Shown here one piece after another: positions 1 to 64,000 of a stretch of 64,000 nucleotides of DNA; position 1 is the stretch's first letter; each line of letters begins with the position of its first letter. Made by a program: the position numbers and the translations under genes. Below the pieces are notes generated by a model. That model had not been told where the DNA came from and searched no databases. It worked only from the letters and a program-made list of their open reading frames with translations. Location of the stretch: contig JBEKRC010000003.1 in NCBI GenBank assembly GCA_049997875.1, positions 183,885 through 247,884 on the forward strand, written 5' to 3'. Source of the stretch: Minisyncoccia bacterium (GTDB lineage: Bacteria > Patescibacteriota > Minisyncoccia > UBA6257 > 2-01-FULL-56-20).

Positions 1-1402
1 GCTCCTTCGGAAGTTTCGCGTAGGTCCGGATGGAACCGATCGGGCCTTTCCAACCGCGAAGTGTTATATACCGCGGCCTGCAATATCTCATAATCTCAAG
101 ATCAGGTATCGCCACGCGGATCCGATCGCCTTTTTTATATACCTTCCCGCCATGCACGTAATTCGGTCCCGTGTATTCATATTCATCGCACACCTTGAAT
201 GACCTAACACCATCCAAAACATCCAACTTTGTAAGGATCACATTCGGCCCGGTGAGTTTGACCGCCGAATAGCGGACAAGCGGAAGGTCAAGCCATCCGG
301 TCCGGCGAGCGCGGCCGGTCGTTGCGCCATACTCATTCCCTTTTTGCCGGATCGCGATCCCCTGCACAAATTCATCGCGGTCGTTAATGGAAGCGTTTGG
401 ATAATTCTCCGCCTCCGTCCTTCGGCTCGCATGCCTCACGTGCTCGGCGGATTTTTCCCCTCCGAGTTCCGTGGGGAATGGCCCTTCGCCCACGCGCGTC
501 ATGTAGAAGGCCTTCACAATGCCAAAAGTAAGATCAACATTCTGCTCGCGGAGCCCGACGCCCTTCGCAAGTCCCTGGATAGAGCAATCCGACGAAGTGA
601 CGTACGGATACGTTCCGTAATCAACGGAGAGCATGTTGCCCTGCGCGCCTTCAAGAAGGATATTCTTCTTGCCGAGGAAACTGCGCAGCATCGCATCGGT
701 ATCCGCGATGAACGGACGCAGTGCTTTCCCGTACTGCAGATAGCGTTTCGCGATTCGTTCCGTGTTAAAAATATTTTTCGGATGATAGAACTCGCCGCGG
801 TGCAAAATTTCCTGGTGCATGATCTCACGGACGACTCGCGGATCGTAGGTCTTGATCAATCGAATCTTCTCTTCCAAATTCCTGCGCAATTTTTCCCTGA
901 ATACTTTTGGATTCAGAAGATCGTTCACAATGAGCCCAAGGCGTGCGACATGGTCGGTGTACGCGGGCCCCATGCCACGACCCGTCGTGCCGATCTTCCC
1001 GGTTTTTCCCGATGCCTCGCGTACGCGGTCCAAAACGACGTGCTGCGGCAGCACGAGCCGCGCGTTCAGGGCAATCCGCAGGTGTTTCGGAGAAATTCCC
1101 GCCTTCTTCAAGATCGCAATTTCATCCAAAACCGTTCCCGGCTCCACCGCAACTCCCGAGCCGATCACGTTGAGCTTCCTGTGCAACATACCGGACGGCA
1201 GAAGATGGAACACGAATTCCTTTTTGCCCAATTTGACGGTGTGGCCCGCGTTCGCGCCGCCCGTGCCGCGGGCGATGACGTCCGCCCAATGCTCGGCGAA
1301 ATAATCAACGAATTTTCCCTTTCCCGTGTCTCCCCACTGCGTACAGACGATCCCCAGCGTTCGGACGCCCTTCGGAACGCGGGGGTTCGCTTGGGAATGG
1401 GT
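1..1402 (-). CDS. purA: adenylosuccinate synthetase (partial; C-terminal end lies beyond window start)
   Basis: Manual minus-strand translation from ATG at 1402-1400: [36 protein letters not shown] (P-loop GDxGKGK), ...GKTGKIGTTGRGMGPAY..., ...ILTKLDVLDGVRSFKVCDEYEYTGPNYVHGGKVY... Frame is open to position 1. Absent from the ORF track only because it has no in-window stop. Confidence 0.85.
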
Positions 1403-1403
1403 C

Positions 1404-2903
1404 CTACGCATGGTCTCTCCGATAGTTGGGCGCGTCGCGCACAATGCGTACTCCGTGCGGATGGGACTCCTTGATGCCGGCGGCGCTGATGCGGATGAAC
1501 TCCGCATTGCTCCGCAGTTCCTCAATCGTCCGTGCGCCGACGTATCCCATCCCTTTTTGCAGACCGCCGACATATTGATGCATTACCGTTTCCAATTCGC
1601 CCACGTATGGCACTAACCCTTCCACCCCCTCCGGCACGAACCGGTCCTTCGCGGTATTCGCCTCGCGATACCGCTCGCGCGAACTGCGGCTCTCTTCCAT
1701 CGCGGAAAGCGATCCCATGCCGCGGTATCGCTTCATTGGCGTTTCAAAACGGAAATCAACTTCTCCCGGCGCTTCTTTGGTGCCCGCGAGCAATTTGCCG
1801 AGCATCACCGAGTGCGCTCCCGCGCCAATCGCGATCGGGATGTCGCCCGAATTCTCAATGCCGCCATCTGCGCAAATCGGCACGTCGGTCTTTTCAAGCG
1901 CTTTCGCCACTTCATAAGTCGCCGTGACTTGTGGGCAGCCGATGCCCGCGACGATCCGCGTTGTACATATAGAACCTGGACCCTGGCCCACCTTCACTCC
2001 GTCAGCCCCCGCCGCGACGAGCCGCTTCGCCGATTCGCCGCGCGAAATATTGCCCGCCACGACGTCAACGCGATACGCCTTCTTGAGCGCCTTGATCGTC
2101 TGGATAACGTCTTTTGAGTCGCCGTGCGCGGTGTCAATGACCAAAACATCCGCGAATCCCTTGAGCGCTTCCGCCCGCTCCATCGCATCGTCGTTCACGC
2201 CCACCGCCGCGGCCACGCGCAATCGCCCGTGGCTGTCAACGTTATATTTTCCCGATCGGCCGGACTTGATCCGCTTGAGATCGGAAAAGAGATACATACC
2301 GACAAGATTGCCCCTGTTCACAAGTGGAAGAACTTTTTTCTTCGCCTTGAGCATGATCTCGTACGCCTTATCAATTGAGGTGCCCTTCGGCGCCGTCACG
2401 AGGTCGCGCGTCATGACGCTCTTCACCTTCTGCGAACCGTCGCCCGAAAAATCAAAATCGTTCTCGGTGATAAGCCCCGCGAGTTTGCCGCGCGCGTCCA
2501 CAACCGGAAAACTGTGGAAAGAAAATCCTCTCTCTCTGCGCATCGTCTCAACCTCCTGGAACGTCATATTCTCGCGGATCGTGATCGGCGTCTCTATGAG
2601 GCCCGAGAGATGGAACTTTACGCGACGGACTTCTTCGCTCTGCTCCTTGGGCGTAAACCCCCTGTGGATCACGCCCAAGCCGCCGAGCTTCGCCATCGCG
2701 ATCGCCATCCGGCTCTCCGTCACCGTATCCATCGCCGCGCTCGTGATCGGGATCTTGAGCGGCACATTGCGCGAGAACCGGCTCGTGAGCACCGTAGCAC
2801 TCGGCATCACGTCGGAATAATCCGTCTTCAAGCGCACCTCGTCGTAGGTGACCGCGAGGCCGAGAGCCTCAAGCTCCTTAAAAAATTTATCGCACTTCCG
2901 CAT
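1404..2903 (-). CDS. guaB: IMP dehydrogenase with CBS pair
   Basis: 499-aa ORF; IMPDH catalytic motifs ([15 protein letters not shown]-like CADGGI) and an internal CBS-pair region. Stop is 1 nt from the purA start. Confidence 0.95.
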
Positions 2904-3016
2904 AGATGAATTTATTATATGTGATTTCTGGATTTTTGCAAAAGCGGGCAGTACCCCCCACCTCTCCGGCGGCTGGACGACGTCAGTCCTGTTCGCTATC
3001 GCACTATCGCAGAAAA

Positions 3017-3661
3017 CTAGCAGTCAGCAGCTATGCCTTCAACAAGAGAGGGTAGCTCCGACAAGGTAACAATTTTGAAATCTTCTCCGAGATTATCTCC
3101 TTTTTCGGCGACCAACACACATTTGATATCGGCGTTGTGAGCAGCTTCAATATCTTCTTTGTAGTCACCAACATAAAGAGCTTTCGTCCTATCCTTAATT
3201 CCCAGGTGGTCCATGGCTTTAATGATTCCTTCGGGATTCGGTTTGTGATTTTTCACGTCTTCTCTGTCCAAGACAACATCAAAATATTTACGAAGATCAA
3301 ACTTCTTAAGAAGCATCGTGGTAGTTGTTCTGCCGCGACTGGTAATGAGCGCGGTCTTGTAATTCTTTTTTATCGCTTCCAGTACCTCGCTCGCGTGAGC
3401 CATTAAGGTAATTTTGGGCGCAAATGCCACAGACATTTTCTTGCTGTATTCGTAGATGGGCAGAACTTCTTCTTCTGACAAAGATGGCAGCAGTTTTTTT
3501 GTAATATCCAAAGTTTTCAAACCTAGAAGCGGCAAGAAATCTTTTTCTTGCGGAATGGGTAACTTAAAGTGTCTGAAGGTTTCCTGAAAATACTCTATCG
3601 TCGGACGGTTGGAGTCTACTATGACGCCGTCGAGATCAAAAAGTATTGCTTCAATAATCAT
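3017..3661 (-). CDS. HAD-superfamily hydrolase (subfamily IA phosphatase-like)
   Basis: N-terminal motif I ILFDLDGVIVDS, motif IV VGDYKEDIEAA. Lower GC than neighbours; embedded in the pur operon. Confidence 0.8.
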   Translation of the reverse strand: MIIEAILFDLDGVIVDSNRPTIEYFQETFRHFKLPIPQEKDFLPLLGLKTLDITKKLLPSLSEEEVLPIYEYSKKMSVAFAPKITLMAHASEVLEAIKKNYKTALITSRGRTTTTMLLKKFDLRKYFDVVLDREDVKNHKPNPEGIIKAMDHLGIKDRTKALYVGDYKEDIEAAHNADIKCVLVAEKGDNLGEDFKIVTLSELPSLVEGIAADC

Positions 3662-3781
3662 TCCTTAAAGTATATAGCTTTTGCGAAGCGGCATGCATGC
3701 GTTTGCCCGCTCTGGCGGCTGGGCAATGTTCAACCTCGGAAGACCCAACCAGAGAGGATAACCTTTTTGCGCCGGCGGCGT

Positions 3782-4927
3782 TCATTCCTCGCCTGGCGGT
3801 TGCAGAATAATATCTTCCGGTTCAAAGACGACCTCGCGCTTGCCTTCTTCCACGACGCCGAGGTCAAAAAGTTCGCAGCCGGCTTTTTTACCAAGGGAGA
3901 CGGTCCGGTCAACTTCTTCCTTTGGCACGAAAAGATAATAGCCGACGCCCCAGTTAAAGGTCTTTAGGCAATCACGGAGGGAAACGCCGAGTCCGCGCAT
4001 GAACTGGAAAAGCGGTGGCACGGCTGGCCAGTTTTGGATGCGATAGGTGAATGGCCGTTTATCAAACGCGAGCTTGCCGATGCCGTCGCCCGTGCCGGGC
4101 AGGATCGCCGCGATTCGCACATGGGCATTCTGGAGCGCCTCCACAAGCGCGACGTACGAGCGTGTTGGAATCAACGCCTCCTCGCCGAGCGTGGTACCGT
4201 TCGGAAGCTTTGTAAGAAATTTATCGGGAAGTGCAAGCGCCCGCTTGATGACAAGCGATATGCCGTTCGCGTGGAGGCCGGAGGATGCGGCGCCAACGAT
4301 ATGGCATCCCGGCGCAAGTTCTTTCCCAGTAATGAGATTTGTGTTTGGCGCGATAATGCCCGTCGCGCAGCCCGAGAGCGAAGGCGCGGCGAGGACCGGC
4401 GGCTCCGGCTTCATAAGATACTTGAGCGCAGGCGATTCCCCCGCTGGCAGAGCCATCCCGACTTCCTTGCAAATCTTGAAAAATCCTTCGGCCAAATCAT
4501 GGCTGCGTTTCTCATCCGAGAACCATGCGGCATCGCCCACGGCAACCTCATCGGTAAAAATGACGGGCATCGCCCCTTGCGCGATGAGATCGTTCACCGC
4601 CATGAGCGCGGTATCAATGCCAATTGTTTCGTAGTACGTCCTGCCGGTGCCGGCGTTCTGATACATCCACTCCGCAATCCAGTTCTTGTTCCCGAGCCCT
4701 TCCTGCGTCTTGCACCAGAGGTGCGGCAGGCCGCCGCGGTATTCATACACCGCGCCGTGCGCGTGGAGCACATCGTTATTCACGTAGACGCCGCGGCGGT
4801 TTGGGAAAGAAAGCGTCCGCTTTCCCATCGCGATCATCGCCTGCTTGAAGGGTTCCAACTGCGTATAATCCACTCCCGCCTTTGCGTATTCGCTTTTACC
4901 CATCGCTGCCCGTTTATCTTTGGTCAT
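3782..4927 (-). CDS. purM: phosphoribosylformylglycinamidine cyclo-ligase (AIR synthetase)
   Basis: YAKAGVDY N-terminal PurM signature; 381 aa; operon context. Confidence 0.9.
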   Translation of the reverse strand: MTKDKRAAMGKSEYAKAGVDYTQLEPFKQAMIAMGKRTLSFPNRRGVYVNNDVLHAHGAVYEYRGGLPHLWCKTQEGLGNKNWIAEWMYQNAGTGRTYYETIGIDTALMAVNDLIAQGAMPVIFTDEVAVGDAAWFSDEKRSHDLAEGFFKICKEVGMALPAGESPALKYLMKPEPPVLAAPSLSGCATGIIAPNTNLITGKELAPGCHIVGAASSGLHANGISLVIKRALALPDKFLTKLPNGTTLGEEALIPTRSYVALVEALQNAHVRIAAILPGTGDGIGKLAFDKRPFTYRIQNWPAVPPLFQFMRGLGVSLRDCLKTFNWGVGYYLFVPKEEVDRTVSLGKKAGCELFDLGVVEEGKREVVFEPEDIILQPPGEE

Positions 4928-6327
4928 TACATCCGCGCGAGTTTCTTCGCAAGGCCGAGATAATTCTTTGGGGTGAAGCTCTTGAGCTCCTTTTTCAATT
5001 TGTCCGATATTTTAAGGGAGTCCACGAAGGCGCGGATGTCGTCCAGAGTCACTTGCCGCCCGCGCGTGAGTTCCTTCAATTTCTCGTAGGGCATGGGAAT
5101 GCCCTCCCGCCGCAGAACGATCTGGATCGCTTCAGAAACAATCTCGGGATGTTCCTCAAGCGCTTCCACCACCTTCGCCTCGTGCACCGAGACCCGCCCG
5201 AGGCCGTTCAAAAGATATGAATAGCCGACCGCGCAATGTGCGAGGGCAACGCCGAAGTTTCGCTCCACGGTGGAATCGGAAAGATCGCGCTGCAGGCGCG
5301 ATATGGGGAGCTTTGCCGAAAAATGTGCGAAGAGCGCATTCGCGATGCCGAGGTTGCCCTCGCTATTCTCAAATTTTATCGGATTGATCTTGTGCGGCAT
5401 CGTGGAGGACCCAATCTCGCCTTCTTTCGCTTTCTGCACGAGCCAATCGTCGCTTATGTAGCGCCACATATCCTGATCGAAACCAATGAGGATGGTATTT
5501 GTGCGGCGGAGAATATCGAAAAGTTCGGCATACGAGTCGTGGGGATCGATTTGCGTGGTCAGAAGATTCGGTTCGAGGATTGCTGTGCGCTCGCGATTCA
5601 GGCGAGCAATAAATCTCTTTGTAAACGCGATCCAATCGACATTCGGATACGCCGCCACGTGCGCGTTGTAATTCCCGGTTGCACCATTCAGTTTCACGGA
5701 AACCTTAAACTTCGCTAGTTGATCCATTTGCCGCACGAGGCGCGCCCGGAATACATTCATTTCCTTCCCGAACGTCGTCGGCGTTGCTGGTTGCCCATGA
5801 GTGCGCCCGAGCATCGGCAAACCGGCGTACTGCCTCGCAAACCCCGCAAGCGCCCGCTCAATCTCGCAAAGGAGTGGAGTAAGCACTTCACGGATGGCAT
5901 CGCCGAGCATCAGACCATATGCAATTTCGCTAACATCATAGGAAGTGAGCGCGAAGTGCAACCAACCGAGCGAATCCTTGAGCGAAGTCCTTTTCAATTT
6001 CTCCCGCATGAAATATTCCACCGCCTTCATGTCGTGCTCTGTCGCCTTGATGTGTCGGTATCCCACTTTTTCAATAGCACTGATGATTTTTGCGTCTCCG
6101 ACCGGCAGTTTATAAAGCTTACGGATGAGCACCTTTTCGCGCGCGGAAAAATGCCGGAGCCCGATGCCCCGCGTCTCCGAGAGCGCGATAAGATATTCGC
6201 CTTCCACGACGAGCCGGTAGCGCATGAGCCCCGATTCGCTGAAAATCTTCGCGAGGTCTTCCCCATAGCTCCGATAGCGCCCGTCAACGGGACTTATCGC
6301 TTCAAGCTGGTCTATGAGCTGGTCCAT
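4927..6327 (-). CDS. purB: adenylosuccinate lyase
   Basis: ISPVDGRY motif near N-term; lyase-1 fold length. Start reassigned to the internal Met (MDQLIDQLEAISPVDGRY) 4 nt after the purD stop. The ORF-track start at 6378 would overlap purD by 47 nt. Confidence 0.88.
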   Translation of the reverse strand: MDQLIDQLEAISPVDGRYRSYGEDLAKIFSESGLMRYRLVVEGEYLIALSETRGIGLRHFSAREKVLIRKLYKLPVGDAKIISAIEKVGYRHIKATEHDMKAVEYFMREKLKRTSLKDSLGWLHFALTSYDVSEIAYGLMLGDAIREVLTPLLCEIERALAGFARQYAGLPMLGRTHGQPATPTTFGKEMNVFRARLVRQMDQLAKFKVSVKLNGATGNYNAHVAAYPNVDWIAFTKRFIARLNRERTAILEPNLLTTQIDPHDSYAELFDILRRTNTILIGFDQDMWRYISDDWLVQKAKEGEIGSSTMPHKINPIKFENSEGNLGIANALFAHFSAKLPISRLQRDLSDSTVERNFGVALAHCAVGYSYLLNGLGRVSVHEAKVVEALEEHPEIVSEAIQIVLRREGIPMPYEKLKELTRGRQVTLDDIRAFVDSLKISDKLKKELKSFTPKNYLGLAKKLARM

Positions 6328-6331
6328 AGTA

Positions 6332-7597
6332 TTACAAAGCTTTTGCGCCGATGTCCTTTCTATAATACATCCCTTCAAATTTTATTTTCTCCGCTCCGAC
6401 ATACGCCTTGCGGAGCGCTTCCGCGAGCGTGGGCCCCAAGGCACTTACGCCGAGTACCCTTCCGCCCGACGTGACGAGTCCGCCATCTGCGAGCTTAGTT
6501 CCGGCATGGAACACTATAACGCCTTCCAGTTTCTCCGCCTCACGGATGCCCGTAATCGGAAATCCCTTTTTGTAAACGCCGGGGTACCCTCCCGATGCCA
6601 TAACTATACACGCCGCATAGCACGAATTCCACTCTATTGAAACCCCGTTCAACTTCCCGGAAGCGCACGCTTCAAGAATTTCCAAAAGATCCGTTTTTAA
6701 AAGTCGCATGAGCGATTGCGTTTCGGGATCGCCGAAGCGGGCATTGAACTCAAGTACTTTGGGCCCTTCGGGGGTGATCTTCAGCCCGGGATACAAACAC
6801 CCCGAAAAGGTGCATCCTTTTTTCTTCATGGCGCGGAGCGTAGGGTCAAGGATCGTCTGCGCGATCTGGTTTTGAAGTTCGTCGGTCACCCACGGCACGG
6901 GAGCGATCGTCCCCATGCCGCCGGTATTCGGTCCCGTGTCTCCTTCGCCCACCGGCTTGTGGTCCTGCGCGGTCGGCATCACTGCGCGCGCGACCCCATC
7001 GGAGAATGCGTGAATGGAAATTTCCTGCCCTTCCAAAAATTCCTCTATTACCACTTCGTCCCCTGCGTCCCCGAACGCGCGGTCTATCATTATGTTTTTG
7101 AGCGCCGCCCTCGCTTCGTCCATCGTCTTGCACACTATTGCACCTTTTCCGAGCGCGAGCCCGCTTGCTTTCACAACGATCGGCACGGATTGCGATGCAA
7201 GATATCGGGAGGCCTCATCGTAATCCGTGAATATCCGGAACGCCGCCGTGGGAATATATTCATCCTGCATAAGCTGCTTCGCGAACGCCTTTGAGGCCTC
7301 TATCTGCGCCGCTGCCTTCGTCGGGCCAAAGATCAAAAATCCCTCTTTTTGAAATTGATCAACGATACCGAGTGCCAAGGGATCGTCCGGACCTACGACC
7401 ACAAGATCAACGACCGATTTTTTTGCGAACGCGATGAGCGCCGGAATGTCGTCCGCTTTGATCGCAACATTCTCGCCGAGGCGCGCGGTGCCGCCGTTGC
7501 CCGGCGCGATAAAAAGCTTCCCGAGCCGCGGAGACTGCGCGAGCTTCCACGCAAGCGCGTGCTCGCGTCCGCCGCTCCCTATCAAAAACACGTTCAT
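6332..7597 (-). CDS. purD: phosphoribosylamine-glycine ligase
   Basis: MNVFLIGSGGREHALAWKL N-term; ATP-grasp; 421 aa. ATGA overlap with the purN stop. Confidence 0.92.
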   Translation of the reverse strand: MNVFLIGSGGREHALAWKLAQSPRLGKLFIAPGNGGTARLGENVAIKADDIPALIAFAKKSVVDLVVVGPDDPLALGIVDQFQKEGFLIFGPTKAAAQIEASKAFAKQLMQDEYIPTAAFRIFTDYDEASRYLASQSVPIVVKASGLALGKGAIVCKTMDEARAALKNIMIDRAFGDAGDEVVIEEFLEGQEISIHAFSDGVARAVMPTAQDHKPVGEGDTGPNTGGMGTIAPVPWVTDELQNQIAQTILDPTLRAMKKKGCTFSGCLYPGLKITPEGPKVLEFNARFGDPETQSLMRLLKTDLLEILEACASGKLNGVSIEWNSCYAACIVMASGGYPGVYKKGFPITGIREAEKLEGVIVFHAGTKLADGGLVTSGGRVLGVSALGPTLAEALRKAYVGAEKIKFEGMYYRKDIGAKAL

Positions 7598-8337
7598 CCC
7601 TGCGGAAAAAGCAGCATGGCGGCCTTTTTTGAATCCTCAAGGGTCACTTCTTCCCCTTTGCGGACAAGCGGCGTTTCGCGCACGAGCTCCCGCACGCGGC
7701 CATTCATAAAGTCCTCCAAAGTGGCGATCTGTGTTTCGTGCTCAAAGGGGAGCAACCGCGCCGCAAGCGACTTCGGATCGTCGTCCGGCAAGATCGCAAG
7801 CTGCGTACGTTTCAAAACCGTGCCCTCGTCGAACTGCTCCGCCACGCGCTGTGCCGTCGCCTCAGTCCAAAAATCGCGCCCCATGCTCCGCACGAACAAG
7901 AGTCGCGCCGCGTGGACACGCAGGCCAAACATCCCCTTCCCGCCAAAATCGGGACGGCCCGGGTCAAGCGGCCCCGGGTGCTGGTTGATCATAGCATTGC
8001 GGAATGCGGCGATCACGTTGCGCGGGGTCTTTATCATCCATCCGTACTGGCCGACGAGATCAACGGCCTGCTCTTTAAGAACTTTCAAAATCGCGCCCCC
8101 GAACTCTTCTTCGTTTGAAAATTTCTTCGGTTCAATAACAAAAATGTTTTTGCGCGGTATTCCCAATCGTTCCATTTTTTGCATCACGCCGGCGTCCGGC
8201 CTGCTTGCAATCAAGCATGCCGGCACAATCCCCAAAAGCCGTCCGGCGTGGTGCGCCGCGACGATCGCTTCCGCGGTCGTGCCGCCTCCCGAAGCAAGTA
8301 TGGCCAGACGAAACGTTTTCATGCCTTTTATGCCCAA
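7594..8337 (-). CDS. purN: phosphoribosylglycinamide formyltransferase
   Basis: FRLAILASGGGT N-term and NQHPGPL (NxHPSLLP-like) formyltransferase motif. Confidence 0.85.
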   Translation of the reverse strand: MGIKGMKTFRLAILASGGGTTAEAIVAAHHAGRLLGIVPACLIASRPDAGVMQKMERLGIPRKNIFVIEPKKFSNEEEFGGAILKVLKEQAVDLVGQYGWMIKTPRNVIAAFRNAMINQHPGPLDPGRPDFGGKGMFGLRVHAARLLFVRSMGRDFWTEATAQRVAEQFDEGTVLKRTQLAILPDDDPKSLAARLLPFEHETQIATLEDFMNGRVRELVRETPLVRKGEEVTLEDSKKAAMLLFPQG

Positions 8338-9734
8338 GTTTCCTGCAGGGCCGGTATGCCGACCTCCGCCTTCCGCTCACGGATGTCCAAGGGATACTTC
8401 CCGGTAAAGCAGGAAGTGCACAGTTTGTCTTCGGGAACGCCAATGCCCCTGAGGATCCCCTGATACGAAAGATAGTGAAGCGAGGTCGCGCCCAGAAATT
8501 CCCTTATCTCGGGGATGGTCTTTTGGAATGCAAGGAGGCTTGCCTGCCTGGGCGTGTCAATGCCGTAAAAATCGGGAAAGCGCACGGGCGGAGAGTTCAC
8601 CAAGAAATGCACTTCTTTCGCGCCCGCTTCAAAAAGAATCTTCACGATCTGCGGGCTCGTGTTGCCGCGCACGATGGAATCGTCTATCACGATGGCGCGC
8701 TTGCCTCCTACGATGTCGGGGATGGCCGCGAGCTTCGTCTTCACCCCTTGCTTGCGCATCCGGTCGTCCGGATCAATGAACGTCCGGTACACGTAACGGT
8801 TCTTGACGAGCGCGAGTTCCAAGGGAATCCCCGATGCCTCCGAATAGCCGACCGCACCCGGGATCCCCGTCTCGGGGATAGGAATCACCATGTCGGCGTC
8901 AATTTTGCGTTCCCGGGCAAGTTCAATGCCGCACCGTTTGCGGGCGGCATACACCGAGGTTCCCAAAAGTATGCTGCTTGAACGCGCGAAATACACGAAT
9001 TCAAAGATGTCCAGTTTTTGATCGGGCGGCACAAGTTGAATTGACCGCATGCCTTTCTTGTCCACCACAATCATCTCGCCGGGAAGGACGTCACGCATAA
9101 AGGTCGCTCCGACCGAGGGAAAGCTGCACGTCTCGGAAGAGAATGCAAACCCGCCGTTCAACTGTCCCATGGAGAACGGTTTGAGGCCATAGGGATCGCG
9201 CGCGGCGACGAGCGTTGTCTTGTCCATGATGAGAAGCGAGAACGAACCGGTGAAAAGTGGGTAGGCACTGCGCACCGCTTCTTCGAGTGAGCATCCCTGT
9301 TTTATGAAATGTTCAACGGCGAGCGTCATCATGTAGGAATCCGAGCGGGCCGCCGTATCCACCCCTTCTTTTTTCAAAAATTCCTCAAGTACCTTCACGC
9401 TTGGCAAGTTGCCATTGTGCGCAAGCGCGATACGCCCGTCCTCCGTCATGATCGGCTGTGCGTGCCGAATGCCGGTTCCCGATGACGTGGAATACCGATT
9501 CTGGCCGATCGCAATATGGCCTTTCAAATTATCAATTTTTGCGTCGTCAAAAACCTGCGTGATAAGGCCGTTGCCTTTTTGGCATTCAAGGCGCGTGCCA
9601 TCGGCAACCGCCATACCCGCGCTCTCCTGCCCGCGGTGCTGGATGGCAAGCACGCCGAAGAACGTGATACGCGCCACGTCCATGCCCTTTCCGTAAATGC
9701 CAAAGACGCCGCACTTCTCATTGAGTTCGTGCAT
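8328..9734 (-). CDS. purF: amidophosphoribosyltransferase
   Basis: N-terminal nucleophile Cys (MHELNEKCGVFGIYG), GATase-II plus PRTase domain; 468 aa. Confidence 0.92.
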   Translation of the reverse strand: MHELNEKCGVFGIYGKGMDVARITFFGVLAIQHRGQESAGMAVADGTRLECQKGNGLITQVFDDAKIDNLKGHIAIGQNRYSTSSGTGIRHAQPIMTEDGRIALAHNGNLPSVKVLEEFLKKEGVDTAARSDSYMMTLAVEHFIKQGCSLEEAVRSAYPLFTGSFSLLIMDKTTLVAARDPYGLKPFSMGQLNGGFAFSSETCSFPSVGATFMRDVLPGEMIVVDKKGMRSIQLVPPDQKLDIFEFVYFARSSSILLGTSVYAARKRCGIELARERKIDADMVIPIPETGIPGAVGYSEASGIPLELALVKNRYVYRTFIDPDDRMRKQGVKTKLAAIPDIVGGKRAIVIDDSIVRGNTSPQIVKILFEAGAKEVHFLVNSPPVRFPDFYGIDTPRQASLLAFQKTIPEIREFLGATSLHYLSYQGILRGIGVPEDKLCTSCFTGKYPLDIRERKAEVGIPALQETWA

Positions 9735-9746
9735 GTTGTTCGTATG

Positions 9747-10721
9747 TTACGGTTTATGCAGGACAAACGCCTCTAAATTTTTTCTTATGCGATCCAACGC
9801 CGGCATCGTGAAGTCCGGCGCGAACGTCCGTCCCGTGATCTGTTCAAAAATTTTCACGTACCGGCTCGCGAGTTCCACCACCATCTCGCGCGGCGCTTCG
9901 GGCAGCGTGGCGTCCTTATAGGGATCACAGTGCTCCTTGAACCAGAGCCGCAAAAATTCCTTGTCAAAGTTTTCCGGCTCTTCGCCCTTCGCGATGCGCG
10001 CCTCGTAGCTCGCCGCCTGCCAGTAGCGCGAAGAATCGGGAGTATGTATCTCGTCAATAAGCATTACCTCTCCTTTCGGCGAAATGCCGAATTCATATTT
10101 TGTGTCCACAAGGATCAACCCGCGCTGTTTTGCCAACTCCTGCCCGCGCGTGAAAAGCCGGAGCGCGGCGTTTTCAATCTGTTCCCATATTTCTTTTTTC
10201 ACCAGGCCTTCGTGTATGATCTCGTCCCGCGTGACCGGCCGATCGTGCGCCTCCGATTTCGTGGTGGGCGTGAGGATAGCGTGCGGAAGCTTCTGGTTCT
10301 TTTTCATGCCGTCGGGCAGCGTAAGGTCGCCAAATCGCCGCTCGCCTTTCTGATAAAGCGTCCAAATCGCAGTCCCCGTAACCCCAGTAATATAGCCCCT
10401 TACGACGACCTCTATGGGAACCACCTCGCACTTTTCCGTTACCGTCACGTTCGGGTCGGGGACCGCAATCACGTGGTTTTTCACGATATCCGCGGTCTTT
10501 TCAAACCAAAACGCGCTTACTTGCGTAAGCACGTTTCCCTTGAATGGGATGAGGCACAGATTCCTGTCAAACGCGGAGTAGCGATCGGTCGCAACGAGGA
10601 TCAGGCGATTGGGCTGCGTGTACACATCTCGCACTTTCCCCGCGCGGCGCTCGCCGAGCCCCTGGAAATCGGTCTTATCAATAACATCCCCGATGTGCGC
10701 TTCTATGGTTGCCTTATCCAT
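9747..10721 (-). CDS. purC: SAICAR synthetase
   Basis: GKVRDVY...LILVATDRYSAFD motifs; 324 aa. Confidence 0.9.
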   Translation of the reverse strand: MDKATIEAHIGDVIDKTDFQGLGERRAGKVRDVYTQPNRLILVATDRYSAFDRNLCLIPFKGNVLTQVSAFWFEKTADIVKNHVIAVPDPNVTVTEKCEVVPIEVVVRGYITGVTGTAIWTLYQKGERRFGDLTLPDGMKKNQKLPHAILTPTTKSEAHDRPVTRDEIIHEGLVKKEIWEQIENAALRLFTRGQELAKQRGLILVDTKYEFGISPKGEVMLIDEIHTPDSSRYWQAASYEARIAKGEEPENFDKEFLRLWFKEHCDPYKDATLPEAPREMVVELASRYVKIFEQITGRTFAPDFTMPALDRIRKNLEAFVLHKP

Positions 10722-10729
10722 TAATAGTT

Positions 10730-11224
10730 TTATCCGCTGGTTTCAACTTTTTTCGCTTTCTCCGCCACGGCCGCGCGGAGTTTTTCTTTGTAGTCCACGA
10801 TCTTTTTCTGCAGCGCCGCGTCCCCCGCTCCCAAGATCTGCACGGCGAGGATGGCGGCGTTCTTCGCGCCATTGATCGCCATGGTCGCGACGGGAACTCC
10901 GGGCGGCATCTGCACCGTTGAAAATAACGAATCAAGACCGCTCAAGGTCTTGGATTGTATGGGAACTCCGATCACGGGCAGCGGCGTCATCGCGGCGGTC
11001 GCTCCCGCAAGATGCGCGGCGCCGCCGGCTCCCGCGATGATCACTTTCAACCCACGGTCCGCCGCACTCTTCGCATATTCGTATGCGCGGTCCGGCGTGC
11101 GATGCGCGGAGACGACCGTCATCTCGTACGAAACGCCGAACTCTTTGAGCGCGTCTGCCGCCTCCTGCATCACGGGCAGGTCGGAATCGGAACCCATAAT
11201 AATACCTACGAGTGGTTTAGGCAT
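10730..11224 (-). CDS. purE: N5-carboxyaminoimidazole ribonucleotide mutase
   Basis: [10 protein letters not shown]...AHRTP...AGGAAHL PurE signature; 164 aa. Confidence 0.9.
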
Positions 11225-11344
11225 TGTTCGGTCGATTTATGTTTCCATTCTAGCATACCCCGGGACCCCGTCAAAACAAAAATGGCCATCCTCGGTGCCT
11301 TCTCGCGCTTGTCGAGAAAACACCGAGAATGACGATGGGGGAGG

Positions 11345-11545
11345 TTACTCCCTCAGGCGTAACACCTTCCGAGGAACACCTCCCAGTTCCCCGGCTTTTT
11401 CATATAAAAACAAAGCACTTGATCCAAAAAGCGCCAGGGCGATAGCGCCAGCCACTGCGATGGTCATGCTCACTACGGCCACCGCGAACACCCCTAACCC
11501 TATAATCCGCAACCACCACGGTCGCTGATTTATCGCTTTCTCCAT
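11345..11545 (-). CDS. small hydrophobic membrane protein (hypothetical)
   Basis: 66 aa, two predicted TM stretches; sits between HD and purE in the operon. Confidence 0.35.
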   Translation of the reverse strand: MEKAINQRPWWLRIIGLGVFAVAVVSMTIAVAGAIALALFGSSALFLYEKAGELGGVPRKVLRLRE

Positions 11546-11631
11546 GGGCCCTCCTTTTGGCTTGCTATTTCTTGCCTTACTAAAGAATAAAGAAAATAGT
11601 TGTGCGCGTCAAGAAATTTTTCCTGCTATTC

Positions 11632-12213
11632 CTAAATCATCCTTTTCCTCCGAGCCGAGGCGAGCAATCGTTCGTAGATCGTGAGAATGTTTTTGTCGTG
11701 CAGCATGTAAGCGCGTTTGTATTTTTGGAGCTCAGCCTCGGTGATCCCGTGTTTCTTCCAGGGAGGCGTGCCAGAGGCGAGGCCCTGGAGCATGGGCTGC
11801 AAGCGGTCTATGGAGATCGCCACCTTTGCCTCCTTGGTGCGCCCGGCTTCAAACTCCGCCCAGAGCCGGTGGAATTTCTTCATGAGGTCCGACGGCAAAC
11901 GTCCGAAGAGCTTCTTTGCAGCTGCGTCCTCGCGAGCCTTTTTGGACCTGCGCGCAGCATGATCAAAAAGAAAAGTATCGCCCGCGTAAATTTCCACAAG
12001 GTCATGCGCAAGAATCAATTCCAGCGTCCGCAGGAGATCAAGGCTGCGCGGCAGGTCCTGTGAAAGAACCACGGCCCACAGGGCGAGATCGTAAGAATGC
12101 TCCGCGCTGCTCTCTGGGCGCTTCCCGCCAGAAATCCTGTTGCGCCGCTCGACTAGCTTCAGCTTTTCGGCTTCTTCAAGAAACGAAAGCAAGGTGTCAA
12201 TCCTGTCCTTCAT
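11632..12213 (-). CDS. HD-domain phosphohydrolase (YfbR-like 5'-deoxynucleotidase family)
   Basis: AEHSYDLALWAVVL (H..) and ILAHDLVEIYAGDT (HD) motifs; 4-nt overlap with the upstream HAD gene. Confidence 0.75.
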   Translation of the reverse strand: MKDRIDTLLSFLEEAEKLKLVERRNRISGGKRPESSAEHSYDLALWAVVLSQDLPRSLDLLRTLELILAHDLVEIYAGDTFLFDHAARRSKKAREDAAAKKLFGRLPSDLMKKFHRLWAEFEAGRTKEAKVAISIDRLQPMLQGLASGTPPWKKHGITEAELQKYKRAYMLHDKNILTIYERLLASARRKRMI

Positions 12214-13217
12214 CGCAATTTGCCCTCCCGGTTCCCCTCGCGACCCTCGCGCGCCGTCTGAAGCTCGGTGAAAATCGGAGCGAACACTTTTTGAAGCGGC
12301 CTGCCTTCCCGCATACCATCTAAAACATCAGGACGCGCAAGCATTCGGCGGAGTTCATCCCAAGATTCAACCGTCGCGCCGTTCGGATCGTGAAAGCTTT
12401 CTCTGTGTGTGCCATTGCGATCAAAAAGGAAAAAAGGGACGCTGGCGCTCTTTGCCAATTCACCGTCCTTTACGGGATCGTCCCCTCCATACATAACCCT
12501 CTCCCGCATTTCCATCGCACCTTTAAGGTCAAAATTGTCTGTCCGCATTCCCTGTTCGCGAAGCCATTTCCAATGCGCGAGGGCAAAAGGGAAAACGCCC
12601 GGCTTCACTCTACGGAACAGCTCCTTGGGGTAGGTCCGTTCGCGAATGTCATCATCGGTGACAAGGACGCGCGGCGCAGGAAGGCCCCATGCAGAAAAAG
12701 CCTTTTTGATGAATTCGGTATGTCCGGAAGAAAGCACCCCAATATCAATAGCAACATCACCTCGTTCATTCAGTTCCCCAATTTCCTTTAAAAGCGCCGA
12801 TACCCCATCACAAGGAGGCGGCCACACTCTTCCGTCTGGAAATTTTGCGCCAATCTCTCCGCTCAATTGCTCAAGCTTCACCTGTACGAAAAGTTCTGTG
12901 ATGGTTCGTTGGGGATCGGCATTGTCCCACAACATACCGCCTTCTTTCCTTTCCCCATTTTGCTTTTCAAAAAATTGCCTCGCATTATCCAAAAGTTCCG
13001 GTTTTTCACGCAAGAGATCCGCAATCAACTCACTGGGCGCACGGTTTTTGTGGCCGCCCTGTCGATCATAAACTTTTACGCCTTCTTTACCGAACAATGT
13101 CTCAAGCGCGAATCTGTGCGCTTCGTTCACACCGATGTTATTCGGACTCGCGGTAAACGTGTCGGCCAGAGTCCCGTCAAAATCAAACAGAAATAAATAG
13201 CGTTTGGAGTCCTTCAT
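12210..13217 (-). CDS. HAD-superfamily hydrolase
   Basis: True start MKDSKRYLFLFDFDGTLADT (motif I DxDGT) at 13217, forming an ATGA overlap with the purQ stop. SSGHTEF and GDDPVKD motifs. The 122-aa Arg-rich extension in the ORF-track call (to 13583) is read-through over purQ and is rejected. Confidence 0.75.
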   Translation of the reverse strand: MKDSKRYLFLFDFDGTLADTFTASPNNIGVNEAHRFALETLFGKEGVKVYDRQGGHKNRAPSELIADLLREKPELLDNARQFFEKQNGERKEGGMLWDNADPQRTITELFVQVKLEQLSGEIGAKFPDGRVWPPPCDGVSALLKEIGELNERGDVAIDIGVLSSGHTEFIKKAFSAWGLPAPRVLVTDDDIRERTYPKELFRRVKPGVFPFALAHWKWLREQGMRTDNFDLKGAMEMRERVMYGGDDPVKDGELAKSASVPFFLFDRNGTHRESFHDPNGATVESWDELRRMLARPDVLDGMREGRPLQKVFAPIFTELQTAREGREGNREGKLR

Positions 13218-13982
13218 TTGAAATACCCGACGGCGTTCTTGAAAACCTGGAGCCCGGGACCGTGGACGGGAAGCTTCTTCCCTGCGCGCTCCAGTTTTTC
13301 TTTGAGATACGGCCAGTGCGGGAGCTGCGTGAAGAATATCGCGCGTTCGGGATGCGGCATTGTCCCCAAAATCCTTCCCTTGCGGGCAGCGATGGAAGCG
13401 ATATCCTTCATCGCGCCGTTCGGATTCGCAGCGAGATCCTGATATTTGCAAATCTCCCCTTTTGTGTATTTCGCGGCGATTGAATGGCTTTTTTCCATGG
13501 CGGCGAGCGTCTTCTCGTCGGCATAGTATCTGCCTTCGCCGTGCGCAATCGGCACCATAAGGGTCTTTATCCCGCGCAGCCACGGCGTCTCGCCCGTAAT
13601 CTTCAAATCAACCCAGCGGACGGTGTATCGCGCGGAGGTATTCGGCAAAAGTGCGCCGGGCAGAAGGCCGAGATTCGTGAGAATCTGAAATCCGTTACAG
13701 ATGCCGATAACGAGCCGATCCCTGCTCACAAACTCTTCCAGTTCGTCGCGGAGATGATTCTTAAGTTTGTTGGCATACGCCTTGCCGGAACCGGTGTCGT
13801 CACCGTACGAAAACCCACCGGGGATCGCAAGAATTTGATAATTTTTTAATTTCCCTTTTTCCGCAACGAGGTCGTTCACGTGGACGATGTCCGCCCGCGC
13901 GCCCGCAAGATCAAACGCGAATTTCGTTTCGTCCTCGCAGTTGAGGCCGTATCCCGAAAGAACAATGGCGCGCGGCGGTTTC
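13214..13982 (-). CDS. purQ: FGAM synthase glutamine amidotransferase subunit
   Basis: MKPPRAIVLSGYGLNCEDE... class-I GATase; start moved to the internal Met at 13982 (ORF-track start 14062). Confidence 0.88.
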
Positions 13983-13997
13983 ATAGTTAATGTTTTT

Positions 13998-16976
13998 TTA
14001 ATATCCCTTAAATGTGGATTTATACGCCCGCAACATTTCGCCGAGCGGCATCTTTGCCGCATTCCTGCGGCGGATCACGACGCGCTCTTTGCTCGTCACG
14101 CGGCCGATGCAAGCGAAGCGATTGCCTCGCATCTTTTTCTCAAATGCGCGTTTGTGGTGCAGGGCGACCGTCACGACGATTCTTCCCTGGCTCTCCGAGA
14201 AAAATGCTGAGGTGTCGCTTGATACCATTCCAGGCAACTTCGCGAGCGAAACATCCAATCCCAATTTTCCGGCCATCGCCGTCTTCGCAAGGGCGACTGC
14301 AAGGCCACCCCTCGCCACGCTCGTACCGGATGCCACAAGACCCTCGCGCACGCACGAATAGAACGCGTTGTATAATTTTTTGTTCCTCTTCGCATCCACG
14401 TGAGGAACGCTTCCTGTGGAAAAATATTCGCTGCCACCGAGCTCGTCAAAAGTTTCACCTAAAATATATACAAGGTCGCCCGCGGACTTTGCGTCAAGCG
14501 ACACCGACTTTGCGGCATCGGGAACGACGCCCATTGCGGAAATCAAAAGCGTCGGCGGGATGGAAATCTTCAACGGTTTTCCGTTTTCGTCATAGCCCTT
14601 AAAGTCATTAAACATACTGTCTTTCCCTGAAATGAAAGGGGTTCCGTATGCGACTGCGTAGTCGTAGCACGCCTGGACGGCGCGCTTCAATTGGAACAGC
14701 CGCTCCGGCTCATTGGAGCTGCACCAGCAGAAATTATCAAGCAGGGCGAGATAATCGGGATCCGCGCCTGCGGCCACGGCGGACCGGATCGCGGTGTCAA
14801 TCGCGCATGCCGCCATCGCGTAAGGATCGCGCTCCGAATACGCGGGAACAATGCCTGATGAAAGCACCACCCCTTTCGGGGAATTGAGAACCGGCCGGAA
14901 GACCGATGCGTCCGCATTCACCCTCCCCCTCCCTACGAGCGGCTTCAGCACGGAGCTTGCCTGCACCTCGTGGTCATACTGCATAGAAATGAACCCGTAA
15001 CTTGCGATGTTCGGCCGCGCGAGCATTCGGACGACCGCTCCGCTCAAGTCGCGTTCCGTTGGCAGCGGCGAATCAATTTCAATTGTGAGTGAAAGCGGTT
15101 CGCGAGTCATGAGCCGCTTCGTGGGCAATCCCTCGTGGAGAAATTCCAGATCAATGTCCATCGCAGTTTCTCCCTTGAATTTCACAACGCACTTCCCGAA
15201 ATTCGTAAATCGCCCGATCACCGTTGCCTCCACGCCGCGCGCGCGCAAAAGTTTGGACAATTCAGGCCATTTTGACTTCGGCACGGCGAGCGTCATGCGC
15301 TCCTGCGATTCCGAAATCCAAATCTTCCACGGCTCAAGGCCGGGATATTTAAGCGGCACCCTGTCCAAATCAACAAGGCACCCATTGCATTCTTTTGCCA
15401 TCTCGGCCACCGAGCAGGAAAGCCCTCCGGCACCGTTATCTGTAATGCTGTGATAGAGGCCGCGGTCGCGCGCTTCCTTTATCAAGGCGTCGCTCATCTT
15501 TTTTTGCGTGATCGGATCGCCGATCTGCACCGCGGTCGCGGGACTCCCGGAATCCATTGCTTCCGAAGAGAACGTCGCGCCATGGATGCCGTCCTGCCCC
15601 ACGCGTCCGCCGGTCATCACGATGTAATCTCCCGGCTGCGCCCGCTTTTTGTACAAAGGCCTACCTCCATACATCCGCGGGATAAGTCCCACCGTCCCCA
15701 CAAAAACAAGCGGCTTCCCTCGGTAGCGCTTGTCAAAAAGGACGAATCCCTGCGGCGTGGGGATGCCGGAACAATTTCCGCCGACGTTCACGCCCCGTAC
15801 CACGCCGTCCATAATCCGCCGCGCGGAAAGCATTTTCTGCTTTTTCTCCGCATCGCGGTAGAGCACGCTCGCGTCGCGCGGGTCGGCGAAGCAAAAACCA
15901 TACAGGTTCGCGACCGGCTTCGCGCCGAGCCCGAACCCCATCGTGTCGCGATTCACGCCCACGATGCCCGTGACGGAACCGCCGAACGGGTCAAGCGCGG
16001 AAGGGCTGTTGTGCGTTTCCACTTTGTGCGTAATCAAATATTTGTCATCAAAGGCAATCGCGCCGGAATTGTCGGTGAAAACCGAAACGCAGAAATCTTT
16101 TTTGCCTTTCTTTTTGCGGATATCGTTCGTCGCCTGCTTGATGTATGAACGGAAAAGACCGCCCCGCACCTCGTCAATCGGATCCGCAAAGATCGTGTGC
16201 TTGCAGTGCTCCGACCACGTCTGCGCGAGCGATTCAAGCTCCACGTCGGTCGGCCTGCGCTTTTTCTTCGCCCTGAAATAATCGCGGATCGCCTTCATGC
16301 TTGGAAGATCAAGCGCGAGTGGCCCGTTCCTCGTCCCGTCCTTGTTCTGGATCCCCTCTTTCCCGATGCGGGAAAGCTCCTCGTCGCTTACCTCCAAATT
16401 CACCGACTCCACGGAAGGTTTCGTCCGAAGCCTCACGCTTGGAACCAGCGCCCCCATTCCTTTGTCGCGCCTGAATTCGCCCGCGCTTTTGATCCGCGCC
16501 CGCTGGATGAGCGGGTTATAAAGGCCCTCCGCGATGGCCGCCGCATCCACCTTGGATAATTTCCCCGAAAGGAAAAAAACCTGCGAGGAATATACGCCCT
16601 GGCCGTTCTTGCATTTCCTTCCCAAAAAATCTTCTATCGTTTCGCGGGCGGTTGTTCCTACGTTGTCGGTCACGCCGGGGAGAAACCCGATCTCAACCGC
16701 CCATGCGAATTTCTTCGGGGCCTCGGCGGAATTAATTACCGCTCGTTCAACGAGCGGGTTTTCAAAAAGTGCGGCGACTCCTTTGCGCTCTTTTGCCGTG
16801 AGCGGCATGTCCACCACGTACGAATCCGCGAGCGCGACGCCCGCGATCTTCCCCTTAAAACCGCGGTCTTCAAACTGCCGCCGATACACCTCGGCCCGCG
16901 TATCAGGTACCTTGTATCTGACGTCTATGCGCACAGCCATTGCTTCTATAATAACGTCCCCGCCCACCGCGCGCAA
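13998..16976 (-). CDS. purL: FGAM synthase II with fused N-terminal PurS-like/lgPurL-type domain
   Basis: 992 aa. N-terminus VRIDVRYKVPDTRAEV resembles PurS, followed by the AIR-synthase-related FGAM synthetase core. There is no glutaminase domain; purQ is separate. Confidence 0.9.
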   Translation of the reverse strand: MRAVGGDVIIEAMAVRIDVRYKVPDTRAEVYRRQFEDRGFKGKIAGVALADSYVVDMPLTAKERKGVAALFENPLVERAVINSAEAPKKFAWAVEIGFLPGVTDNVGTTARETIEDFLGRKCKNGQGVYSSQVFFLSGKLSKVDAAAIAEGLYNPLIQRARIKSAGEFRRDKGMGALVPSVRLRTKPSVESVNLEVSDEELSRIGKEGIQNKDGTRNGPLALDLPSMKAIRDYFRAKKKRRPTDVELESLAQTWSEHCKHTIFADPIDEVRGGLFRSYIKQATNDIRKKKGKKDFCVSVFTDNSGAIAFDDKYLITHKVETHNSPSALDPFGGSVTGIVGVNRDTMGFGLGAKPVANLYGFCFADPRDASVLYRDAEKKQKMLSARRIMDGVVRGVNVGGNCSGIPTPQGFVLFDKRYRGKPLVFVGTVGLIPRMYGGRPLYKKRAQPGDYIVMTGGRVGQDGIHGATFSSEAMDSGSPATAVQIGDPITQKKMSDALIKEARDRGLYHSITDNGAGGLSCSVAEMAKECNGCLVDLDRVPLKYPGLEPWKIWISESQERMTLAVPKSKWPELSKLLRARGVEATVIGRFTNFGKCVVKFKGETAMDIDLEFLHEGLPTKRLMTREPLSLTIEIDSPLPTERDLSGAVVRMLARPNIASYGFISMQYDHEVQASSVLKPLVGRGRVNADASVFRPVLNSPKGVVLSSGIVPAYSERDPYAMAACAIDTAIRSAVAAGADPDYLALLDNFCWCSSNEPERLFQLKRAVQACYDYAVAYGTPFISGKDSMFNDFKGYDENGKPLKISIPPTLLISAMGVVPDAAKSVSLDAKSAGDLVYILGETFDELGGSEYFSTGSVPHVDAKRNKKLYNAFYSCVREGLVASGTSVARGGLAVALAKTAMAGKLGLDVSLAKLPGMVSSDTSAFFSESQGRIVVTVALHHKRAFEKKMRGNRFACIGRVTSKERVVIRRRNAAKMPLGEMLRAYKSTFKGY

Positions 16977-17103
16977 CGCGCTATTCTATATCTGCCTTAG
17001 AGCACCACCCGCACTGTGGGTGACAAGCTAAGGCAGGGAGGGGTCCTCGGAAGTAGCACAGTTGTGTACACGAAGATCCCCTCATAAATCGTGGGCGCCC
17101 TCC

Positions 17104-17400
17104 TCAAGCGCAAATTCTGGGAGAGGGCGAAATCGTGCGGGCGAGAAATTTACCGAAAGGAATTGCGTCTCCTTTCACTTCAACCCGGTGGCCATTAAAG
17201 ACGTACGTCGCAGGAATGACGGTCCTTGCTTCAGAAGCCCAGGGTCCACCAGCCGCGATGGCACTCTCCTCGTGAACATACGTCTGACTCAACTCCAAGT
17301 AAGGTGCCCATTCGAAGTGTCGGTCGAGATATTCCCCTCTTCCATTGAGAACAATGAAGCCATCTACACTTCCCATGCTTCCTTCCATGTTTCCCTCCAA
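17104..17400 (-). CDS. hypothetical protein
   Basis: 98-aa ORF co-directional with and immediately upstream of purL; no recognisable motifs. Confidence 0.3.
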   Translation of the reverse strand: MEGNMEGSMGSVDGFIVLNGRGEYLDRHFEWAPYLELSQTYVHEESAIAAGGPWASEARTVIPATYVFNGHRVEVKGDAIPFGKFLARTISPSPRICA

Positions 17401-17490
17401 AGACGATATCGGGCGCTCTTACCGCCCGCTGCCAAAAGTTTAATTAGATAGACTTTTCCTGTCAACAAAATCAGGTACAATGATACTGCT

Positions 17491-18084
17491 ATGGAGAACG
17501 ACAATAACCACAAACCGCGACCCGGACTGCCGCCGAACGCACGCCTTGTCTTCAAGGGCGTGATCTTTGAAGTGTGGCAATGGGAGCAGAAAATGTTTGA
17601 CGGGACGACGGAAATCTTTGAAAAGATATGGCGGCCGCCGACGGTGGAGGTCATCGCGACGGTCGGCGACAAGATCCTTATTGAGGAACAGGACCAACCC
17701 GACCGGCCTCACAACATCAATTTTCCGGGCGGCAGAGCAGATAAAGGGGATGCTCCGCTCGCAGAGGCAAAGCGGGAGTTGCTTGAAGAAACCGGCTATG
17801 AATCGGCTGACTGGCAGTTGTTCATGCAACACGCGAGCGATGGGAAAGTGATACAAGACGGCCATTTCTTTATCGCAAGAAATTGCAAAAAGACGAAAGA
17901 ACCGCACCTTGATCCCGGGGAAAAGATAGCAACGAAGCTCGTCACGTTTGACGAGCTCATCGCCCTCGCCGACGAGCCCCGTTTCTGGATCTTCCCCGAA
18001 TTCATCTATTACCTCCTCCGGCTGCGACTTGACCCCGCGAAGAAGCAGGAATTCAAAGCACTGCTCTTCCCTTATGCACATTGA
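17491..18084 (+). CDS. NUDIX hydrolase
   Basis: Nudix box GRADKGDAPLAEAKRELLEETGY (Gx5[ED]x7REUxEExGU). Confidence 0.8.
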   Translation: MENDNNHKPRPGLPPNARLVFKGVIFEVWQWEQKMFDGTTEIFEKIWRPPTVEVIATVGDKILIEEQDQPDRPHNINFPGGRADKGDAPLAEAKRELLEETGYESADWQLFMQHASDGKVIQDGHFFIARNCKKTKEPHLDPGEKIATKLVTFDELIALADEPRFWIFPEFIYYLLRLRLDPAKKQEFKALLFPYAH

Positions 18085-18130
18085 CCGCGCTCCAGCCCAC
18101 TGTTATAAATCTTATAGAAGGGGGTGATCT

Positions 18131-18484
18131 ATGTTAGTCGTGGACGAAAGTGAGCGGAAGCTTGAAAAAACGGTACCGCTGGTGCTCCACCCAATAGTGG
18201 ACGAAGAGAACGGTAGCCCGGCACTGATTGTTGTCGTCCGAGAGTATATTTTGATGAAGCACCGGACGGAGGTAGTTCTCGATCTCACCGAGCACTCCAG
18301 CCTTGGAACTCCTGAGCTCGGTGAACTCGCCGACATCCTTGCGGAGACAGGCTTCGTTGGGGCAAAGCTGAAGCTGGTCTTGGGAAAGAAAGTCCGCGAA
18401 TCATTCCAGCTCCACCGTCTCGTCGCGGTATTTGACGTTTACGATAATGTGGCGATGGCGGTAGGAAGCTTTGCTGACAACTGA
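18131..18484 (+). CDS. STAS-domain protein (anti-sigma-factor antagonist-like)
   Basis: VVLDLTEHSSLGTPELGEL...GAKLKLVLGKKVRESFQLHRLVAVFDVY parallels the SpoIIAA pattern (VxLDLSxVxFxDSSGLG...LxLxxxxxxVxxxLxxxGL). Confidence 0.5.
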   Translation: MLVVDESERKLEKTVPLVLHPIVDEENGSPALIVVVREYILMKHRTEVVLDLTEHSSLGTPELGELADILAETGFVGAKLKLVLGKKVRESFQLHRLVAVFDVYDNVAMAVGSFADN

Positions 18485-18576
18485 ACGCAGGCAAACATCT
18501 AGCACCTAACCACTCGATGCTTGCCTGCACTTCCTAAGCACGGAACGACGGTTGCGTTTTTAGGAAGAGTTGGACA

Positions 18577-19041
18577 TTGACGATTTTGCCGCCATCTGCA
18601 ATAGTGGTGGTAGGAGGCGTCATGCCAAGAAAATTCATCAGTTGTTGGCTGAACCCATTTCCCGATTTCCTTCTTGCAGTACTTTCCACCGCCGGAGAGA
18701 ACGGCAACGGAGAAGAACGGAGAGTGGTGAAATTTCAAATGATGATGCAGGACGTGGAAGCGTTCATTAGGGAACACCACAACTTCCTGTGTCAATTATT
18801 AACGACAGACGAATTCGAAACCCCAACAAACGCTTTGTTTTTCCTCTGTCGATCCGGCTATGTGCTAGAAGAAAAAAAAGGAGAGGCAAGTGAATTCGTC
18901 GTGACCGAAAAAGGGTTCCAGCGCGGCCAGGAGGTATTGAGCGAACACTTCACTTGGTCAGAACGGAGAAGAGATTTTAGTTGGTTCACTACTTCGTTTA
19001 ATGAGCGGTTCGCGGTCGTAGAGAAGGGAGGGAAATCATAA
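18577..19041 (+). CDS. hypothetical protein (possible winged-helix C-terminal half)
   Basis: 154-aa ORF; start uncertain (internal MMMQDVEAF). The C-terminal segment ...ALFFLCRSGYVLEEKKGEASEFVVTEKG... has a wHTH-like pattern. Confidence 0.4.
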   Translation: MTILPPSAIVVVGGVMPRKFISCWLNPFPDFLLAVLSTAGENGNGEERRVVKFQMMMQDVEAFIREHHNFLCQLLTTDEFETPTNALFFLCRSGYVLEEKKGEASEFVVTEKGFQRGQEVLSEHFTWSERRRDFSWFTTSFNERFAVVEKGGKS

Positions 19042-19106
19042 CCAGGCCCGTTGATGAGAGTTCAATCCCCTCACCACACGGGCCATAAGTTTGTCTACGT
19101 ACTATA

Positions 19107-20066
19107 ATGAACACAAGTCGTATGAAAAACATCGTCACCATTGGGGGTGGCACGGGGAGCTTCAACGTCCTCGGCGCCCTCAAGGGATATCCGGTACATC
19201 TTACAGCGGTCGTCACCATGTCTGATGACGGTAAATCCACTGGCCTCCTTCGCGACCAATACGGCGTGCTCCCGCCAGGGGACGTCCGGAGGGCACTCGT
19301 CGCCCTCTCGGAGTCAAGCGCCGTAATGCGCGATCTTTTTAATTACCGGTTCGAGAACGGTGGGCTTGGAGGATATAGTTTCGGCAGCCTTTTCATCGCG
19401 ACGCTTGAGAAGGTAACCGGGAATTTTTCGGAGGCCCTCAAGGAGGCATCCAGTATTTTGAAAATACGGGGAGAAGTAGCGCCGGTGACGCTTGACAACA
19501 TCCGCCTGTGCGCCCGCCTTCGAGACGGAGAAGTAATCCGCGGCGAAAAGAATATCGATATCCCTCATGTGCCCCACCGTCCCCCCATAGAAAAAGTATG
19601 GCTAGAACCCGCCGCGCATATGAACCCGAACCTGCGCCGTATTTTCAAAAACGCCGACATGATCGTAATAGGCCCGGGCGATCTCTACACGAGCATCATA
19701 CCGAATTTGCTGGTCCGCGGCGTGCGGGAGGAGATCAAAAAATCAAAGGCGAAAAAAGTGTTTCTTTGCAACCTGATGACGAAGCGGGGCGAGACGGACA
19801 ATTTCACGGCGGAGGACTTTTTGAACACGATTGAAAAATATCTCGGCAAGAACGTGCTTGACTTCGCGATCTTCAATAAAAAACGGCCGCTGGGACGGCT
19901 GCTCAAAAAATACGAAGGGGAAGGCGCACGGCTTGTGGACCCTCCAAGAGCACCAATGAGAAACCGCAAGCCCAAGTACCTCGTTGCGGACGTTCTTGAT
20001 ACCTCCCCGTTCATCCGCCACGGTTCCCCCCAAAAGCTCGGGAAATTGCTCTTTTCCCTTCTCTAA
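19107..20066 (+). CDS. YvcK/CofD-family (UPF0052, gluconeogenesis factor-like) protein
   Basis: IVTIGGGTGSFNVLGAL...TAVVTMSDDGKSTGLLRDQYGVLPPGDVRRAL, classic YvcK/CofD motifs. Confidence 0.85.
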   Translation: MNTSRMKNIVTIGGGTGSFNVLGALKGYPVHLTAVVTMSDDGKSTGLLRDQYGVLPPGDVRRALVALSESSAVMRDLFNYRFENGGLGGYSFGSLFIATLEKVTGNFSEALKEASSILKIRGEVAPVTLDNIRLCARLRDGEVIRGEKNIDIPHVPHRPPIEKVWLEPAAHMNPNLRRIFKNADMIVIGPGDLYTSIIPNLLVRGVREEIKKSKAKKVFLCNLMTKRGETDNFTAEDFLNTIEKYLGKNVLDFAIFNKKRPLGRLLKKYEGEGARLVDPPRAPMRNRKPKYLVADVLDTSPFIRHGSPQKLGKLLFSLL

Positions 20067-20170
20067 ACGAAAATACTTCGGGAAATGCGGAGCACATTCG
20101 CCCCCGCTTCCGCCAACCGGCGGCTGATTCCCCAGCCGATGCCCGCGGCCGGAAGTGATATAATGGTAGT

Positions 20171-20389
20171 GTGCGGAAAAAGGATGCCATCTATGATGCG
20201 GAGAAGCTCGCCAGGTTTTTTGGCGTTACGAAAAAGACAGTGTGGGACTGGTGCAAGCGCGGCAAGCTTCCCGGTTTCAAGATCGGGAAACAATGGAAAG
20301 TGCGCGTGGCTGATTTACAAAAAATGATTGACCGGAAAATACGGCATCAGAAAGAAAATGCGGCACCAGCAACCCCGAAATTGTTTTAA
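20171..20389 (+). CDS. excisionase/MerR-type helix-turn-helix DNA-binding protein (stand-alone, 72 aa, GTG start)
   Basis: LARFFGVTKKTVWDWCKRGKLPGFKIGKQWKV matches the HTH_17 (Xis-family) pattern. Confidence 0.7.
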   Translation: MRKKDAIYDAEKLARFFGVTKKTVWDWCKRGKLPGFKIGKQWKVRVADLQKMIDRKIRHQKENAAPATPKLF

Positions 20390-20418
20390 AGGTCGGAAAA
20401 AAATCATTCATCATTCTC

Positions 20419-20565
20419 ATGTGGAAGCAATGGGTTAATTTCCTTCTTGGGCTTCTCGTCGTCATATTTACATACGTGACTCCGGGCCACACGATACGGT
20501 TCGTCATCGCAGGACTCGCGATCGCACTATTGTCGCTCTGGTCCGCGCTCAAGAAGAACGCATAA
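20419..20565 (+). CDS. small membrane protein (hypothetical, ~48 aa; below the ORF-track cutoff)
   Basis: Manual translation gives MWKQWVNFLLGLLVVIFTYVTPGHTIRFVIAGLAIALLSLWSALKKNA*, two hydrophobic helices. Confidence 0.3.
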   Translation: MWKQWVNFLLGLLVVIFTYVTPGHTIRFVIAGLAIALLSLWSALKKNA

Positions 20566-20578
20566 GAGCAAGAAGCCC

Positions 20579-20607
20579 TTGCACTTTTTTCACGGCCGCG
20601 CTATAAT
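20579..20607 (+). promoter_or_regulatory. sigma70-like promoter (TTGCAC-17nt-TATAAT)
   Basis: TTGCAC at 20579-20584, 17-nt spacer, TATAAT at 20602-20607, upstream of the 3D-domain gene. Confidence 0.55.
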
Positions 20608-20636
20608 ACCCTTACCAAAATAGGAAGATGTGCTAT

Positions 20637-20656
20637 GCCCCGAAAGGGGCGTTTTT
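20637..20656 (+). terminator. intrinsic-terminator-like hairpin inside the 5' leader (possible attenuator)
   Basis: GCCCCgaaaGGGGC followed by GTTTTT; lies between the predicted TSS (~20614) and the ATG at 20667. Confidence 0.45.
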
Positions 20657-20666
20657 GTTGAAAAAC

Positions 20667-21107
20667 ATGAAAAAGCTACGACTATTCATTGCCGCGGTCG
20701 CTCTCGCGGCCACCATGGCACCGGCTATCATACGGGCGGACATTGTCGCACCGAATGACGCATTGCGGGCGCCCGCATCGGACCCCGCGCGGGCCGAAAC
20801 CACGCTCCACGTGCGGGTAACGGCATATGCGAGCACACCGGACGAAACCGATAGCACGCCATTTATCACGGCGTCCGGCATGAGGGTGCATGACGGCATC
20901 GTGGCGACCAACGTACTGCCGTTTGGCACCAAGATAAAAATTCCTGCGCTCTTCGGCGAAAAGACCTTCACCGTGGAAGACCGCATGGCTCCCCGCATGA
21001 AAAACGTGGTGGACGTTTGGATGCCGACGAGAGCTGCCGCACTCCGGTTCGGCGCGAACGATGCCGATATCGCAATCGTCGCGGATCACATGCTCTCTCA
21101 AAAATAA
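20667..21107 (+). CDS. 3D-domain (RlpA/MltA-like) secreted cell-wall-binding protein
   Basis: Signal peptide MKKLRLFIAAVALAATMAPA. TAYASTPDETDSTPFITASG...HDGIVA...LPFGTKIKIP...TFTVEDRM is the 3D-domain signature. Start placed at the internal Met after the leader hairpin. Confidence 0.7.
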   Translation: MKKLRLFIAAVALAATMAPAIIRADIVAPNDALRAPASDPARAETTLHVRVTAYASTPDETDSTPFITASGMRVHDGIVATNVLPFGTKIKIPALFGEKTFTVEDRMAPRMKNVVDVWMPTRAAALRFGANDADIAIVADHMLSQK

Positions 21108-21111
21108 ACCG

Positions 21112-21759
21112 CTACGGATTCACCGCGGACTTCAAGAGCGCGTAATCCCCGCGGAAAAGATTTTTCGCCATATGAAAGACGCCGAATGCGATAAAAAGCG
21201 CGGAGAACACGTCTATGGAATAGTGAAGGTGCCCAAGGAGCACGGAAACGCCGCCGATCGTGGCGAATGCGAAGAAAAGATATCGTAAATATTTTTCGTC
21301 CCAGAAGACGAAGGCAAGCATGAAGGGCAATCCGGTATGCGCCGAAAAGAAGAGATCGTCGCCGGAGCTGAATTTATAGAAGAAATCGGTAGTATCAAGG
21401 TAAGAATGTATCTCTGGCGGCGCGATATGCGTAAGCACCATAAAGAGAGAACGAATGAATGTAAAAAGGGCGATGCTTTTCAATACAAAGGGGATCCGCC
21501 GCGGCTCGTAAAAAATAATGAGAAGCGTGACGACATAGAAAATAGTAGCTCCCTCCGTGAAGACAAAGTCCACGTTCACGACAGGAATATTATCCAAGAT
21601 AATGTCCGTGACGGTATTTGATGCGTGCGTCACCGTAAAAATATTCGCGTAATACGTGGCAAAGAGCGCAGCCGCATAGAATAACGCGCCGAGAATCACC
21701 CCGATGAGGAAGCTCTTTTTTGTCCAAATACCTCTATGTTTTTGTATAAATCTCTCCAT
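21112..21759 (-). CDS. PAP2-superfamily integral membrane protein
   Basis: Multi-TM protein with EPRRIPF (KxxxxxxRP-like), FSAHTG (PSGH-like) and HLHYSIDV (HxxxD) motif order. Confidence 0.55.
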   Translation of the reverse strand: MERFIQKHRGIWTKKSFLIGVILGALFYAAALFATYYANIFTVTHASNTVTDIILDNIPVVNVDFVFTEGATIFYVVTLLIIFYEPRRIPFVLKSIALFTFIRSLFMVLTHIAPPEIHSYLDTTDFFYKFSSGDDLFFSAHTGLPFMLAFVFWDEKYLRYLFFAFATIGGVSVLLGHLHYSIDVFSALFIAFGVFHMAKNLFRGDYALLKSAVNP

Positions 21760-23684
21760 TAGCGAACATGAAGCTTGGCCTCGCGCACGAGCCCGGCTAC
21801 AATCACATCAATATCCATCGTAGCCACCGCGACGAACTTGTCAGCTCCCCCGTAATACACATAGAGCTCGCGCTTCATCATAACCGCCCCGCAGGGAAAA
21901 ACAACATTCGGAACCACACCCTCTTTTTCGTACGGCATTGTGGGCTCCAAAAGCGGATCGTGCGTCCGGTAGAGCACGAGCGAGGGATCTTTGGCATCAA
22001 GAAGCGCGGCGCGGATGTTGTAATGGCCCGTACGGCGCGAAATGCCGTGATAGAAAAGCAGCCATCCATATTCGGTTTCTATCGGCGGCGAAGTGCCGCC
22101 GATCCGCTTTGAATCCCATTCGCTCGGGCGCGGCTGCATAAGAATCTTTCCGCCGAGGAACTTCGTCTCGCCGTCAAAATTCAAATCATTCACGGAATCA
22201 ATCCAGATATCCGACCCAAGACGGTGCAAGAACCAATACTTCCCGCCGATCTTTTTCGGGAAGAGCGCGGCATCCTTGTCGTCAAGTCCGGGCGGCGAAA
22301 TCAAGACCGACTTCGTCCAATGCCACGTATGGTCGTCAAAATCCTTCGCGCTGATTGACGTGAATGCCACGCGCGGAGGATCTTTCCCGTCAAACGCGGT
22401 GTAGCACATGTAAATCGTATCTCCTATCTGCGTGAGCCGCGGATCCTCGCAGCCGGAGTTGCCGCCGGGCACGAGCTTTTGCTCAAAACCTTCGCGCGGC
22501 GCGTAAACCGGATCCTGAAGCCGCTCCGTAACATGCATACCATCCACCGAGCTTGCGTATCCGATGACCGACGTATTGTCGTCGGACATCGCGCGGTAGA
22601 GGATCCGCACTTTGCCGTTCAAAAATATCGCCCCGGGATTGAAGGTCGCTTTGGCTTCCCATGCGTGTTCCTTGACCGGCGCGACGATGGGATTGCCTTC
22701 AAAGCGAACAAGTTCCCGCTGTTTCGTGAAGACCAGTTGTTCCAAAAGGTCATCGAGCGCCAGCACTGCGACGCAAGAAACCGTGTCTGCGGCGCCATAG
22801 TACAAATACACGTCTTTCTTGCAAACGAGCGCACCCGACGGAAACACAATGTGCGGCACGCGGCCGTAATGCTCGTATTCTTCCTCCGGCACAAGGAACG
22901 GCCGCTTCACCTCGCCCACGATCTTTCTCGGATCATTCATGCCCAAAAGCACCGCCTGCACCCCGAAGATCGCCGGCGGCGAAAAATAATTGTAAATATA
23001 AGAGTAAAAAACGAGCCAGCCGTCCTTGGTTTTCAAGGGCGCCGCGCCGACCTCCACTTGGTCCTTCTCCGAGTTTTCTTCAATACCAATACTGTGGCTT
23101 TTCCAATCGGCATACCATACGTTCCAGTATTCTTCCGACCAAATGTCTTCAATGCGATCAAAAAGCGCGAGGCAGATCTTCGCCGGCGGCCGATCGGTGT
23201 TCACCGTAAGAATCGCCGCGATCTTGCCGTTTACGCGCTCCGGAAAAAGCGCCATCGCCTTCGCGTTGAAAGGCGTCACAAGATGTTTCTCTCGTATCGT
23301 CCTGCAATCTTCGGTGATTGCGACGGCCGCCTTGATGCCGTCCGCGGAAAATTCACTGACCGCCGTGTAAAAAATATAATGCCTTCCTTCAAACGTCGTA
23401 GCGCGGGGATCTTCGCAGCCGTAGCGTTCCCAGTCGTACTCCGGACCGAAGAGCCGCTCGCGGTTCTTGAAATGAACGCCATCCTCGCTGACCGCGTGGC
23501 CGATTACAGAAACTTCTGCTTCGCGGTCTCCGACCTTTTGCCTCGCGCCCGTCGCGCGATAGAGCATGTGGATCAGGCCGCCTTCCGTGATGACGCATGG
23601 ATTGTACGCGGCGACGGATTCCCATGCCGATCGGGAATCGGGCAAAAGAACCGGATTCTCGGACAAACGCCTAACGAATGGCAT
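21759..23684 (-). CDS. tandem two-domain GH130-family glycoside phosphorylase-like protein
   Basis: Two repeats each carrying NPxxI/NPGAIF...YRA...GCEDPR...YTAFDG motifs; 641 aa. Confidence 0.8.
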   Translation of the reverse strand: MPFVRRLSENPVLLPDSRSAWESVAAYNPCVITEGGLIHMLYRATGARQKVGDREAEVSVIGHAVSEDGVHFKNRERLFGPEYDWERYGCEDPRATTFEGRHYIFYTAVSEFSADGIKAAVAITEDCRTIREKHLVTPFNAKAMALFPERVNGKIAAILTVNTDRPPAKICLALFDRIEDIWSEEYWNVWYADWKSHSIGIEENSEKDQVEVGAAPLKTKDGWLVFYSYIYNYFSPPAIFGVQAVLLGMNDPRKIVGEVKRPFLVPEEEYEHYGRVPHIVFPSGALVCKKDVYLYYGAADTVSCVAVLALDDLLEQLVFTKQRELVRFEGNPIVAPVKEHAWEAKATFNPGAIFLNGKVRILYRAMSDDNTSVIGYASSVDGMHVTERLQDPVYAPREGFEQKLVPGGNSGCEDPRLTQIGDTIYMCYTAFDGKDPPRVAFTSISAKDFDDHTWHWTKSVLISPPGLDDKDAALFPKKIGGKYWFLHRLGSDIWIDSVNDLNFDGETKFLGGKILMQPRPSEWDSKRIGGTSPPIETEYGWLLFYHGISRRTGHYNIRAALLDAKDPSLVLYRTHDPLLEPTMPYEKEGVVPNVVFPCGAVMMKRELYVYYGGADKFVAVATMDIDVIVAGLVREAKLHVR

Positions 23685-24921
23685 CGTGCAGCCTTGGCGC
23701 GCCGTAGCGTTTCAGCTCCTCGAGAAACGCATCGAGCTTGGCCATCGCCACGCAAACCACGGAATCTCCCCCGCCGTAGTAGACATAGAGCTCGCCGTCT
23801 TTCACGACCGCGCCACAGGAATAGACGACTCCCGATTTGAATCCGCTGTTCTCGTAATGCATATCCGGCTCGAGGACCGGAGTCCGCGAACGATAAAGAA
23901 CGTTGGTAGGATCTTTGCTATCAAGTATCATTGCGCCGATCTTATAGCGGTTGGGATCGCGCACGTCCATTGCATGATAAAAAAGCAACCATCCAAGTTT
24001 TGTCCTGATGGGCGGCGGCCCCGCGCCACGGATCCAGCTATCCCAGCTCCCCGTGCGTGAAAGGCGGTCATAATGGCTTCGGATGACTATTTTCTCATTT
24101 TCCAATTCTTCCAAGCTGTCAAAATATTCAATTTCAACGCGCGGAGAAATGCTGTGCAGAATGGCGAATTTGCCGTTGATCTTCTCCGGGAAGAGCACCC
24201 AGTTCTTGTGGATCTCGCCGGGCGGCGAGATGAGTGCCGGTTCCTTCCATGTCCAGCGTTTCTTCAGGAAATCCTCCAAACTGATGGAAGACAGCGCAAT
24301 GCGGATGGAGCCCCAACCGTCGAATGCGGTGTACATGAGATACACCGTATCGTCGAGAAGCGTAAGACGGGGATCCTCGCAGCCGCCGTTCCATCCTCCC
24401 CCGGAAGCGTACGCAACGGGCGCAACCGGCGTTTCCGACATCGGTCTCTTGCGGCCGACGGGGACAAATGCAGGCCGATCCAAACGCTCCGCAATCGTCA
24501 CTCCGTCATCGCTCCGCGCATATCCCAACACCGATATGTCATCACCGCCGATGGCACGGTAGAGAAGATGGACGCGCCGATCCGCATATACCGCGCCGGG
24601 ATTGAAGGTCGCTTTCATTTCCCAATATTGCCCTCCGTGCGACTCTATGATGGGATTGTTCTCGTGCCGCACAAGTTGATGAAGCACCGCGCGCGCGCGT
24701 TCCTGTTTTTCTCTCCGCGCCCGCGCGAGCGCCGCGCGCCGCAAGGTCCGCAACAATGCGGTGTGGCGGGAAATGGATTTCTTTGGGCGACCTCGCGCCG
24801 CACGCCTTTTGGGAGAAGCGCGGGAAGACTTTTTCCTGATTACTCTACGGGGCGGTGGCATCGTATTAACGGCGTCAAAGCGTGGGGGGGGCAACCCCCA
24901 TGTCGTTACTTCATTATACAC
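23671..24921 (-). CDS. GH130-family glycoside phosphorylase-like protein (N-terminus uncertain)
   Basis: NPIIES...ATFNPGAVY...GCEDPRLT...YTAFDGW motifs. The first ~80 aa are extremely Arg/Lys-rich and may be a mis-called start. Confidence 0.72.
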   Translation of the reverse strand: MYNEVTTWGLPPPRFDAVNTMPPPRRVIRKKSSRASPKRRAARGRPKKSISRHTALLRTLRRAALARARREKQERARAVLHQLVRHENNPIIESHGGQYWEMKATFNPGAVYADRRVHLLYRAIGGDDISVLGYARSDDGVTIAERLDRPAFVPVGRKRPMSETPVAPVAYASGGGWNGGCEDPRLTLLDDTVYLMYTAFDGWGSIRIALSSISLEDFLKKRWTWKEPALISPPGEIHKNWVLFPEKINGKFAILHSISPRVEIEYFDSLEELENEKIVIRSHYDRLSRTGSWDSWIRGAGPPPIRTKLGWLLFYHAMDVRDPNRYKIGAMILDSKDPTNVLYRSRTPVLEPDMHYENSGFKSGVVYSCGAVVKDGELYVYYGGGDSVVCVAMAKLDAFLEELKRYGAPRLHDAIR

Positions 24922-24946
24922 TATACGTACGCCGCGAAAGTTCCCG

Positions 24947-26134
24947 TCAGTGCATAACTCCCCACGTCGCAGGGTCCAAATCCCCGTCCGCCTTGAAAAG
25001 CATCGCTCCGCGAAGCCCGTATTTCTTGGCTAAGGCGATTTTGTCCGCCGTTGACTGCACATCGCTGAAAGAAGCAAAAAAAGTAGTGGAGGTATTGGGG
25101 TTGGCCGTTGCGAGGGCGGCAGGAAGCGTAGAGGCGACAATGGAGGTCAATGCAGGACCTACGTTATTGATGTGCGTGCTTGAGGCAAAGGTGAAACTCA
25201 ACTCACCGGCGTTATTGCGGTACGGCGCGATGCCCAAACTATCCGCCCGATCCATCGCTTGAAAAAACGTAAAGCTGCGCACCCTCTCGTACGTGGTCGC
25301 CCCCATATTCCACGAAACCTGATATTCGTAACCGTATGTCGGGATGCCAAGTATAACTTTCTTCGGACTGATCGTCGTAATCGTATTCTTGATCACTTTT
25401 TCCACCCATGCCGGATCCGCGGTCGGCGCGTAGAGCCTGCCGTTCCCTTTTGAGGCGTCAAGTTTGATGTCAATCGTTCCCTGGTCGTAGGCCATGACAC
25501 GCACCTCGTCGCAATATTTATTGAGCACGGCGTAATCTTCAGCATATTGGACCGCGGGCAACGGGTTTGAATCATAGAGCGAACCCACGGGCGTTCGCGG
25601 CACGACGGTGCAGGCAAGCGCCTTCCCCACCGGGTGCAACCGGAGCGCGAGCCCATAGATAAAAAGGGAATAATACGGTTTTGTACTGGACGTCATGCCT
25701 TCAAAATCAATATCAATGCCGTCAAATTTTTCCGATTTCACGAGCGCGGCGATCGTATCTTCTTCCGCCTGGCGCTTTTTGGCATTGGAAAGAAGCTTAT
25801 AAATATTTGGCGTATCAAACCAAGCGATGGTGGGAATGATCCTAACGCCGGCGTCGCGCACGGCGCCGAACCACGCGTCCCATGAACCGTTGCCGATGCG
25901 GAGGTCATCGATCAAGGCGCCACTGGAACTCAATTCATACGAGAATGGACTCACCTCATGAAGGGCGTTGAGGTTCACCGCGATGTCCGCCGCACCGTCC
26001 TGGCTTTTCCAAAACGGCAGCCAGACACCGTAGTAGAATGGCGTCTTTGTGGCTGCGCGCGCCGCGCCCGCGAAGATCGCGGCCGGCGCCGCTAGAAGCA
26101 CTATAAAGATTGTGGCAACGACTTTTGTTTTCAC
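24947..26134 (-). CDS. secreted GH18-family glycoside hydrolase (chitinase-like)
   Basis: Signal peptide; catalytic DGIDIDFE (DxxDxDxE) motif; 395 aa. Confidence 0.8.
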   Translation of the reverse strand: MKTKVVATIFIVLLAAPAAIFAGAARAATKTPFYYGVWLPFWKSQDGAADIAVNLNALHEVSPFSYELSSSGALIDDLRIGNGSWDAWFGAVRDAGVRIIPTIAWFDTPNIYKLLSNAKKRQAEEDTIAALVKSEKFDGIDIDFEGMTSSTKPYYSLFIYGLALRLHPVGKALACTVVPRTPVGSLYDSNPLPAVQYAEDYAVLNKYCDEVRVMAYDQGTIDIKLDASKGNGRLYAPTADPAWVEKVIKNTITTISPKKVILGIPTYGYEYQVSWNMGATTYERVRSFTFFQAMDRADSLGIAPYRNNAGELSFTFASSTHINNVGPALTSIVASTLPAALATANPNTSTTFFASFSDVQSTADKIALAKKYGLRGAMLFKADGDLDPATWGVMH

Positions 26135-26994
26135 GTGACAAATCCTTCCCGTGCAAGCGCATGTACGATCTTCCGGACCCGCCGAGGGGGTTCTTTGGTC
26201 CTTCGGCTTATCTGCCGGACGAGCGACGCACGGGAAATATTCCCGAAACCACGTCCGAAGAGCAATATCCGCAATATTTTGCCACGCAACTCGCGATCCG
26301 AGCCCAGAAACCGCGGCTGCGTTTTGTAATGAGCGCTTTTCCGATTCGGATTTTGGACGCCGCTCTGGCCGTCGCGCCCGCTATCCCTTGCACCGGTTCG
26401 ACTCATCGCGCCAAGCATCGCGCCGTAATCCATAAGCGCCCAATACCACTCGCGCACGTTCTTCCGAGGGAGGGTTCGTTTGATATAACGTGCGATCTCT
26501 TGGTCGGTTACCCGCCGCCGGGCCGATCGGCAAGAAAAGAAAAAATGAATAAAGACGCGGCGGATGTTCGTTTCAATAAAGACCTCGGGCTCGTTCCATA
26601 CAAATGCGCGGATGGCGCCCGCCGTCGCTTTCCCTATCCCGGGCAGCGATTCAAGTTCGGCGCGACCGTGCGGGAGCTCGCCATCAAATTTTCCCAAGAC
26701 GGCGCTTGACAGGCGTTGGAGCGCAAGCGCGCGCCGGTTATACCCCATCCCCTGCCACGCGCGGAGTACGTCTGCCGTCTTTGCCTGTGCAAGCGTGCGG
26801 AAATTCGGGAATTTTCCGATGAAAAACGGGTAGAACTTCACCACCCGTGCGACCTGCGTCTGTTGAAGCATGATCTCCGAGATCAAGATGCGATACGGAT
26901 CGCGCGTCCGCCGCCACGGCATATCACGCCCGTGCCGACGGTGATAATCCCGGATAACCCTTTTAAAGCGGGCTGTGGACATCTTCTTAATCAT
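26131..26994 (-). CDS. mutY: HhH-GPD DNA glycosylase, MutY/A-G-specific adenine glycosylase-like
   Basis: MPWRRTRDPYRILISEIMLQQTQV...LPGIGKATAGAI (HhH-GPD). Start placed at the internal Met (MIKKMSTARF); the ORF-track start at 27153 adds 53 unlikely residues. The start is ambiguous among Mets at 27009, 26994 and 26982. Confidence 0.72.
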   Translation of the reverse strand: MIKKMSTARFKRVIRDYHRRHGRDMPWRRTRDPYRILISEIMLQQTQVARVVKFYPFFIGKFPNFRTLAQAKTADVLRAWQGMGYNRRALALQRLSSAVLGKFDGELPHGRAELESLPGIGKATAGAIRAFVWNEPEVFIETNIRRVFIHFFFSCRSARRRVTDQEIARYIKRTLPRKNVREWYWALMDYGAMLGAMSRTGARDSGRDGQSGVQNPNRKSAHYKTQPRFLGSDRELRGKILRILLFGRGFGNISRASLVRQISRRTKEPPRRVRKIVHALAREGFVT

Positions 26995-27077
26995 AAACCA
27001 ACATCCCATTATCGGACGAGCGGCAGCTTCAGACTCTTGCACGCACCCTCCAACTCCCCTATACTGAATAATAAGCA

Positions 27078-27554
27078 ATGGATAAAAAGTTTTTGGGATC
27101 GTTGTTTGGCAAAAAAGCGGAACCCGAAGACCGTTACGTGATCGAGCTAGCACGGGCGAACAGCGCTCTCGCCGCGCGCTCGCACATCGGCCGCGCGCAG
27201 ATCACCGAACCGCCGCCAGAACCGGAAGGACAGCTCACGGTAGACATCTACCAGACGCCGGACGACATCGTCGTCCAATCTGCGATCGCCGGCGTCCGGC
27301 CGGAGGACATTGACATCAACGTGACGCCCGATTCCATCGTGATCCGCGGTTTGCGCCACCGTGAGGTGGTGGACAAAGAACACGATTATCTCTACCAAGA
27401 GTGCTACTGGGGACGTTTTGCCCGCTCCGTCATCCTCCCCGAAGAGGTGGACCCCGAGAGCGCCGACGTCACCTTCAAGAACGGCATCCTTACGGTCCGC
27501 CTCCCGAAGGCCAACCGCAAAAAGATGCGCAAGCTCAAAGTGCGCGTGGACTAG
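27078..27554 (+). CDS. small heat-shock protein (Hsp20/alpha-crystallin)
   Basis: LTVDIYQTPDDIVVQSAIAGVRPEDIDI...GILTVRLPK alpha-crystallin domain. Confidence 0.9.
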   Translation: MDKKFLGSLFGKKAEPEDRYVIELARANSALAARSHIGRAQITEPPPEPEGQLTVDIYQTPDDIVVQSAIAGVRPEDIDINVTPDSIVIRGLRHREVVDKEHDYLYQECYWGRFARSVILPEEVDPESADVTFKNGILTVRLPKANRKKMRKLKVRVD

Positions 27555-27600
27555 CATAAAGATCCAAAAATTCCGGCACTCGCTCCTCAGAGCAAGAACG

Positions 27601-28602
27601 CTACAAGAAGTGAAGGATGAGCCTCACGAGCGCGAAGCATACGAGTCCGATTATGACAAGATACGGAACCAACTGGAACCTCCAGTCCGGCGTGGGTGGA
27701 AGCTTTTGCGTGCTGTAGGCCGCAAGGCGTTCGTTCCCGGCCTTGTCGATCGCCCGAACCTCGATCATGCCGTCAAGGTTCTGATTTCTAATAAGATAGG
27801 GACTTATAGCCCGGATCCAGTTCCACTGGCTCTCCGGCAGACCAAGATCCTTCGTCGGTACCTCGGCAACCTCGTAATGGTCCACGCCTGTCTGCTTGTC
27901 AACCGTGGAAAAGACGGCAAAAAGCTGACCGTCAAAGAGCATGGGGTTACGGTACACGCGCACCGCGAAGGGTTCCGGAGGAGTCGTATCGCTCTCAATC
28001 GCATTCTCCAGAGCGCTCAAGGGCGCGTATTCCCCCTTCAAGAGCTCGGTATAGGTCGCGCCGCCGAGAGAGAGCTTGGCCAACGTTCCCAAACCGTCGT
28101 TTAACACCGCTTCCGTCGTGCTTTCGAAGGCGAGACTTGCCGTGAGGGGTATGCTGCTTGACGTAATAGCGGTGGACGTTGGAAAACGGAAATAAATCGT
28201 GGCCAGTTTGTTGCTCAACGAGGGATCGCCCGCCACGCGGCCGCAGTATCCGCCGGGCAAGCCGCCCACAAAGGACACAAGGCCGTAATCCTCATAGATG
28301 GTCGGCTGCTTCACCCACAGCGAAAAGATGGAATTGCCATCGCCCACATCCACCGCGTCAAGGATGTTCTTCGGGTACGCGAGGTCAACCTCCGCGGCGT
28401 TCACGCACTGGCTCCCGTTGTCCAACCGGACGTCCACGCCGAAGGTCACGCCCGGAGGGAACTTCCCCGTCGCGGGATCAAGATAGATCTGGGCCGCATG
28501 CGCGAACCCCGTCCCCATCATGACGACCGCAGGAAAAAGAACGGCAAGAATCTTAATCTTCATCAAGGGCACCTTCATCATATCACAGGTCAGCCGGTCC
28601 AA
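27601..28602 (-). CDS. membrane-anchored surface protein with N-terminal cohesin-like domain
   Basis: Signal peptide; AQIYLDPATGKFPPGVTFGVDVRLDN...NSIFSLWV...LATIYFRF resembles the cohesin pattern; C-terminal TM helix (LVPYLVIIGLVCFALVRLILHFL). Confidence 0.5.
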   Translation of the reverse strand: MDRLTCDMMKVPLMKIKILAVLFPAVVMMGTGFAHAAQIYLDPATGKFPPGVTFGVDVRLDNGSQCVNAAEVDLAYPKNILDAVDVGDGNSIFSLWVKQPTIYEDYGLVSFVGGLPGGYCGRVAGDPSLSNKLATIYFRFPTSTAITSSSIPLTASLAFESTTEAVLNDGLGTLAKLSLGGATYTELLKGEYAPLSALENAIESDTTPPEPFAVRVYRNPMLFDGQLFAVFSTVDKQTGVDHYEVAEVPTKDLGLPESQWNWIRAISPYLIRNQNLDGMIEVRAIDKAGNERLAAYSTQKLPPTPDWRFQLVPYLVIIGLVCFALVRLILHFL

Positions 28603-29741
28603 TAGAAAAGCATGATGCTCAGGTCTTGAAGGCCGACTTTATGGTCGCCGCTCAGCTCGGCGGGCGGATAGTCCGTGCCCCAATAGTAAAGGAGGATCGA
28701 AAAATCGGCGAGATTGACCCTGCCATCGCCGTTCAGGTCCGCGAGGACCGCTTTCCCACGGCCATTGTTACCGACATAAAAAGAAATAGCTTGGCTCACC
28801 GTGCTGCGGGCGACGGCGCCGTTCTGCGTCGTGATAAAGTCGGCATCAACCGTGTGAAATGCATTATTATCGAGCGGCGCGGTATCTATCGCCATTTTCC
28901 AATTTCCTTCCTGATCGGTGCTCGTCGTAAGCACGATATTTTTCCCCGAGTGGACATAGGCTTCAACGGTGACGGACGGGACCGATTGTCCGGAAATCGT
29001 AAGCGCATCCCCCTGCTTCGCCTGCCGTTTGTCTATGGAGATGGTGGGCGGAAGAAATGCGCCCGACACCGTCGTCACCGCACCTGCCGTGATCGTAAAG
29101 GTCGTCGTAAACGCGATTGATTTCAAGCCCGACGAATCTTCTGCCCAAAAGCCGAAGGTGGTGGCGCCGGGCGAAACGTTGGTCGTTGAAAAGTAAAAGT
29201 TCGCGCTTGTGTCGGCCTGCACGATACCGATGAGCGCGCCGTCCTTCAAAATATTCACGCTCGCGCCCGGGTACGCCTCGCCACGCACTATCACCTGGGT
29301 CTGCTTCGGCGACGAGTAACTTCCGCCAGAATATCCGCCGCCGCCAGCCGGCGCAGACCCCGGCAACGGCGCGAGAGATTCAATCTGGCACGTGGCCGAG
29401 CAGCCGGAACCGGTCGTCCCGTTCAAAGCGCCGGCATCGCACTGCTCACCGTACTGCGGTTGGAGAATGTCGTCGCCGCAATAGGGCCCCCACCCGCTGC
29501 AATCCGGCAGGCAATTCCTCCCCGCCGTGGAGGTCGCGTAGAGCCCGCTGTCCACCCCGTCGTCGCATACCTCAATGGGCGGCGTCACGATGCCATCGCC
29601 ACAGACGCTGACTAAGATCGTTGTCGTCGCCGAGAGCGATTGGGCAAACGCCACGTGCGCGCATAGCCCGACGCCGAAAAAACCCAGGGATATAAAGGCC
29701 GCGAGCCGGCCATCACTTATTTGGCGAAGGGGGCGGTGCAT
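28590..29741 (-). CDS. secreted protein with Cys-rich (CGDG...CDDG) repeats and C-terminal dockerin-like domain
   Basis: Start set at the internal Met giving a classic signal peptide (MHRPLRQ...LGFFGVGLCAHVAFA/QS). CGDGIVTPPIEVCDDG motif. C-terminus ADLNGDGRVNLADFSILLYYWG...DLSIMLFYWTG is a duplicated dockerin Ca-binding loop. Confidence 0.6.
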   Translation of the reverse strand: MHRPLRQISDGRLAAFISLGFFGVGLCAHVAFAQSLSATTTILVSVCGDGIVTPPIEVCDDGVDSGLYATSTAGRNCLPDCSGWGPYCGDDILQPQYGEQCDAGALNGTTGSGCSATCQIESLAPLPGSAPAGGGGYSGGSYSSPKQTQVIVRGEAYPGASVNILKDGALIGIVQADTSANFYFSTTNVSPGATTFGFWAEDSSGLKSIAFTTTFTITAGAVTTVSGAFLPPTISIDKRQAKQGDALTISGQSVPSVTVEAYVHSGKNIVLTTSTDQEGNWKMAIDTAPLDNNAFHTVDADFITTQNGAVARSTVSQAISFYVGNNGRGKAVLADLNGDGRVNLADFSILLYYWGTDYPPAELSGDHKVGLQDLSIMLFYWTG

Positions 29742-30744
29742 ACACGCGATCGCGGTGACGGCTTGACCGCTTCTTTCGGATAAGCCGGCGGATGCCCCTA
29801 AGAACCCCGTACAGGAAAGCGAGAATAAGAACCGCAATGCCGAATGTTATCGCTTTTTCGTTCCATTTGAGGCCCCAGAAACCATATCCGCTGTAGCCCG
29901 TAAGGGTGCCGGGCGGCAAAACCGCGAGGTCAAGCATTCCCTGACCGATGACATCGCCATCGTCCTTCCCGTAGATCTTATAAAAGACACGGTAGCTGCC
30001 CTGGGGCAGATAGGTCGGCATCTCGGCGACGACCTCCTTCCTTTGAAAAGGCCGCACCGAATCAAGTCCGTTCGTATTTTCCTCGGTCTCAAGCGTCGTC
30101 CCGCTCAAATATTCGTCGTATTGAAATACCACCTTGTGCGGCGACCCGGGAATATTCCCCGTATTCTCCACGTCCATGGTGAACAGGACCTTTCCAGGAA
30201 AGTGCATCCACCAGAACGAGTGCCCTTCTTCGGTGTTCGTCATGGCCACGCGGTTAACTTTCAACTTCGCCATTCTGCTGTCGATAACCTGGAGGTCAAC
30301 GTCGATCTGGGCGCCGATCGTAATGCCGATTGTGCCCGACGTCGGGGGAGCAAGCGGGGAAACCACCACCCGGATATTTCCCACGTAGTGACCGAGTTTC
30401 GCGTCGCTTGGGACATTCACGCTCACGAGTATCGGGACTTGCTGCACTCCCGTCGGCATCGTGAACTGCGTCCCGCGGTCGATGGATATCCAACTGTCCG
30501 CCCCCGGCACGTCAATCGAAATATTCGCGCGAAGGTCTTGCGTCGGATTGCTGCGGACCAAAAGGATGGCTTGCTCATAATGGGAGTTTTGTACGAGCGA
30601 GCCGTTTGTCACGTACGGCGGCGTTATGCCGAACCCATCCGCGCGCACCGGCAAAGCCGCCCGCAGACACAAAACGAACATTGCGAACGCAATAAAAAGA
30701 AAAAGAGGCGCCTTTTCCCTCCACAACCCCGTCATCTTCCCCAT
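29713..30744 (-). CDS. surface protein, DUF916/CscA-like architecture (signal peptide, beta-rich ectodomain, C-terminal TM plus basic tail)
   Basis: Signal peptide; N-terminal FGITPPYVTNGSLVQNSHYEQAILLVRSNPTQDL (fsv.P..p.nq...v.v.N pattern); C-terminal TM FGIAVLILAFLYGVLRGIRRLIRKKR. Confidence 0.5.
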   Translation of the reverse strand: MGKMTGLWREKAPLFLFIAFAMFVLCLRAALPVRADGFGITPPYVTNGSLVQNSHYEQAILLVRSNPTQDLRANISIDVPGADSWISIDRGTQFTMPTGVQQVPILVSVNVPSDAKLGHYVGNIRVVVSPLAPPTSGTIGITIGAQIDVDLQVIDSRMAKLKVNRVAMTNTEEGHSFWWMHFPGKVLFTMDVENTGNIPGSPHKVVFQYDEYLSGTTLETEENTNGLDSVRPFQRKEVVAEMPTYLPQGSYRVFYKIYGKDDGDVIGQGMLDLAVLPPGTLTGYSGYGFWGLKWNEKAITFGIAVLILAFLYGVLRGIRRLIRKKRSSRHRDRVYAPPPSPNK

Positions 30745-30779
30745 GATAGCACGGGACGGGAGAAACTCAAGGCATTACA

Positions 30780-32645
30780 TTACCAACTGGAAGGAGCGCT
30801 CCGCTGGGCAACGAACGTATTTTGGCCAGTGTAGTTGCCGGCGAGCAGAATCGAACTCGGGACCGAGATGCCCCAATAAGTTGCCCCTAAGGACGACGTT
30901 GCCGTTGATGTTGACTTGGGAATCTGGATGGCGAGCAACGCCCCGGGATTCACGAGCAACGCGGTGCCCGATGCATAGACCACACCGGAGGTGGCGTAGG
31001 TTATCTGCCCGACCGGGATGGTGGACGTCGTGGAAACCGGACAGCTCGGATAGGTAGTACACATCGAAGTGCCGTATAGCGTTTCGTTGAGGCCGAGATT
31101 GCCGAGTTCGGAGAGCGTCGTCGTCTGGGCCAAGGTCGGAGTCGTGGAGCCCGAAGACAGGGACCCGAAATTTATGCTCGGCGTATTGAGCTGCGAAGCA
31201 AGGAAGCTCAACACGGTACTGGTATTGGCGCTCGTGACGACCGTACTCGTCATGCCCACGTAATTCGTTGCCTGGACAGCCGCAGCCCAATTTTGATTGT
31301 AATACTGGGTGCTCGTCGCAGTGCCATCGGTGGGATCCGTGACGTACCAGAGCGGAAAGGTACAAGTCCATTGCGACGTGATTGAACTTGATCCAGCGCA
31401 CGAGCCGCCGTTCTGGGAACAGCTCCAATTCCATGTGGATGTGCCTATGGCCGCCGGATAACAATTGTTGGGATTGTAATTTCCGGATGACGAGCAATTC
31501 CCGAGGCCGATGCCAGAACGGAAAATGTCAATGCTCGCAGTCGCGACCTCTTGCCCGCCCACGGACGTCAAACAGCTGTTGTTGTCGGATGCCGTGAAGG
31601 TCACCTGGAAACCGGTCGTCTGCCCTCCCGGGTTTGTGAGCGAAAGCAGCGTGGTAGAACCGGTCGTGTTCAGCAAATTAATGCTGGACGATGCGATCGT
31701 CGGCGCAACCGCATTCACTGTTTCGGTTGCGTTCGTCCCCTGCGCGCCGCCGGAAGGAGGTACCAGAAACTGGTCAATGATGTAGCCATATGAGGAATAT
31801 CCGTTGTCCTGCGTTGGGATTGAAATGGTGGTCGTGCATGTGGGGTTGAGCGTGATGCCGGAGGTGGGCGAAGAGCAATATGTTCCACCAGGGCCGCAGG
31901 CCGTGCCCGTGAAGTCCGTCGCCTTGCAAACGAAAAGTTGGATGGTGGTAGTGGACCCCGTGAAGGTATCGCTGCTTGAGGCAGTGGCCGTCCACGTCAC
32001 GACGGCTCCCGGATTAGCCGGGGAATTGTTTGAGAACGCAGTGAACCGTGGACGGTGGTCCAAAACGAAAGGAGATGCCGTGTTCCCGCTTCCCTGCTGG
32101 TACGTGTTATTGCATCTCGGATTGAACGCGTTACCGTCGCAGATCCAAGCGAACCAAGCGTTGAACTGCGCGTCGGTTGATGACGGGGTATATGTTGACG
32201 TCGCATTGGTCCCGCTCGGGGTTGAGGTGGAAACCGCCCATTGGTTGCTCGCGCCCCCCCCGCAGGTCGGCGGGGCGCTGGCGTTCGCCGTCGGCGTGCT
32301 GCTTGATTTGCAAATCAAAAGATAGTAATTGTTCCCGTTCGGGCTTGTCCCTACCGCGACCCAGCTGATGGGAATCCCGACCACTGCCGGGCTGCTCGTC
32401 GTGTAGGGAGCAGCCTCCTGGGCGTTCACCGTCCAAAGCGGCGGCGTATTCAAAACCGTCAGGGTTGTCGTCGCGGTGCTCTGTGCCATTGCGAACCTTG
32501 CCGGACGCAAGGAACCAGTTGCCCAGAAGTTCACTGCGAGGATCGCGAAGGCCGTGAGCACGCCGAGCACGAGCACTAAAGCAGCAACCCGCCCGTGCGT
32601 ATCACGAAGGCACTCCTTAAGTTGCCGGGAATTGAAAAATTTCAT
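30780..32645 (-). CDS. giant secreted T/S/N-rich surface protein with conserved C-terminal module (class A)
   Basis: 621 aa with signal/TM at the N-term. The last ~120 aa (..NFGSLSSGSTTPTLA..LGNLGLNETLYGTSM..ATYWGISVP..GNYTGQNTFVAQRSAPSSW) are homologous to the C-terminus of the 36871..39432 product. Confidence 0.5.
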   Translation of the reverse strand: MKFFNSRQLKECLRDTHGRVAALVLVLGVLTAFAILAVNFWATGSLRPARFAMAQSTATTTLTVLNTPPLWTVNAQEAAPYTTSSPAVVGIPISWVAVGTSPNGNNYYLLICKSSSTPTANASAPPTCGGGASNQWAVSTSTPSGTNATSTYTPSSTDAQFNAWFAWICDGNAFNPRCNNTYQQGSGNTASPFVLDHRPRFTAFSNNSPANPGAVVTWTATASSSDTFTGSTTTIQLFVCKATDFTGTACGPGGTYCSSPTSGITLNPTCTTTISIPTQDNGYSSYGYIIDQFLVPPSGGAQGTNATETVNAVAPTIASSSINLLNTTGSTTLLSLTNPGGQTTGFQVTFTASDNNSCLTSVGGQEVATASIDIFRSGIGLGNCSSSGNYNPNNCYPAAIGTSTWNWSCSQNGGSCAGSSSITSQWTCTFPLWYVTDPTDGTATSTQYYNQNWAAAVQATNYVGMTSTVVTSANTSTVLSFLASQLNTPSINFGSLSSGSTTPTLAQTTTLSELGNLGLNETLYGTSMCTTYPSCPVSTTSTIPVGQITYATSGVVYASGTALLVNPGALLAIQIPKSTSTATSSLGATYWGISVPSSILLAGNYTGQNTFVAQRSAPSSW

Positions 32646-32656
32646 AATTTGTAGAG

Positions 32657-32830
32657 TTTTCTTACTACTATTTTAGCAGAAAAGCGTTACTTCAAGGGCG
32701 AAGTTATCCACAGGGAGCTATTTGCATATCCACAGGGGGCTAAGGGCTTTCTTACTACCATTTTAACAGGAAAAGCGTTACTTCAAGGGCGAAGTTATCC
32801 ACAGGGAACTATTTGCATATCCACAGGGAG
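32657..32830. repeat. ~91-bp tandem direct repeat (2 units) in the intergenic promoter region
   Basis: The unit TTTCTTACTAC(T/C)ATTTTA(G/A)CAG(-/G)AAAAGCGTTACTTCAAGGGCGAAGTTATCCACAGGGA(G/A)CTATTTGCATATCCACAGGG is repeated at 32657 and 32748. Confidence 0.85.
32704..32825 (+). promoter_or_regulatory. cluster of four DnaA-box-like sites (2x TTATCCACAGGG, 2x ATATCCACAGGG)
   Basis: Perfect TTATCCACA at 32704 and 32795, ATATCCACA at 32726 and 32817. The pair sits 22 bp apart within each repeat unit, 55-185 bp upstream of the 30780..32645 start codon. Confidence 0.5.
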
Positions 32831-34033
32831 TTACTTGTACCTGATCGCCTCGAGCGGGCTAATAGACGATGCCCGTCGTGCAGGGAAAATGCCGGTAATA
32901 AAACCTACGATTGCCGAAAAAACAGTAATGAAACCCAAAAAAGTGAGCGGAAAACTGAAAAGCTGCACGGCCGTCCCCCCGTAATGCGCCGCAACAAGAT
33001 TGAGAATATAATTGATTATCAGCCCGCCGGCAATTCCCATGGACATCCCGACCATGCCGCCCAGAAATCCCACGACGACCGCCTCGGCAAGGAAAAGAAT
33101 CTGGATGTCCCCTGGCGAAGCGCCCAACGTTCTCATAACACCAATCTCGTTCGTTCGTTCGAGGAGCGTCACCGTCATTGTATTGAACATGCCGATGGCG
33201 GACACGACGAGCGCGATGCCGCCGAAGCAGGCCAGGACGATCTGCACCCCTTGGAAGATCTGGTTGGCCTGCTCCACGGTCTTCGAAAGCGCCGTCACAA
33301 TGAAACCCTGTTTTACAATCTCGTCCTGGATGGCGTTCAGCGCCCCGCTTCCCGTCGCGCGCACCTGGGCGCCATCATAGAATGGAATGCCTACCTGCGC
33401 CGCAAGGGTTGCGAGCGGAATCATAACGTAGATGGAGGAAACGTCGGTCGTCACCCCCTTCACCATAAAGCTCCCGTTCAGAACGACCTGGTCGGCCCCG
33501 GCGGCGTTGCTGGTTTGGACGAACACCCGGAACGTGACTGTCCTGCCCAGAATGTCGCGTGGATCGTTAATGCCGAAGAGTTTGAGAGCGGCGCTTGAGA
33601 GGATAACGCGCGTCTGATCGGCCGAGGCATCCGTAAAGGGTTCGCCCGCCGCCATCGCAATGCCGGCATACTTGAAATACGACGCGCGCACTCCTTGAAG
33701 ATCGGCATTCGCGCTCAACGCATCAATGGTAATGAGCGAGGAGAATTTGGCGAGCGGCGAAACATCCTGGACATTCGGGATGGTTTTGAAATTTTCTATT
33801 GCCGCATCCGTGAGCGTCACTGCCTGTGACGGCGGGTTGCTTACGCTCAGGCTTAACAGGGTGTCACCGAAAACAATTTTCTCAAGCAAGACGTTTTGTA
33901 GGCCGAAACCAAGTCCCACAAGCATGACGACGGCAGAGGTGCCGACGCCCATGCCGAGGATCGTAAGCCATGTCCTCGCAGGATTGGTCTTGAACATTCT
34001 CGTTGAAAGTTTTATGGCATCGCTTGCGCGCAT
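32831..34033 (-). CDS. MacB/FtsX-family ABC transporter permease
   Basis: 400 aa; N-terminal TM, large extracytoplasmic domain, C-terminal 3-TM FtsX module (RTNEIGVMRTLGAS motif). Confidence 0.85.
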   Translation of the reverse strand: MRASDAIKLSTRMFKTNPARTWLTILGMGVGTSAVVMLVGLGFGLQNVLLEKIVFGDTLLSLSVSNPPSQAVTLTDAAIENFKTIPNVQDVSPLAKFSSLITIDALSANADLQGVRASYFKYAGIAMAAGEPFTDASADQTRVILSSAALKLFGINDPRDILGRTVTFRVFVQTSNAAGADQVVLNGSFMVKGVTTDVSSIYVMIPLATLAAQVGIPFYDGAQVRATGSGALNAIQDEIVKQGFIVTALSKTVEQANQIFQGVQIVLACFGGIALVVSAIGMFNTMTVTLLERTNEIGVMRTLGASPGDIQILFLAEAVVVGFLGGMVGMSMGIAGGLIINYILNLVAAHYGGTAVQLFSFPLTFLGFITVFSAIVGFITGIFPARRASSISPLEAIRYK

Positions 34034-34035
34034 GG

Positions 34036-35346
34036 TCAGAGATAAAGGCCTTGGGCCAATAATTTTTCAAGATATCGCGCCGCGCCCCGCGCATGATCCG
34101 AATCGAGGCCGATGCCGCCTGCTTCAAGACTGGTTTGCAACCGGCGACGGAAGTCATCCTGCTCTATAAAACCGCGAATACGGAACTTAAGGAGCTCGTC
34201 AAACCGTTCCTTTTGCTCAGGAGACAGCGAAAGCCCGCACTCCCGGATGACATCTTCCCGCACGGTGGCAAGCCGCTCCGCCTGCTTGGGCGAGATGACC
34301 CGGGCCTCGAAATTATCCCGATAAACCCTAATTTCCCGAGCCTCTTTGAGTATGGTGTTTATCTTATCCTCAAAGAGCTTCGCCTGCTCCTTATGGATGC
34401 CTACTCCACCCTCCTCCATGTCCTTGATAAGTAAGGCCCTGAACCCCTCGTCGGTGAGCTGCCCCTCAAGGAACATCTCCACGGACTTCTCAAGATGCTG
34501 GATCTCTTCAAATCCGATGTCCTGCGTTAGGAAATTCACGATGCTTTTCACCCGGAGATCATCTGGCGTGGCGTAGGGATAGATGCGCGCGAGCTTCTCA
34601 ATCTCCGAAAGCACCGATGTCCCCGGGTCGGTCTGCTTGATCTGCTTCCGCTCCGGATTGATCACCTCGCGTTCCACCTGGCCGTCTTTCAGATAATAGA
34701 CGCGGTGCGCATAGGGCAAAAGTTTCGCGTCGTGCGTGACGAGAATCACGGTTTTCTCATCTTTCACGTTGATCTCCTCAAGCGTGCTCATGACCTGATC
34801 CGCCGAAACGCTGTCCAAGTTCCCCACCGGCTCATCGGCAAAGAGGATCTCCGGATTGTTCGCAAGCGAGCGAGCGACCGCGACGCGTTGCGATTGTCCA
34901 CCCGAGAGGTCCGTGGACTGCTTGTGCGCCTGTTGGTCCACGCCGAAGCGCGTGAGGAGCTGCATCCCCCGCTTGTTGCGCTCGGTCTTGCCCACACCCG
35001 CGAAAATGAGCGGCAGGGCAACATTATCAAGCACGGAAAGCGACGGGATAAGATTGAACGATTGATAGATGATGCCGACGATCTTGCGCTGGAAATGCGC
35101 CATCTGCTGCACGTTGTAGCGGTAGATATTGTCCCCCTTCACGATCACCTCGCCGGATGAAGGCGGGAGAATTCCAAGGAGCGAATAGAGAAGCGTTGAT
35201 TTTCCGCAACCGGACGGACCGAAGAGGACGATGTACTCGTTTGGATAGATATCCAGACTCTCGCCGCGCAGCGCGTAAAACTCGTTGGACTTGCCCTCGT
35301 TATAGACGACTCTCACATTCCTGACCTTGATGATAGGTTCGATCAT
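34036..35346 (-). CDS. ABC transporter ATP-binding protein (MacB/LolD-type) with ~200-aa C-terminal helical extension
   Basis: Walker A GPSGCGKST, signature LSGGQSQRVAVAR, Walker B ILFADEPVGNLD. The extension contains the internal repeats ...EEGGVGIHKEQAKLFE... and ...EAGGIGLDSDHARGAARYLE.... Confidence 0.88.
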   Translation of the reverse strand: MIEPIIKVRNVRVVYNEGKSNEFYALRGESLDIYPNEYIVLFGPSGCGKSTLLYSLLGILPPSSGEVIVKGDNIYRYNVQQMAHFQRKIVGIIYQSFNLIPSLSVLDNVALPLIFAGVGKTERNKRGMQLLTRFGVDQQAHKQSTDLSGGQSQRVAVARSLANNPEILFADEPVGNLDSVSADQVMSTLEEINVKDEKTVILVTHDAKLLPYAHRVYYLKDGQVEREVINPERKQIKQTDPGTSVLSEIEKLARIYPYATPDDLRVKSIVNFLTQDIGFEEIQHLEKSVEMFLEGQLTDEGFRALLIKDMEEGGVGIHKEQAKLFEDKINTILKEAREIRVYRDNFEARVISPKQAERLATVREDVIRECGLSLSPEQKERFDELLKFRIRGFIEQDDFRRRLQTSLEAGGIGLDSDHARGAARYLEKLLAQGLYL

Positions 35347-35351
35347 AAAAA

Positions 35352-36845
35352 TTATTTTCCGCTCGTCCCGCCTCCGCCTCCCAAGCCGTTCAGCCAGCCG
35401 AAGGTGCTCTTGAAATTCCCGACGATGATATCAATGATGCTTTTCTCCTGTTCCGGCGTAAGGAGCACGAAATCTTCGGAGCTCGTCGCATTGCCGTCGG
35501 CATCGGTACAGGTGACCCAATACTTGTACACCGTGCCCGGCGCGAAACTGGTCACGACACTTACGTGCTTTTGGAGCAGCCCCGTTTCCGCGGGCATGTT
35601 GACCGTATCCTTGTCGTTCTTCACGATGCCGGGCACGTACGAAAGATTACAGGAGGCGGGTTCGTCCGTCTGCCACGAAACGATAGTCTGCACCGTGGTC
35701 TCTTGGCCGGGATAGAGCGCGGAATCGTTGTTCACCTGCGAGATAACCGGGGGTATGAGATTCTTTGTCGTCACAAAGTAGAGCGGCTGGCTCGTTACGA
35801 CGTCGCCGGCCTGGTTTGTGGCTCTGATCACCACCGAATACCGCGTCTGGAAGATAAGATCGTTGAGCTGAATATTGTGGGTCACGAGGAATGCCGGGTC
35901 GCCGACCGAAAGTGTTTTCCGCGTACTCATGTTGGTATACTCCACGGTGCCCGCCGTCGGGAGCGGCGTCGCCCAGCTCACCGTCGCCCCGTGCTCCTCT
36001 ATCTTTGCGAGCCGCAGGCTCAGGATCTGCGGCAGGAGCGACTTCGTGGTGAACGTGAGGTCATTACTCTCTCCCGGCTGACCGATCGTCCCCCGCGAGG
36101 AGACTTTATAGTGGTAGAGAGTACTCGGCGTAAGACCGTAGACGGTCACCGCGTGCGTTTGGGTATTGCCGTTCGGATCGTCATCCTTTCGCGTATAATT
36201 GCCGGGGTTTGCCCGGTATTCGGCGTCCGAAGCCACATAGACCGAACCGTCAGCGTCCACGTCAGTATTCCAAGCAATAGCCACCTGGTCGGCGCCGATG
36301 TCAAGTTGCGGATCGCCGAGAATCTTCGGCGGACCGACGTTCGCCGCCTCTTGTGAGCTTAAGGCTTGGGCCACGGCGCTAAACGCCGCCGCATTCGTAA
36401 TGCCCTGAATCGCCGCGATCGCCCGCGCCGCGAGGTTCTTTTGCTCGACGTTCGCAACCTGGGCCAACGTCGGCACGCTCATCGTGCTTGTCGTCGTGAA
36501 TGTGTAATCGCCGGAATAGCTTTGGTTGCTGTTCACGTCCGTCGCGCGGATCCGAAAGAAGTAGGTCGTCCCGGGAATGAGATCCAGGACCGCGATGCTG
36601 TGCGCCGTATCCAGTTCGCCCGCGTTGCGGATGCCGCAATAGTCCGTGTCCTCGCTCACTTCAATGAAACTGTCGGTTTTGCGGTCGGTCGTCCAGGTAA
36701 CGGTCGTGGAGGTCGCCTCCACGTTCGTAAACTGAACATTTGAGATGACGGGAGAATTGTCGGCGATCACCTGATGCACTACCGCGGCAGCGATCGCGAG
36801 AGCAAAGGCGACGACAAGGGCGGGAGCGAGAAGGCGCAAGCGCAT
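35352..36845 (-). CDS. secreted protein with multiple fibronectin type III-like domains
   Basis: Start at the internal Met MRLRLLAPALVVAFALA (signal peptide); FN3-like VTWTTDRKTDSFIEVSED...GTTYFFRIRATD repeated. Confidence 0.6.
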   Translation of the reverse strand: MRLRLLAPALVVAFALAIAAAVVHQVIADNSPVISNVQFTNVEATSTTVTWTTDRKTDSFIEVSEDTDYCGIRNAGELDTAHSIAVLDLIPGTTYFFRIRATDVNSNQSYSGDYTFTTTSTMSVPTLAQVANVEQKNLAARAIAAIQGITNAAAFSAVAQALSSQEAANVGPPKILGDPQLDIGADQVAIAWNTDVDADGSVYVASDAEYRANPGNYTRKDDDPNGNTQTHAVTVYGLTPSTLYHYKVSSRGTIGQPGESNDLTFTTKSLLPQILSLRLAKIEEHGATVSWATPLPTAGTVEYTNMSTRKTLSVGDPAFLVTHNIQLNDLIFQTRYSVVIRATNQAGDVVTSQPLYFVTTKNLIPPVISQVNNDSALYPGQETTVQTIVSWQTDEPASCNLSYVPGIVKNDKDTVNMPAETGLLQKHVSVVTSFAPGTVYKYWVTCTDADGNATSSEDFVLLTPEQEKSIIDIIVGNFKSTFGWLNGLGGGGGTSGK

Positions 36846-36870
36846 ATACCTATAGTCTATCAGAGTCTTC

Positions 36871-39432
36871 CTACGGCCACGGCAGCGAGTTGCGCACACC
36901 GATGAATGTATTCACGCCGGTATAATCTCCCGACGATTGTGGCACGGGCAGGCTGACGCCCCAATAAAGCGCGGCGCTCGCAGGATTGGCAGATGAGGTG
37001 GTCTTCGGAATCGCGAGCAACGTCGTAGTTCCCGGGCTTGGAAGGAGCGAGTTCCCCGACGCGTACGCGACCATCGAGGTCGCGTAATCCTGCGCTCCCA
37101 CGCCCAGGCTGCTCGAGCCGCTCGTCATGTTCGTGCCATACAGAGTGACGTTCAGCGAAACGTTCCCGAGCGACATGATAACGGTGGGAATGGCAAGCGA
37201 CGGCGTTCCCGATCCGGGCGCGAGGGACCCGTAGCTGATCGATGAGGTCATCTGGAGGCCGACGAGCGAAAGTAACGGTATGCCGGTTGACGTTGCGACC
37301 GACGACGTGGCGCCTTCGGCATCGGTTGCCTGGACGGCCGCCGACCACGAATCCCCCGCCCATGGCGTTCCGGAGTCGGTCGGCTGCGCAAAATACCAAA
37401 GATTCGCCCCGCAGGTCGCCGTGCACGCGGTGGCGTAACACAAGCTCAACGCACAACTCACGTTCCGGTAGCAATCGTTGTTGTCTGCGGTGCAACTCGG
37501 GCCGAGGCTCGTGCGATAGAATGTTGCCGTCGTTGTCGAAAGGTCGGTGTAACCGTTCGCGTCGCTCACAGTCGCCGTCGCCTGGATGAGCGTTGTCGTT
37601 CCCGCGACAAGCGAGATATTGCTGCCGCTGTTGCCGATCAAAGTGACATTGCTTGCCGAGGGCGCCACCTCGCCTATCACAATCTGGGGGTAAACGGCAT
37701 AGGAAGCAAACACGGTGCCGCTCGCCGTCACAGCCCTGAAACAATAGTCCGCTCCGACCTTCGCGCCGTTATCAGCGAGCGAAAGGTCCCACTTCCCGTC
37801 CGCTGCGGCCGGGATCGGACCTTGCGAGTTCGTGAACGGGTTTGAGGCGTCGTAGGTTTGGATCACAATGGTGCTCGAGCCGTCCACGGGGTCGGTGGTC
37901 GTGGGTGTGAGCGGTGACCCGTCCGTGACGCCGGCATTCGCATAATATTGGACAAGACCGCTTGACGTGGCGACGTTCGTATAACTCGCGGGATTCCCTC
38001 CCGAGGGTGCCGCGCAGTTCCCCGTCCCCGCTTCAACGTATTGCAGGTTGAACGACTGCGTGTTTGAGTCAACCTGGCTTCCCGCAACGCGGATGAGGAT
38101 GCGCAGGCGGAAGGTGGAGCTTGTGACAAGCTGGGCCGTCGCCGTCGCGTTCTGTGCTGCCAAGGGCAAGCCAACCGAAGTGGAAGCGATGTTCGCGAAC
38201 CACCTATAATCCGCAAGCGTGAAGCTCGGCGGGCTTTCCTCGCTTCCCTCCGTAATGAAGGTTCCGGGCGAGTTTTCGTCGTTGTATTCGGTCTGGATCC
38301 AGTTCAGAGGACGGATGATCTTGGAAATGCGAACTTCGTCTATCTTTCCCTTGAAGTAGGAGGTCCATGCCTGGTGGTAACCGATCGTCGTGCTCGCAAG
38401 GCCCGTCAAAGGCGACGTGTCGGAGCCTGTCCCTCCCTTTCCTGTGGTCGTGGCGGAACCGTCGACGTAAACGCTGAATTGAGTGCTTGTTACGGATGTC
38501 CCGGAAGCTGCCGCCCACGTGCCGACCACGTAGTGCCACTGTCCGTTATTGATCGCCGTATTGCTGGCTTCCACACCGATCCAGATGTTGGCGGAGTCGT
38601 CGCCGAACATCAATTTGCCGGTGGAGCTCGGGATCCCCATGAACTGGTTGCCGCAGCCCGTGCTGCCGCACGAGCCGTTCCCATCCAAGGCAAGCGTTAA
38701 AGAATGGCCGGCTCCCGAGCCCCTGTCCTGGACGATGACGCTTGTTGTTGATACGGTGCTTGAAACATTAACCCATGCCTCAATCGTTTCTGCAGTCGAA
38801 GACGATTGGAAGAGCGGCGTCGTGATATCCTGGCTGGAACCGTTCAGATTGACCGCGCCGTCTATTTTTCCGGCGGTCGACGTAGCGCTGCCCACTATGG
38901 TCCCGTTGTTCGCGTTCGCCGTGGAGTCCTTTGCGGAAAGCGTTGAGGTGCCGGTTGTCGGGAGGTGCCACACCCCCGAGTAGTTGCTGTCCCATGTGTT
39001 CGTGGGAGTCTGTAAGCTCGTCGTCGAGGAAGGATTGTTGTAGTACATGTAGAAGAGCGTATTCGTCGAGGTAGAGACCGTGGGGAGCTTCACCCATGCT
39101 TCAAGCTCACCGGTGCTTGATACGTAATGTTCTATCTCAAAATTAAGGAGGGACACGCCATCCGAGTTCGTGAAAAGAATATCGCTGCCGCTCGCCACGG
39201 TCTCCGCCGCGAGGTTCGTATCCGAGGCGATGCCCACAAGAACGGGGAAGTTGGATATGGTAGACGTGGTGCTCGAAGAAACCTGCGAATAGTTTACCGT
39301 TAAAAGCTTGCGGTGCAGCCACGCGGTGTTGTACCACTGTGACGCGCGGGCCGTAGAGAATGGCGCAAGAAGTGCGCCCGCAACGAGCAGCGCGCCAAGT
39401 AAAAAAAGTGCGTTTCGCGAAGGGCCAGGCAT
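36871..39432 (-). CDS. giant secreted protein: DUF2341 plus LamG/concanavalin-like domain plus class-A C-terminal module
   Basis: WLHRKLLTVNY...ISNFPVLVGIASDTNL...GSDILFTNSDG..LNFEIEHY (DUF2341 pattern), then WHYVVGTW...FSVYVDG...GKIDEVRIS (Laminin_G_3 pattern). The C-terminus is homologous to 30780..32645. Confidence 0.65.
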   Translation of the reverse strand: MPGPSRNALFLLGALLVAGALLAPFSTARASQWYNTAWLHRKLLTVNYSQVSSSTTSTISNFPVLVGIASDTNLAAETVASGSDILFTNSDGVSLLNFEIEHYVSSTGELEAWVKLPTVSTSTNTLFYMYYNNPSSTTSLQTPTNTWDSNYSGVWHLPTTGTSTLSAKDSTANANNGTIVGSATSTAGKIDGAVNLNGSSQDITTPLFQSSSTAETIEAWVNVSSTVSTTSVIVQDRGSGAGHSLTLALDGNGSCGSTGCGNQFMGIPSSTGKLMFGDDSANIWIGVEASNTAINNGQWHYVVGTWAAASGTSVTSTQFSVYVDGSATTTGKGGTGSDTSPLTGLASTTIGYHQAWTSYFKGKIDEVRISKIIRPLNWIQTEYNDENSPGTFITEGSEESPPSFTLADYRWFANIASTSVGLPLAAQNATATAQLVTSSTFRLRILIRVAGSQVDSNTQSFNLQYVEAGTGNCAAPSGGNPASYTNVATSSGLVQYYANAGVTDGSPLTPTTTDPVDGSSTIVIQTYDASNPFTNSQGPIPAAADGKWDLSLADNGAKVGADYCFRAVTASGTVFASYAVYPQIVIGEVAPSASNVTLIGNSGSNISLVAGTTTLIQATATVSDANGYTDLSTTTATFYRTSLGPSCTADNNDCYRNVSCALSLCYATACTATCGANLWYFAQPTDSGTPWAGDSWSAAVQATDAEGATSSVATSTGIPLLSLVGLQMTSSISYGSLAPGSGTPSLAIPTVIMSLGNVSLNVTLYGTNMTSGSSSLGVGAQDYATSMVAYASGNSLLPSPGTTTLLAIPKTTSSANPASAALYWGVSLPVPQSSGDYTGVNTFIGVRNSLPWP

Positions 39433-39481
39433 GGGATATTACCTAAATTATAAAGTAATATCGCGGCATCCGCGACGGTCT

Positions 39482-41245
39482 TTATCTGATAACCACGTTG
39501 AACTGGCAGTAGTTCGGCAGGACGGTCCCGTCGGCCTGCCGTTCGTGATATACCACAACGACGGTATACGACCCCGGCACGGCGAACGGGGTGGTTTTAA
39601 GCACAATAGTGTCGCTGTCCGGCGCAGAGGTCGTAAGATACGAGCTTACGCCCGTGGGCAGGGAACCGACCGCGGCATCATACATGAATGCCGACGACGT
39701 TTTTGTTGAGGAAGGGATCTCTGGAGGGATAAGCTTCAGGAGAAACGCGACCGTGTCGCCGCGGGCGACGGAAGCTGAGAAGGGGTCCACCGAACATATT
39801 TGTTTGGCCCACGGACTGAAGACATTCTTGAACGCCTGTTCGGGCGACGGAATGTTTTGCGGAGGGGGCGCAGGGGGAGAGGGGCTCTCGCTCGCCGTTT
39901 CCGGCGCGGGAGACGGCATCACGTCGGTCGTATTATCAGGCGAATCAAGATAGTTCACTTCAACGCCCACGGAGTCAAGATAGACCTGCGGCGTGGAAGA
40001 CGAACCGAGCCCGACCAGGGCAACCTGCAGGTGGGAAAGTTCGTCCCATGAACGTATCGGAATAGGATAGCGCGCGACCTGCCAGTTCCCGGCATTCACA
40101 TTCACAACCGGCTGCCACGTGACCCCGTCCGTTGAATATTCAATGCTCAAGACGTCCTCCACGCTGCTTGAGGGCAACTCGATCGTCTTGAATATATCCG
40201 TGTCTACCGTCATTGTTCCGGTCGGCGCGGGAACGGTCGCCGTCGCAACGACGGCCGGAGGCGCGGACGAACTCTCGTCGGCATATGCGGCAGGGACCAA
40301 CTTCACCAACCACGAGGTTGGTGATGAATCCGTGTCCGTGGTGGAACTCTCGTCCGGGACCGACGCGGGAGCGGGGGCGGGCTCGGGGGCCGTGATGGAA
40401 TTCTCATTGGTATCGGTACTGGTCATATCGGTTGTGGAAGTAGGGGCAATGACAGTAGTGGTGGCGAGCGCCGCGGGGGTGGGTGTAGCCGGGAGCAAAT
40501 CCGTGGTTGTCGTGGTCGTCGTGGCCGGCACGGCACCCGTTCCGATATCCAATGTGCCCGATGCGGTTGTGCTTGTCCCCTCGTCAGGCGACGGTGGTTG
40601 GATTGAAGTTGAGGCCTCGTCCGGAGTCGGGGTCGGAGCCGGCACCACCCCCGTCACTCCCCCTCCGCCGCCGCCACTGCCCTCAACCGACGGAGAACTT
40701 GAAGCGGTTGATGATTGAGCGGGTACAACAGCCGCCGTCCCGCTTGCCGTGCCGCTCGCACTGCTCGCGACCGGAAATATAAAGTTCCAAGAAAGAATGA
40801 GATAAGCATTCTGAAAAGGTTTTGCCTGAAGCGATGCGATGTCCGCGTCACCCGAAAAATTGCCGCAGAATATTTGCGCCGTCCCTGTCCCGAAAAACGC
40901 TGAATTCGCGCCATTCCATGCCGACGGCGGCGAGCCGGGCGGCACATCCGGTTTCCCCAATGCATTCGCCACGTTTTGCCAATTCCCGAGACAGGAAGAA
41001 GGATAAAAATCCGCCGTGCTCGCGAATCCGATAAGAGCATAGCGAACAAATATCGGAACGACGATGAGCGTGAAAAGCAAAAAGAACGCCACCCTATGAT
41101 GCCGGATAAAACGGAGCACTTTTGTGCGGCTTATTTCAAAGCGCCAGACCTTTTCGCGCAACACGACAGTTTGCCCGGAGGAAGCGCGTCCGACATCGCT
41201 TACCGCGCGCTCTTTGCTATTCCCCTTTGAGCGCTTTGTCCACAT
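39482..41245 (-). CDS. membrane-anchored Thr/Pro/Ser-rich low-complexity protein with C-terminal globular domain
   Basis: N-terminal TM (VAFFLLFTLIVVPIFVRYALIGF), long TTTTTTT/GGGGGG/PAP linker, ~200-aa C-terminal domain. Start uncertain; placed at MMWTKRS to limit overlap with the upstream gene. Confidence 0.45.
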   Translation of the reverse strand: MWTKRSKGNSKERAVSDVGRASSGQTVVLREKVWRFEISRTKVLRFIRHHRVAFFLLFTLIVVPIFVRYALIGFASTADFYPSSCLGNWQNVANALGKPDVPPGSPPSAWNGANSAFFGTGTAQIFCGNFSGDADIASLQAKPFQNAYLILSWNFIFPVASSASGTASGTAAVVPAQSSTASSSPSVEGSGGGGGGVTGVVPAPTPTPDEASTSIQPPSPDEGTSTTASGTLDIGTGAVPATTTTTTTDLLPATPTPAALATTTVIAPTSTTDMTSTDTNENSITAPEPAPAPASVPDESSTTDTDSSPTSWLVKLVPAAYADESSSAPPAVVATATVPAPTGTMTVDTDIFKTIELPSSSVEDVLSIEYSTDGVTWQPVVNVNAGNWQVARYPIPIRSWDELSHLQVALVGLGSSSTPQVYLDSVGVEVNYLDSPDNTTDVMPSPAPETASESPSPPAPPPQNIPSPEQAFKNVFSPWAKQICSVDPFSASVARGDTVAFLLKLIPPEIPSSTKTSSAFMYDAAVGSLPTGVSSYLTTSAPDSDTIVLKTTPFAVPGSYTVVVVYHERQADGTVLPNYCQFNVVIR

Positions 41246-43004
41246 CATCAACTTCTTTTTGGATGGTGCTTTCGGAAACCGTGAGTGCGTTCCGCAGGGC
41301 ATCAAGCACATGTTCCGGTTCAAGCTTCTCCGCGCCTTGCGCCTGGGCGGCGCCGCCATCCATTTGGTTCACCTTTTCCTCAACCTCCTCGCGCAATGCC
41401 TCAAAGACCGCCTCCGTCTTTTCTCGTATTTCTTCGTTCTCGCGCTTCGCGAGCGCAAACTGCATATCAAGGATCTTCTTCCGGTAAAAGCCGAAGCCCA
41501 CAAGGCCCACGATCATGAAGAACAGGGCCACGATGACGGCCCACCCGAAGCGGTCAAGGAACGGTGCCGCGATCACGTTGATCTGCGTTTTGTCGGTGGA
41601 AGTGGCCGCCGCGCCCTGCGTTGTCACCATGGTGACGCCAAGATCGTAGTTCCCGGTCGGCAATCCGCCCTCAAGCGCAAAGAGCCAGTGGCCCGTCTGG
41701 TCTGCGACCATCTTCCCCTCTGTGACCACCTTTCCGCTGTCCAAAATGTCCACGGTTACGTTCGCATTGCTGTCGGCGATACCCTCAAGGACAATGGGCG
41801 ACCGCTCAATGATCGTCGCCGGGAAATTCGTGATCTTTGGCATCGCGATGCCCGGGATCTCGAACGCGGCGTGCGCCTCGGCGAAGTTCCCTGCCTTGTC
41901 CACGGCACGGATCACGACCGTGTGTTTCCCGGGCAGGAGGGGCGGCGCCGTGTAAACACCGTTCTGGATATCGGAAAGGGCAACGACCGTGGAACTCACG
42001 CCGTCGAAGTTCGCTTCATAGTGGTCAATGCCGGAAACCGTATCCGTCGCATTGAAAGAAAGCAGGGTGAGCCCGTTCAGACCGCCGCCCGGCTGCGCGT
42101 TCACCGTGAAAGGCTGGGGCGGCGCGAGATCGATCTGAACCTGGTAGTGAACGGGGTCGCTCCAGTTCCCGAGTGAATCCTCAAAGCGCACATGGAAGTA
42201 CGATACGCCTTCGTGAATGCCGGAGTATTGCTTTGACGATATGAGGCCTTCGGAAGAACGCTTTGGGTACGTGGTAGGACTCTTGTCAAATGCCGTACTC
42301 ACGCCGGCAACATCGGAGGTGAGCTGCCACGTGAAGGTGGGGCTGTCGTTCGCGTACCACTTTTGCTGATCGGGATGCGTGGGCGACGAGACGGCGATGG
42401 AAACGATGAACGGCGTCTCTGCGGGAGTTGAGGCGCCTCCGCTGGATGGAGGTTTCTCGGACGGCGATGTAGAAGCAGACACAGACGCAGGCGCAGTGCC
42501 CGTACCCGAACCGCCGATCGCGAAGCTCGCCGTCCCCGTGCCGCCCAAGACATTTGTTCCCTGCCCATCCGCCGCAAGCGACGACGCCGAAAGGAACTTA
42601 AGGCCCGCGGTGCCCGCGGCCTGCGCTTTGAACGTAATGCTCATTATGGTGCCGGCATTTCCGGCATACGCGCTCGTGACGCCGCCGCTGAAGTTCACCG
42701 TGCCGTCGGAGTTTGAGTACGAAGGATCTGCAACCCAAAGATTGAAAACAGAATTGTCCTTTGAGACGCTTTGCACCGCAAGGAGCGATGGATCAAAACT
42801 GATCTTCCCATCCGCGGCGTTTATGCCCACCCCGCCGCCGCTGTCCACGAGCACGTTCACCGTGAACGTGCTCCCTACGGCGTATGAGCCGCTTGAAGGA
42901 CCGAATGAGAGCGAAGCGCCGGCCGCAAGCACGGGCGCCGCGGGAACCACGAATCCTACCAACAAAGAGGTTGTCCCCACGGCGATGGCTGCGCCCCACC
43001 TCAT
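41217..43004 (-). CDS. cohesin-domain surface protein with C-terminal TM anchor and cytoplasmic coiled-coil tail
   Basis: Signal peptide; SLSFGPSSGSYAVGSTFTVNVLVDSGGGVGINAADGKISFDPSLLAVQSV...GTIMSITFKAQAAG (cohesin pattern); Ig-like repeats; TM GWAVIVALFFMIVGLVGFGFY followed by a charged helical tail. Confidence 0.6.
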   Translation of the reverse strand: MRWGAAIAVGTTSLLVGFVVPAAPVLAAGASLSFGPSSGSYAVGSTFTVNVLVDSGGGVGINAADGKISFDPSLLAVQSVSKDNSVFNLWVADPSYSNSDGTVNFSGGVTSAYAGNAGTIMSITFKAQAAGTAGLKFLSASSLAADGQGTNVLGGTGTASFAIGGSGTGTAPASVSASTSPSEKPPSSGGASTPAETPFIVSIAVSSPTHPDQQKWYANDSPTFTWQLTSDVAGVSTAFDKSPTTYPKRSSEGLISSKQYSGIHEGVSYFHVRFEDSLGNWSDPVHYQVQIDLAPPQPFTVNAQPGGGLNGLTLLSFNATDTVSGIDHYEANFDGVSSTVVALSDIQNGVYTAPPLLPGKHTVVIRAVDKAGNFAEAHAAFEIPGIAMPKITNFPATIIERSPIVLEGIADSNANVTVDILDSGKVVTEGKMVADQTGHWLFALEGGLPTGNYDLGVTMVTTQGAAATSTDKTQINVIAAPFLDRFGWAVIVALFFMIVGLVGFGFYRKKILDMQFALAKRENEEIREKTEAVFEALREEVEEKVNQMDGGAAQAQGAEKLEPEHVLDALRNALTVSESTIQKEVDDVDKALKGE

Positions 43005-43579
43005 ACCTTTGGTGCTTCGTTCTTCGATTCCCGGACGGGAAGCTTTTTCCCCTCCCCAAGCTTCTTTATGGGAAGAACAACAATGAGCACGCCGTGCTGC
43101 AAAAACGTTTCCGCTTCCCCGCCATCAAAAGGCGCAGGAAGGTACACTTTGCGGTAGAGGGGATCCCACTTGATCTCCTGTTTCACGAACCTGCCCTTTT
43201 CCGGTTCCGCTCCAGGCTGCGCCCCGTGGGGAGGTGGAACGTCCGGCCTCTTCTGTTTCGCTTGGATAAGAAGCGTGTTGGATTCCTCATCCGCCGTCAC
43301 ATCAAAATCTTCAGGGAAAACTCCGCCCGCCTGTACAAAAACCACCATCCGCGTGTCGGATTGGAAAAGATCGACCGTTAAAGAATCCGTACCTTCGGGT
43401 GCCGAATCGGGCGCTCCCGCCGGATCACCCGGAGGGTCCCCCTTTGGCGGATCGGCGGTCTTTGCCCCCGCTGCGTTGTACGAAACGCCTCTCGCCGCAA
43501 CCGACGCTGCCCCTTTTGCAGTCGCTGCGGCATCCTCCTTCTGCAACTTCGTCGATAGCTTTTCGTAAAAGGATGCCAT
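43001..43579 (-). CDS. Hsp20/alpha-crystallin-domain protein with Pro/Ala-rich N-terminal region
   Basis: LTVDLFQSDTRMVVFVQAGGVFPEDFDVTADEESNTLLIQAK...GVLIVVLPIK parallels the Hsp20 at 27078. Confidence 0.6.
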   Translation of the reverse strand: MASFYEKLSTKLQKEDAAATAKGAASVAARGVSYNAAGAKTADPPKGDPPGDPAGAPDSAPEGTDSLTVDLFQSDTRMVVFVQAGGVFPEDFDVTADEESNTLLIQAKQKRPDVPPPHGAQPGAEPEKGRFVKQEIKWDPLYRKVYLPAPFDGGEAETFLQHGVLIVVLPIKKLGEGKKLPVRESKNEAPKV

Positions 43580-43630
43580 GTGATTTCACTTTCAGTATAC
43601 CAAACCGAAACGGTTCTTGTATCCCCAGGA

Positions 43631-45319
43631 TCAACCCGTCCAATGGGAAAGCATAATACTGAGATCGGGGAGATCCACGACGCCATCATGATTCAGATCG
43701 CCGGGCGGCCAGTCTTGTCCCCAGTGAAAAATCAGGACGGAAAAATCCACAAGGTTTACCTTGCCGTCTCCGTTAAAATCCGGATTCCCGGTTTTCGGCA
43801 TCGGTTCTTGCCCCACGCCGAGGTATGTAATGCCCGAAAAATCGCTCACCTGCAGTCCCGGCACAAACGACCGCGCCTTGACCTCGTAGGTATCCACGGC
43901 AAAACCGGTCGTATCCACCGCGTAGGACCAGCGGCCGTCCTCTCCGGCTCCGGCGGTGACCTCCACGGGACTTTTGGCGCCTTGCTGGCTCGTCACCCAA
44001 ATCTCCACGGTGGACGACGGCTCGCTCTCACCCGAGATCGTGACCTTTTTGCCCGGCGCCACCGTGCTTGTCGCGAGCGAAACGCTCGGAGGCATCACGA
44101 GTCCCGTCACGCTGTTCGCCGTTCCGGCGACGATCGTCATCGTGAAGGTTTGCTCCGAGATGCGCTGTCCGTTGCCATCGTTGATGTAGAGCGTGAACGT
44201 GTATACTCCTTGCGCGAGCGAAGGAATATTGACCGTAAAATCTCCGTTCCCGTCCGACGTCGTGCGCTGCGGGACGGCCGTTCCGTCGCGGAGAACCAAT
44301 ATCTCGCTTGACGGCAATGCCACGCCATGGATGACAAGGGAAGGCGACGACGGGCCGGGCGGATACGGCGCCCCGCCCCCGCCCCCAGCGCCTCCGGCAG
44401 TCCCCCCGCTGCTTCCTACTCCCGTCGGACTGCCGGCCGTAAACGAAATCACATAATCGCTCTGGTTCTTATTGCCCGCGAAATCCACGCATCGAACATA
44501 GTAGGTATAGGTGACTCCCTGTGCGATACCGGTCACCGTGAATGTATGGAAGGTTCCCACCGAATTATCCGCAGTAAGATTTGTCATCGCATCATAGCTC
44601 ACGCCCGGTGTCGTCGCATAGCGGCAGAGCGCGTACGTATCCGTATCAAAGGAAGCTACCACTGCCAAAACATTCGATGGGATCGTGCCCGACGGCATCC
44701 CATTCGAGAGCACGGGAGGATTTACCCTGTTGGTATTCACTTCAACCCCCACGGCGGGAAGTATCACGACCATCGCCGCCCCGTAATCGATTGGCGCGCT
44801 CGCCACACTGTAGGTATTGATGAAAATACGGTAGGAAGCCGTCGAGGACGGATTCGTGATCTGATATGTCCCCATGGGAGCGTTTGTGCCCAAAAGGAGG
44901 CGCGCATGGGCGCCCGCCGGGATGCCGTTCCCCGAAGAAAGCGTGATCGCGATGGGTCCGGTAAGGGGCGTAATGGCCACGCCGTCGCTCACTGCATCCG
45001 GTGCTGCCGCGAGCGGCCTTTCCGTAAAGCCGGAGGTCGGCGACGAAGTGGAATAGGCAAGGTCCATGTCGCTGTAACTGAACGAAGGGTCAATCGCGAA
45101 CGGCGTGCCTTCAAAACTTATGACGATCTCCCCCGACGCGGGAACGGCATCCGGAACACTAAAAAGAACGGTGTGGTTCGCCGGGAACGACGGCCTTGAG
45201 TCCGTGATCGTGTCGCTCACGAAACTGAGTTGCGACGCGATCGCGTGTGACGCCACAGCGCCAAAAACGAGCGCCGCGCATACGGGACCAATGGAACACA
45301 ACTGGGATCGGAGCTTCAC
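43631..45319 (-). CDS. secreted FN3-containing protein with C-terminal dockerin-like domain
   Basis: Signal peptide. N-terminal domain similar to that of 46909..48060 (LSFVSDTITDSRPSFPANHTV vs LTAVSDTLSDSRPGWQANHTI). Middle region homologous to 28590..29741. C-terminus DFNGDGKVNLVDFSVLIFHWG...DLNHDGVVDLPDLSIMLSHWTG. Confidence 0.6.
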   Translation of the reverse strand: MKLRSQLCSIGPVCAALVFGAVASHAIASQLSFVSDTITDSRPSFPANHTVLFSVPDAVPASGEIVISFEGTPFAIDPSFSYSDMDLAYSTSSPTSGFTERPLAAAPDAVSDGVAITPLTGPIAITLSSGNGIPAGAHARLLLGTNAPMGTYQITNPSSTASYRIFINTYSVASAPIDYGAAMVVILPAVGVEVNTNRVNPPVLSNGMPSGTIPSNVLAVVASFDTDTYALCRYATTPGVSYDAMTNLTADNSVGTFHTFTVTGIAQGVTYTYYVRCVDFAGNKNQSDYVISFTAGSPTGVGSSGGTAGGAGGGGGAPYPPGPSSPSLVIHGVALPSSEILVLRDGTAVPQRTTSDGNGDFTVNIPSLAQGVYTFTLYINDGNGQRISEQTFTMTIVAGTANSVTGLVMPPSVSLATSTVAPGKKVTISGESEPSSTVEIWVTSQQGAKSPVEVTAGAGEDGRWSYAVDTTGFAVDTYEVKARSFVPGLQVSDFSGITYLGVGQEPMPKTGNPDFNGDGKVNLVDFSVLIFHWGQDWPPGDLNHDGVVDLPDLSIMLSHWTG

Positions 45320-45339
45320 CTCTCAATTTTACCACGCGC

Positions 45340-45738
45340 TCACGAATGTATGGCCGGGGCGGAGGGCAGATCGGGGTCTCCCGTTTTTTTATGGAAACGG
45401 CGCCAGTCAAGATAGAAGTTCAGGGCGACGAGGACCGCAAGGACCGCTACGGCAACCGTGAGATAGCCGAGGGAAGAATCCCCTGCCGGCGAACTCGCGG
45501 CCGCGGTTGTCGAAGCAAGCGCCGCTTCCTGCGCGTTGAGGTAGGCCGCTTTTTGGCTCAAGGCATCATTCAGGGTATTGTACGGGTTGGGCAGCACGCC
45601 CACGCTCACGCCAACCTGGGCCAAGAGCGTCTTCCCGAAGAACGCGAGCTTCACATGCGAAGCAGTAACAAAGACCACGAGACCCATGAGCACGATGAGC
45701 CCAAAGAGTCCCGCTTTTTTGATCGTCGGTTTAACCAA
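45340..45738 (-). CDS. small two-TM membrane protein (hypothetical; CscD-position analog)
   Basis: 132 aa, TM helices at both ends. Confidence 0.4.
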   Translation of the reverse strand: MVKPTIKKAGLFGLIVLMGLVVFVTASHVKLAFFGKTLLAQVGVSVGVLPNPYNTLNDALSQKAAYLNAQEAALASTTAAASSPAGDSSLGYLTVAVAVLAVLVALNFYLDWRRFHKKTGDPDLPSAPAIHS

Positions 45739-46828
45739 AGAGGAGGAAAAGGATGATGAGGAAGATCACGGCAAAGATCGCGGTGGCGACCACAACGAAG
45801 ACGAGCCGCGAGAACGGCATCCGTCCCTCGTACAGGAACTTCTCCTCTTCGGAAATGGATGCTCTGCCGCTCCCCCCGCCCGTCATGGCATTCACCTTTC
45901 TTCTCACGTAGGTTCGGAGCGACCAGATGAATATGAGGACGAAGAAAATAACGCTCCCCAAGACCGCAACGATCGGGACGACCGGAATGATCCAGAACGA
46001 GGTGCTCGCCGAAACGGTCTTCTGCGATTCATTCCCGTAGTTCAGGGACATCACGGCGTCAAAGCGACCGATCATAAAACCGCTCCCACTCCAAGATACT
46101 TGGAAGGAACGGCTGCTGCCTGGAAAGATCGCCTCGCCGCTGTCGTTCATAACGACGGTCGCAACCTTTTGTCCAAACATGTTAGTGATGTCTATCGGGC
46201 CGCGCGGACGGAGAAGCACGTTCCCCTGATCCGCAAGGTTCACGGTGAAGGTGACGCTCGGCACTTGATACAATCCCTTGTCGGTGCTGAACTCGCGCAC
46301 CTCGGTCTGCTCGACGGACTGACCCGCGATGCGGAGATCAATGAGCGATCCAACCTGATACCCCACGCCGGCACCCGTCATCGCGGGACGCGTCGCGCCG
46401 TAGTTCACAAAAATCGCGCCGTAGTGACCGCCCGGCGTTGCATCCTTTGGAACGTCAATGGCGAATGGAACCTGTTGGGAACCGTAGGCAGGGATCGTAA
46501 TCGTGGGGGTCGGGATCGTCACCCACAAACTCACGCCGTACTCGGGAACCGATGACGTGCTGAAGATAGGCTCTCCCGATCCGTTGATACCCTTGATGTC
46601 CTGCACTCCTACCGTAAACGTCTTGGTTGTCGGATCAGGATTTGACACGGTTACCGAGCTTGAAAAGCGGTCGCCGGGATTCACCACTTGCTCAAAGAGA
46701 GCTGGCTGAACCCTTATACCGGAAGACGAAGTCTGCGCCTGCACGCGAGGAAGGACGAGCAGGCCACTGACCGCAACGAGCGATGCCACAACGCCCGATA
46801 TGACCACCACCCGCGTACTTTTTAACAT
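45731..46828 (-). CDS. surface protein, DUF916/CscA-like architecture
   Basis: Signal peptide; IRVQPALFEQVVNPGDRFSSSVTVSNPDPTTKTFTV N-terminal pattern; C-terminal TM plus RTYVRRKV basic tail and a second C-terminal TM. Confidence 0.5.
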   Translation of the reverse strand: MLKSTRVVVISGVVASLVAVSGLLVLPRVQAQTSSSGIRVQPALFEQVVNPGDRFSSSVTVSNPDPTTKTFTVGVQDIKGINGSGEPIFSTSSVPEYGVSLWVTIPTPTITIPAYGSQQVPFAIDVPKDATPGGHYGAIFVNYGATRPAMTGAGVGYQVGSLIDLRIAGQSVEQTEVREFSTDKGLYQVPSVTFTVNLADQGNVLLRPRGPIDITNMFGQKVATVVMNDSGEAIFPGSSRSFQVSWSGSGFMIGRFDAVMSLNYGNESQKTVSASTSFWIIPVVPIVAVLGSVIFFVLIFIWSLRTYVRRKVNAMTGGGSGRASISEEEKFLYEGRMPFSRLVFVVVATAIFAVIFLIILFLLFG

Positions 46829-46908
46829 AGTGTTATCTTACCATTAGGGAACGGCCCGAAGCAAGCACTCCGACGAGACTGCTTCGTTCGAAATTGCGCG
46901 TGAGGGTG

Positions 46909-48060
46909 CTAGAACACCGGGGTCGCCACATAGATTAGGTTGTTCGTATAGTCGTTCGCTGCTGCCTGCAGGGAACCGATCTCAATGCGCATCGCCACCT
47001 TTGCGGCACCAACGTTCTGCGTCGTGCCGTCCGACGGCCCGGTCCATGCAAAGACCGTTAGGGTGGAGGTCGGATTGAAGCTGCCGGCGTAGAACGGCGT
47101 GCTCGTACCGAAGTTCAACGTGCCGCTTGCATCGTCGCTTGTGATCCCGAAGTGCCCATACGTAAGCGGCTGGTTGATGATGTTCGTGGGCGGGGTCCAG
47201 GGACTCGGAGTGGAGGTGGCGTTGCCGTTGCTGAAGAGGTGGATGGTGTTACCCTTGTTGCTTGTCAGATCCTGGTCCTCGTGGATGGTCACGGCGAAAC
47301 CATTGGAGGCGTTGGTGGTCACGTTCAGCTGCTGGCCGAGCTCATTGTGCGCGCCGGGAGATATCGTGCCGAACGGGAGCGAGGTTGACGCCGACGTGCC
47401 TGTTGTCGTCGCGCCGTTGAGGAGCGCAGTGGTTGTCGAAAGGCTCGACACCGTGAAGGTGAATGTGGTCGCGATCGCGGCGGTCACGTTCACGCCGTTC
47501 ACGATGGCCACGCGCGTGTCAGCCGAGTTCCCTTGGCTCCCGCCGATGCGGATGATGTAGGAACCGGTGCTCGTGGGGTTCGTAATCTTGTTGTTCCCGA
47601 CGATAAACTTCAACGTGCCGGTCGGAACGGTATTGGACGAACAAACCGTGAAGGTGAGCGTGCTCGTCACCGCGCTCGTGAGCTGGATGTTGTTTCCGCT
47701 ACCGGGACAGGACGAGGTGGCAAGCGTAGCCCCCGTAAGCGCAATATCGGTAGAGGTGACGTTCTGCACCCCCAAAAAGGCGTTCGTCGTTGGGTCAAAG
47801 GTAATCTGGATAGTCTGGGTCGCGAGCGTGCTGCTTGGATTCGTATACTGGATCGTATGGTTGGCTTGCCAGCCAGGTCGCGAATCGCTTAGGGTATCGC
47901 TTACGGCGGTAAGGCTTGCTGCGTGGGCCTGTGAAGGGAAAAAGTTCTGGAGTCCGATGGTCCATGCCAAGATGCTTATTAAAAGCCCTGCGGCGATAGC
48001 CACGCCGAGATCCCGTTTTGCATTTTTCAAATACTTGCCTTCAGAAAACATTTGTAACAA
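46909..48060 (-). CDS. secreted T/S-rich surface protein with class-B C-terminal module (WxL-like hypothesis)
   Basis: Signal peptide; C-terminal ~150 aa FGTISPGAHNELGQQLNVTTNASNGFAV...TVFAWTGPSDG...DYTNNLIYVATPVF, shared with 50453..51778. Confidence 0.5.
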   Translation of the reverse strand: MLQMFSEGKYLKNAKRDLGVAIAAGLLISILAWTIGLQNFFPSQAHAASLTAVSDTLSDSRPGWQANHTIQYTNPSSTLATQTIQITFDPTTNAFLGVQNVTSTDIALTGATLATSSCPGSGNNIQLTSAVTSTLTFTVCSSNTVPTGTLKFIVGNNKITNPTSTGSYIIRIGGSQGNSADTRVAIVNGVNVTAAIATTFTFTVSSLSTTTALLNGATTTGTSASTSLPFGTISPGAHNELGQQLNVTTNASNGFAVTIHEDQDLTSNKGNTIHLFSNGNATSTPSPWTPPTNIINQPLTYGHFGITSDDASGTLNFGTSTPFYAGSFNPTSTLTVFAWTGPSDGTTQNVGAAKVAMRIEIGSLQAAANDYTNNLIYVATPVF

Positions 48061-48100
48061 ATTTTAAATTTATATGTTTATACGACCTTGCAATAATCTT

Positions 48101-48175
48101 TTATCCAGTATAACACAACAAGACATCCACACTTCAATACCCAGTTATCCACAGGCATTCCATTCGCTATCTACA
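48101..48175 (+). promoter_or_regulatory. cluster of DnaA-box-like sites (TTATCCAGT, ACATCCACA, TTATCCACAGG, CTATCTACA)
   Basis: Perfect TTATCCACA at 48145-48153 plus three near-matches, same orientation, immediately upstream of the 46909..48060 promoter (TTGCAA at 48090). Confidence 0.45.
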
Positions 48176-48244
48176 TCAAAACCTGAACCGGGTCAGGGCC
48201 GTCACCTGACAAAGAACGAAACTACCCTCCCGAGAACGCCCTCC

Positions 48245-49492
48245 TTATCTTACATAATAGAGGGAAATCCACAGGATACCGAGCAAAACCAGTGCGAATA
48301 GAATCACAAAAAAGGCGTATTTTCTGAGAAATCCAAGGTATTTTCGCCAACTGAACCCCACGCCTCCATCTTTCGCATCAGGGTATGCCCTCCGAAGGTC
48401 AACTACCCCTCGGATGGCCGGCTCGCGGAGGATCTGCGAGCTCACGGGCGGCTCAGTTTCCCTTCGCCCGGCGGTTGCAGGACCGTACTTCGCCATCTCA
48501 AGCGCAAGCGCCCGCCGCACATACCTTCGTATGGCAACCACAAAAACCAAAAGGAAAAGGAGCGTCCCCAATGCGACTATAACCATCCGCCAGACGGGCA
48601 GTATCCAAAACGAAATTGTCTGTGAAACGCTCTTGTTCCCGTCCTCGCCGTATGCGAGCGTCGCGACGGCGGTATAAGGACCGATATCGAACCAACTCGT
48701 CTCGCCGCGCCACTCAAAGTCAAACCGGCGCGTGCTTGAGGGAAGCACGTAGCCGAGATTCGTCTGGTTGATCTCTATTTTTCCGCACTCTTTGCCCCAC
48801 GCGTTGTAAATCTCCACCTCGCCCATCGGATGCAAATGGACGTTCCCCGTATTTTGGAACTTGAGCGTGAAAGGAACGTCCGGATTGGCGTACGTCCCCT
48901 GCGATGTGGAAAATTCCGTAATGCTTCCCTCTTCCTTTATGTCTCCGCCCACGCGGACAAAGATGAGCGACGAGATGAAGCTGCCGACACCGATGCGCGA
49001 TCCGGCCATCCCGTTCAACGAAGGTTCCGTACCGATGAGGATCGCGGCATAGTGACCGCCCGGCGAAGCATCTTTGGGAACCGCGACGGAGAATGGAACA
49101 TCAACTGCTCCGTCCGGAGGTATGACGATCGGATCCTTCAAGACCGTGATCCAGTTCGCGAGCGCATCGCTGTCGTTCGCGAGGTCCGCGAGAGCAATGA
49201 ACGTCCCGTGCCCTTCTTCGTCGGAAGCCGCGAATCCCATGACCGACCCGTAGACCGTAAGCTCCCCTGCGTTCGCGTTCACCACCCTGATGGAACTCGC
49301 CCATGAATCTCCGGGATTCACGTTGAGTTCAAAGAACGGCGGCGTGATGGTGAGCGAGAGCGAATCGTTCGCGGCGCGCGAAGCGAACGGGCAGAAGCAC
49401 GCGAGCGCCGTGAGCGACCACGCGACGATCAGCAAAAGATGGCGATTACATGCGGCCATGAATGTCGTAAGGGTGTCGGAGGTCAATGACAT
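48245..49492 (-). CDS. surface protein, DUF916/CscA-like architecture
   Basis: Signal peptide; LSLTITPPFFELNVNPGDSWASSIRVVNANAGELTV; C-terminal TM plus RRYVRRALA tail and an additional C-terminal TM. Confidence 0.5.
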   Translation of the reverse strand: MSLTSDTLTTFMAACNRHLLLIVAWSLTALACFCPFASRAANDSLSLTITPPFFELNVNPGDSWASSIRVVNANAGELTVYGSVMGFAASDEEGHGTFIALADLANDSDALANWITVLKDPIVIPPDGAVDVPFSVAVPKDASPGGHYAAILIGTEPSLNGMAGSRIGVGSFISSLIFVRVGGDIKEEGSITEFSTSQGTYANPDVPFTLKFQNTGNVHLHPMGEVEIYNAWGKECGKIEINQTNLGYVLPSSTRRFDFEWRGETSWFDIGPYTAVATLAYGEDGNKSVSQTISFWILPVWRMVIVALGTLLFLLVFVVAIRRYVRRALALEMAKYGPATAGRRETEPPVSSQILREPAIRGVVDLRRAYPDAKDGGVGFSWRKYLGFLRKYAFFVILFALVLLGILWISLYYVR

Positions 49493-50453
49493 GGCGATGC
49501 GCGAGAATGCGGTTCAGGATGCTCATGCGCCGATGATGCCGCTTCTCGTATTGCCGGTGGATCCATGCCGCAAGCACGATTACGGCCGCAAGCAGTCCCA
49601 CGAAAACGACCGTGAGCTTTTGCCACGGGAGCACCCACACGAGCGCCACGTTTTGGAGCTTGTTCCCGGCGGCACCGTACGTGAGATCGAGCATCGCCTT
49701 ATACTGGCCGAAACCCTGCCCGCTTCCCCATTGAGCCGTGAAATTATGCGTTTCCCCGGGAGCAATCGCCACGTGCTCCGGATTCGCATCAACGGAGCCG
49801 ATCTCGCGGCCAAGCCGATCATAGAAGAGAACGAGGCCCGACGGCGTCGAGGCCACGTCCCCCGTGTTCTCGATCGCGTAGGCGAAGCTCACCGGAAACG
49901 CGGAGACGACCCGGCCCGTGGGCGCAAAGCTCGCGAGCGCAAGTTCCTCCTTCACGTTGGACTGCACCGTGAGGTCCACGAGCGCCTGGGGCGCACCATC
50001 AAGGTGCGTCTCCGCCTCGTCGCGCGTGGAACCTTCTACGAAAGCGATGACCGCATGGTACGTGCCGGCCGCGGCGTACGGATTGATGTTGATGGAAACC
50101 GGTATGGTCTTTGTCTCGCCCGGAGCGAGGGGCATCGCCCCGCGCGAGACGCTTATCCAATTTGCGAGCGAAACGGATTTTTCCGCAAGCGAGGAATCCA
50201 CGAGCGAAGGGTCCTCAAAGGCCTGCTTGCCATCCGCCGTCAGGTTGTACACGGACACAAAAACGTTTGCAAGGTGATCGTCGGTGTTTTTAGCGGTGAG
50301 CGTGTAGTTCAAAATGTCCCTCGGCAGGCCGTGGTCGTCAATCACGGCGGGAGTGACAACAAGGCCGGCAGCACGGACGAGCGCTGGAAACCAAAGAAGA
50401 CAAATCGCGCCCAAGCCCGCATAAAATATTTTCTTGTAAAAAAATTCGTTCAT
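49446..50453 (-). CDS. surface protein, DUF916/CscA-like architecture
   Basis: Signal peptide; LVVTPAVIDDHGLPRDILNYTLTAKNTDDHL; C-terminal TM VVFVGLLAAVIVLAAWIHRQYEKRHHRRM. Confidence 0.5.
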   Translation of the reverse strand: MNEFFYKKIFYAGLGAICLLWFPALVRAAGLVVTPAVIDDHGLPRDILNYTLTAKNTDDHLANVFVSVYNLTADGKQAFEDPSLVDSSLAEKSVSLANWISVSRGAMPLAPGETKTIPVSININPYAAAGTYHAVIAFVEGSTRDEAETHLDGAPQALVDLTVQSNVKEELALASFAPTGRVVSAFPVSFAYAIENTGDVASTPSGLVLFYDRLGREIGSVDANPEHVAIAPGETHNFTAQWGSGQGFGQYKAMLDLTYGAAGNKLQNVALVWVLPWQKLTVVFVGLLAAVIVLAAWIHRQYEKRHHRRMSILNRILAHRHVIDLRHPYDIHGRM

Positions 50454-51778
50454 TAGAATGTGGGAGCGACGACGTATGCGGTGTTATCGCTGTAGGAACC
50501 GGTGAGCTGCATGGGATTCGTCTGAACGCGATACACCATGTCCATCGTGCTGCCTGTTGTTGGCGCGCCGCTGTATCCTATCTCGGCGGTTGTCGTGGTA
50601 AATCCGGCGTAGGTGTCATCCGCTGCGAAACGCGTGGACCCGCTCGAGAGCACGGCGCTTCCGGCATGATATCCGTAGCACGCCGTGGAAGTGGAAGTGC
50701 ACGCGGTCCCCCACGCCTGCGGACTCGCGTTCGTGGCATTCAGGGCCGGCACCTTATCACCCTGCGCATCCGTGAGCGGCGCATCTTGGAACGCATAGAG
50801 TTCATACCCGAACGCGGCATTCGTCGTCACCGAAAGCCGCTGCGCACCCGTAAGACTCGAACCGACCGGCAAAGTTCCGAAGGGAATACCGGTGGGTGTC
50901 GCGGAAACGTTTGTTACGATGCCGTTCGTACTCGTCCCTTGGGGAAGACCGCTCACCGTGAACGTAAGCGCCGCTCCCTGTGTCACGAGGCTCGGATACG
51001 ACGACGTTCCGTTCAGGAGGACCGGCATCCCGTCCGCGGCGTTCACCGCGCGGAAAAAGTACGTGGTCCCGACAACGGCGCCCGAGTTCTGCATCGTGAA
51101 CTCGTACTCAGTTGCGGCGCCTGCCGCTTGGGTGGCGGTGGAAGTACTTGTACCCGATGTGTTGTGGGTACCGCAGCCGTTCCCAACGCCGCCACTGCAA
51201 GAATCCGAATCGGTCAGAATATTGGTCGAAATCAGCGTATTATCGGCACCCGCGCCCGAGGCATAACACCAACTTGACGTCGCGACGCAACTCCCGATCT
51301 CCGTCACATATCCTACCCCCGAGGAAAAATCCGACGCGAGCGAATATTGGAGCCGGAACTTCACGTTATCGCTTCCCGCAAGACTGCTTGTTTCCTTGAT
51401 CGTGAGCCGCAGCTTCAGCGGTTCCCCGTTCGCGATGTTCGTGGGCGCCGTGCTTTGGGCGGCGAGCGAGCTTGTCGGCGTCTCGTCATTCACGTCGCCG
51501 TACCATTCCCACGCCTGCGACATTGGGGAGAATTCCGTGTCGTTCGCCGGACCCGTGTTGGACATGAATCCCGTGCCCGCCGCGTCGCCGTTCGTGATGG
51601 CGGAGCCGCCCTGGACCATCTGGAAGTCCGTGGATGACGAATACCCTCCGAAGGAACCTAGGTAGGAATCCTCTATCATGAAATGCGTGCTCGAGACCGT
51701 ATCGGCGGCGGACCAGAACGGCAGCACCGAAATGGCGACGAGGATCACTATGGTAAACACCGCGAATGCGCGCTCCAT
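50453..51778 (-). CDS. secreted T/S-rich surface protein with class-B C-terminal module
   Basis: Signal peptide; C-terminus FGTLPVGSSLTGAQRLSVTTNAAFGYEL...SPQAWG...YSDNTAYVVAPTF is homologous to the 46909..48060 C-terminus. Confidence 0.5.
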   Translation of the reverse strand: MERAFAVFTIVILVAISVLPFWSAADTVSSTHFMIEDSYLGSFGGYSSSTDFQMVQGGSAITNGDAAGTGFMSNTGPANDTEFSPMSQAWEWYGDVNDETPTSSLAAQSTAPTNIANGEPLKLRLTIKETSSLAGSDNVKFRLQYSLASDFSSGVGYVTEIGSCVATSSWCYASGAGADNTLISTNILTDSDSCSGGVGNGCGTHNTSGTSTSTATQAAGAATEYEFTMQNSGAVVGTTYFFRAVNAADGMPVLLNGTSSYPSLVTQGAALTFTVSGLPQGTSTNGIVTNVSATPTGIPFGTLPVGSSLTGAQRLSVTTNAAFGYELYAFQDAPLTDAQGDKVPALNATNASPQAWGTACTSTSTACYGYHAGSAVLSSGSTRFAADDTYAGFTTTTAEIGYSGAPTTGSTMDMVYRVQTNPMQLTGSYSDNTAYVVAPTF

Positions 51779-51779
51779 G

Positions 51780-52286
51780 TTATTGGCTTGTCTGTGACTG
51801 CTCGATCGTCTTCACGATGACGCTGTCGCTCCGCAGGGTCTCCCAAAACATTATCTGCGAGAGCGGAACCACCATCTCGCTCGTAGGTCCATGGATCTCG
51901 TTCCCGAGCTTCACAAGCTTGAGCTGCGACTGGTCCTCGCCGTTCAACTGTTCACTCGGCTGCGCAATCTGAAGATAGTACACGTCGCGCAACGTGATCG
52001 TTGCGGCGAAGGGCCAATGCTGGAAATGCCCGAAGTAGACCTGATTGTTCGTGAGGAACACCGCACGCCATGCCGTGTCGTGGGCGGTGGCATACCATGC
52101 GCCGAGCGCAATGACGAGCGCGATAATTGCAATGACGACGACCGTGTTTCTCTTGTTCCATCGCGATTTCAGGCGCGGTTCGGAAACAACGTTCTCGTTT
52201 TCTTCCCGAAGATTGAGGGTGCTAGGCATAAAATTTGATGATAAAAATTTACGGCGACCTTTACGGCGCGGTGCCGGCTGCGGCAT
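51780..52286 (-). CDS. small single-TM membrane protein (hypothetical)
   Basis: 168 aa; basic N-terminus, one TM (VVVIAIIALVIALGAWY), extracytoplasmic C-terminal domain. Confidence 0.4.
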   Translation of the reverse strand: MPQPAPRRKGRRKFLSSNFMPSTLNLREENENVVSEPRLKSRWNKRNTVVVIAIIALVIALGAWYATAHDTAWRAVFLTNNQVYFGHFQHWPFAATITLRDVYYLQIAQPSEQLNGEDQSQLKLVKLGNEIHGPTSEMVVPLSQIMFWETLRSDSVIVKTIEQSQTSQ

Positions 52287-53553
52287 CGGACGAAGTAGCG
52301 CCGGGTGAGACCGCGTCGGGCGTGGGCGTAACGGACGCCGCGGAAGTGCTGCCTGGAGTGTCGCTTGTGGACGAGGCGCCCGCGTTCACGCTCGCATCCG
52401 CACCCGTGTCCGTTCCCGCATTCATGTTCGCACCGGTGTTTGCATCCGTACTCGTGCCCGTGTCGGCGCTCGCGCTCGCACTGGTATTTGCGCCCGCACC
52501 GACACTGCTCGTCGCAACGCTTCCGATGTCCGCGCTGTCCGTTGTGCTCGTGGTCGTGTCGGAGACAGTCGCATCAGAGGTGGTCGCATCATTCGATGCG
52601 CCCACAGTGTCCGTATCTCCATCGCCTGCCGCCGCATTGCCGGCCGCCGCAGCACTCATTGTGGTAACGTCCGGCGTCCCGCCCCCGAACGCGACCGGCA
52701 TCGATTGCTCCACAACGGTCGACGACCCAGCGGCATAAGTGCTGATGATAAGCCACGAGAAAGACACGGGGATGGATTGTGACCGGACCGTACCGACATG
52801 GAAGCCCGCGCCGTCGCTCCTCTGCGTCACCGCAAGCGGGACTTCGGTGGGCGAAGTAGGCGTTACGATAACCTCCGAAGAAGAAGTGAGGAGGGTGTTA
52901 GGTACGAAAACATCTGTCACTCCGGCGCCGATCTCTCCATCTCCCGACATCTGATTCGCCCCTTTCGGCACGGCAATTGAGCCGCCGGGAAGCACCGCGA
53001 ACATCTTTGAGAAAATCTGCATGGCTGCCACGACGGACGTCTTCACTGCGTCCACGGCCGAGGTCACGATCCCGAAGAACTGCTGCAGCACCGAATCAAG
53101 CCAAGAGTCGTCGCTCGGCGGGGCGGCGGCGAGGGAAGAAGTGTCCATGGTGACCGTAACGTCAGTCAATGGGATAGGCGTAGAGAAGACAACCGTCGCG
53201 GAGGCCGTCGATGGGGATGTTATGGCTGCTGTCGCGCTCCCCGGCACCGTCCCGCCATCCACGGCGTCGACGACGAACGTCCCTCCCATCCGATCGCCCG
53301 CGGGCACCGTGATAGCGTATGCGTAAGAACCGTTCACACAGCTCGGATTGCTGCTTCCCCAAATGGAACCGTCGGACGTGCGGCGGATAACAACGAGCAC
53401 GAACCGCGCGGAGCAATTCCCGGAAACGGAGAGTTTCCCCGTTCCGGGATCAAAGACGACGTTGCTGCTCGCCGCGCGCGCCGCGCTCCCCCACGCAAGC
53501 AAGGCGAGGGAGATAACGCCGACGAAACTTACAAAAAAATATCTTTTGTTCAT
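52261..53553 (-). CDS. secreted low-complexity T/S/A/D-rich protein (hypothetical)
   Basis: Signal peptide; extreme compositional bias in the C-terminal half. Confidence 0.4.
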   Translation of the reverse strand: MNKRYFFVSFVGVISLALLAWGSAARAASSNVVFDPGTGKLSVSGNCSARFVLVVIRRTSDGSIWGSSNPSCVNGSYAYAITVPAGDRMGGTFVVDAVDGGTVPGSATAAITSPSTASATVVFSTPIPLTDVTVTMDTSSLAAAPPSDDSWLDSVLQQFFGIVTSAVDAVKTSVVAAMQIFSKMFAVLPGGSIAVPKGANQMSGDGEIGAGVTDVFVPNTLLTSSSEVIVTPTSPTEVPLAVTQRSDGAGFHVGTVRSQSIPVSFSWLIISTYAAGSSTVVEQSMPVAFGGGTPDVTTMSAAAAGNAAAGDGDTDTVGASNDATTSDATVSDTTTSTTDSADIGSVATSSVGAGANTSASASADTGTSTDANTGANMNAGTDTGADASVNAGASSTSDTPGSTSAASVTPTPDAVSPGATSSDAAAGTAP

Positions 53554-53558
53554 GGTCG

Positions 53559-55916
53559 TTAATCGTGGCTGCTAAAATAGACGTACGCGATCCTGTGAAC
53601 GGCGGCGGTCCCCGTAAGCGTGGTAACCGCATCCGTGATGCCGAGCTGCGTTGCCCCCGTTGCGATGTTCGTCGTCTTCGGCGTAGTTACATAGCTCCCC
53701 CCGTTCGTCGCAACCTGGCACAACATCTGCCCGGCCGTCGACATATCAAGAATGATGTCGTAGTAGGTGCTTGTCGTAACCGTCACACCGGTATTCGTAT
53801 AGCTTGCGGTCGTCCCGTCCCCTGAACCGCACTGCCAAGTCGTATCTCCCGCGCTGGTGGAATAGCGAAGACCAAAGAATACCGTTGACGTCGCGCCGGC
53901 AGCGACATCAGATCCCGTAATCGCAGCCGAGTTCAGCGCGACCCAGATGCGCCGGCTCGTAATGGTGGTATCGGTCCTGATCCTTGTCGCGAACCGCGGC
54001 GTATAGCGCGGTTGGGTCTGATTGAATGTCTGCGTCAATCCCCCTACGGAACCGTTCGATGCGGCGCTTGTCCATTGCACATAATAATCCTCCGCCTGCG
54101 CACTGGCCGCAGCGGTGCCGTTCACGGTAGGAATCCCCATATCAACCGCGGTGAACACCGTGGCCGCCGTACCGGTCGGCGCCCAATATCCCCACTGATT
54201 GGTACCGAAGTCCTGTTGCCACCCTATAGGGGTCGGGATGCAGTTCGTCCAGGCACCCCCTTGGTAACAACGGAAGCTTCCCGTGCTTGAGCTGTAATAC
54301 ATCGCGCCGTTGAAGCCGGTCGGGTCCCCGGCATCGGATTTCACGTCAAGCCCCAAAAGCGTCGGGACAGATCCGGCCGCCCCGTTCCGCCCGATCTTTA
54401 TCTTGTTGTTCAGCGTATCGGCGGCAAGAAGCGTTATCGTCCCGCTCGCATTCTGCAAAGCAAACGTGGTGGACGTATCGCTGGAGGGAAGAAAAACCGC
54501 ATTCCCGACGCTGTTAACATAGAAAACCGTGGATGACGCATCGTTCACTTGAATGGCGTTCCCGGAGCCAAAGTTACTCACGATCAATGCGGCCCCCGAG
54601 ACGTTCGCACCCGCAGTGATCGCGACCGTGCTCGTCGCCTGCGTTGAGGTCGGGGCGTTCACGATGGAAAGCGCTATGCCGGTTCCGTTCTGGCTCAATG
54701 TTAATCCCGTTGAAGCCGCATTTTGCACGATAGACATCCCCGCGGTCACGGACGGCGCGTTCAGCGTTTTATTGTTCAATGTCTGCGAGTAGTTCACGAG
54801 CGCCACCGTGTCCGTTGCCGTGGCGAAGTTCGGGATCGTGAGCGCCCCGACGACCGTCGGGTTCCAACTCAACGTCCCGGTCGCGCCCGTTCCCTGGAAG
54901 ACAAATTGGCTGGAGGTCGCCGTGGCCTGCAACATGCTCGCCGTCACGCGGTTTGCGATCGTGAGTATGCCGGACGAGGCGATCGTATTGCTCGCGGAGA
55001 AGAACTGTATTGCGCCCGTGCCCGTCCCGCCCTGCAGCGTAAGCGTGTTCGTTCCGGTCGCATTGATCTGCGGGTTCGCATCGCCGAGGACGAGGGCCCC
55101 CGAGGCGAGCACCGGTATCTCCGTGCCCGTCGCATTCTGCGACGGCGCGAATCCTCCCACCGTCGCCGCGTTGATGGCATACCCGGACGCCACGATCCGC
55201 TCGCGCGGGCTCAAGGCCTCAAACGTCGCGTTCGTGCAGCTTGAACTCACTTGCGCCGCCACTTCCACGTTCAGATACGCCGTGTCGTTGCTCTGAAAAT
55301 TGAAGGTCAACGGATCCCCTCCCGCGCTTACGTCACCCACGCCGACATCAAAGACGCCGTTCGCCACGGTAGCGGTCATCGCGGAGGCGGTGGTGCTCGG
55401 CCAGAGCTTGGTGCCCCCCGAAAGAGAATCATAAATGGAGAAACGGAAGCAGTATGGCGTACCCGATCCCCCCAAAAGATTGCCATTGGAGTCAAAAAGC
55501 CTGCCTTGATAGCTCAGGACGAGAGGTACCCCCGTGGCCGCCTTAGCAATCGCGATGGTGATAAAGGCGTATATGAGGAACGCAATAAAAAGGAAAAGGA
55601 GTACTACAAGGACATAAATGATCCTTCTCGCAAGGCGCAATATCGCCTCGGTTGATGAGTTAGCAACCCACCAGGTTCGAAGCTTTTCCCGCACCCATTC
55701 CTTAAAGGCAGGGATTGCGCGTTCCGCCCCGCTTTTCGCCATATATTCCCGAATGGCCTCCTCGGTCGTCACCCAAGCCACATTCAGGTAGATCTGTTTG
55801 CCCTGCAATTTCCCCTTCCGGATAAGCTGACCCAAATAATCCGGCGCATAGCCCGAAAGCTTCGCCGCTTCCTTAAGAGTGATATATTTAACCCCTTTGT
55901 CGTGTCTTATAGCCAT
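53559..55916 (-). CDS. 785-aa protein: N-terminal excisionase-type HTH, single TM, large extracellular T/S/N/G-rich beta-repeat domain
   Basis: VKYITLKEAAKLSGYAPDYLGQLIRKGKLQGKQI (HTH_17-like, same type as the 20171 protein). TM IIYVLVVLLFLFIAFLIYAFITIAIA. ~640 aa of G/T/S/N-rich repeats (TGTNTLTLQGGTGTGAIQF...). Confidence 0.55.
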   Translation of the reverse strand: MAIRHDKGVKYITLKEAAKLSGYAPDYLGQLIRKGKLQGKQIYLNVAWVTTEEAIREYMAKSGAERAIPAFKEWVREKLRTWWVANSSTEAILRLARRIIYVLVVLLFLFIAFLIYAFITIAIAKAATGVPLVLSYQGRLFDSNGNLLGGSGTPYCFRFSIYDSLSGGTKLWPSTTASAMTATVANGVFDVGVGDVSAGGDPLTFNFQSNDTAYLNVEVAAQVSSSCTNATFEALSPRERIVASGYAINAATVGGFAPSQNATGTEIPVLASGALVLGDANPQINATGTNTLTLQGGTGTGAIQFFSASNTIASSGILTIANRVTASMLQATATSSQFVFQGTGATGTLSWNPTVVGALTIPNFATATDTVALVNYSQTLNNKTLNAPSVTAGMSIVQNAASTGLTLSQNGTGIALSIVNAPTSTQATSTVAITAGANVSGAALIVSNFGSGNAIQVNDASSTVFYVNSVGNAVFLPSSDTSTTFALQNASGTITLLAADTLNNKIKIGRNGAAGSVPTLLGLDVKSDAGDPTGFNGAMYYSSSTGSFRCYQGGAWTNCIPTPIGWQQDFGTNQWGYWAPTGTAATVFTAVDMGIPTVNGTAAASAQAEDYYVQWTSAASNGSVGGLTQTFNQTQPRYTPRFATRIRTDTTITSRRIWVALNSAAITGSDVAAGATSTVFFGLRYSTSAGDTTWQCGSGDGTTASYTNTGVTVTTSTYYDIILDMSTAGQMLCQVATNGGSYVTTPKTTNIATGATQLGITDAVTTLTGTAAVHRIAYVYFSSHD

Positions 55917-55954
55917 CTCGAGGGTCGATATTTAACAAATCTTGGGTATCGAGA

Positions 55955-55983
55955 TTATATACTCATTATATAAAACCTTGCAA
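55955..55983 (-). promoter_or_regulatory. sigma70-like promoter for 53559..55916 (TTGCAA-16nt-TATAAT on the minus strand)
   Basis: Reverse complement reads TTGCAAGGTTTTATATAATGAGTATAATCTC. Confidence 0.5.
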
Positions 55984-56041
55984 TCAGGATATGTGCATAA
56001 AATGTGAAGAACGTTATAAAATATGCCCAAAATAAGGACAA

Positions 56042-56102
56042 TTTATCCACATATATTGGCTTATCCACATATCCACATCCACTAATTTTTCCTCTCATCC
56101 AC
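56042..56102 (+). promoter_or_regulatory. cluster of DnaA-box-like sites in a divergent promoter region (2x TTATCCACA, ATATCCACA, TCATCCACG), adjacent AT-rich stretch
   Basis: TTATCCACA at 56042 and 56060, ATATCCACA at 56068, TCATCCACG at 56094. Located 60-120 bp upstream of the minus-strand promoter and ~100 bp upstream of the plus-strand promoter. Confidence 0.5.
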
Positions 56103-56168
56103 GCCAATTAGTCTTCCCTTCTGCGCAGAAATGGATCCCGCCTTTGCCCAAAAAGCTGCCTTATGGGC

Positions 56169-56198
56169 TTGCAATATTCAGCAATACCATGGTATAAT
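56169..56198 (+). promoter_or_regulatory. strong sigma70-like promoter (TTGCAA-18nt-TATAAT) for the RRM gene
   Basis: TTGCAA at 56169-56174, TATAAT at 56193-56198. Confidence 0.6.
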
Positions 56199-56235
56199 AC
56201 AAACGTTGTAAGTGTTCTTAGTAGGTTTCGCCTGT

Positions 56236-56301
56236 CCAGTCGTAGTTTTGCACGTGATGCCGTGCGTGAATATCAAGCATGATGAGCAAAACTACGGCTG
56301 G
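56236..56301 (+). promoter_or_regulatory. long hairpin in the 5' leader of the RRM gene (16-bp stem with one G-U, 34-nt loop)
   Basis: CCAGTCGTAGTTTTGC at 56236-56251 pairs with GCAAAACTACGGCTGG at 56286-56301. Confidence 0.6.
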
Positions 56302-56400
56302 AGAGCAAGCAGAGGAGAAGTAGGTCGCCTTACACAAAAATAGCAAAACAGAGAATCCGGCACCAAATTGTTTTCGCGAGAAGGCGCTGGGTTGTATTTA

Positions 56401-56706
56401 ATGGCTACAAAATTATACGTTGGGGGTTTGCCCTACACCACGACGCAGGATGAGCTTCAGGCTGCGTTCGCGCAGGCCGGCACCGTTTCGTCCACAACCA
56501 TCATTGTGGACAAGATGACGGGCCGCTCGCGCGGGTTCGGTTTCGTCGAAATGGCATCCGACGAGGACGCCCAGAAGGCGATCGAGATGTGGAACGGCAA
56601 GGACTTCGGCGGCCGCAAGTTGACCGTGAACGAAGCCAAGCCCCTTGAGCAGCGCGCTCCTCGGAGCGGCGGCGGCGGCTACGGCGGCGGACGCCAGAGC
56701 TGGTAG
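56401..56706 (+). CDS. RRM-domain glycine-rich RNA-binding protein
   Basis: RNP-2 LYVGGL and RNP-1 RGFGFVEM; C-terminal GGGGYGGGRQ tail. Start at MATKLYVGGL; the ORF-track start at 56368 is less likely. Confidence 0.85.
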   Translation: MATKLYVGGLPYTTTQDELQAAFAQAGTVSSTTIIVDKMTGRSRGFGFVEMASDEDAQKAIEMWNGKDFGGRKLTVNEAKPLEQRAPRSGGGGYGGGRQSW

Positions 56707-56731
56707 GTTCCGCTTAACTGCAGAAACAAAA

Positions 56732-56758
56732 ATCCCGCAGCAATGCGGGGTTTTTGGT
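56732..56758 (+). terminator. rho-independent terminator
   Basis: AATCCCGCAgcaaTGCGGGGTTTTT immediately after the RRM gene stop. Confidence 0.8.
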
Positions 56759-57072
56759 TTCCGATTTTTAGAAACCGCGCAGATTTGACTTTCGCAAAAC
56801 CCTAAACTATTATCATGAGAATTAAAGGTCGGAAGTAATATGCTTTCTTATTTTAGAAATGTCTTAGAACAATCAGGGCCTAAGGGAGTATAAAAACCCC
56901 AAAAGACACCTAAGAGCCTGCGGCGCCCATTAGGACACCAACGGCGTAGTGCTAATTTGGGTCCTCCTGTCCCAAACTCGTAATGATTAAGTTCCGCTAT
57001 CCTTGGGCGGGCATCGCTTCGCGCACAGGCGACTAAGTCGAATCATGTTGCGCAAAATTAAAAATTATTATT

Positions 57073-58134
57073 ATGAACATCGCTTTTGTAATCATTTTCC
57101 TGGTTATACTCATCGTAGGGTTCTGGATTATCCTGCGTGAGATTCAGAAGAAATCGAGTGGGTCAAATGATGACCAGGCACTGCTCCTAATCCAAAATCA
57201 GATCAATGAGCTTACCCACGCTCTTGAAGCTAAACTCGGCGAATCGGCGAAGGCGATCACCGATTCTACTAATAAGGCGTTCGCCCAAGCGACCAAAAGC
57301 GCAGAACTTATAAAAGAAATTACCCAAGAGCTTGCGAAGGTCGGCGAAGGACAGCGTCAAGTGGCAAGCATCGCGGACAATCTGAAGAGCCTGCAAGACA
57401 TCCTTAAAAACCCGAAGCAGCGCGGTGTCTTGGGCGAATACTACCTGGAAACGGTCCTTAAGAATGTGCTGCCTCCGAACGCCTATAAGATACAGTATGA
57501 ATTCAAAGATGGAACCATTGTAGATGCCGTTATCATCACGAAGAATGGACTGATTCCAATAGATTCAAAGTTCAGTTTGGAAAATTACAATCGAATTCTT
57601 GAGTCCTCTGACAAAGCAGAGCGGGAGCGATATGAAACCGCTTTCGCAAACGATCTAAAAACCCGGATTGATGAAACTGCCAAATACGTGAAACCTGAGG
57701 AGGGTACGCTTGATTTTGCTTTCATGTTCATTCCATCGGAAGCGGTGTATTACGATCTTCTTGTTAATAAAGTAGGTGCCATTAAATCAAATAACGTAGA
57801 TCTTATTGAGTATGCGGCAGGAAAGAAAAAGGTGATGGTTGTATCTCCCACCACTTTCTTGGCATATTTGCAAACCGTCCTTCAGGGGTTGAAAGCGCTA
57901 CGGATAGAAGAAACGGCGAAGAAAATTGCTGAGCGGGTGAGCGAGCTGGGCAAACACTTGCTAAGCTACCAGGAATACATGCAAAAGGTTGGGAAAAATC
58001 TTACCGTTACTGTTTCGGCTTATAATTCCGCAGGCAAAGAATTCGGGAAAATAAACAAAGATGTGTACAGAATTACCGGAGATGAACTGAACCTTGAGGC
58101 ACCTTCAATTGAAAAGCCGGAAGAAACTACATAA
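57073..58134 (+). CDS. rmuC: DNA recombination protein RmuC
   Basis: N-terminal TM, coiled coil, QRGVLGEYYLETVLKNVLP...YKIQYEF (RmuC core). Confidence 0.85.
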   Translation: MNIAFVIIFLVILIVGFWIILREIQKKSSGSNDDQALLLIQNQINELTHALEAKLGESAKAITDSTNKAFAQATKSAELIKEITQELAKVGEGQRQVASIADNLKSLQDILKNPKQRGVLGEYYLETVLKNVLPPNAYKIQYEFKDGTIVDAVIITKNGLIPIDSKFSLENYNRILESSDKAERERYETAFANDLKTRIDETAKYVKPEEGTLDFAFMFIPSEAVYYDLLVNKVGAIKSNNVDLIEYAAGKKKVMVVSPTTFLAYLQTVLQGLKALRIEETAKKIAERVSELGKHLLSYQEYMQKVGKNLTVTVSAYNSAGKEFGKINKDVYRITGDELNLEAPSIEKPEETT

Positions 58135-58138
58135 GCAG

Positions 58139-59437
58139 CTACTTCTTCCGCCGCCGGAGGAACGCGGGGATGTCCCACGCGTCGCTTTCCTTCTCTTTCT
58201 TTTCTTTGCTGGATTTTGACTCGGCGGGAGCGGAGGCCTTTGCGGGAGCGTCTATGGAGGAGAAAATCTCGTTGTCCGAAGACCGTTCGCGCTCGCGCTC
58301 GCTACGGGCGGCAGCAGCTTCCTTCCCCGCCTGCGGTTTCTTCATTGAAAGCGATTCCAACGCGGGCGAACCGGTGCCAGATCGGGCGCCTCCGCCGCCG
58401 CTCATCCCGCCGCCGAACATGCCCGGTTGCCGCTCGTAGTGGCTTCCCCCGAAGAGCGTGGTCGTAGAACCTCCGTTGAAGCCCGCGGCAATCACGGTTA
58501 TTTTGACCTGCCCTTGCTTCAAATTGCGGTCATGATACGCGCCGAAGATGATGCGCGCACCGGGGTCAGCGGTCTGCGCGATGATCTTCGCCGCTTCATT
58601 GATCTCGGTCATCTTCAAGTCCCGTCCTCCCGATATCCCCAAGAGTACCGCTTTTGCGCCTTCGGGACTCGTCTCCAAAAGCGGCGAGTGGAGCGCCTGG
58701 TTCACTGCCGCAACGGCGCGGTCCTGGCCGGAGGCCACCCCGACGCCGATAATCGTCACACCTGCGTCCTGCATGATATTCTTCACGTCGGCGAAATCCA
58801 CGTTGATAATGCCGGGTATCGCGATGATCTCCACAATCCCCTTGAGCGCTTTCCGCAAAATGTCGTCAATTACCTCAAATGCCTTTATGATCGGCGTATC
58901 CTTGCTGATCACGGTGAAGATGCGGTCGTTCGGCACGACGATGAGCGCATCCACTTTGTCGCGCAATTTCATAAGCCCCTCTGCGGCAATCCTCTCTCTC
59001 TGGCTCCCCTCAAAGGTGAACGGCTTTGTGACAACGGCGATCGTGAGCGCCCCCGCCTGCTTTGCGGCTTCGGCAACGACGGGCGTGGCACCCGTGCCGG
59101 TGCCGCCGCCGAACCCCGCCGCAAGAAACACAAGGTCGGCCCCCTTCACGATCTCGCCAATCTCGGAGCGGTTTTCTTCTGCGGCCTGCCTGCCGAGATC
59201 GGGATTCATGCCCGTGCCCAACCCTTTCGTAAGCCCTTTCCCTATATATAACCGATGTTTGACGTTACAGTGATCAAGGTCCTGGTGGTCGGTGTTGATT
59301 GCTACAAAATCAACGCCGCGAACAAAGTCACGCGCCATCCGCGCGACCGCGTTTCCCCCTCCCCCGCCGATGCCGATTACCTTGACGTTCGTCGCAAGGG
59401 GCTGGAACTTCTCTTTTTTCTTATTAGAGGAAGCCAT
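58139..59437 (-). CDS. ftsZ: cell division GTPase FtsZ
   Basis: VIGIGGGGGNAV...GGGTGTGATPVVAE tubulin signature; long acidic/basic C-terminal tail. Confidence 0.95.
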   Translation of the reverse strand: MASSNKKKEKFQPLATNVKVIGIGGGGGNAVARMARDFVRGVDFVAINTDHQDLDHCNVKHRLYIGKGLTKGLGTGMNPDLGRQAAEENRSEIGEIVKGADLVFLAAGFGGGTGTGATPVVAEAAKQAGALTIAVVTKPFTFEGSQRERIAAEGLMKLRDKVDALIVVPNDRIFTVISKDTPIIKAFEVIDDILRKALKGIVEIIAIPGIINVDFADVKNIMQDAGVTIIGVGVASGQDRAVAAVNQALHSPLLETSPEGAKAVLLGISGGRDLKMTEINEAAKIIAQTADPGARIIFGAYHDRNLKQGQVKITVIAAGFNGGSTTTLFGGSHYERQPGMFGGGMSGGGGARSGTGSPALESLSMKKPQAGKEAAAARSERERERSSDNEIFSSIDAPAKASAPAESKSSKEKKEKESDAWDIPAFLRRRKK

Positions 59438-59508
59438 TTAACTCAATAGTAGCAAATCTTCCTCCGGCGCGCCACCTGTGCATATTTTCTCGAGTCTGTC
59501 TCAAACGA

Positions 59509-60753
59509 CTATGGCGTGAAGTAGCGGATGATCTTCCTCAGGCTGAAACTTGAAGACGAGCCTTCCTTGCTCCAACCTTCGCCGTCCACGCCCCAAAGGA
59601 CAAGGCCGAAGGCATTTACAAACTCGGGATCCTCAAGGAATTCCTTGAAAGGACCGCCGCTTGACTCCCATTCGTCGCTGACCGAGAAGCCGATCTGCGA
59701 GGAAAGTTTCATTTCCTGTTTCGCAAGGTCGGTGATGCCGGGGAGCTTCGCGCCGCCGCCCACGAGCACTGCGCCGCCGGGAAGCTCGCCGAATTTTTGG
59801 AATAATTTCAGTTCGTCATTCACAAGATCAAAGATCTCCTCAAGGCGCGACGCTATGATCTCGGCCGCAAAGCGCCGTGAGACGGTGTTCTTCGCTTCGG
59901 GCAGAAACTTCTTGAGATCAATGGACTCTTTGCTGCCAACGTCTTTGGGGAACGCGTAGCCGTAATGCAGTTTTATTTCCTCCGCCGCGTCCACGGGAAT
60001 TTTCAATCCCACCGCAAGGTCGTTGGAAATGTTTCCCGCGCCGACGGGGAACTTCGCGACGTCTACCAGTTTCCCCTCCTCATAGACCGAAAGTCCCGTC
60101 GTGCCGAAACCGATGTCCACGAGCGCAGTGCCCAAGTCGCGCTGGCGCTTGGAGAGCGCGGCACGCGCGGCGACGAGCGGTCCGAAGACGAGCCCGGAAA
60201 CCTCGCCGCCGCCCAGTTCCACCGCACGGATCAAATTTTTTATATGCGGTGAGAATGCATCAATAATCAAACTTTGCACCTCCAAGCGGCTGCCCGAGAG
60301 CCCCAGGGGATCCGCGATCTCCCCCACGCCGTCCACGACGAATTCTTTGACAAGCGTGTGGATGATCGTACGATTTTGCGGGAGATTGACCGCCTGCGAC
60401 GCCCGCACCGCGCGGTCAATGTCGTCTTGGTAGATCTCCGCATCGGCGCGCGAGACCGCGACGATCCCCCGCGAGGATTGCATTTTCGCTTGCGGCGTAC
60501 CGATAGAAATATAAACGTTTTTGAGCGCCGATTTGGAAACCTTCTTCGCGCCTGCGAGCGCGCGGCTCACGGCCTGCGAAACCTCGCTCATCTCCACAAT
60601 GGCGCCTTTCCGCATGCCGTAGCAGGGCACTTTCTGCACGTGCACGAGCGCCGGCTTCCCATCGCGCCGCTCGGCAACCGCCACCTTGACGGAAGAGGTA
60701 CCGAGGTCCAAGCCCGTCACAAAATTGCCGCGCGAAAGCCCTTTAATCTTCAT
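59509..60753 (-). CDS. ftsA: cell division protein FtsA
   Basis: Actin-like ATPase (GLDLGTSSVKVAVAE...); directly upstream of ftsZ; strong SD AAGGAGG 5 nt before the ATG. Confidence 0.9.
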   Translation of the reverse strand: MKIKGLSRGNFVTGLDLGTSSVKVAVAERRDGKPALVHVQKVPCYGMRKGAIVEMSEVSQAVSRALAGAKKVSKSALKNVYISIGTPQAKMQSSRGIVAVSRADAEIYQDDIDRAVRASQAVNLPQNRTIIHTLVKEFVVDGVGEIADPLGLSGSRLEVQSLIIDAFSPHIKNLIRAVELGGGEVSGLVFGPLVAARAALSKRQRDLGTALVDIGFGTTGLSVYEEGKLVDVAKFPVGAGNISNDLAVGLKIPVDAAEEIKLHYGYAFPKDVGSKESIDLKKFLPEAKNTVSRRFAAEIIASRLEEIFDLVNDELKLFQKFGELPGGAVLVGGGAKLPGITDLAKQEMKLSSQIGFSVSDEWESSGGPFKEFLEDPEFVNAFGLVLWGVDGEGWSKEGSSSSFSLRKIIRYFTP

Positions 60754-60921
60754 ATCCTCCTTATTTTATGCGGTGCGAGGGGCAACCGCAACTGTGCATT
60801 GGCCGCACATTAAAAAATCATTAAGGAATGCTTGACTTTACCTCCGTATCGCAATACTGTGCCAATAGCCCGCGCGAGACGTCAGTCTCTATCGGCTCAG
60901 CTGGTAGCGGGCATGCTAAAG

Positions 60922-60946
60922 AATCTCCTCCGGGAGATTTTTTATT
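60922..60946 (+). terminator. plus-strand intrinsic-terminator-like hairpin with no plus-strand CDS upstream
   Basis: AATCTCCtccgGGAGATT followed by TTTTATTT; a candidate promoter TTGACT-17-TACTGT lies at 60832-60860. Confidence 0.4.
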
Positions 60947-61343
60947 TCTCCATAATGCTTAAAAACTGCCCTTCCAACCGTTCCATTTCGGCTGCATCAG
61001 CTCTCTTTTTGTGGTCATAGCCCAGGAGATGCAGCATACCGTGCAACAAAAGCGGCATCGCCCGTTCCGGGCTGCGCCGCAGGATATCGCGGTTCAAATA
61101 GATCTCGCCTAGGTAGCGCCGCTTGGTCTCCGGATGAGGAAAACGGAGCGGCTCAGGAAACGACAGTACGTTCGGCTCGGAGCGTTTTTTGAAAAATCGG
61201 CGCTTGAGTACCTCAAGGTCACGGGCGGGCAACACAAAAATATCAAGGGCTGCATTGCGAGCACGCGCATTCCGCATCGCGAGAATTTTCAAGAGCTTTT
61301 TCGCGAGCCGGTCAAGCTTCTTGTCCAAAGATTCCCTAGCCAA
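60942..61343 (-). CDS. ybeY: rRNA maturation endoribonuclease YbeY
   Basis: HGMLHLLGYDH metal-binding motif. Confidence 0.88.
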   Translation of the reverse strand: MARESLDKKLDRLAKKLLKILAMRNARARNAALDIFVLPARDLEVLKRRFFKKRSEPNVLSFPEPLRFPHPETKRRYLGEIYLNRDILRRSPERAMPLLLHGMLHLLGYDHKKRADAAEMERLEGQFLSIMEK

Positions 61344-61782
61344 TTTTTTTCTTCACGATGTCACCCACCGTTTTGCCGTCCGCACGCCCCTTTGTGAGCT
61401 TCATCGCCTCGCGCATGAGCGAGTTGAAATCGTTGAAACCCTTTCCCGTGAGCTCGTCCACCATCTTTTCAATTTCCTCCGCAGAAAGCTCCCTGGGAAT
61501 GTATTCATAGACCACCGCGAGCTCGGCCTCCTCCTTTTTTACGAGGTCGTCCCGCTTCCCCTGCCGGAAGAGCTCAATCGCCTCCTTGCGCCGCTTCGCT
61601 TCTTTCTGTAAAACCGCAACGACTTCGTCGTCGGTCAGCGCCACGCCCGGCTGCTTCACGTACTTATCCTTTTGCACGTTGTAAATGCCGGAGGACATGA
61701 ACCGCAAAACGGCAACACGCTCCGCATTGCCGCTTTTCATCGCCGCCTTCAGGTCGTCATTCAATTTTTGGACCAGCGTCAT
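61336..61782 (-). CDS. GatB/YqeY-domain protein
   Basis: MTLVQKLNDDLKAAMKSGNAERVAVLRFM... matches the YqeY N-terminus; 148 aa. Confidence 0.8.
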   Translation of the reverse strand: MTLVQKLNDDLKAAMKSGNAERVAVLRFMSSGIYNVQKDKYVKQPGVALTDDEVVAVLQKEAKRRKEAIELFRQGKRDDLVKKEEAELAVVYEYIPRELSAEEIEKMVDELTGKGFNDFNSLMREAMKLTKGRADGKTVGDIVKKKIG

Positions 61783-61850
61783 TGCTCCTGCATTATAGCG
61801 CGATCGTGCGCCAAAGCAAAAAAATTATTCCCGATTTTGCCCGCTAGTGG

Positions 61851-61889
61851 AAGGAAAAAGCTGGGCTGCAGAACGTGTGCAGCCCAGCT
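61851..61889 (-). terminator. rho-independent terminator (minus strand)
   Basis: 12-bp perfect stem AGCTGGGCTGCA/TGCAGCCCAGCT followed on the minus strand by TTTTTCCTT; downstream of the 61917..62156 gene. Confidence 0.75.
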
Positions 61890-61916
61890 TCGCGTGTAGT
61901 TCCGGAGTCATCGGTG

Positions 61917-62156
61917 TCAAGCGCCCCTTTCTTTGGGTGCCTCCAATACCTTGCAAAGTACCCGCCAAAGCAAAGAGCCGAAAACCCCGAGGGCGCTGAT
62001 GAATGTAATGGCAATGGTGAGAAAGAGGAGAATGGCCGCCGCATGCTCACCGGTCTCGCCATGCCATAGGTCGGCGCGGATGGTGCGAACCATCACGGCC
62101 AACCCAAGAAGGCCGAGCGCGAGCATTCCGAGAAATTTCTTCATGTGGTCCTCCAC
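61917..62156 (-). CDS. small two-TM membrane protein (hypothetical)
   Basis: 79 aa, two hydrophobic helices. Confidence 0.4.
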   Translation of the reverse strand: MEDHMKKFLGMLALGLLGLAVMVRTIRADLWHGETGEHAAAILLFLTIAITFISALGVFGSLLWRVLCKVLEAPKERGA

Positions 62157-62276
62157 CGCGAGAAGTTCAAAGAACGCAGTTGGGATGGTAACATTTCGGA
62201 AGCTCGGCGTAAAGGGGTCTTCTTAAGAACGAGCGATCCGCTCCGGTAAGTGGGGGATGTGAGAGCTTGTTTTAGT

Positions 62277-62888
62277 TTAAATTATGATGCCGTTCTTTTT
62301 GAGGTCCGATTCTAGTTGCGCTAGGTTTTGGAACAGGATTGCTTTCATTCCGTGTCGTTGTGCAGAATCGATAAACTCTGGGTCATCGTCGACACAAAGA
62401 CACTCTTCCGGTTGAACGCCGATTCTTTCCAGGACGACATCGTAGAAATTCGGCTCGTATTTATGAACCCCGATTTCATAGGAAAGAATAAAGTCGTCAA
62501 AATCGTTTTTCAGATGATACTTTTCGTCAAGGTAATCAATCCTTTCTTTTATGTTTCCAGAGCAAGCGACAACCTTAAACCTCTTTCTCAGTTTAGAAAT
62601 CAAATCTTTCATTCCTTCAATGGGTTCGTAAGAAGAATGCCAAGCCTCTTTCAACGTAGGAATCAAATCCTCGCCGACGCCCAATCTTCTGACGGCTGTC
62701 CGCCAGAATTCTTTTTCGGTGAGTTGCCCTTTTCGATACCAAAATCCCTCCTTTCGAGGAGAAGAATTAAAAATTTCGTTGATGATATCTTTCGGCCGGT
62801 TGGTCAATTCGCATATCTTTTGCATTCCTATGCTGGTCCCCTTGGTGAAGTAAACTCCACCTAAATCAACGAGGATTACTTTGATCAT
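62277..62888 (-). CDS. HAD-like hydrolase
   Basis: N-terminal VILVDLGGV and C-terminal CVDDDPEFIDSAQRHGMKAILF motif IV-like; markedly lower GC than its flanks. Confidence 0.6.
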   Translation of the reverse strand: MIKVILVDLGGVYFTKGTSIGMQKICELTNRPKDIINEIFNSSPRKEGFWYRKGQLTEKEFWRTAVRRLGVGEDLIPTLKEAWHSSYEPIEGMKDLISKLRKRFKVVACSGNIKERIDYLDEKYHLKNDFDDFILSYEIGVHKYEPNFYDVVLERIGVQPEECLCVDDDPEFIDSAQRHGMKAILFQNLAQLESDLKKNGIII

Positions 62889-62958
62889 ATTTTTATCCTA
62901 CCAAAAAACCGCACAAAAGGCGCGTTTTTGAAATCCACTCCAGATGCCGGACGAGCGC

Positions 62959-63177
62959 CTAGCTCAAAAGCCCGAGTTTCTTCATCCGCTCTACTTCTGC
63001 CCGCTTCGCATCGCGGTGGATTGCCGAGAGTTTGCGTTTGATCCGGCTTACCGGGCGATCGTGGAACTTACGCGCGCGCGCTTCCTTCAAAATGCCGCTC
63101 CGCTTCACTTTTTTTGTGAAGCTGAAAAGTATGCTATTCGGGGATTCTCCCTCCCGTTTTCGTACTTCAACTGCCAT
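62959..63177 (-). CDS. rpsU: 30S ribosomal protein S21
   Basis: MAVEVRKREGESPNSILFSFTKKVKRSGILKEARARKFHDRP...RKLSAIHRDAKR typical bS21. Confidence 0.88.
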   Translation of the reverse strand: MAVEVRKREGESPNSILFSFTKKVKRSGILKEARARKFHDRPVSRIKRKLSAIHRDAKRAEVERMKKLGLLS

Positions 63178-63251
63178 GGAAGATAGTATATATGAATTAA
63201 ACTCTTAGTCAACCGTTGAAATAACTGACAGCAAAAAAACATTGGTGGCCG

Positions 63252-63411
63252 TAGGCATCTTGCTTGTGGTTCTGGAGAGGATCGCGCAGCCCCGCTCGGC
63301 TTGGTCCGAAATACCATTGCGTGTATTTCGGCGAGCGGGGCGAGCGGCAAGAAAAAATCCCCGCTGGAGGGATTTTATTCTGGCTCTCCAGAACCACAAG
63401 CAAGATGCCTA
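63252..63411. repeat. 160-bp element bounded by 28-bp perfect inverted repeats enclosing nested hairpins
   Basis: TAGGCATCTTGCTTGTGGTTCTGGAGAG at 63252-63279 is the exact reverse complement of 63384-63411. Internal stems CCGAAATA/TATTTCGG, CCCCGCTCG/CGAGCGGGG and AAAATCCC/GGGATTTT. Confidence 0.8.
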
Positions 63412-63834
63412 TGACACAATTTTCTTGCGTATCTCTTCCAAGGTCTCTTTCGGTTTCCTGTTCACCAGTGACTGGACAGGCCCTCCCCCGTCGCCATACC
63501 ACCGGGGCATCAAATGCACATGGAGATGGTCCACCACCTGGCCGCTCGCGCGGCCCTGGTTGATCCCGACCGTGATGCCGTCGCACTTCAATTTCCGCGA
63601 GAGCATCCCCGCCACTTTCTTCACCGCCGCGAAGAGCGGCGCGACTTCGGCGTCCGGCAGTTCAAGAAAATTTGGCACATGCGTTTTTGGGATCACCATG
63701 GTGTGCCCGGACGTCCGCGGTGCGATGTCCAAGAACGCGAACGCGCGGTCATCTTCGTACACCACCTGCGCCGGAATTTCCCCGGACGCTATTTTGCAGA
63801 AAATGCAATTCTTGTCTCGCGTTGGTTCCTGCAT
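63409..63834 (-). CDS. HIT-family hydrolase
   Basis: Histidine triad HLHVHLMP; 141 aa. Confidence 0.88.
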   Translation of the reverse strand: MQEPTRDKNCIFCKIASGEIPAQVVYEDDRAFAFLDIAPRTSGHTMVIPKTHVPNFLELPDAEVAPLFAAVKKVAGMLSRKLKCDGITVGINQGRASGQVVDHLHVHLMPRWYGDGGGPVQSLVNRKPKETLEEIRKKIVS

Positions 63835-63840
63835 GGTTCA

Positions 63841-64000
63841 ACCTAAAGCCGCTTTTTGATCTCGTCCACGACTTTGTGCCGCGGCACCGCTTCCTGCAGT
63901 CCGGTTTTTAAATCGCGGACGATAACACTGCTCTCGTAAATCTCCTTTTGGCCAAGAATGAGCGCGAGCGTAATCCCTTCCTTGTCCGCGGTCCTGAGCT
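63841..64000 (-). CDS. hisS: histidyl-tRNA synthetase, C-terminal anticodon-binding end (partial; N-terminus beyond window end)
   Basis: Manual minus-strand translation ...DKEGITLALILGQKEIYESSVIVRDLKTGLQEAVPRHKVVDEIKKRL* matches the HisRS C-terminus (ALILGEDE...VKDL.TGEQ). Confidence 0.65.

What the first reader, a model, noticed from the sequence alone, without database searches (positions are those of the whole stretch)
27601..55916. 28-kb co-directional cell-surface locus with three repeated Csc/WxL-like modules
Twenty-two consecutive minus-strand genes encode secreted or membrane-anchored proteins. The triad recurs three times (30780+29713; 46909+45731+45340; 51780+50453+49446+48245). Its first member is a giant T/S-rich secreted protein ending in a conserved C-terminal module. 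Class A is ...LGNxxLNxTLYGTxM...YWGxSxP...YTGxNTF...; class B is FGTxxxG...VTTNAxxG...W[GT]...YxxNxxYVxAPxF. The second member is one or two proteins with a signal peptide, a beta-rich ectodomain starting with a (F/I)xVxPxxxxxxV..G.....V.V.N pattern, and a C-terminal TM plus an RRYVRR-type basic tail. The third is a small TM protein. This gene order and these architectures mirror the csc (cell-surface complex) clusters of Lactobacillales: CscC WxL, CscA/B DUF916-DUF3324, CscD small anchored protein. The sequences here are highly divergent and the organism looks like a small-genome, possibly CPR-like, bacterium. If the match is real, this extends a Firmicutes surface-display system to a new lineage; otherwise it defines a new family set. 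Either way it is a candidate host-attachment or episymbiosis apparatus.
Basis: partly seen in the sequence, partly recalled or inferred. Interest (0 to 1): 0.85.

Follow-up and report, generated by a model that had tools for sequence, protein, structure and literature searches.

The report
WxLIP-like surface-anchor locus in a CPR bacterium
A conserved 28-kb block of cell-surface genes in an ultra-small (CPR/Paceibacteria) bacterium repeatedly pairs a secreted protein with a membrane-anchored true relative of the "WxL-interacting protein" of lactic acid bacteria, but the secreted partners are a new family, not recognisable WxL proteins.

Summary
There are 21 co-directional minus-strand genes (not 22), and 19 have an N-terminal signal or anchor segment.

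The four "signal peptide, two beta domains, C-terminal TM" proteins are true homologues of Firmicute WxLIP (DUF916+DUF3324+TM):
- Profile against PDB EfmWxLIP1: E=6e-9.
- hhalign against three Firmicute WxLIPs: 98%, E=2e-13, across both domains.
- The top Foldseek PDB hits of the AlphaFold model are the E. faecium WxLIP crystal structures.

The partner proteins (class A and class B C-terminal modules) are not demonstrably WxL:
- There is no PF13731 hit.
- hhalign gives P=0.0015-0.03, with only co-linear motif-level resemblance.
- The solved long-WxL chain is absent from the listed structural hits.
- The class B model instead resembles beta-sandwich subunits of donor-strand-exchange fibres (TLP-1b, TasA) and BslA/YweA.

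In 60 of 68 loci across many CPR lineages, the gene directly upstream of the WxLIP-like gene ends in ...aG-Y-x-D-T-L-T-[FY]-x-x-T-G-x-F-COOH. The small "third member" proteins are not homologous to each other, and none has an LPXTG motif. The locus also holds two cohesin/dockerin pairs and a MacB-type ABC transporter.

Best reading: a non-covalent, membrane-tethered surface-display system, a new variant of the WxLIP kind.

The parts
53559..55916 (-). First gene of the block. N-terminal HTH-like cytoplasmic segment, one TM (residues 99-117), then a ~660-aa beta-rich S/T/G/A ectodomain. Possible fibre or adhesin.
   Evidence: Translation. TM. PF12728 at E=0.023. Weak NCBIfam Bdello_MAT_N hit at E=6e-4, below cut-off. 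An orthologue heads the syntenic loci L001 and L003. A promoter-like site lies at 55983-55954 on the minus strand (not above shuffles).
52261..53553 (-). Secreted protein with a structured N-terminal part and a long S/T/A/D-rich tail.
   Evidence: No Pfam or NCBIfam hit.
51780..52286 (-). Small N-terminally anchored membrane protein (168 aa).
   Evidence: TM at 48-66. No similarity to 45340. A 142-156 aa gene sits at the same position in L001 and L003.
50453..51778 (-). Partner protein, class B (441 aa). Signal peptide and a C-terminal class B domain ending ...YSDNTAYVVAPTF-COOH.
   Evidence: blastp to 46909 at E=2e-11. Member of alignment A2. Orthologues lie directly upstream of WxLIP-like genes in L001, L003 and L008-L013.
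49446..50453 (-). WxLIP-like protein (335 aa). Signal peptide, two beta-sandwich domains, C-terminal TM and basic tail.
   Evidence: blastp to 45731 and 48245 at E=1e-20 to 1e-23. Member of A1. TM at 280-298.
48245..49492 (-). WxLIP-like protein (415 aa) with a second C-terminal TM helix.
   Evidence: PF06030 at E=0.012. 35% identity to 45731. TMs at 303-321 and 393-411.
46909..48060 (-). Partner protein, class B (383 aa). N-terminal signal/anchor, an Ig-like N domain, and a ~190-aa C-terminal domain ending ...NDYTNNLIYVATPVF-COOH.
45731..46828 (-). WxLIP-like protein (365 aa). This is the one modelled.
   Evidence: PF06030 at E=2.4e-4. 36 of 52 family members hit PF06030. Profile vs PDB 9i25_C/9i1y_A at E=6e-9. 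Model pLDDT 89. Top Foldseek hits are the E. faecium WxLIP structures at E=2e-13. hhalign vs Firmicute WxLIP gives 98%.
45340..45738 (-). Small protein with two TM segments (132 aa). No LPXTG motif.
   Evidence: A 123-138 aa gene sits at the same position in L001 and L003.
43631..45319 (-). Secreted protein with a class-B-type N domain, an FN3-like region, Big_13 and a C-terminal dockerin.
   Evidence: PF00404 at 28.4 bits, above the 22.9 cut-off, and PF19077. blastp to 28590 at E=2e-37 and to the 46909 N-terminus at E=4e-12.
43001..43579 (-). Hsp20/alpha-crystallin-like protein with no signal peptide.
   Evidence: PF00011 at E=5e-4, just below cut-off. Conserved at this position in L001 and L003, where the precomputed Pfam hit is HSP20.
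41217..43004 (-). Cohesin, Ig-like domains (Big_13), a TM helix and a cytoplasmic coiled-coil tail. A membrane-anchored scaffold for the dockerin protein.
   Evidence: PF00963 at 46.8 bits, above the 24.1 cut-off. TM at 477-495. Paralogue of 27601.
39482..41359 (-). N-terminally anchored protein with long low-complexity linkers and a C-terminal beta domain.
   Evidence: No Pfam hit. Orthologues of 584-639 aa in L001 and L003.
36871..39432 (-). Large partner protein, class A (853 aa). DUF2341, a LamG-like lectin domain, a Cys-rich Ig-like domain and the class A terminal domain.
   Evidence: PF13385 at E=2e-14 and PF10102 at E=5e-8. blastp to 30780 at E=2e-34.
35352..36899 (-). N-terminally anchored protein with four FN3-type repeats.
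   Evidence: PF16656 and PF00041. TM at 23-41.
34036..35346 (-). ABC transporter ATPase with a ~200-aa C-terminal extension.
   Evidence: PF00005 at E=1e-30.
32831..34033 (-). MacB/FtsX-type permease with an extracytoplasmic MacB_PCD domain.
   Evidence: PF12704 at E=1e-18 and PF02687 at E=5e-14.
30780..32645 (-). Partner protein, class A (621 aa). S/T-rich passenger plus the class A C-terminal module (...YWGISVP...GNYTGQNTF...).
   Evidence: The class A module occurs in 402 representative clusters, C-terminal in nearly all the complete proteins listed. Consensus. Class A terminal domain vs the broad CPR partner profile: hhalign 46%, P=2e-4, 125 columns.
29713..30744 (-). Divergent WxLIP-like protein (343 aa).
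   Evidence: blastp to 48245, 49446 and 45731 at E=2e-6 to 3e-4. Orthologues in L094 and L096 hit the WxLIP-like HMM at E=1e-26 to 1e-31 and sit directly after a class A gene.
28590..29837 (-). Secreted protein with DUF4215-like Cys repeats, Big_6 and a C-terminal dockerin. The true start is probably downstream of 29837.
   Evidence: PF17936 at E=1e-7. PF00404 at 16.9 bits, below cut-off. Paralogue of 43631.
27601..28602 (-). Cohesin domain protein with a C-terminal TM anchor. Last gene of the block.
   Evidence: PF00963 at 24.1 bits, equal to the cut-off. TM at 315-333. Paralogue of 41217.

Best explanation
The block is a conserved chromosomal cell-surface locus of a Paceibacteria (CPR/Patescibacteria) bacterium.

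**The recurring unit.** It is a gene pair.
- The first gene encodes a secreted protein. Its variable N-terminal 'passenger' (Ig-like, LamG lectin or S/T-rich) is followed by a conserved beta-sandwich terminal domain. That domain stops exactly at the C-terminus in the strand ...aG-x-Y-x-x-x-L-x-[YF]-x-x-[TP]-x-F.
- The second gene encodes a membrane-anchored protein with two Ig-like domains. It is a true homologue of the Firmicute WxL-interacting protein (WxLIP: DUF916, DUF3324, TM helix).

**Proposed mechanism (inferred).** I reason by analogy with the WxLIP-WxL complex. AlphaFold2 predicts there that a WxLIP strand inserts into WxL (PMC10599100), and the two proteins have been co-crystallised (PDB 9i25). 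The WxLIP-like protein would hold its partner on the outer face of the cytoplasmic membrane. It would do so by inserting a beta-strand (the conserved, lower-confidence loop at residues 141-160 of 45731) into the partner's terminal domain. In other words, it acts as a tethered chaperone or anchor through strand complementation.

Three such modules (four WxLIP-like, four partners) and two membrane-cohesin/dockerin pairs would together display a set of binding domains on the cell. This plausibly serves attachment to a host cell or substrate. The MacB-type ABC transporter in the middle may assist export or release.

**Shown:** the homology of the anchor, the paralogy, the topology, and the conserved adjacency.
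**Inferred:** the physical interaction, the strand insertion, and the biological role.
For: **WxLIP homology.**
- 36 of 52 family members hit PF06030, best E=1.5e-11.
- The family profile hits PDB EfmWxLIP1 (9i25_C, 9i1y_A) at E=6e-9.
- hhalign against three Firmicute DUF916+DUF3324 proteins gives 98%, E=2e-13, over 236 columns spanning both domains.
- The AlphaFold model (pLDDT 89; two beta-sandwiches plus a TM helix) has the WxLIP crystal structures as its top three PDB matches (E=2e-13, 262 columns). Chaperone-usher chaperones come next at E~1e-9.

**Pairing.**
- The same gene order holds over the whole 28 kb in Paceibacteria genomes at about 60-65% identity.
- In 80 loci from Paceibacteria, Sung-, Harrison-, Kaiser-, Doudna-, Uhr-, Berkel-, Gracili-, Peri- and Moranbacteria, 60 of 68 with enough upstream DNA have an ORF ending in the C-terminal motif directly upstream of the WxLIP-like gene. 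The background rate in other ORFs is 19 of 1244.
- Firmicute loci share this order: a small WxL directly upstream of WxLIP in 6 of 7.

**Partner architecture parallels small and large WxL proteins.** The terminal domain is C-terminal in nearly all the complete proteins listed, behind passengers of 0 to about 2000 aa.

**Loop 141-160 of 45731.** It has pLDDT 74-75 between blocks of 97-98. It is nevertheless invariant or near-invariant among close relatives at G152, G154, G156, Y157, V159 and G160. That pattern fits a segment that orders on binding.

**Topology and cohesin/dockerin:**
Against: - No physical interaction was tested.
- The partner is not a detectable WxL domain, so transferring the WxLIP-WxL mechanism rests on homology of one side only.
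- The Firmicute NQIDKxxxYFDLK motif of the PGBD is absent from the CPR proteins; it is a gap in the hhalign alignment.
- The class B domain is modelled confidently as a complete fold on its own, so an open strand-accepting groove has not been shown.
- The C-terminal motif regex was written after seeing the data.
- Host attachment is purely inferential.
Confidence: 0.6

Rival explanations
1. One reading: a true WxL/Csc cluster. On this view the class A and class B terminal domains are extremely divergent WxL domains. They would bind peptidoglycan non-covalently and be stabilised by WxLIP, as in Lactobacillales.
For: - WxLIP homology is solid.
- The gene order matches Firmicute loci.
- With a relaxed alignment, three motifs line up co-linearly between the CPR partner profile and true WxL. 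These are 'x-F-G' after the first strand; T-N-A-x-N-G-[FYW]-x-[VL] against D-x-R-G-x-x-x-G-W-x-L; and Y-x-D-T-L-T-[FY]-x-V against Y-x-x-x-[IL]-T-[WYF]-x-L.
- Some true WxL proteins also carry Y or F in place of the second Trp.
- The hhalign score is 25-28, against about 13 for reversed profiles and 12-19 for unrelated beta domains of the same locus.
Against: - No PF13731 hit at E<=1 in 41 class B proteins. One E=4.4 hit among 10 diverse partners.
- No true-WxL HMM hit in any of 83 CPR loci.
- hhalign probability is only 2-17% (P=0.0015-0.03), dominated by one short motif.
- The same C-terminal strand motif also aligns to the Csu pilus protein CsuE (E=0.26), so it may be a generic last-strand signature.
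- No LPXTG protein is present.
Confidence: 0.25
2. A pilus or fibre system. The partners would polymerise by donor-strand exchange, as TasA, TLP-1 or archaic chaperone-usher pilins do. The WxLIP-like proteins would act as membrane-tethered chaperones or base anchors. This would be a usher-less, monoderm version of the chaperone-subunit pathway.
For: - After WxLIP itself, the WxLIP-like model matches CfaA, FimC, CsuC and PapD chaperones (E~1e-9, target-normalised TM 0.5-0.59).
- The class B model matches DSE fibre subunits TLP-2, TasA, Pyrobaculum pilin and CsuA/B.
- The partner ends in a conserved strand with a free C-terminal aromatic residue. From my own knowledge of chaperone-usher pilins, their C-terminal strand is the one bound by the chaperone.
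- Small Gracilibacteria and Peribacteria partners consist of a signal peptide, a ~40-aa conserved N-terminal extension and one domain.
- Class B genes are tandemly duplicated in L001.
Against: - No usher, sortase or dedicated signal peptidase is present in the locus.
- Partner N-termini in the window are modelled as part of a folded Ig-like domain, not as a free extension.
- Many partners carry huge passengers, which suits display better than polymerisation.
- The fold scores are modest and typical of many beta-sandwiches.
Confidence: 0.12
3. No specific system. On this view the locus is just a run of unrelated Ig-like envelope proteins, and the resemblance to WxLIP reflects the common Ig/E-set fold.
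For: - Many Ig-like families give weak cross-hits (fn3_5, NPCBM_assoc, CARDB).
- TM-scores to WxLIP are low (0.37-0.49) because the domain orientation differs.
Against: - Profile E-values of 6e-9 and 2e-13 across two domains plus the shared TM architecture are well beyond fold-level similarity.
- Adjacency to the motif-bearing partner is near universal across deeply divergent CPR classes.
- The whole 28-kb order is conserved.
Confidence: 0.03

Closest known systems
WxL-interacting protein (WxLIP; CscA; DUF916/PF06030 + DUF3324/PF11797 + TM) of Lactobacillales and Bacillales; solved structures PDB 9i1y and 9i25
   Same: - Signal peptide, two tandem Ig-like beta-sandwich domains in the same order, and a C-terminal TM helix with a basic tail.
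- Size is 335-415 aa, against 337-365 aa in Firmicutes.
- Homologous by profile (E=6e-9), by profile-profile comparison (98%) and by fold (top PDB hit).
- Encoded directly downstream of a secreted beta-rich partner.
   Different: - Found in CPR/Patescibacteria rather than Firmicutes.
- The window's own proteins fall below the Pfam gathering score (21.5 against 27.3 bits).
- PF11797 is recognised directly in only 1 of 52 members.
- The conserved NQIDKxxxYFDLK segment is missing.
- Two paralogues have a second TM helix.
- The partner is not a Pfam WxL protein.
WxL domain proteins (PF13731; CscB/CscC; small and large WxL)
   Same: - A beta-rich domain at the C-terminus of the protein.
- Small forms (domain only) and large forms (variable adhesin-like passengers).
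- Gene directly upstream of the WxLIP gene.
- Three motifs line up co-linearly, including a terminal Y-x-x-x-L-T-aromatic-x-aliphatic strand.
   Different: - No statistically significant sequence match.
- The Trp-x-Leu pairs are mostly replaced by [FY]-x-[VA].
- The D-x-R pair before the first motif is replaced by T-N-A.
- The CPR domain ends in a free aromatic residue rather than ...D-x-P.
- No listed structural match to 9i25_A.
- Peptidoglycan binding is unknown.
Chaperone-usher pilus chaperones and subunits (PapD/FimC/CsuC/CfaA; CsuA/B, CsuE) and other donor-strand-exchange fibres (TasA; TLP-1 fibrils of PMC11494351)
   Same: - A two-Ig-domain 'chaperone-like' protein paired with a beta-sandwich subunit whose conserved last strand is at the C-terminus.
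- Strand complementation is the proposed contact.
   Different: - There is no usher and, I assume for a CPR bacterium, no outer membrane.
- The chaperone-like protein is membrane-tethered.
- Polymerisation has not been shown.
- Similarity is at fold level only.
Cohesin-dockerin surface anchoring (cellulosome-type modules outside cellulosomes)
   Same: - Two TM-anchored cohesin proteins are each encoded next to a dockerin-bearing secreted protein.
- The dockerin has the duplicated Ca-binding repeat (DLNGDGRVNLADFSILL...).
   Different: - No glycoside hydrolase modules on the dockerin proteins.
- The cohesin is anchored by its own TM helix rather than by SLH or sortase.
- The pairs are embedded in the WxLIP-like locus.

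Membership tests
WxLIP (DUF916-DUF3324-TM) | N-terminal signal peptide | tested here: met
   An N-terminal hydrophobic segment is present in all four proteins. The model shows a helix at residues 5-24.
WxLIP (DUF916-DUF3324-TM) | PGBD / DUF916 domain (PF06030) | tested here: met
   The window proteins are below the gathering score (21.5 and 16.1 bits against 27.3). However, 36 of 52 family members hit PF06030, best E=1.5e-11. The family profile hits EfmWxLIP1 in PDB at E=6e-9.
WxLIP (DUF916-DUF3324-TM) | HBD / DUF3324 domain directly after the PGBD | tested here: met
   The hhalign alignment to Firmicute WxLIPs runs through both domains (236 columns, 98%). Foldseek aligns 262 columns to 9i1y and 9i25_C. 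The PF11797 HMM itself is hit by only 1 of 52 members.
WxLIP (DUF916-DUF3324-TM) | C-terminal transmembrane helix | tested here: met
WxLIP (DUF916-DUF3324-TM) | Conserved NQIDKxxxYFDLK segment near the N-terminus (PMC10599100) | tested here: not met
   This segment is an 11-residue gap in the CPR profile in the hhalign alignment.
WxL domain (PF13731) | Match to the family HMM | tested here: not met
   A true-WxL HMM built from 27 PF13731 proteins finds nothing in 83 CPR loci.
WxL domain (PF13731) | Two Trp-x-Leu motifs on the C-terminal domain | tested here: not met
   The motif positions align co-linearly but read G-[FYW]-x-[VL] and [YF]-x-[VAT]. Trp is rare at these positions.
WxL domain (PF13731) | Profile-profile or structural similarity to true WxL | tested here: inconclusive
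WxL domain (PF13731) | Domain located at the C-terminus of the protein | tested here: met
WxL domain (PF13731) | Non-covalent peptidoglycan binding | not testable with these tools
   This requires a biochemical experiment.
WxL/Csc gene cluster (at least 1 WxLIP and at least 2 WxL within 4 genes; PMC10599100) | At least one WxLIP | tested here: met
   Four WxLIP-like genes are present.
WxL/Csc gene cluster (at least 1 WxLIP and at least 2 WxL within 4 genes; PMC10599100) | At least two WxL proteins nearby | tested here: not met
   No PF13731 protein is present. Analogous partners (50453, 46909, 30780, 36871) occupy the positions.
WxL/Csc gene cluster (at least 1 WxLIP and at least 2 WxL within 4 genes; PMC10599100) | Small LPXTG-anchored protein (CscD; common, not obligatory) | tested here: not met
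   No LPXTG-like motif lies near any C-terminus of a surface protein in the block. The two small TM proteins are unrelated to each other.
Chaperone-usher pilus system | Outer-membrane usher | tested here: not met
   No usher-type domain appears in any gene of the block.
Chaperone-usher pilus system | Two-domain Ig-like chaperone | tested here: inconclusive
   Fold-level matches to CfaA, FimC, CsuC and PapD at E~1e-9, ranking after WxLIP. There is no sequence evidence.
Cohesin-dockerin pair | Cohesin domain (PF00963) | tested here: met
   41217 scores 46.8 bits. 27601 scores 24.1 bits, equal to the cut-off.
Cohesin-dockerin pair | Dockerin domain (PF00404) on a neighbouring secreted protein | tested here: met
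   43631 scores 28.4 bits, above 22.9. 28590 scores 16.9 bits, below cut-off, but is 33% identical to 43631 through the dockerin.
Donor-strand-exchange fibre subunits (TasA / TLP-1 / archaeal bundling pilin) | Fold similarity of the subunit domain | tested here: inconclusive
Donor-strand-exchange fibre subunits (TasA / TLP-1 / archaeal bundling pilin) | N-terminal donor strand and polymerisation | not tested
   No oligomer model was possible.

The most novel reading that the evidence does not exclude
The WxLIP-like/partner gene pair is a CPR-wide, usher-less 'tethered chaperone plus strand-accepting subunit' machinery. It would be the monoderm counterpart of chaperone-usher assembly and the evolutionary sister of the Firmicute WxLIP-WxL system. 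It would build either a membrane-anchored protein coat or donor-strand-exchange fibres on ultra-small bacteria. On this reading it is a main structural basis of their episymbiotic attachment. It could also be a source of uncharacterised fibrils seen in 0.22-um-filtered natural waters.
Probability: 0.2. Interest if true: 0.85.

Novelty: new variant of a known kind. Interest (0 to 1): 0.6.

Why it matters
WxL/WxLIP systems are described as almost confined to Lactobacillales and Bacillales (PMC9772566, PMC10599100). Full-text searches found no paper that links WxL to CPR bacteria, and the one paper holding both 'DUF916' and 'Candidate Phyla Radiation' is an unrelated review.

This work shows that the anchor half of that system is present, multiplied and syntenically conserved across many classes of CPR/Patescibacteria. 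It is always coupled to a partner family that has no Pfam model.

CPR bacteria live attached to other cells, and very little is known about their surface proteins beyond type IV pili. This gives a concrete, testable candidate for how they hold binding modules (LamG lectin, Ig-like, FN3) on a cell with a minimal envelope.

It also gives structural biologists a second, deeply divergent example of WxLIP-type strand complementation. That should help separate what is essential in that mechanism from what is lineage-specific.

Tried and rejected
1. **Single-sequence phmmer against PDB.** Searches with 45731 and 46909 gave only noise.
2. **Class B profile against PDB sequences.** Zero hits at E<=10. 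The broad partner profile gave only CsuE at E=0.26.
3. **Pfam on class B members and diverse partners.** Nothing usable. NCBIfam on ten locus proteins gave only two weak sub-threshold hits.
4. **Making the WxL link significant.** I widened both profiles: 99 CPR partner C-termini, then 27 plus 11 true WxL proteins including large WxL and plasmid-borne ones. Probability rose only from 2% to 17%. Block-shuffling showed the score comes from one motif.
5. **PMC12537917.** It mentions WxLIP but only in a gene-neighbourhood remark.
6. **PMC10936435.** It reports highly expressed 'PGBD' proteins in Paceibacteria. The supplement shows this is the PG_binding_1 type (PDB 1lbu), unrelated to WxLIP_PGBD.
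7. **The search for related loci.** A4 and the single protein 29713 worked.
8. **Other scans.** Rfam and tRNA scans of the window found nothing. Promoter and terminator scans were not above shuffled expectation.

Full report
**What is there.** The window has about 57% G+C. From 55916 down to 27601 it carries 21 closely packed minus-strand ORFs. The block is chromosomal. It is flanked by an RRM-type RNA-binding protein gene, RmuC, FtsZ and FtsA on one side, and by an HhH-GPD glycosylase, a GH18 and two GH130 genes on the other. A hydropathy scan finds an N-terminal hydrophobic segment in 19 of the 21 products. The exceptions are an ABC ATPase and an Hsp20-like protein. All close homologues come from Candidatus Paceibacterota/Parcubacteria MAGs, now placed in the phylum Minisyncoccota, that is CPR/Patescibacteria. 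They include assemblies with contigs of 0.88-0.91 Mb, one of them recorded as a chromosome. The window's own 45731 protein occurs on 16 metagenome contigs.

**Check of the observation.**
- Four 'signal peptide, beta ectodomain, C-terminal TM, basic tail' proteins: 29713, 45731, 48245 and 49446, with E-values down to 5e-56.
- Two proteins sharing a 300-aa class A C-terminal module: 30780 and 36871, E=2e-34.
- Two proteins sharing a 200-aa class B C-terminal domain: 46909 and 50453, E=2e-11.

The quoted motifs are conserved in wider alignments and are not low complexity. Four corrections apply.
- There are 21 genes, not 22.
- The proteins are 383-853 aa, not giant.
- The small 'third members' (45340, 51780) are unrelated to each other, and none is present in module 1.

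The larger repeated unit is therefore: partner, WxLIP-like, (small TM protein), dockerin protein, (Hsp20-like), cohesin anchor.

**The membrane-anchored member is a true WxLIP homologue.**
- On their own, the window proteins reach only sub-threshold PF06030 scores, E=2.4e-4 and 0.012.
- The family (96 relatives, all CPR) resolves this. 36 of 52 aligned members hit PF06030, best E=1.5e-11.
- The family profile finds the solved E. faecium WxLIP1 chains 9i25_C and 9i1y_A at E=6e-9.
- hhalign against three plasmid-borne Firmicute 'DUF916 and DUF3324 domain-containing' proteins gives 98% probability and E=2e-13 over 236 columns covering both domains.
- The AlphaFold model of 45731 (pLDDT 89) has two beta-sandwich domains and a long TM helix.
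- Its three best PDB matches are the WxLIP crystal structures (E=2e-13, about 262 columns). Chaperone-usher pilus chaperones follow at E~1e-9.

There are differences from the Firmicute family. The NQIDKxxxYFDLK segment is absent. PF11797 is seldom recognised directly. Two paralogues have a second TM helix.

**The secreted partners are not demonstrably WxL.**
- The class B family has more than 500 homologues, none with any Pfam domain.
- PF13731 is not hit at E<=1 in 41 members. Among ten diverse CPR partners it is hit once, at E=4.4.
- I built true WxL profiles from 27 PF13731 proteins and then added 11 more from Firmicute plasmid loci.
- hhalign gave P=0.028 (class B), P=0.005 and 0.0025 (broad CPR partner profiles) and at best P=0.0015, a probability of 17%.
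- With a relaxed alignment, three motifs line up in order. These are the FG after the first strand, TNAxNG[FYW]x[VL] against DxRGxxxGWxL, and the terminal YxDTLT[FY]xV against Yxxx[IL]T[WYF]xL.
- Reversed profiles score about 13 against 25-28 for the real comparison. Block-shuffling shows that the score is carried by one motif.
- The same terminal strand also aligns weakly to the Csu pilus protein CsuE.
- The solved long-WxL chain 9i25_A (identified) is not among the listed matches.

I therefore treat WxL membership as not met. Remote homology remains possible, at about one chance in four.

The terminal ~155 residues of class A are probably a divergent member of the same partner superfamily (hhalign 46%, P=2e-4, 125 columns). 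The class A module occurs in 402 representative clusters. It is C-terminal in nearly all the complete proteins listed, behind passengers of up to about 2000 aa.

**The pairing is conserved.**
- Paceibacteria genomes at about 60-65% identity keep the whole gene order. Module 1 with the ABC transporter is also kept in two metagenome contigs.
- A genome-wide scan returned 80 loci. They come from Paceibacteria, Sung-, Harrison-, Kaiser-, Doudna-, Uhr-, Berkel-, Gracili-, Peri- and Moranbacteria, plus some MAGs labelled otherwise.
- In 60 of the 68 loci with at least 1 kb upstream, the ORF directly upstream of the WxLIP-like gene ends in the C-terminal motif. The rate among other ORFs is 19 of 1244. 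Several of the eight 'misses' carry visible motif variants.
- The regex was written after seeing the data, but the contrast is very large.
- In Gracilibacteria and Peribacteria the partners are only about 210-240 aa, matching the 'small WxL' architecture.
- Firmicute loci share the order: a small WxL directly upstream of WxLIP in 6 of 7 loci read.

**How it most likely works.** For WxLIP and WxL, AlphaFold2 predicts that a WxLIP loop becomes a strand completing the WxL beta-sandwich (PMC10599100). A crystal structure of WxLIP bound to long WxL now exists (9i25). I infer that the CPR WxLIP-like proteins tether their upstream-encoded partners to the membrane in the same way. Three observations are consistent with this.
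- The loop at 141-160 of 45731 has lower confidence (pLDDT 74-75) yet is nearly invariant among close relatives.
- The partner's strictly C-terminal conserved strand ends in a free aromatic residue.
- The fold on the two sides resembles chaperones and strand-accepting subunits respectively.

The two TM-cohesin/dockerin pairs supply a second non-covalent anchoring principle in the same locus. Passengers such as LamG/DUF2341, Ig-like and FN3 modules suggest binding functions. The role of the MacB-type ABC transporter is unknown. The interaction, the strand insertion and the role in attachment are inferred, not shown.

**Rivals.**
- A true, extremely divergent WxL/Csc system (0.25).
- A donor-strand-exchange fibre system with a tethered chaperone (0.12).
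- A mere run of Ig-like proteins (0.03), which the profile statistics and the synteny largely exclude.

**Novelty.** Full-text searches found no paper that links WxL to CPR/Patescibacteria. The one paper holding both 'DUF916' and 'Candidate Phyla Radiation' is an unrelated review. A lead from a Paceibacteria transcriptome paper turned out to concern a different peptidoglycan-binding domain. I rate the finding as a new variant of a known kind: the WxLIP anchor in a new phylum-level lineage, coupled to a new partner family. Interest is moderate to high (0.6). It would be higher if the tethered-chaperone or fibre reading were confirmed.

Noticed in passing
window 27601-28602 with 28590-29837, and 41217-43004 with 43631-45319 (minus strand): Two adjacent gene pairs, each a membrane-anchored cohesin protein next to a secreted Big-domain protein with a C-terminal dockerin. 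The pairs are conserved in related genomes.
   Followed up: partly
window 53559-55916 (minus strand): The first gene of the block combines a cytoplasmic HTH-like N-terminus, one TM helix and a 660-aa beta-rich ectodomain. The start of the ectodomain gives a weak, sub-threshold hit to the Bdellovibrio 'mosaic adhesive trimer' fibre N-domain (NCBIfam NF053851, E=6e-4). It may be a trimeric surface fibre.
   Followed up: partly
window 56368-56706 (plus strand), within the 55917-57072 gap: A 112-aa RRM-type RNA-binding protein with a Gly-rich tail lies in the 1.15-kb intergenic region upstream of the locus. That region sits in the window's lowest-G+C bin (47% for 56001-58000). Promoter-like sites occur there on both strands.
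   Followed up: no
window 43001-43579 (minus strand): An Hsp20/alpha-crystallin-like protein without a signal peptide sits between the dockerin and cohesin genes. It is conserved at that position in L001 and L003. Its role in a surface-protein operon is unexplained.
   Followed up: no
window 32831-35346 (minus strand): A MacB/FtsX-type permease and its ABC ATPase lie in the middle of the surface-protein block. The ATPase carries a ~200-aa helical C-terminal extension with no family match. The pair is conserved next to the class A gene in L094 and L096.
   Followed up: partly
protein P0092 (homologue of 45731): One distant family member fuses a LysM peptidoglycan-binding domain to the DUF916-like domain. 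This hints at a cell-wall association for the family.
   Followed up: no
L001 7541-9944: The class B partner gene is tandemly duplicated (two 378-aa copies) in a related 0.91-Mb Paceibacteria contig. The window has a single copy at that position.
   Followed up: no
window 39460-39476 and 48182-48197: Terminator-like hairpins lie in the short gaps after the 39482 gene and after the 48245 gene. They may be internal attenuators that split the block into sub-operons. The number of such sites is not above shuffled expectation.
   Followed up: no
window 21759-26134 (minus strand): Immediately downstream of the block are two GH130 (mannoside phosphorylase-type) genes and a secreted GH18 chitinase-like gene. 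These are glycan-processing enzymes next to the surface locus.
   Followed up: no

Follow-up and report, generated by a model that had tools for sequence, protein, structure and literature searches.

In cellulosomes, single-cohesin anchors such as SdbA, Orf2p and OlpB of Clostridium thermocellum and ScaE of Ruminococcus flavefaciens hold a cohesin at the cell surface, where a secreted protein with no anchor of its own is caught by its C-terminal dockerin. The dockerin is a duplicated module of calcium loop and helix, the captured partner is an enzyme-loaded scaffoldin, and the anchors are fixed by SLH repeats or an LPXTG/sortase link. The glycoside-hydrolase toxin complexes of Clostridium perfringens (Coh-Doc; 2OZN, 2JNK, 2W1N) and the amylosome of Ruminococcus bromii use cohesin and dockerin outside cellulose degradation, linking enzymes to enzymes or to scaffoldins. 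Cohesin and dockerin modules outside cellulosomes have been recorded from all three domains of life (Peer et al. 2009, FEMS Microbiol Lett 291:1, as cited in PMC5244752 and PMC10066038); examples come from Archaeoglobus fulgidus, ANME archaea and giant proteins of Omnitrophota, and a role in adhesion is suggested in the two citing articles. A cohesin-dockerin system outside a cellulolytic context is not new in itself. Like ours, the accounts cited place both domains in organisms that are not cellulose degraders. They are mostly domain censuses in which partners are not given, whereas we describe a dockerin-to-cohesin gene pair of defined topology that occurs phylum-wide.

The pair was found in an ultra-small bacterium of the Patescibacteria/CPR (class Minisyncoccia), in a stretch of 64 kb, here called the window. 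An island of surface-protein genes of about 28 kb holds two paralogous, operon-encoded cohesin-dockerin pairs, docL/cohL and docS/cohS. The original prediction had placed two membrane-anchored proteins with N-terminal cohesin-like domains here, each beside the gene of a dockerin protein, and both points stand: all four open reading frames lie on the minus strand at the coordinates given beforehand, and both cohesin proteins have a signal peptide and a C-terminal transmembrane helix. There is no gap between docS and cohS, which overlap by 13 nucleotides, and the sole gene between docL and cohL is a 579-nucleotide HSP20-like gene, hsp20B.

cohL (41217..43004, minus strand) encodes a type-I membrane protein of 595 residues with Pfam matches to Cohesin, Big_13 and DUF7743. 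Its signal peptide is followed by the cohesin, a disordered linker (residues 167-195), three beta domains, the transmembrane helix and a cytoplasmic tail. The cohesin domain (42510..42923, minus strand; residues about 28-165) stands at the membrane-distal end, and the AF2 model (mean pLDDT 83.9) shows a nine-strand beta domain at residues 30-163 with pLDDT above 90, a candidate for the jelly-roll fold of cohesins. The C-terminal transmembrane segment and cytoplasmic tail that had been proposed for this protein are borne out by hydropathy and by AF2 helices at residues 482-548 (transmembrane plus cytoplasmic) and 563-593. They are encoded at 41220..41561 (minus strand), the membrane-spanning part covering about residues 482-505. 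The helical tail, about 90 residues long, carries a family-conserved motif (KRETxE...F.ALREEV...KEI.DVEK), and the architecture as a whole is kept across two family alignments.

cohS (27601..28602, minus strand) encodes a type-I membrane protein of 333 residues: a hydrophobic N-terminal signal peptide, the cohesin (about 28033-28497), a DUF7743-like beta domain and a C-terminal transmembrane helix, placed by hydropathy at residues 315-333. Residues 28-296 of cohS align with residues 21-379 of cohL at an hhalign probability of 100% (E 3e-47). Each protein has one cohesin; forms with two are confined to cohS+cohL fusions, which some lineages have. No SLH or LPXTG matches were found. Whereas cellulosomal anchors depend on such elements, the anchor here is the C-terminal transmembrane helix, with its conserved cytoplasmic tail.

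Both dockerin proteins begin with a signal peptide and lack a C-terminal transmembrane helix. docL (43631..45319, minus strand; 562 residues) is secreted and consists of the signal peptide, an N-domain (28-186), an FN3-like domain, a Gly-rich linker, two Big_13/Big_6 Ig domains and the dockerin. The dockerin module (43634..43798, minus strand; residues about 508-562) has two segments of calcium loop and helix 27 residues apart, with helices at 523-531 and 550-561, and its last residues before the stop codon are WTG. docS (28590..29741, minus strand; 383 residues), also secreted, runs from a signal peptide through Cys-rich repeats and two Big_6 Ig domains to a C-terminal dockerin (28593-28757), with Pfam matches to Big_6, DUF4215 and Dockerin_1 and a match to TIGR02232 at 41.9 bits. 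A longer reading frame, from a TTG at 29837, is available; with the ATG at 29741 as start, the protein has a proper signal peptide. Residues 130-383 of docS align with residues 306-562 of docL (hhalign probability 100%, E 5e-80). On these profile alignments and those of the cohesin proteins, the docS/cohS pair is paralogous to the docL/cohL pair. Neither Pfam nor fold searches found an enzyme fold or a CBM in the dockerin proteins, which are strings of all-beta Ig-like domains.

The dockerin loops of docL are DFNGDGKVNLVDFSVLIFHWG...DLNHDGVVDLPDLSIMLSHWTG, matched by a loop regular expression at 43745-43780 and 43664-43699, and those of docS are DLNGDGRVNLADFSILLYYWG...ELSGDHKVGLQDLSIMLFYWTG; across all six frames of the window, docL and docS alone match that expression. 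Duplicated calcium loops had been claimed for both proteins. This is right for both loops of docL, where calcium positions 1, 3, 5, 9 and 12 are the canonical D/N/D/N-or-D/D, and for the first loop of docS, which is also canonical; the second loop of docS is degenerate (E, S, D, G, D), departing from the canon at positions 1, 3 and 9. The residues that would mediate recognition are hydrophobic pairs, L-V (loop positions 10-11) and L-Y (helix); in C. thermocellum their counterparts are S-T and K-R.

Is the neighbouring gene product the partner? The best reading of these genes, and one that we consider likely, is a dedicated tether in which secreted, adhesin-like rods are held one-to-one by type-I membrane stalks. 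A same-strand dockerin gene lies upstream in 62 of 64 testable cohesin-first loci from other species (within 900 nucleotides in 57), and a cohesin gene lies downstream in 66 of 72 testable dockerin-first metagenome loci. Adjacency of about 92-97% in both directions, in many lineages, speaks against the view that the domains are real and the neighbours not partners. On that view the membrane cohesins capture dockerin proteins whose genes lie elsewhere, perhaps enzymes in the manner of an amylosome or cellulosome, or else dockerins or other ligands of the host cell, and what links the adjacent genes is simply that they code for surface components under common regulation. We regard this as unlikely, although it is favoured by the six of 72 dockerin-first loci with no cohesin gene nearby, by our view of this genome, which covers 64 kb of it, and by a search of proteins with the dockerin profile that matched short fragments only. 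Module B is in its favour as well, since one dockerin gene is followed there by two cohesin genes, and the pairing is therefore ambiguous. The dockerin proteins of the best 80 dockerin-first loci, however, are all of docL or docS type and none is an enzyme; the window likewise has no dockerin-borne enzyme.

The dockerin module itself is conserved in relatives. All 65 dockerin-gene neighbours end, at the extreme C-terminus, in a duplicated ...DFSIxxxxW...DFSIMxYxWTG module, and the pattern of two tandem loop-and-helix segments of about 22 residues is kept in these and in 80 further relatives. Dockerin subtype follows the subtype of the adjacent cohesin, again contrary to the view that neighbours are unrelated: helix-1 subtype goes with cohS subtype (Fisher p = 4e-5, a value confounded by shared phylogeny). 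Dockerin distances correlate with those of the two cohesin domains at r = 0.64 and 0.76, against r = 0.42 with the Ig stalk of cohL, and the partial correlation of dockerin and cohesin distances is 0.33 (Mantel p = 0.001, likewise confounded by shared phylogeny). Besides synteny, it is this co-variation that bears on the putative binding of dockerin to cohesin.

It is very improbable, in our judgement, that the modules are merely cohesin-like and dockerin-like, that is, a generic beta-sandwich and an EF-hand-type terminal module stabilised by Ca2+, each folding on its own with no interaction between the two, and their gene order reflecting a common secretion or assembly pathway. Pfam searches had been proposed as a check on both domains, and the long pair passes with Cohesin (PF00963) at 46.8 bits over residues 39-151 of cohL (cut-off 24.1; 50.6 bits for the isolated domain) and Dockerin_1 (PF00404) at 28.4 bits in docL (cut-off 22.9). 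The short pair is borderline, as the view of generic modules would have it: cohS scores 24.1 bits over residues 46-167, exactly the cut-off, and docS falls below with 16.9 bits. Pfam Cohesin misses some family members altogether, cohL as a single-sequence query found no match in the PDB, and Foldseek with full-length cohL returned mostly tandem or generic Ig-like matches. On the other side, Pfam Cohesin matches 15 of 22 family members, and 2w1n, a cohesin+FN3 construct of C. perfringens GH84C, stands at rank 19 of the Foldseek matches. Family profiles, too, speak against that view. The five best PDB matches of the N-terminal-module profile are all cohesins (the best, 4ums_A, at a modest 8e-4). 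The best matches of the C-terminal-module profile, built from 25 sequences, are all cellulosomal dockerins covering both segments (2y3n_B at 1.1e-8, 1daq at 2e-7), and calmodulin-type EF-hand proteins appear among the weaker matches behind them. Duplicated 22-residue segments at the extreme C-terminus are, moreover, typical of dockerins. Conservation in the cohesin is highest on strands 3, 5 and 8, where the invariant positions are INAA (strand 3), W..P (strand 5) and LAADGQGTN (end of strand 8). We take these strands to be part of the dockerin-binding 8-3-6-5 face of 1OHZ-type complexes. Among the structure and sequence matches are 2w1n, 2jnk and Amy12 of R. bromii, and NCBI already uses the names 'cohesin domain-containing' and 'dockerin type I ... 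[Patescibacteria]'.

Between the two genes of the long pair, hsp20B (43001..43579, minus strand) encodes a cytoplasmic small heat-shock-like protein and overlaps cohL by 4 nucleotides. Its Pfam HSP20 (PF00011) score of 20.6 bits is just under the cut-off of 20.8, against 63 bits for the canonical hsp20A. Comparison with the hsp20A family (hhalign probability 99.9%) indicates that it carries an alpha-crystallin domain, and other loci have, at the orthologous position, genes that match hsp20A with 57-77 bits. In 15 of 17 dockerin-first loci docL and cohL are separated by an hsp20 gene, as they are in module-A cohesin-first loci; this position is specific to the long pair.

The rest of the island resembles the WxL/Csc loci of Lactobacillales, in which DUF916/WxLIP proteins, WxL proteins and a small anchored protein form a 'surface complex' gene grammar. 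Its counterparts here are three to four DUF916/WxLIP-like proteins anchored by transmembrane helices, secreted partners without anchors and a small membrane protein. Upstream of docL, the module-A genes at 45340..51778 (minus strand, supported by synteny) encode p132, a small protein with two transmembrane helices; p365, p415 and a 335-residue gene product (49446-50453), all transmembrane-anchored and DUF916/WxLIP-like; and p383 and p441, both secreted. Upstream of docS lie p343, transmembrane-anchored and DUF916/WxLIP-like, and the secreted p621 (29713..32645, minus strand), which are kept in this place in module B at nine related loci. The anchored proteins p343, p365 and p415 are homologous to one another (p365 with p343, hhalign probability 99.3%). 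The N-domains of docL and p383 are alike (99.2%), as are the C-domains of p383 and p441 (99.6%), and p621 has a C-domain in common with the LamG protein (100%). Beyond p621, at 32831..39432 (minus strand), Pfam and synteny identify a MacB-type ABC transporter (FtsX permease and ATPase), a secreted protein with four FN3 domains and a DUF2341+LamG protein, whose genes are co-conserved in several loci. The C-terminal motif of p383/p441-type proteins presumably resembles WxL; six members of this family gave no Pfam match to a WxL domain even at E up to 10. In contrast to the Csc loci, the WxLIP_PGBD (DUF916) matches are weak and below the cut-off of 27.3 bits (p365, 21.5 bits; p415, 16.1 bits). 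Csc loci, in turn, lack cohesin and dockerin.

The glycosidases near the pairs are one secreted GH18 and, encoded after it, two GH130 phosphorylases; the GH18 gene is 1.5 kb away from cohS, and none of the three proteins has a dockerin. That the island is a classical polysaccharide-degrading complex which harvests glycans with these neighbours is the least credible reading: LamG and DUF2341 domains can bind carbohydrate, but signal peptides are absent from the GH130 proteins, none of the 79 related loci has GH18, and the 64-kb window holds no cellulase, as had been predicted, and no CBM, multi-cohesin scaffoldin or dockerin-bearing hydrolase. With a single cohesin on each anchor and non-catalytic cargo, the system is not a multi-enzyme scaffold and does not belong with the cellulosomes.

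In functional terms the one-to-one tether is analogous to the two-component S-layers of archaea. In Sulfolobus SlaA/SlaB, a membrane-anchored stalk with transmembrane helix and coiled coil bears a secreted outer protein made of several Ig domains, and 7ptp and 8qox were among our fold-search matches. The analogy carries no sequence relationship and does not imply a lattice; coupling in the present system would be through cohesin and dockerin.

The adjacency in both directions and the confinement of the membrane anchor to the cohesin proteins support the plug-and-socket arrangement originally proposed. Of the two kinds of cargo then suggested, adhesins or enzymes, enzymes find no support: the cargo consists of non-catalytic Ig-like rods. 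In the mechanism we propose, docL and docS, neither of which has an anchor, would each be exported by their own signal peptide. Each would present a variable N-terminal 'head', with an adhesive or structural role, followed by a pair of Ig-like domains and, at the C-terminus, a compact dockerin. This dockerin would plug, presumably in a Ca2+-dependent manner, into the neighbouring cohesin, the single one that cohL or cohS holds at the membrane-distal tip of a short beta-sandwich stalk. A membrane stalk crossing the thin wall would then display the Ig-like rods without a covalent bond. In cellulosomes the partner is an enzyme-loaded scaffoldin; here it would be a non-catalytic rod, its gene paired one-to-one with that of the membrane-embedded cohesin in an operon. 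Since the dockerin-cohesin gene pair recurs across the phylum, it probably serves to hang non-enzymatic surface proteins on the cell.

Between 27.6 and 55.9 kb of the window, every gene lies on the minus strand and encodes a secreted or membrane protein. Four of these genes carry cohesin or dockerin modules, and they lie where the original prediction placed them, as reading frames, Pfam searches and the dockerin-loop pattern confirm. The Pfam evidence is uneven. The long membrane protein with an N-terminal cohesin, cohL (41217-43004, minus strand, 595 aa), matches Pfam Cohesin at 46.8 bits (cut-off 24.1) and contains Big_13 and DUF7743-type beta domains; its short counterpart, cohS (27601-28602, minus strand, 333 aa), scores 24.1 bits, exactly the cut-off. 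The long secreted dockerin protein, docL (43631-45319, minus strand, 562 aa), matches Dockerin_1 at 28.4 bits (cut-off 22.9), and the short one, docS (28590-29741, minus strand), stays below threshold at 16.9 bits. Across all six frames of the 64 kb, the dockerin-loop pattern matches in docL and docS only. The duplicated calcium loops claimed for docS are present as two segments, but the second (ELSGDHKVGLQD) is degenerate: the canonical residues are gone at positions 1, 3 and 9. Hydropathy gives cohS and cohL a signal segment at the N-terminus and a transmembrane (TM) segment at the C-terminus, bearing out their proposed membrane anchoring; docS and docL have a signal segment only.

Each dockerin gene was also said to lie beside a cohesin gene. 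This is literally true of the short pair, in which docS and cohS overlap by 13 nt; between docL and cohL lies an HSP20-like gene for a cytoplasmic protein (hsp20B, 43001-43579, minus strand), which follows docL after a 51-nt gap and overlaps cohL by 4 nt at its end. About 13 kb separates cohL from cohS. A second, canonical small heat-shock protein (sHSP) gene, hsp20A (27078-27554, plus strand), abuts cohS and is convergent with it. A promoter and terminator scan of 27000-46900 gave counts not above those in shuffled sequence, so operon boundaries were drawn from overlapping and abutting reading frames alone. tRNA and Rfam scans of the whole window returned no matches.

How secure is the identity of the modules? 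A profile of 25 C-terminal dockerin modules (A2) found solely cellulosomal dockerins as its best matches in the PDB (2y3n_B, 1.1e-8; 1daq, 2e-7; then 2mte and 5nrm). These alignments take in both copies of the repeated segment; EF-hands of the calmodulin type come much further down the list. The top five PDB matches of a profile of 22 N-terminal modules from both cohesin families (A3) are all cohesins: 4ums_A (8e-4), 5m2o, 5g5d, 5aoz and 5lxv, in that order. Taken individually, 15 of the 22 A3 members match Pfam Cohesin. The family profile was required because a single-sequence phmmer search of the PDB with cohL gave no meaningful match. Judged by hhalign, the members of the short pair are paralogues of those of the long pair: residues 28-296 of cohS match cohL 21-379 (probability 100%, E = 3e-47), and residues 130-383 of docS match docL 306-562 (E = 5e-80).

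The AF2 model of cohL (65-sequence alignment, mean pLDDT 83.9) places a nine-strand beta domain at residues 30-163 with pLDDT above 90, followed by a disordered linker (167-195) and three more beta domains. A helix at 482-548 includes the TM segment and a second spans 563-593, in agreement with the C-terminal TM and cytoplasmic tail originally predicted. The docL model (pLDDT 80.9) has five beta domains and terminal helices at 523-531 and 550-561. A jelly-roll fold for the N-terminal domain of cohL, read from the full-length model, is putative. Residues invariant in the cohesin family are INAA in strand 3, W..P in strand 5 and LAADGQGTN after strand 8; we take these strands to be part of the dockerin-binding 8-3-6-5 sheet of solved type-I complexes. 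Helix positions are nearly identical between the two dockerin segments, which would be compatible with a dual binding mode.

The main new evidence is the conserved linkage of dockerin and cohesin genes. We translated 79 related loci found by searching with the cohesin protein (cohesin-first loci) and searched them with all island proteins of the window. Two syntenic modules emerged, both present in the window. Module A has the order p383 (one or two copies), three DUF916-like genes, p132 (a small two-TM protein), docL, hsp20 and cohL; module B runs (FN3, ABC, FtsX), p621, the DUF916-like p343, docS, cohS and cohL. Upstream sequence extends for at least 1.5 kb in 64 cohesin-first loci, and in 62 of these a same-strand upstream gene ends in a dockerin module; one of the 62 is L031, with a 69-nt overlap between the two genes. 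In 57 of the 62 the distance from dockerin gene to cohesin gene is at most 900 nt, meaning that the two are adjacent or have hsp20 alone between them. All dockerin neighbours (65/65) end in ...DxNxDGxVNLxDFSIxxxxW...DxNxDGxVxLxDFSIMxYxWTG-stop, with a loop spacing of 27 residues. For the dockerin-first direction, metagenome contigs were scanned with the dockerin profile and the best 80 loci taken. All 80 encode proteins of the docL or docS type whose extreme C-terminus is the dockerin; a same-strand cohesin gene follows downstream in 66, is missing from 6 that have enough sequence, and cannot be judged in 8. Linkage seen from both directions supports the main point of the plug-and-socket tethering originally proposed.

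Do the linked modules vary together? In docS/cohS pairs, dockerin helix 1 is of the SIAAYWYKR or the SILLYWWG subtype, and this tracks whether the paired cohS is of the subtype with or without a GGIPGGYCGxxPGDPG insertion: 32 pairs are concordant and 6 discordant (Fisher p = 4e-5). Across 35 module-B loci, the distance matrices of the cohS cohesin (r = 0.64) and the cohL cohesin (r = 0.76) are each more strongly correlated with the dockerin matrix than that of the cohL Ig stalk is (r = 0.42). The partial correlation, with non-binding domains controlled, is 0.33 for both cohesins (Mantel p = 0.001). Because shared phylogeny inflates such tests, we regard the co-variation as suggestive; it would fit both cohS and cohL as partners of docS.

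The exact cohL protein is recorded at NCBI as 'MAG: cohesin domain-containing protein [Minisyncoccia bacterium]', Minisyncoccia being a class of Minisyncoccota, the validated name of Patescibacteria. Seventeen metagenome contigs contain the same locus. In a pattern-limited scan that took one genome from each species, cohL had relatives in at least 427 species genomes, whose titles are nearly all Patescibacteria, Parcubacteria, Falkowbacteria, Nealsonbacteria or Wolfebacteria, with a few implausible bin labels. Cassette contigs titled 'uncultured Gammaproteobacteria' or 'Deferribacteres' bacterium (L014, L028, L029, L041, L059, L063, L064, L068, L073 and L076) look like mislabelled bins in public records. 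Run exhaustively against 1.84 billion cluster representatives, the cohL HMM gave 6,440 matches at E ≤ 1e-30; more than 110 of the best 150 are single-stretch matches of 560-630 aa, and full-length cohL proteins form hundreds of 50%-identity clusters. Down to about 30% identity they keep the same architecture: signal peptide, cohesin, linker, 'SSPTHPDxxKWY' domain, 'SGIDHYE...AVDKAGN' domain, Big_13, TM and conserved cytoplasmic tail. Almost all matches in the protein search with the dockerin profile were short fragments of 50-110 aa.

Some relatives are fused. Proteins of 800-900 aa (P0102, P0301, P0303, P0304, P0323, P0359 and P0406) have a cohS-like unit ahead of a cohL-like unit, and such fusions recur in several 50%-identity clusters (P0102, P0301, P0303, P0304, P0323); they would be two-cohesin, multi-pass membrane proteins or else gene-calling read-throughs. 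HSP20 is fused to cohL in one case (P0101). We take both kinds of fusion as Rosetta-stone hints. In P0091, P0100, P0107 and P0370, also relatives of cohL, an N-terminal '23S rRNA-intervening sequence protein / bAvd-like' four-helix-bundle domain is called, which suggests that in some lineages an Avd-like gene, instead of hsp20, precedes or fuses to cohL; a link to diversity-generating retroelements is possible.

Of 17 dockerin-first loci, 15 have hsp20 between docL and cohL, as do the cohesin-first loci of module A; none of 48 docS-cohS pairs has it in between. The cytoplasmic tail of cohL is conserved, helical and about 90 residues long. Together, the fixed position of hsp20 and this tail suggest a cytoplasmic partner or coupling.

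The surrounding island has a grammar of its own: at 45340-51778 and 29713-32645, and in loci L007-L085, DUF916/WxLIP-like TM proteins (in the window p343, p365, p415 and the gene at 49446-50453) adjoin secreted anchorless proteins. The latter have pairwise common domains (hhalign probability ≥99%). The docL N-domain is homologous to that of the secreted p383 (probability 99.2%, E = 2e-19), a C-domain is common to p383 and p441, and another C-domain to p621 and the LamG protein. The docS head consists of Cys-rich repeats (TIGR02232, 41.9 bits). Homologues of p383 (46909-48060 in the window; L079:2672-3706; L023:526-1545) end in a conserved ...LQEAGDYSNTLTY(I/V)CTPTY, which to our eye recalls the C-terminal WxL motif of Firmicutes surface proteins. 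A Pfam search of the p383/p441 family found no WxL domain, so we dropped the reading of the island as a WxL locus and kept 'DUF916-like, sub-threshold'. An S-layer as the main claim was rejected, the matches to 7ptp and 8qox being generic Ig-string similarity.

Other features adjoin these genes. Directly downstream of cohL and overlapping it, 39482-41359 encodes a Ser/Thr/Pro/Ala-rich low-complexity protein of 588-625 aa with a single TM near the N-terminus; Pfam finds no domain in it, and it is conserved among the nearest relatives (L007-L011). The intergenic gap separating p621 from the FtsX permease gene (32658-32828) is taken up by a direct tandem repeat of 91 bp (1.9 copies at 95% identity), perhaps a regulatory region that was duplicated. 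A stretch of lower GC (55917-57072; 0.47 vs about 0.57) separates the last gene of the island from rmuC and holds a gene for an RRM-type RNA-binding protein (56368-56706) and about 450 bp without an open reading frame; Rfam gave no match there. Beside the island, 21759-26134 contains a tandem pair of GH130 genes, of the mannoside phosphorylase type, and a gene for a secreted GH18. These GH130 and GH18 proteins lack a dockerin, and GH18 was found in none of the 79 related loci.

Domain identity, topology, paralogy and linkage are shown above; binding, its specificity and Ca2+ dependence, and the function of the heads are inferred in the following arrangement. Each cohesin protein is a type-I membrane stalk that carries its cohesin at the distal end. 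The dockerin proteins, exported and with no anchor of their own, would plug specifically into the cohesin encoded beside them, presumably in a Ca2+-dependent way, thereby displaying Ig-like rods whose variable heads would do the actual work. Tentatively, a surface apparatus specific to Patescibacteria may have the dockerin-(sHSP)-TM-cohesin cassette as its central anchoring device, though we consider this wider reading rather unlikely as yet. In such an apparatus, cohL and cohS stalks would hold docL and docS rods at the surface; the docL head, which is homologous to the p383 N-domain, would recruit further subunits, p383 and p441, with DUF916-like membrane proteins completing the assembly; and the coiled-coil tail of cohL with its dedicated sHSP partner would couple the assembly to the cytoplasm. 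Such an apparatus might form the outer layer of these episymbionts or the structure by which they attach to hosts.

The system would work in the same way as SdbA, OlpB and ScaE, the single-cohesin anchoring proteins of cellulosomes. Unlike the cellulosome, it has one cohesin per protein, and the window holds no dockerin-borne hydrolase, CBM, SLH or sortase anchor; the non-cellulolytic context originally described stands. Its novelty was overstated as worded. Cohesins and dockerins occur outside cellulolytic organisms in Clostridium perfringens toxin complexes and the Ruminococcus bromii amylosome, proteins of which are among our PDB matches. NCBI already labels both domain types in Patescibacteria. 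That such modules extend beyond cellulolytic organisms is established in passages citing Peer et al. 2009, for ANME archaea (PMC5244752) and likewise for Omnitrophota (PMC10066038). In the open-access literature we found no description of a phylum-wide one-to-one dockerin-to-cohesin operon in Patescibacteria/CPR, of a membrane-integrated cohesin with a conserved cytoplasmic tail in such an operon, or of its dedicated sHSP gene or DUF916-like surface-island setting.

Patescibacteria/CPR, which account for a large part of bacterial diversity, live attached to other cells; to our knowledge, little has been established about the proteins from which their surface is built and by which they attach. 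If binding fails, the present genes would be merely another entry in the census of cohesin-like and dockerin-like domains. If it holds, cohesin-dockerin biology would gain a membrane-integrated, one-to-one, non-enzymatic mode of tethering, and protein engineering a compact dockerin (about 55 aa) with a single cohesin, possibly orthogonal in specificity. For the organisms themselves, the conserved, simple two-gene plug-and-socket supplies concrete candidates for the construction of the episymbiont surface, which can be tested by pull-downs, cryo-ET labelling and Tn-seq in those few representatives that can be cultivated.

Follow-up and report, generated by a model that had tools for sequence, protein, structure and literature searches.

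DnaA-box words as probable conserved operators of a surface-apparatus regulon in Patescibacteria

The E. coli nrdAB promoter carries two high-affinity DnaA boxes and one DnaA-ATP-specific box, and is activated at low and repressed at high DnaA-ATP; in the published model, RNA polymerase is aided while occupancy is low, and repression sets in once the DnaA-ATP-specific site is filled (PMC8203912). In Caulobacter crescentus, the initiator directly controls cell-cycle progression and polar surface organelle genes. The PodJ protein is required for pili and holdfast. Caulobacter DnaA binds the gcrA, ftsZ and podJ promoters in vitro (PMC8203912). Consensus boxes also occur in multi-box clusters away from the origin, as at datA and DARS in E. 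coli and the DBCs of B. subtilis, which are defined by cluster density and act on DnaA availability. A different architecture is that of ToxR, CadC and BcrR, in which an N-terminal DNA-binding domain in the cytoplasm is connected by a single membrane span to an extracytoplasmic domain, and whose operators lie upstream of their own genes. Patescibacteria (CPR) represent a large share of bacterial diversity and live attached to host cells. To our knowledge, almost nothing is known about their gene regulation, and a search of the literature found no paper tying DnaA boxes or any promoter motif to it.

We analysed a window of 64,000 nucleotides from a peat Patescibacterium (Minisyncoccia), in which a preliminary description had reported DnaA-box-like words in three intergenic regions. 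An exact-word search of the window recovered five perfect copies of the DnaA-box consensus TTATCCACA (relaxed form TTWTNCACA), all on the plus strand at 32704, 32795, 48145, 56043 and 56061, against 0.27 expected; none of 100 shuffles contained at least five. All five lie in the three intergenic regions of the earlier description (GC 0.41-0.42), directly 5′ of the minus-strand genes 30780-32645, 46909-48060 and 53559-55916, each heading a surface-protein operon. A one-mismatch search added ATATCCACA at 32726, 32817 and 56069, again on the plus strand. Several perfect or one-mismatch boxes per region had been claimed, and this is true of regions 1 and 3; region 2 has one perfect box (48145), and the other boxes listed for it (48101, 48123 and 48167) are each two bases off the consensus. 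Nor do all boxes share one orientation, as had been thought, since the one-mismatch box TTATGCACA at 55992-56000, which also fits the relaxed consensus, sits on the minus strand beside the operon-3 core promoter. Elsewhere in the window, one-mismatch matches (about 14, where 7.7 are expected and shuffles gave at most 15) lie nearly all in coding sequence and are close to chance.

A sixth perfect box was found in the same genome just outside the window, where it heads a type IV pilin operon. It precedes TGTTATAAT by 32 nt and the first prepilin gene by 86 bp; there are two prepilin genes, and those for PilB, PilC and PilM come after them. Over about 82 kb of this genome there are six perfect boxes, every one at the promoter of a surface structure. 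In the left flank, one gene for a surface protein (SpaA/Ice_binding domains), which lies beside an ECF sigma factor, is without a box.

In region 1, Tandem Repeats Finder confirmed the previously noticed tandem duplication at 32658-32828 (period 91, 1.9 copies, 95% matches). Each 91-bp copy comprises a box pair and a promoter-like segment, so that operon 1 has two tandem box-plus-promoter modules. In the proximal module, the perfect box (32704-32712, plus strand; TGTGGATAA in gene orientation) is followed, in the direction of the gene, by N8, CTTGAAG and a predicted extended -10 TGCTAAAAT (32670-32678), and the one-mismatch box ATATCCACA (32726-32734, plus strand) lies 22 bp from it. The distal, duplicated module has its perfect box at 32795-32803, its extended -10 TGTTAAAAT at 32760-32768 and its ATATCCACA box at 32817-32825, 22 bp from the perfect one, both boxes being on the plus strand. 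The duplication is identical in other assemblies of the same population that span it, and two contigs break within it. The first gene of operon 1 (30780-32645, minus strand) encodes a 621-aa Thr/Ser-rich protein with a signal anchor, for which no Pfam family was found; a homologue with 35% identity in the related locus L023 has a perfect box upstream.

In region 2, the perfect box (box 1, 48145-48153, plus strand) is located 7 bp upstream of a -35-like TTGAAG (48132-48137). Box 2 (48123-48131, plus strand), which reads TGTGGATGT in gene orientation with two mismatches, comes 22 bp after box 1 and fills the 19-bp spacer between TTGAAG and the extended -10. The clusters had been placed upstream of the promoters, which does not apply in region 2, where this weak box lies within the promoter spacer. 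Its position is kept in 13 related promoters with the consensus TGTnnAnAA. The predicted extended -10, TGTTATACT (48107-48115, minus strand), is conserved as TGTTATGnTAnAAT in the promoter alignment, and we infer the transcription start of operon 2 from the sequence. The first gene (46909 to 48051-48060, minus strand) encodes a 380-aa secreted protein of an unnamed family with an SDTLSDSRPG motif. The downstream genes of the operon, which extend to 32831, encode Big_13, cohesin, dockerin, LamG and fn3 domains and an ABC/FtsX pair.

Region 3 contains a distal cluster (56043-56103, plus strand) made up of two perfect boxes (56043 and 56061), one box with a single mismatch (56069) and two degenerate ATCCAC cores (56077 and 56097). 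The cluster is 60-120 bp upstream of the -35 of operon 3, in the intergenic region between this operon and a divergently read RRM gene. The predicted core promoter (55954-55983, minus strand) consists of TTGCAA (55978-55983) and overlapping TATAAT/TATATAAT -10 candidates (55954-55961 and 55965-55970). The proximal box TTATGCACA, in the opposite orientation, is located 21 nt upstream of the TATAAT at 55965-55970. In four related loci, a box lies likewise 21-22 nt from TATAAT, being TTATCCACA in L009, L010 and L012 and the one-mismatch TTATCCCCA in L008, and these four also share the 5′ leader AATATCGACCC(C)TCGAGAT. The first gene of operon 3 (53559-55916, minus strand) codes for a protein of 785 aa, in which an HTH_17-like cytoplasmic head is joined through a transmembrane helix to a fibre-like ectodomain; the operon continues with five more genes, down to 48245.

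The register between boxes and promoters was established from an alignment of 17 operon-2/operon-1-type promoters, a spacing histogram and the operon-3 orthologues, all promoter elements being predicted ones. The strong box ends 28-33 nt before the -10 hexamer, or 21-22 nt in one class, which corresponds to a position of about -45 to -55, beside or over the -35 position, and either orientation occurs. Promoters of the operon-2 type have a further, degenerate box exactly 22 bp (two helical turns) after the strong one, filling a conserved over-long 19-bp spacer. Most related promoters carry one or two boxes only, in precise register to a -35-like hexamer and the -10. As at the E. coli nrdAB and dnaA promoters, consensus boxes are found beside or over the predicted core promoter, and a strong box appears to be combined with a presumably weaker one. 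In contrast to those promoters, the register here consists of a 22-bp box spacing with the weak box inside the conserved 19-bp spacer. The sites do not fit a direct-repeat operator of the OmpR/PhoB type: box-to-box spacings are 22, 18 and 8 bp instead of following a 10-11 bp periodicity, many promoters have a single box, and both orientations are used. No response-regulator domain was detected among the proteins of the window, although a response regulator may be encoded elsewhere.

We extended the analysis to 38 non-redundant sources from diverse Patescibacteria (563,658 bp, 7.3% intergenic). Matches to the 8-mer were intergenic in 28 of 40 cases, and those in coding sequence were at chance level. 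Unbiased ranking of intergenic words in these sources put TGTGGAT, TGTGGATA and TGTGGATAA on top, and the most widespread 7-, 8- and 9-mers that are not AT-rich were all pieces of CTGTGGATAA. In 837 kb we counted 51 boxes, whereas 300 permuted words with the composition of the box gave 6.25 on average and 28 at most. Among 54 homologues of the operon-2 first gene, 16 have a perfect 9-mer within 250 bp upstream (about 0.1 expected) and 33 have a box with at most one mismatch in the upstream region (2.9 expected). The core is still present in homologous promoters whose proteins share as little as about 30% identity, and the 9-mer is conserved across lineages whose GC content ranges from 37 to 62%. 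The regions have in common a core of 9-12 bp alone, their flanking sequences being different. From 48 unique sites we derived the consensus c-TGTGGATAA-v-T, in which the T two bases past the 9-mer is present in 37.

The same 9-mer precedes orthologues and distant homologues across Patescibacteria at fixed promoter distances, which strongly supports the earlier suggestion of a shared regulon operator. These boxes are very probably conserved operators of a Patescibacteria surface-apparatus regulon, whose predicted members are adhesive-fibre-like proteins, secreted Thr/Ser-rich proteins and type IV pilins. Since surface-fibre, surface-protein and pilin operons share the box, these genes would be co-regulated. 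The sequence data show the motif with its enrichment, conservation and promoter register, and from them we infer in which direction the promoters respond, where transcription starts and which protein binds. The targets differ from those of the E. coli nrdAB and dnaA promoters, which serve replication and nucleotide genes, and the regulon appears to be conserved superphylum-wide. Across classes of the group, one short DNA word would mark the promoters from which fibre-like adhesins, type IV pilins and secreted surface proteins are expressed, and candidate host-attachment genes could be listed from sequence in any CPR genome. It also leads to a testable hypothesis, namely that the master switch is either DnaA or a membrane-tethered HTH protein.

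That the pattern reflects chance, a dispersed repeat or the remnant of a mobile element has a negligible probability: the tandem duplication in region 1 does by itself double two boxes, but the enrichment in the window and in relatives, the lack of shared flanks and the persistence of the core in distantly homologous promoters all argue against it. It is very unlikely that the clusters serve to titrate or recycle DnaA, in the manner of datA, DARS and the B. subtilis clusters, and so control replication initiation rather than transcription nearby. Regions 1 and 3 do resemble such multi-box consensus clusters away from the origin; region 1 has four boxes, cluster 3 has five box-like sites within 60 bp in one orientation, and clusters of at least three boxes are scarce, with six in about 0.9 Mb of related loci, two of them in this window. 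Relatives, however, have mostly single boxes in a fixed promoter register, a precision that pure titration does not need, and the boxes associate with a class of genes and not with a chromosomal position.

The preliminary description had also proposed that 55917-56110 could be an oriC-type element, which we consider extremely unlikely. The intergenic region of 451 bp does combine a dense cluster (three boxes with at most one mismatch and two degenerate cores in 56043-56103) with an adjoining AT-rich stretch (GC 0.41). Nevertheless, the cumulative GC skew falls monotonically through the window without a turning point at 56 kb and is still falling at 64 kb, which would place the origin to the right of the window. 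Gene direction does not switch either, the fibre operon on the left and the ftsA-ftsZ and pilus genes on the right being read the same way, and dnaA and dnaN are absent from the window and from about 10 kb on either side. Tandem Repeats Finder gave no AT-rich repeat in 55917-56110. The AT-rich stretch itself corresponds to promoter elements and a 5′ leader that align with orthologous promoters of relatives, where this promoter carries one or two boxes and is flanked by different genes, for HSP20 or DHO dehydrogenase. The boxes follow genes, and none of the three clusters was retained as a replication origin.

Which protein reads the operators is a separate question. Our leading candidate for the reader is DnaA, in the role of transcription factor that it has at nrdAB and dnaAp in E. 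coli; we rate the full statement, surface-regulon operators read by DnaA, as an even chance. The strong box would be occupied at most DnaA levels and would aid RNA polymerase, whereas the weak spacer box would be filled only at high DnaA-ATP and would shut the promoter, so that the replication state of the cell would govern when attachment structures are made. In favour of DnaA, the box word is the exact universal DnaA-box consensus, and its flanks, c-TGTGGATAA-v-T, equal the E. coli oriC context CTGTGGATAACT. The E. coli oriC sequence containing CCCTGTGGATAACA and CTGTGGATAACT was matched at 100% in E. coli chromosomes; these two contexts, matched by the box flanks here, are those of boxes R1 and R4. 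Single asymmetric boxes that may face either way are consistent with a monomeric binder, and one 9-mer kept over such a range of GC contents suggests a very conserved one. DnaA-box-like sequences have been reported at an origin in Peregrinibacteria (PMC4736985). No dnaA signature was found in the approximately 130 related loci examined. While DnaA binding is established at the E. coli promoters, it is a proposal here. The likeness to Caulobacter is that of a candidate DnaA regulon, in another lineage and with another gene set, and the ftsA-ftsZ promoter region of the window is without a box. If DnaA is the reader, a minimal genome would have re-used its most conserved DNA-binding protein, tying surface remodelling to the replication cycle.

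A serious alternative, although on balance we think it rather unlikely, is that Patescibacteria read the boxes with a dedicated transcription factor in place of DnaA. That the boxes are confined to promoters of surface structures is as compatible with such a regulator as with DnaA, and the strongly conserved T two bases past the 9-mer, for which we know of no established DnaA preference, extends the motif beyond the classical DnaA box and may hint at a different protein. Among the candidates, the most concrete is the head of the fibre protein encoded at 53559-55916, together with its paralogues; a conserved soluble factor encoded elsewhere is another possible reader. In the 785-aa protein, the N-terminal HTH_17-like segment is followed by basic residues, then by a transmembrane helix and an ectodomain of 660 aa, which weakly matches the N-terminal domain of Bdellovibrio mosaic adhesive trimer fibres. 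This recalls the organization of ToxR, CadC and BcrR, and the protein might act as a membrane-tethered one-component regulator in the style of ToxR and CadC, sensing what the extracellular fibre touches and autoregulating the surface regulon. Like their operators, boxes precede the gene for the HTH head itself, here and in L008, L009, L010, L012 and L014. Its putative recognition segment, SGYxPDYLGQLIRKGKL, is near-invariant in nine homologues from loci of 43-62% GC, as a conserved target site would explain. Excisionase/BldC-type winged-helix proteins use asymmetric sites in direct-repeat arrays, and sites of this kind are found here. In contrast to ToxR and CadC, the head is HTH_17/excisionase-like and not a winged helix of the OmpR type, its DNA binding is putative, and the outside part is a fibre-like domain. 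The HTH_17 match (E = 4.5e-4) is below the Pfam cut-off, and a single-sequence structure model of the domain (pLDDT 48.5) was too poor for use. The frequency of boxes before paralogues without the HTH head (6 of 13) is about equal to that before paralogues with it (4 of 9), a result that is neutral with respect to action in trans. The window encodes no other transcription factor. With a dedicated reader, full identity to the DnaA consensus, flanks included, would be a coincidence, and domain IV of DnaA should in any case bind the perfect TTATCCACA tightly where its specificity is conserved.

The two readers may also be combined, the HTH head of the fibre protein being a contact sensor that binds the same 9-mer as DnaA, so that host contact and DnaA would compete or cooperate at one operator. 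We regard this as improbable; were it so, attachment of the episymbiont would be directly coupled both to expression of the attachment apparatus (fibres and pili) and to replication licensing. The frequency of boxes before paralogues without the HTH head (6 of 13) is about equal to that before paralogues with it (4 of 9), a result that is neutral with respect to action in trans.

The box, the 9-mer cTGTGGATAAnT, is the exact DnaA-box consensus. Five perfect copies, TTATCCACA, occur in the window at 32704, 32795, 48145, 56043 and 56061, all on the plus strand, against an expectation of 0.27; none of 100 dinucleotide-preserving shuffles attained five. With one mismatch allowed, 23 matches were found versus 7.7 expected. 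The one-mismatch excess corresponds to ATATCCACA at 32726, 32817 and 56069 and to the reversed TTATGCACA at 55992, the other matches of this class being dispersed over coding sequence, about as often as expected by chance. The preliminary description had placed box-bearing regions ahead of three surface operons, and these counts bear it out. Its claim of a single box orientation holds for all five perfect copies, but not for the reversed site at 55992. Window genes lie almost all on the minus strand, so that the boxes read TGTGGATAA in gene orientation, 5′ of the three operons.

All three operons run on the minus strand. Operon 1, beginning at 32645, is headed by the gene for a Thr/Ser-rich protein of 621 aa. 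In operon 2, which begins at about 48051, the gene for a secreted protein of 380 aa is followed by genes with Big_13, cohesin, dockerin, LamG and fn3 domains and finally by an ABC/FtsX pair. The first gene of operon 3, starting at 55916, encodes a 785-aa protein and precedes five genes without known families. An NCBI protein identical to this 785-aa product is assigned to a Minisyncoccia bacterium (Patescibacteria/CPR). The presence of cohesin and dockerin domains in neighbouring surface-operon proteins (41217-45319 and 27601-28602, both minus strand) suggests a cellulosome-style, plug-and-socket assembly of a surface complex. At the boundary between housekeeping and surface genes, two GH130 mannoside phosphorylase-like genes and a GH18 gene stand in a row (21759-26134, minus strand).

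The tandem duplication reported earlier for the operon-1 region was recovered by Tandem Repeats Finder as a 91-bp unit present in 1.9 copies at 32658-32828. Several peat metagenomes contain assemblies of the same population, and the duplication is unchanged in those that span it. Two short-read contigs (L048 and L049) have their position 1 exactly within the repeat; by breaking assemblies, it could hide copy-number variation between strains.

A sixth perfect copy of TTATCCACA was found 8.5 kb past the right end of the window (1329-1337 of the right-flank locus L128, about 72,500 in window coordinates). It lies 32 nt ahead of TGTTATAAT and 86 bp ahead of two prepilin (N_methyl) genes; PilB, PilC and PilM come next. 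Over about 82 kb of this genome, the six perfect boxes are thus all located at four surface-structure promoters, and none was found at the other intergenic regions, about 20 in number. In the left flank, the gene for a SpaA/Ice_binding surface protein beside an ECF sigma factor lacks a box; surface proteins are thus not all part of the regulon. This gene is grouped with those of a PAS protein and the ECF-type sigma factor (L131, 18650-21500), and the boxless group looks like a second, separate circuit for surface-protein control.

The box was also found at the promoters of orthologues of the 785-aa gene (63-68% protein identity) and of the first gene of operon 2, the latter located downstream of the 785-aa orthologues with gene order kept. 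With the 785-aa family alignment as query and one genome per species, 37 loci were recovered, their GC contents ranging over 37-67%; they belong to Paceibacteria, Saccharibacteria, Nomurabacteria and others. The 38 non-redundant sources amount to 563,658 bp, of which 7.3% is intergenic by a crude ORF call. When intergenic 7-, 8- and 9-mers were ranked by number of loci, blind to the motif, TGTGGAT, TGTGGATA and TGTGGATAA were the top words that are not AT-rich. In the 38 sources, 28 of the 40 matches to the 8-mer are intergenic (20 of 32 without the window) and the 12 coding matches are at chance level. The 9-mer occurs 24 times in total (20 intergenic regions, 13 sources), and by our own reading 17 of the 20 boxed regions precede genes of the three first-gene families of the window operons, one of them a homologue of the operon-1 first gene with 35% identity. 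A metagenome scan with the operon-2 family provided 78 further loci, 54 of them with sufficient upstream sequence. Within 250 bp upstream, 16 of these 54 carry a perfect 9-mer and 33 a box with at most one mismatch, where a uniform model predicts about 0.1 and 2.9, respectively. The box occurs 51 times in 837 kb, as compared to a mean of 6.25 and a maximum of 28 for 300 permuted words of the same composition. In the relative L012 (3409-3700), the stop codon of a gene resembling tyrosyl-tRNA synthetase is immediately followed by a perfect, GG-extended box; the roughly 290 bp beyond this box have no convincing ORF and may represent a small RNA that was left unannotated, or else a long leader.

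We infer transcription starts from consensus promoter elements. Alignment of 17 operon-2-type and operon-1-type promoters revealed a common order: box 1 (TGTGGATAA), 6-8 nt, a -35-like cCTTGaa, box 2 and TGTTATGnTAnAAT, a predicted extended -10. Box 2 (TGTnnAnAA) starts 22 bp after box 1, directly abuts the -35-like hexamer and occupies the spacer to the -10, which is 19 nt long in ten of the 17 promoters by our count. The operon-1 box pair is likewise 22 bp apart, one step farther upstream, and the whole module is duplicated. Just 3′ of the predicted operon-1 -10 elements are TAG-like runs, TAGTAGTAAG proximal and GGTAGTAAG distal (32661-32669 and 32752-32759), which resemble short DnaA-trio (5′-TAG-3′) repeats; with only 2-3 units, they are probably due to chance. 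In operon-3 orthologues, the box is reversed and ends 21-22 nt before TATAAT, at the place expected for a -35. Operon 3 of the window likewise carries TTATGCACA at 55992-56000, 21 nt from TATAAT (55965-55970); its promoter region has in addition a -35, TTGCAA, and five box-like sites clustered farther away. When every site is considered, the first good -10 most often follows the box at 28-33 nt, whichever way the box faces, and in a second class at 20-22 nt. The flanking bases are non-random: of 48 unique sites, 26 have C immediately before the box and 37 have T two bases after it. Boxes are all upstream of predicted -10 elements and should therefore act as DNA and not as RNA; no known RNA family was detected in the window with Rfam.

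The 9-mer thus recurs before homologous genes, in a fixed promoter register, across Patescibacteria, which upholds the operator part of the shared regulon proposed earlier, and we consider the cis-element and its regulon to be solid. The boxes are a short asymmetric site that may face either way, stands alone or in arrays of one orientation, keeps its distance from the promoter elements, is conserved over the superphylum and is attached to one gene class; judged from these sequence features, they are most likely the operator of a conserved DNA-binding protein. DnaA is the leading candidate binder, given the general conservation of its domain IV. The extended forms CTGTGGATAACT and CCCTGTGGATAACA are the contexts of boxes R4 and R1 of E. 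coli oriC, respectively; the oriC sequence used for this comparison matches E. coli chromosomes at 100%. Promoters controlled by DnaA boxes are of a known kind, DnaA being an established transcription factor. Caulobacter DnaA binds the promoters of gcrA, ftsZ and podJ, and control of nrdAB combines two nucleotide-independent boxes with one DnaA-ATP-specific box, low DnaA-ATP leading to activation and high DnaA-ATP to repression (PMC8203912). The layout of operon-2 promoters, a strong box followed by a weak one, invites a model of this sort, in which low DnaA-ATP would switch them on and high DnaA-ATP off. The literature searched contains no description of consensus boxes that, in a conserved register of their own, mark fibre, surface-protein and pilin promoters throughout a superphylum. 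The dnaA signatures DHTTV and GKTHL were absent from all loci retrieved, and no dnaA gene was found in about 10 kb beyond each window end, where the right flank contains pilus genes and the left flank genes for purine synthesis, for an ECF sigma factor and for a surface protein.

As the main alternative, the box could be read by the 785-aa protein itself, acting as a membrane-tethered regulator of the ToxR type. Its N-terminal segment is HTH_17-like (E = 4.5e-4, below the Pfam cut-off) and nearly invariant in nine homologues. This cytoplasmic head leads, through a basic region and one transmembrane helix, into a large ectodomain of 660 aa. Boxes are about equally common before paralogues without the HTH head, which does not discriminate between this reading and DnaA. 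A single-sequence AlphaFold model of the head (pLDDT 48.5) was too poor for a fold search, and sequence searches of the PDB gave no significant match for the head or the operon-2 family. The ectodomain weakly matches the N-domain of the Bdellovibrio mosaic adhesive trimer fibre (NF053851, E = 6e-4, far below cut-off), and some paralogues end in a Peptidase_S74 domain (PF13884), the chaperone domain of tail spikes. In the MFD assemblies L010 and L012 and in L014, a small ORF of its own encodes the head; its overlap with the fibre ORF in L010 and L012 may be a frameshift artefact.

An oriC at the third cluster, also suggested earlier, can be considered excluded for practical purposes. Cumulative GC skew keeps falling from one end of the window to the other, without a minimum at 56 kb, which places the origin to the right of the window; operons on either side of the cluster are co-directional, and neither dnaA nor dnaN is present in the window or about 10 kb to each side. 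The AT-rich stretch noted beside this cluster does exist, but as promoter and leader common to orthologues that have one or two boxes and different neighbours, not as an origin element. The only statement on a CPR origin in the literature searched concerns DnaA-box-like sequences near that of a Peregrinibacterium (PMC4736985). As a minor possibility, the two dense clusters could serve for titration in the manner of datA. A sigma-factor promoter element was ruled out because the box occurs in both orientations, and a DNA-uptake sequence because copies are few, intergenic and promoter-linked, with coding DNA at chance. An invertible promoter was also rejected, since the -10 and leader keep the gene orientation and the box alone varies between orthologues. 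Three clustered boxes in L025 (1035-1239) fall inside an ORF of 1153 aa and were set aside as a chance occurrence.

Two further features of the region concern other genes. An RRM-type RNA-binding protein gene (56173-56706, plus strand) carries a promoter close to the consensus (TTGCAA-N18-TATAAT, 56173-56202); its leader, about 165 nt long, matches no Rfam family. Window positions 1-16976 and the left flank (L131, 11493-17011) together encode a near-complete de novo purine pathway: PurF, PurD, PurN, PurL, PurM, PurE, PurC, PurB, PurH, PurA, IMP dehydrogenase and PRPP synthetase. Patescibacteria are generally described as devoid of nucleotide synthesis, and such a pathway is unusual for them.
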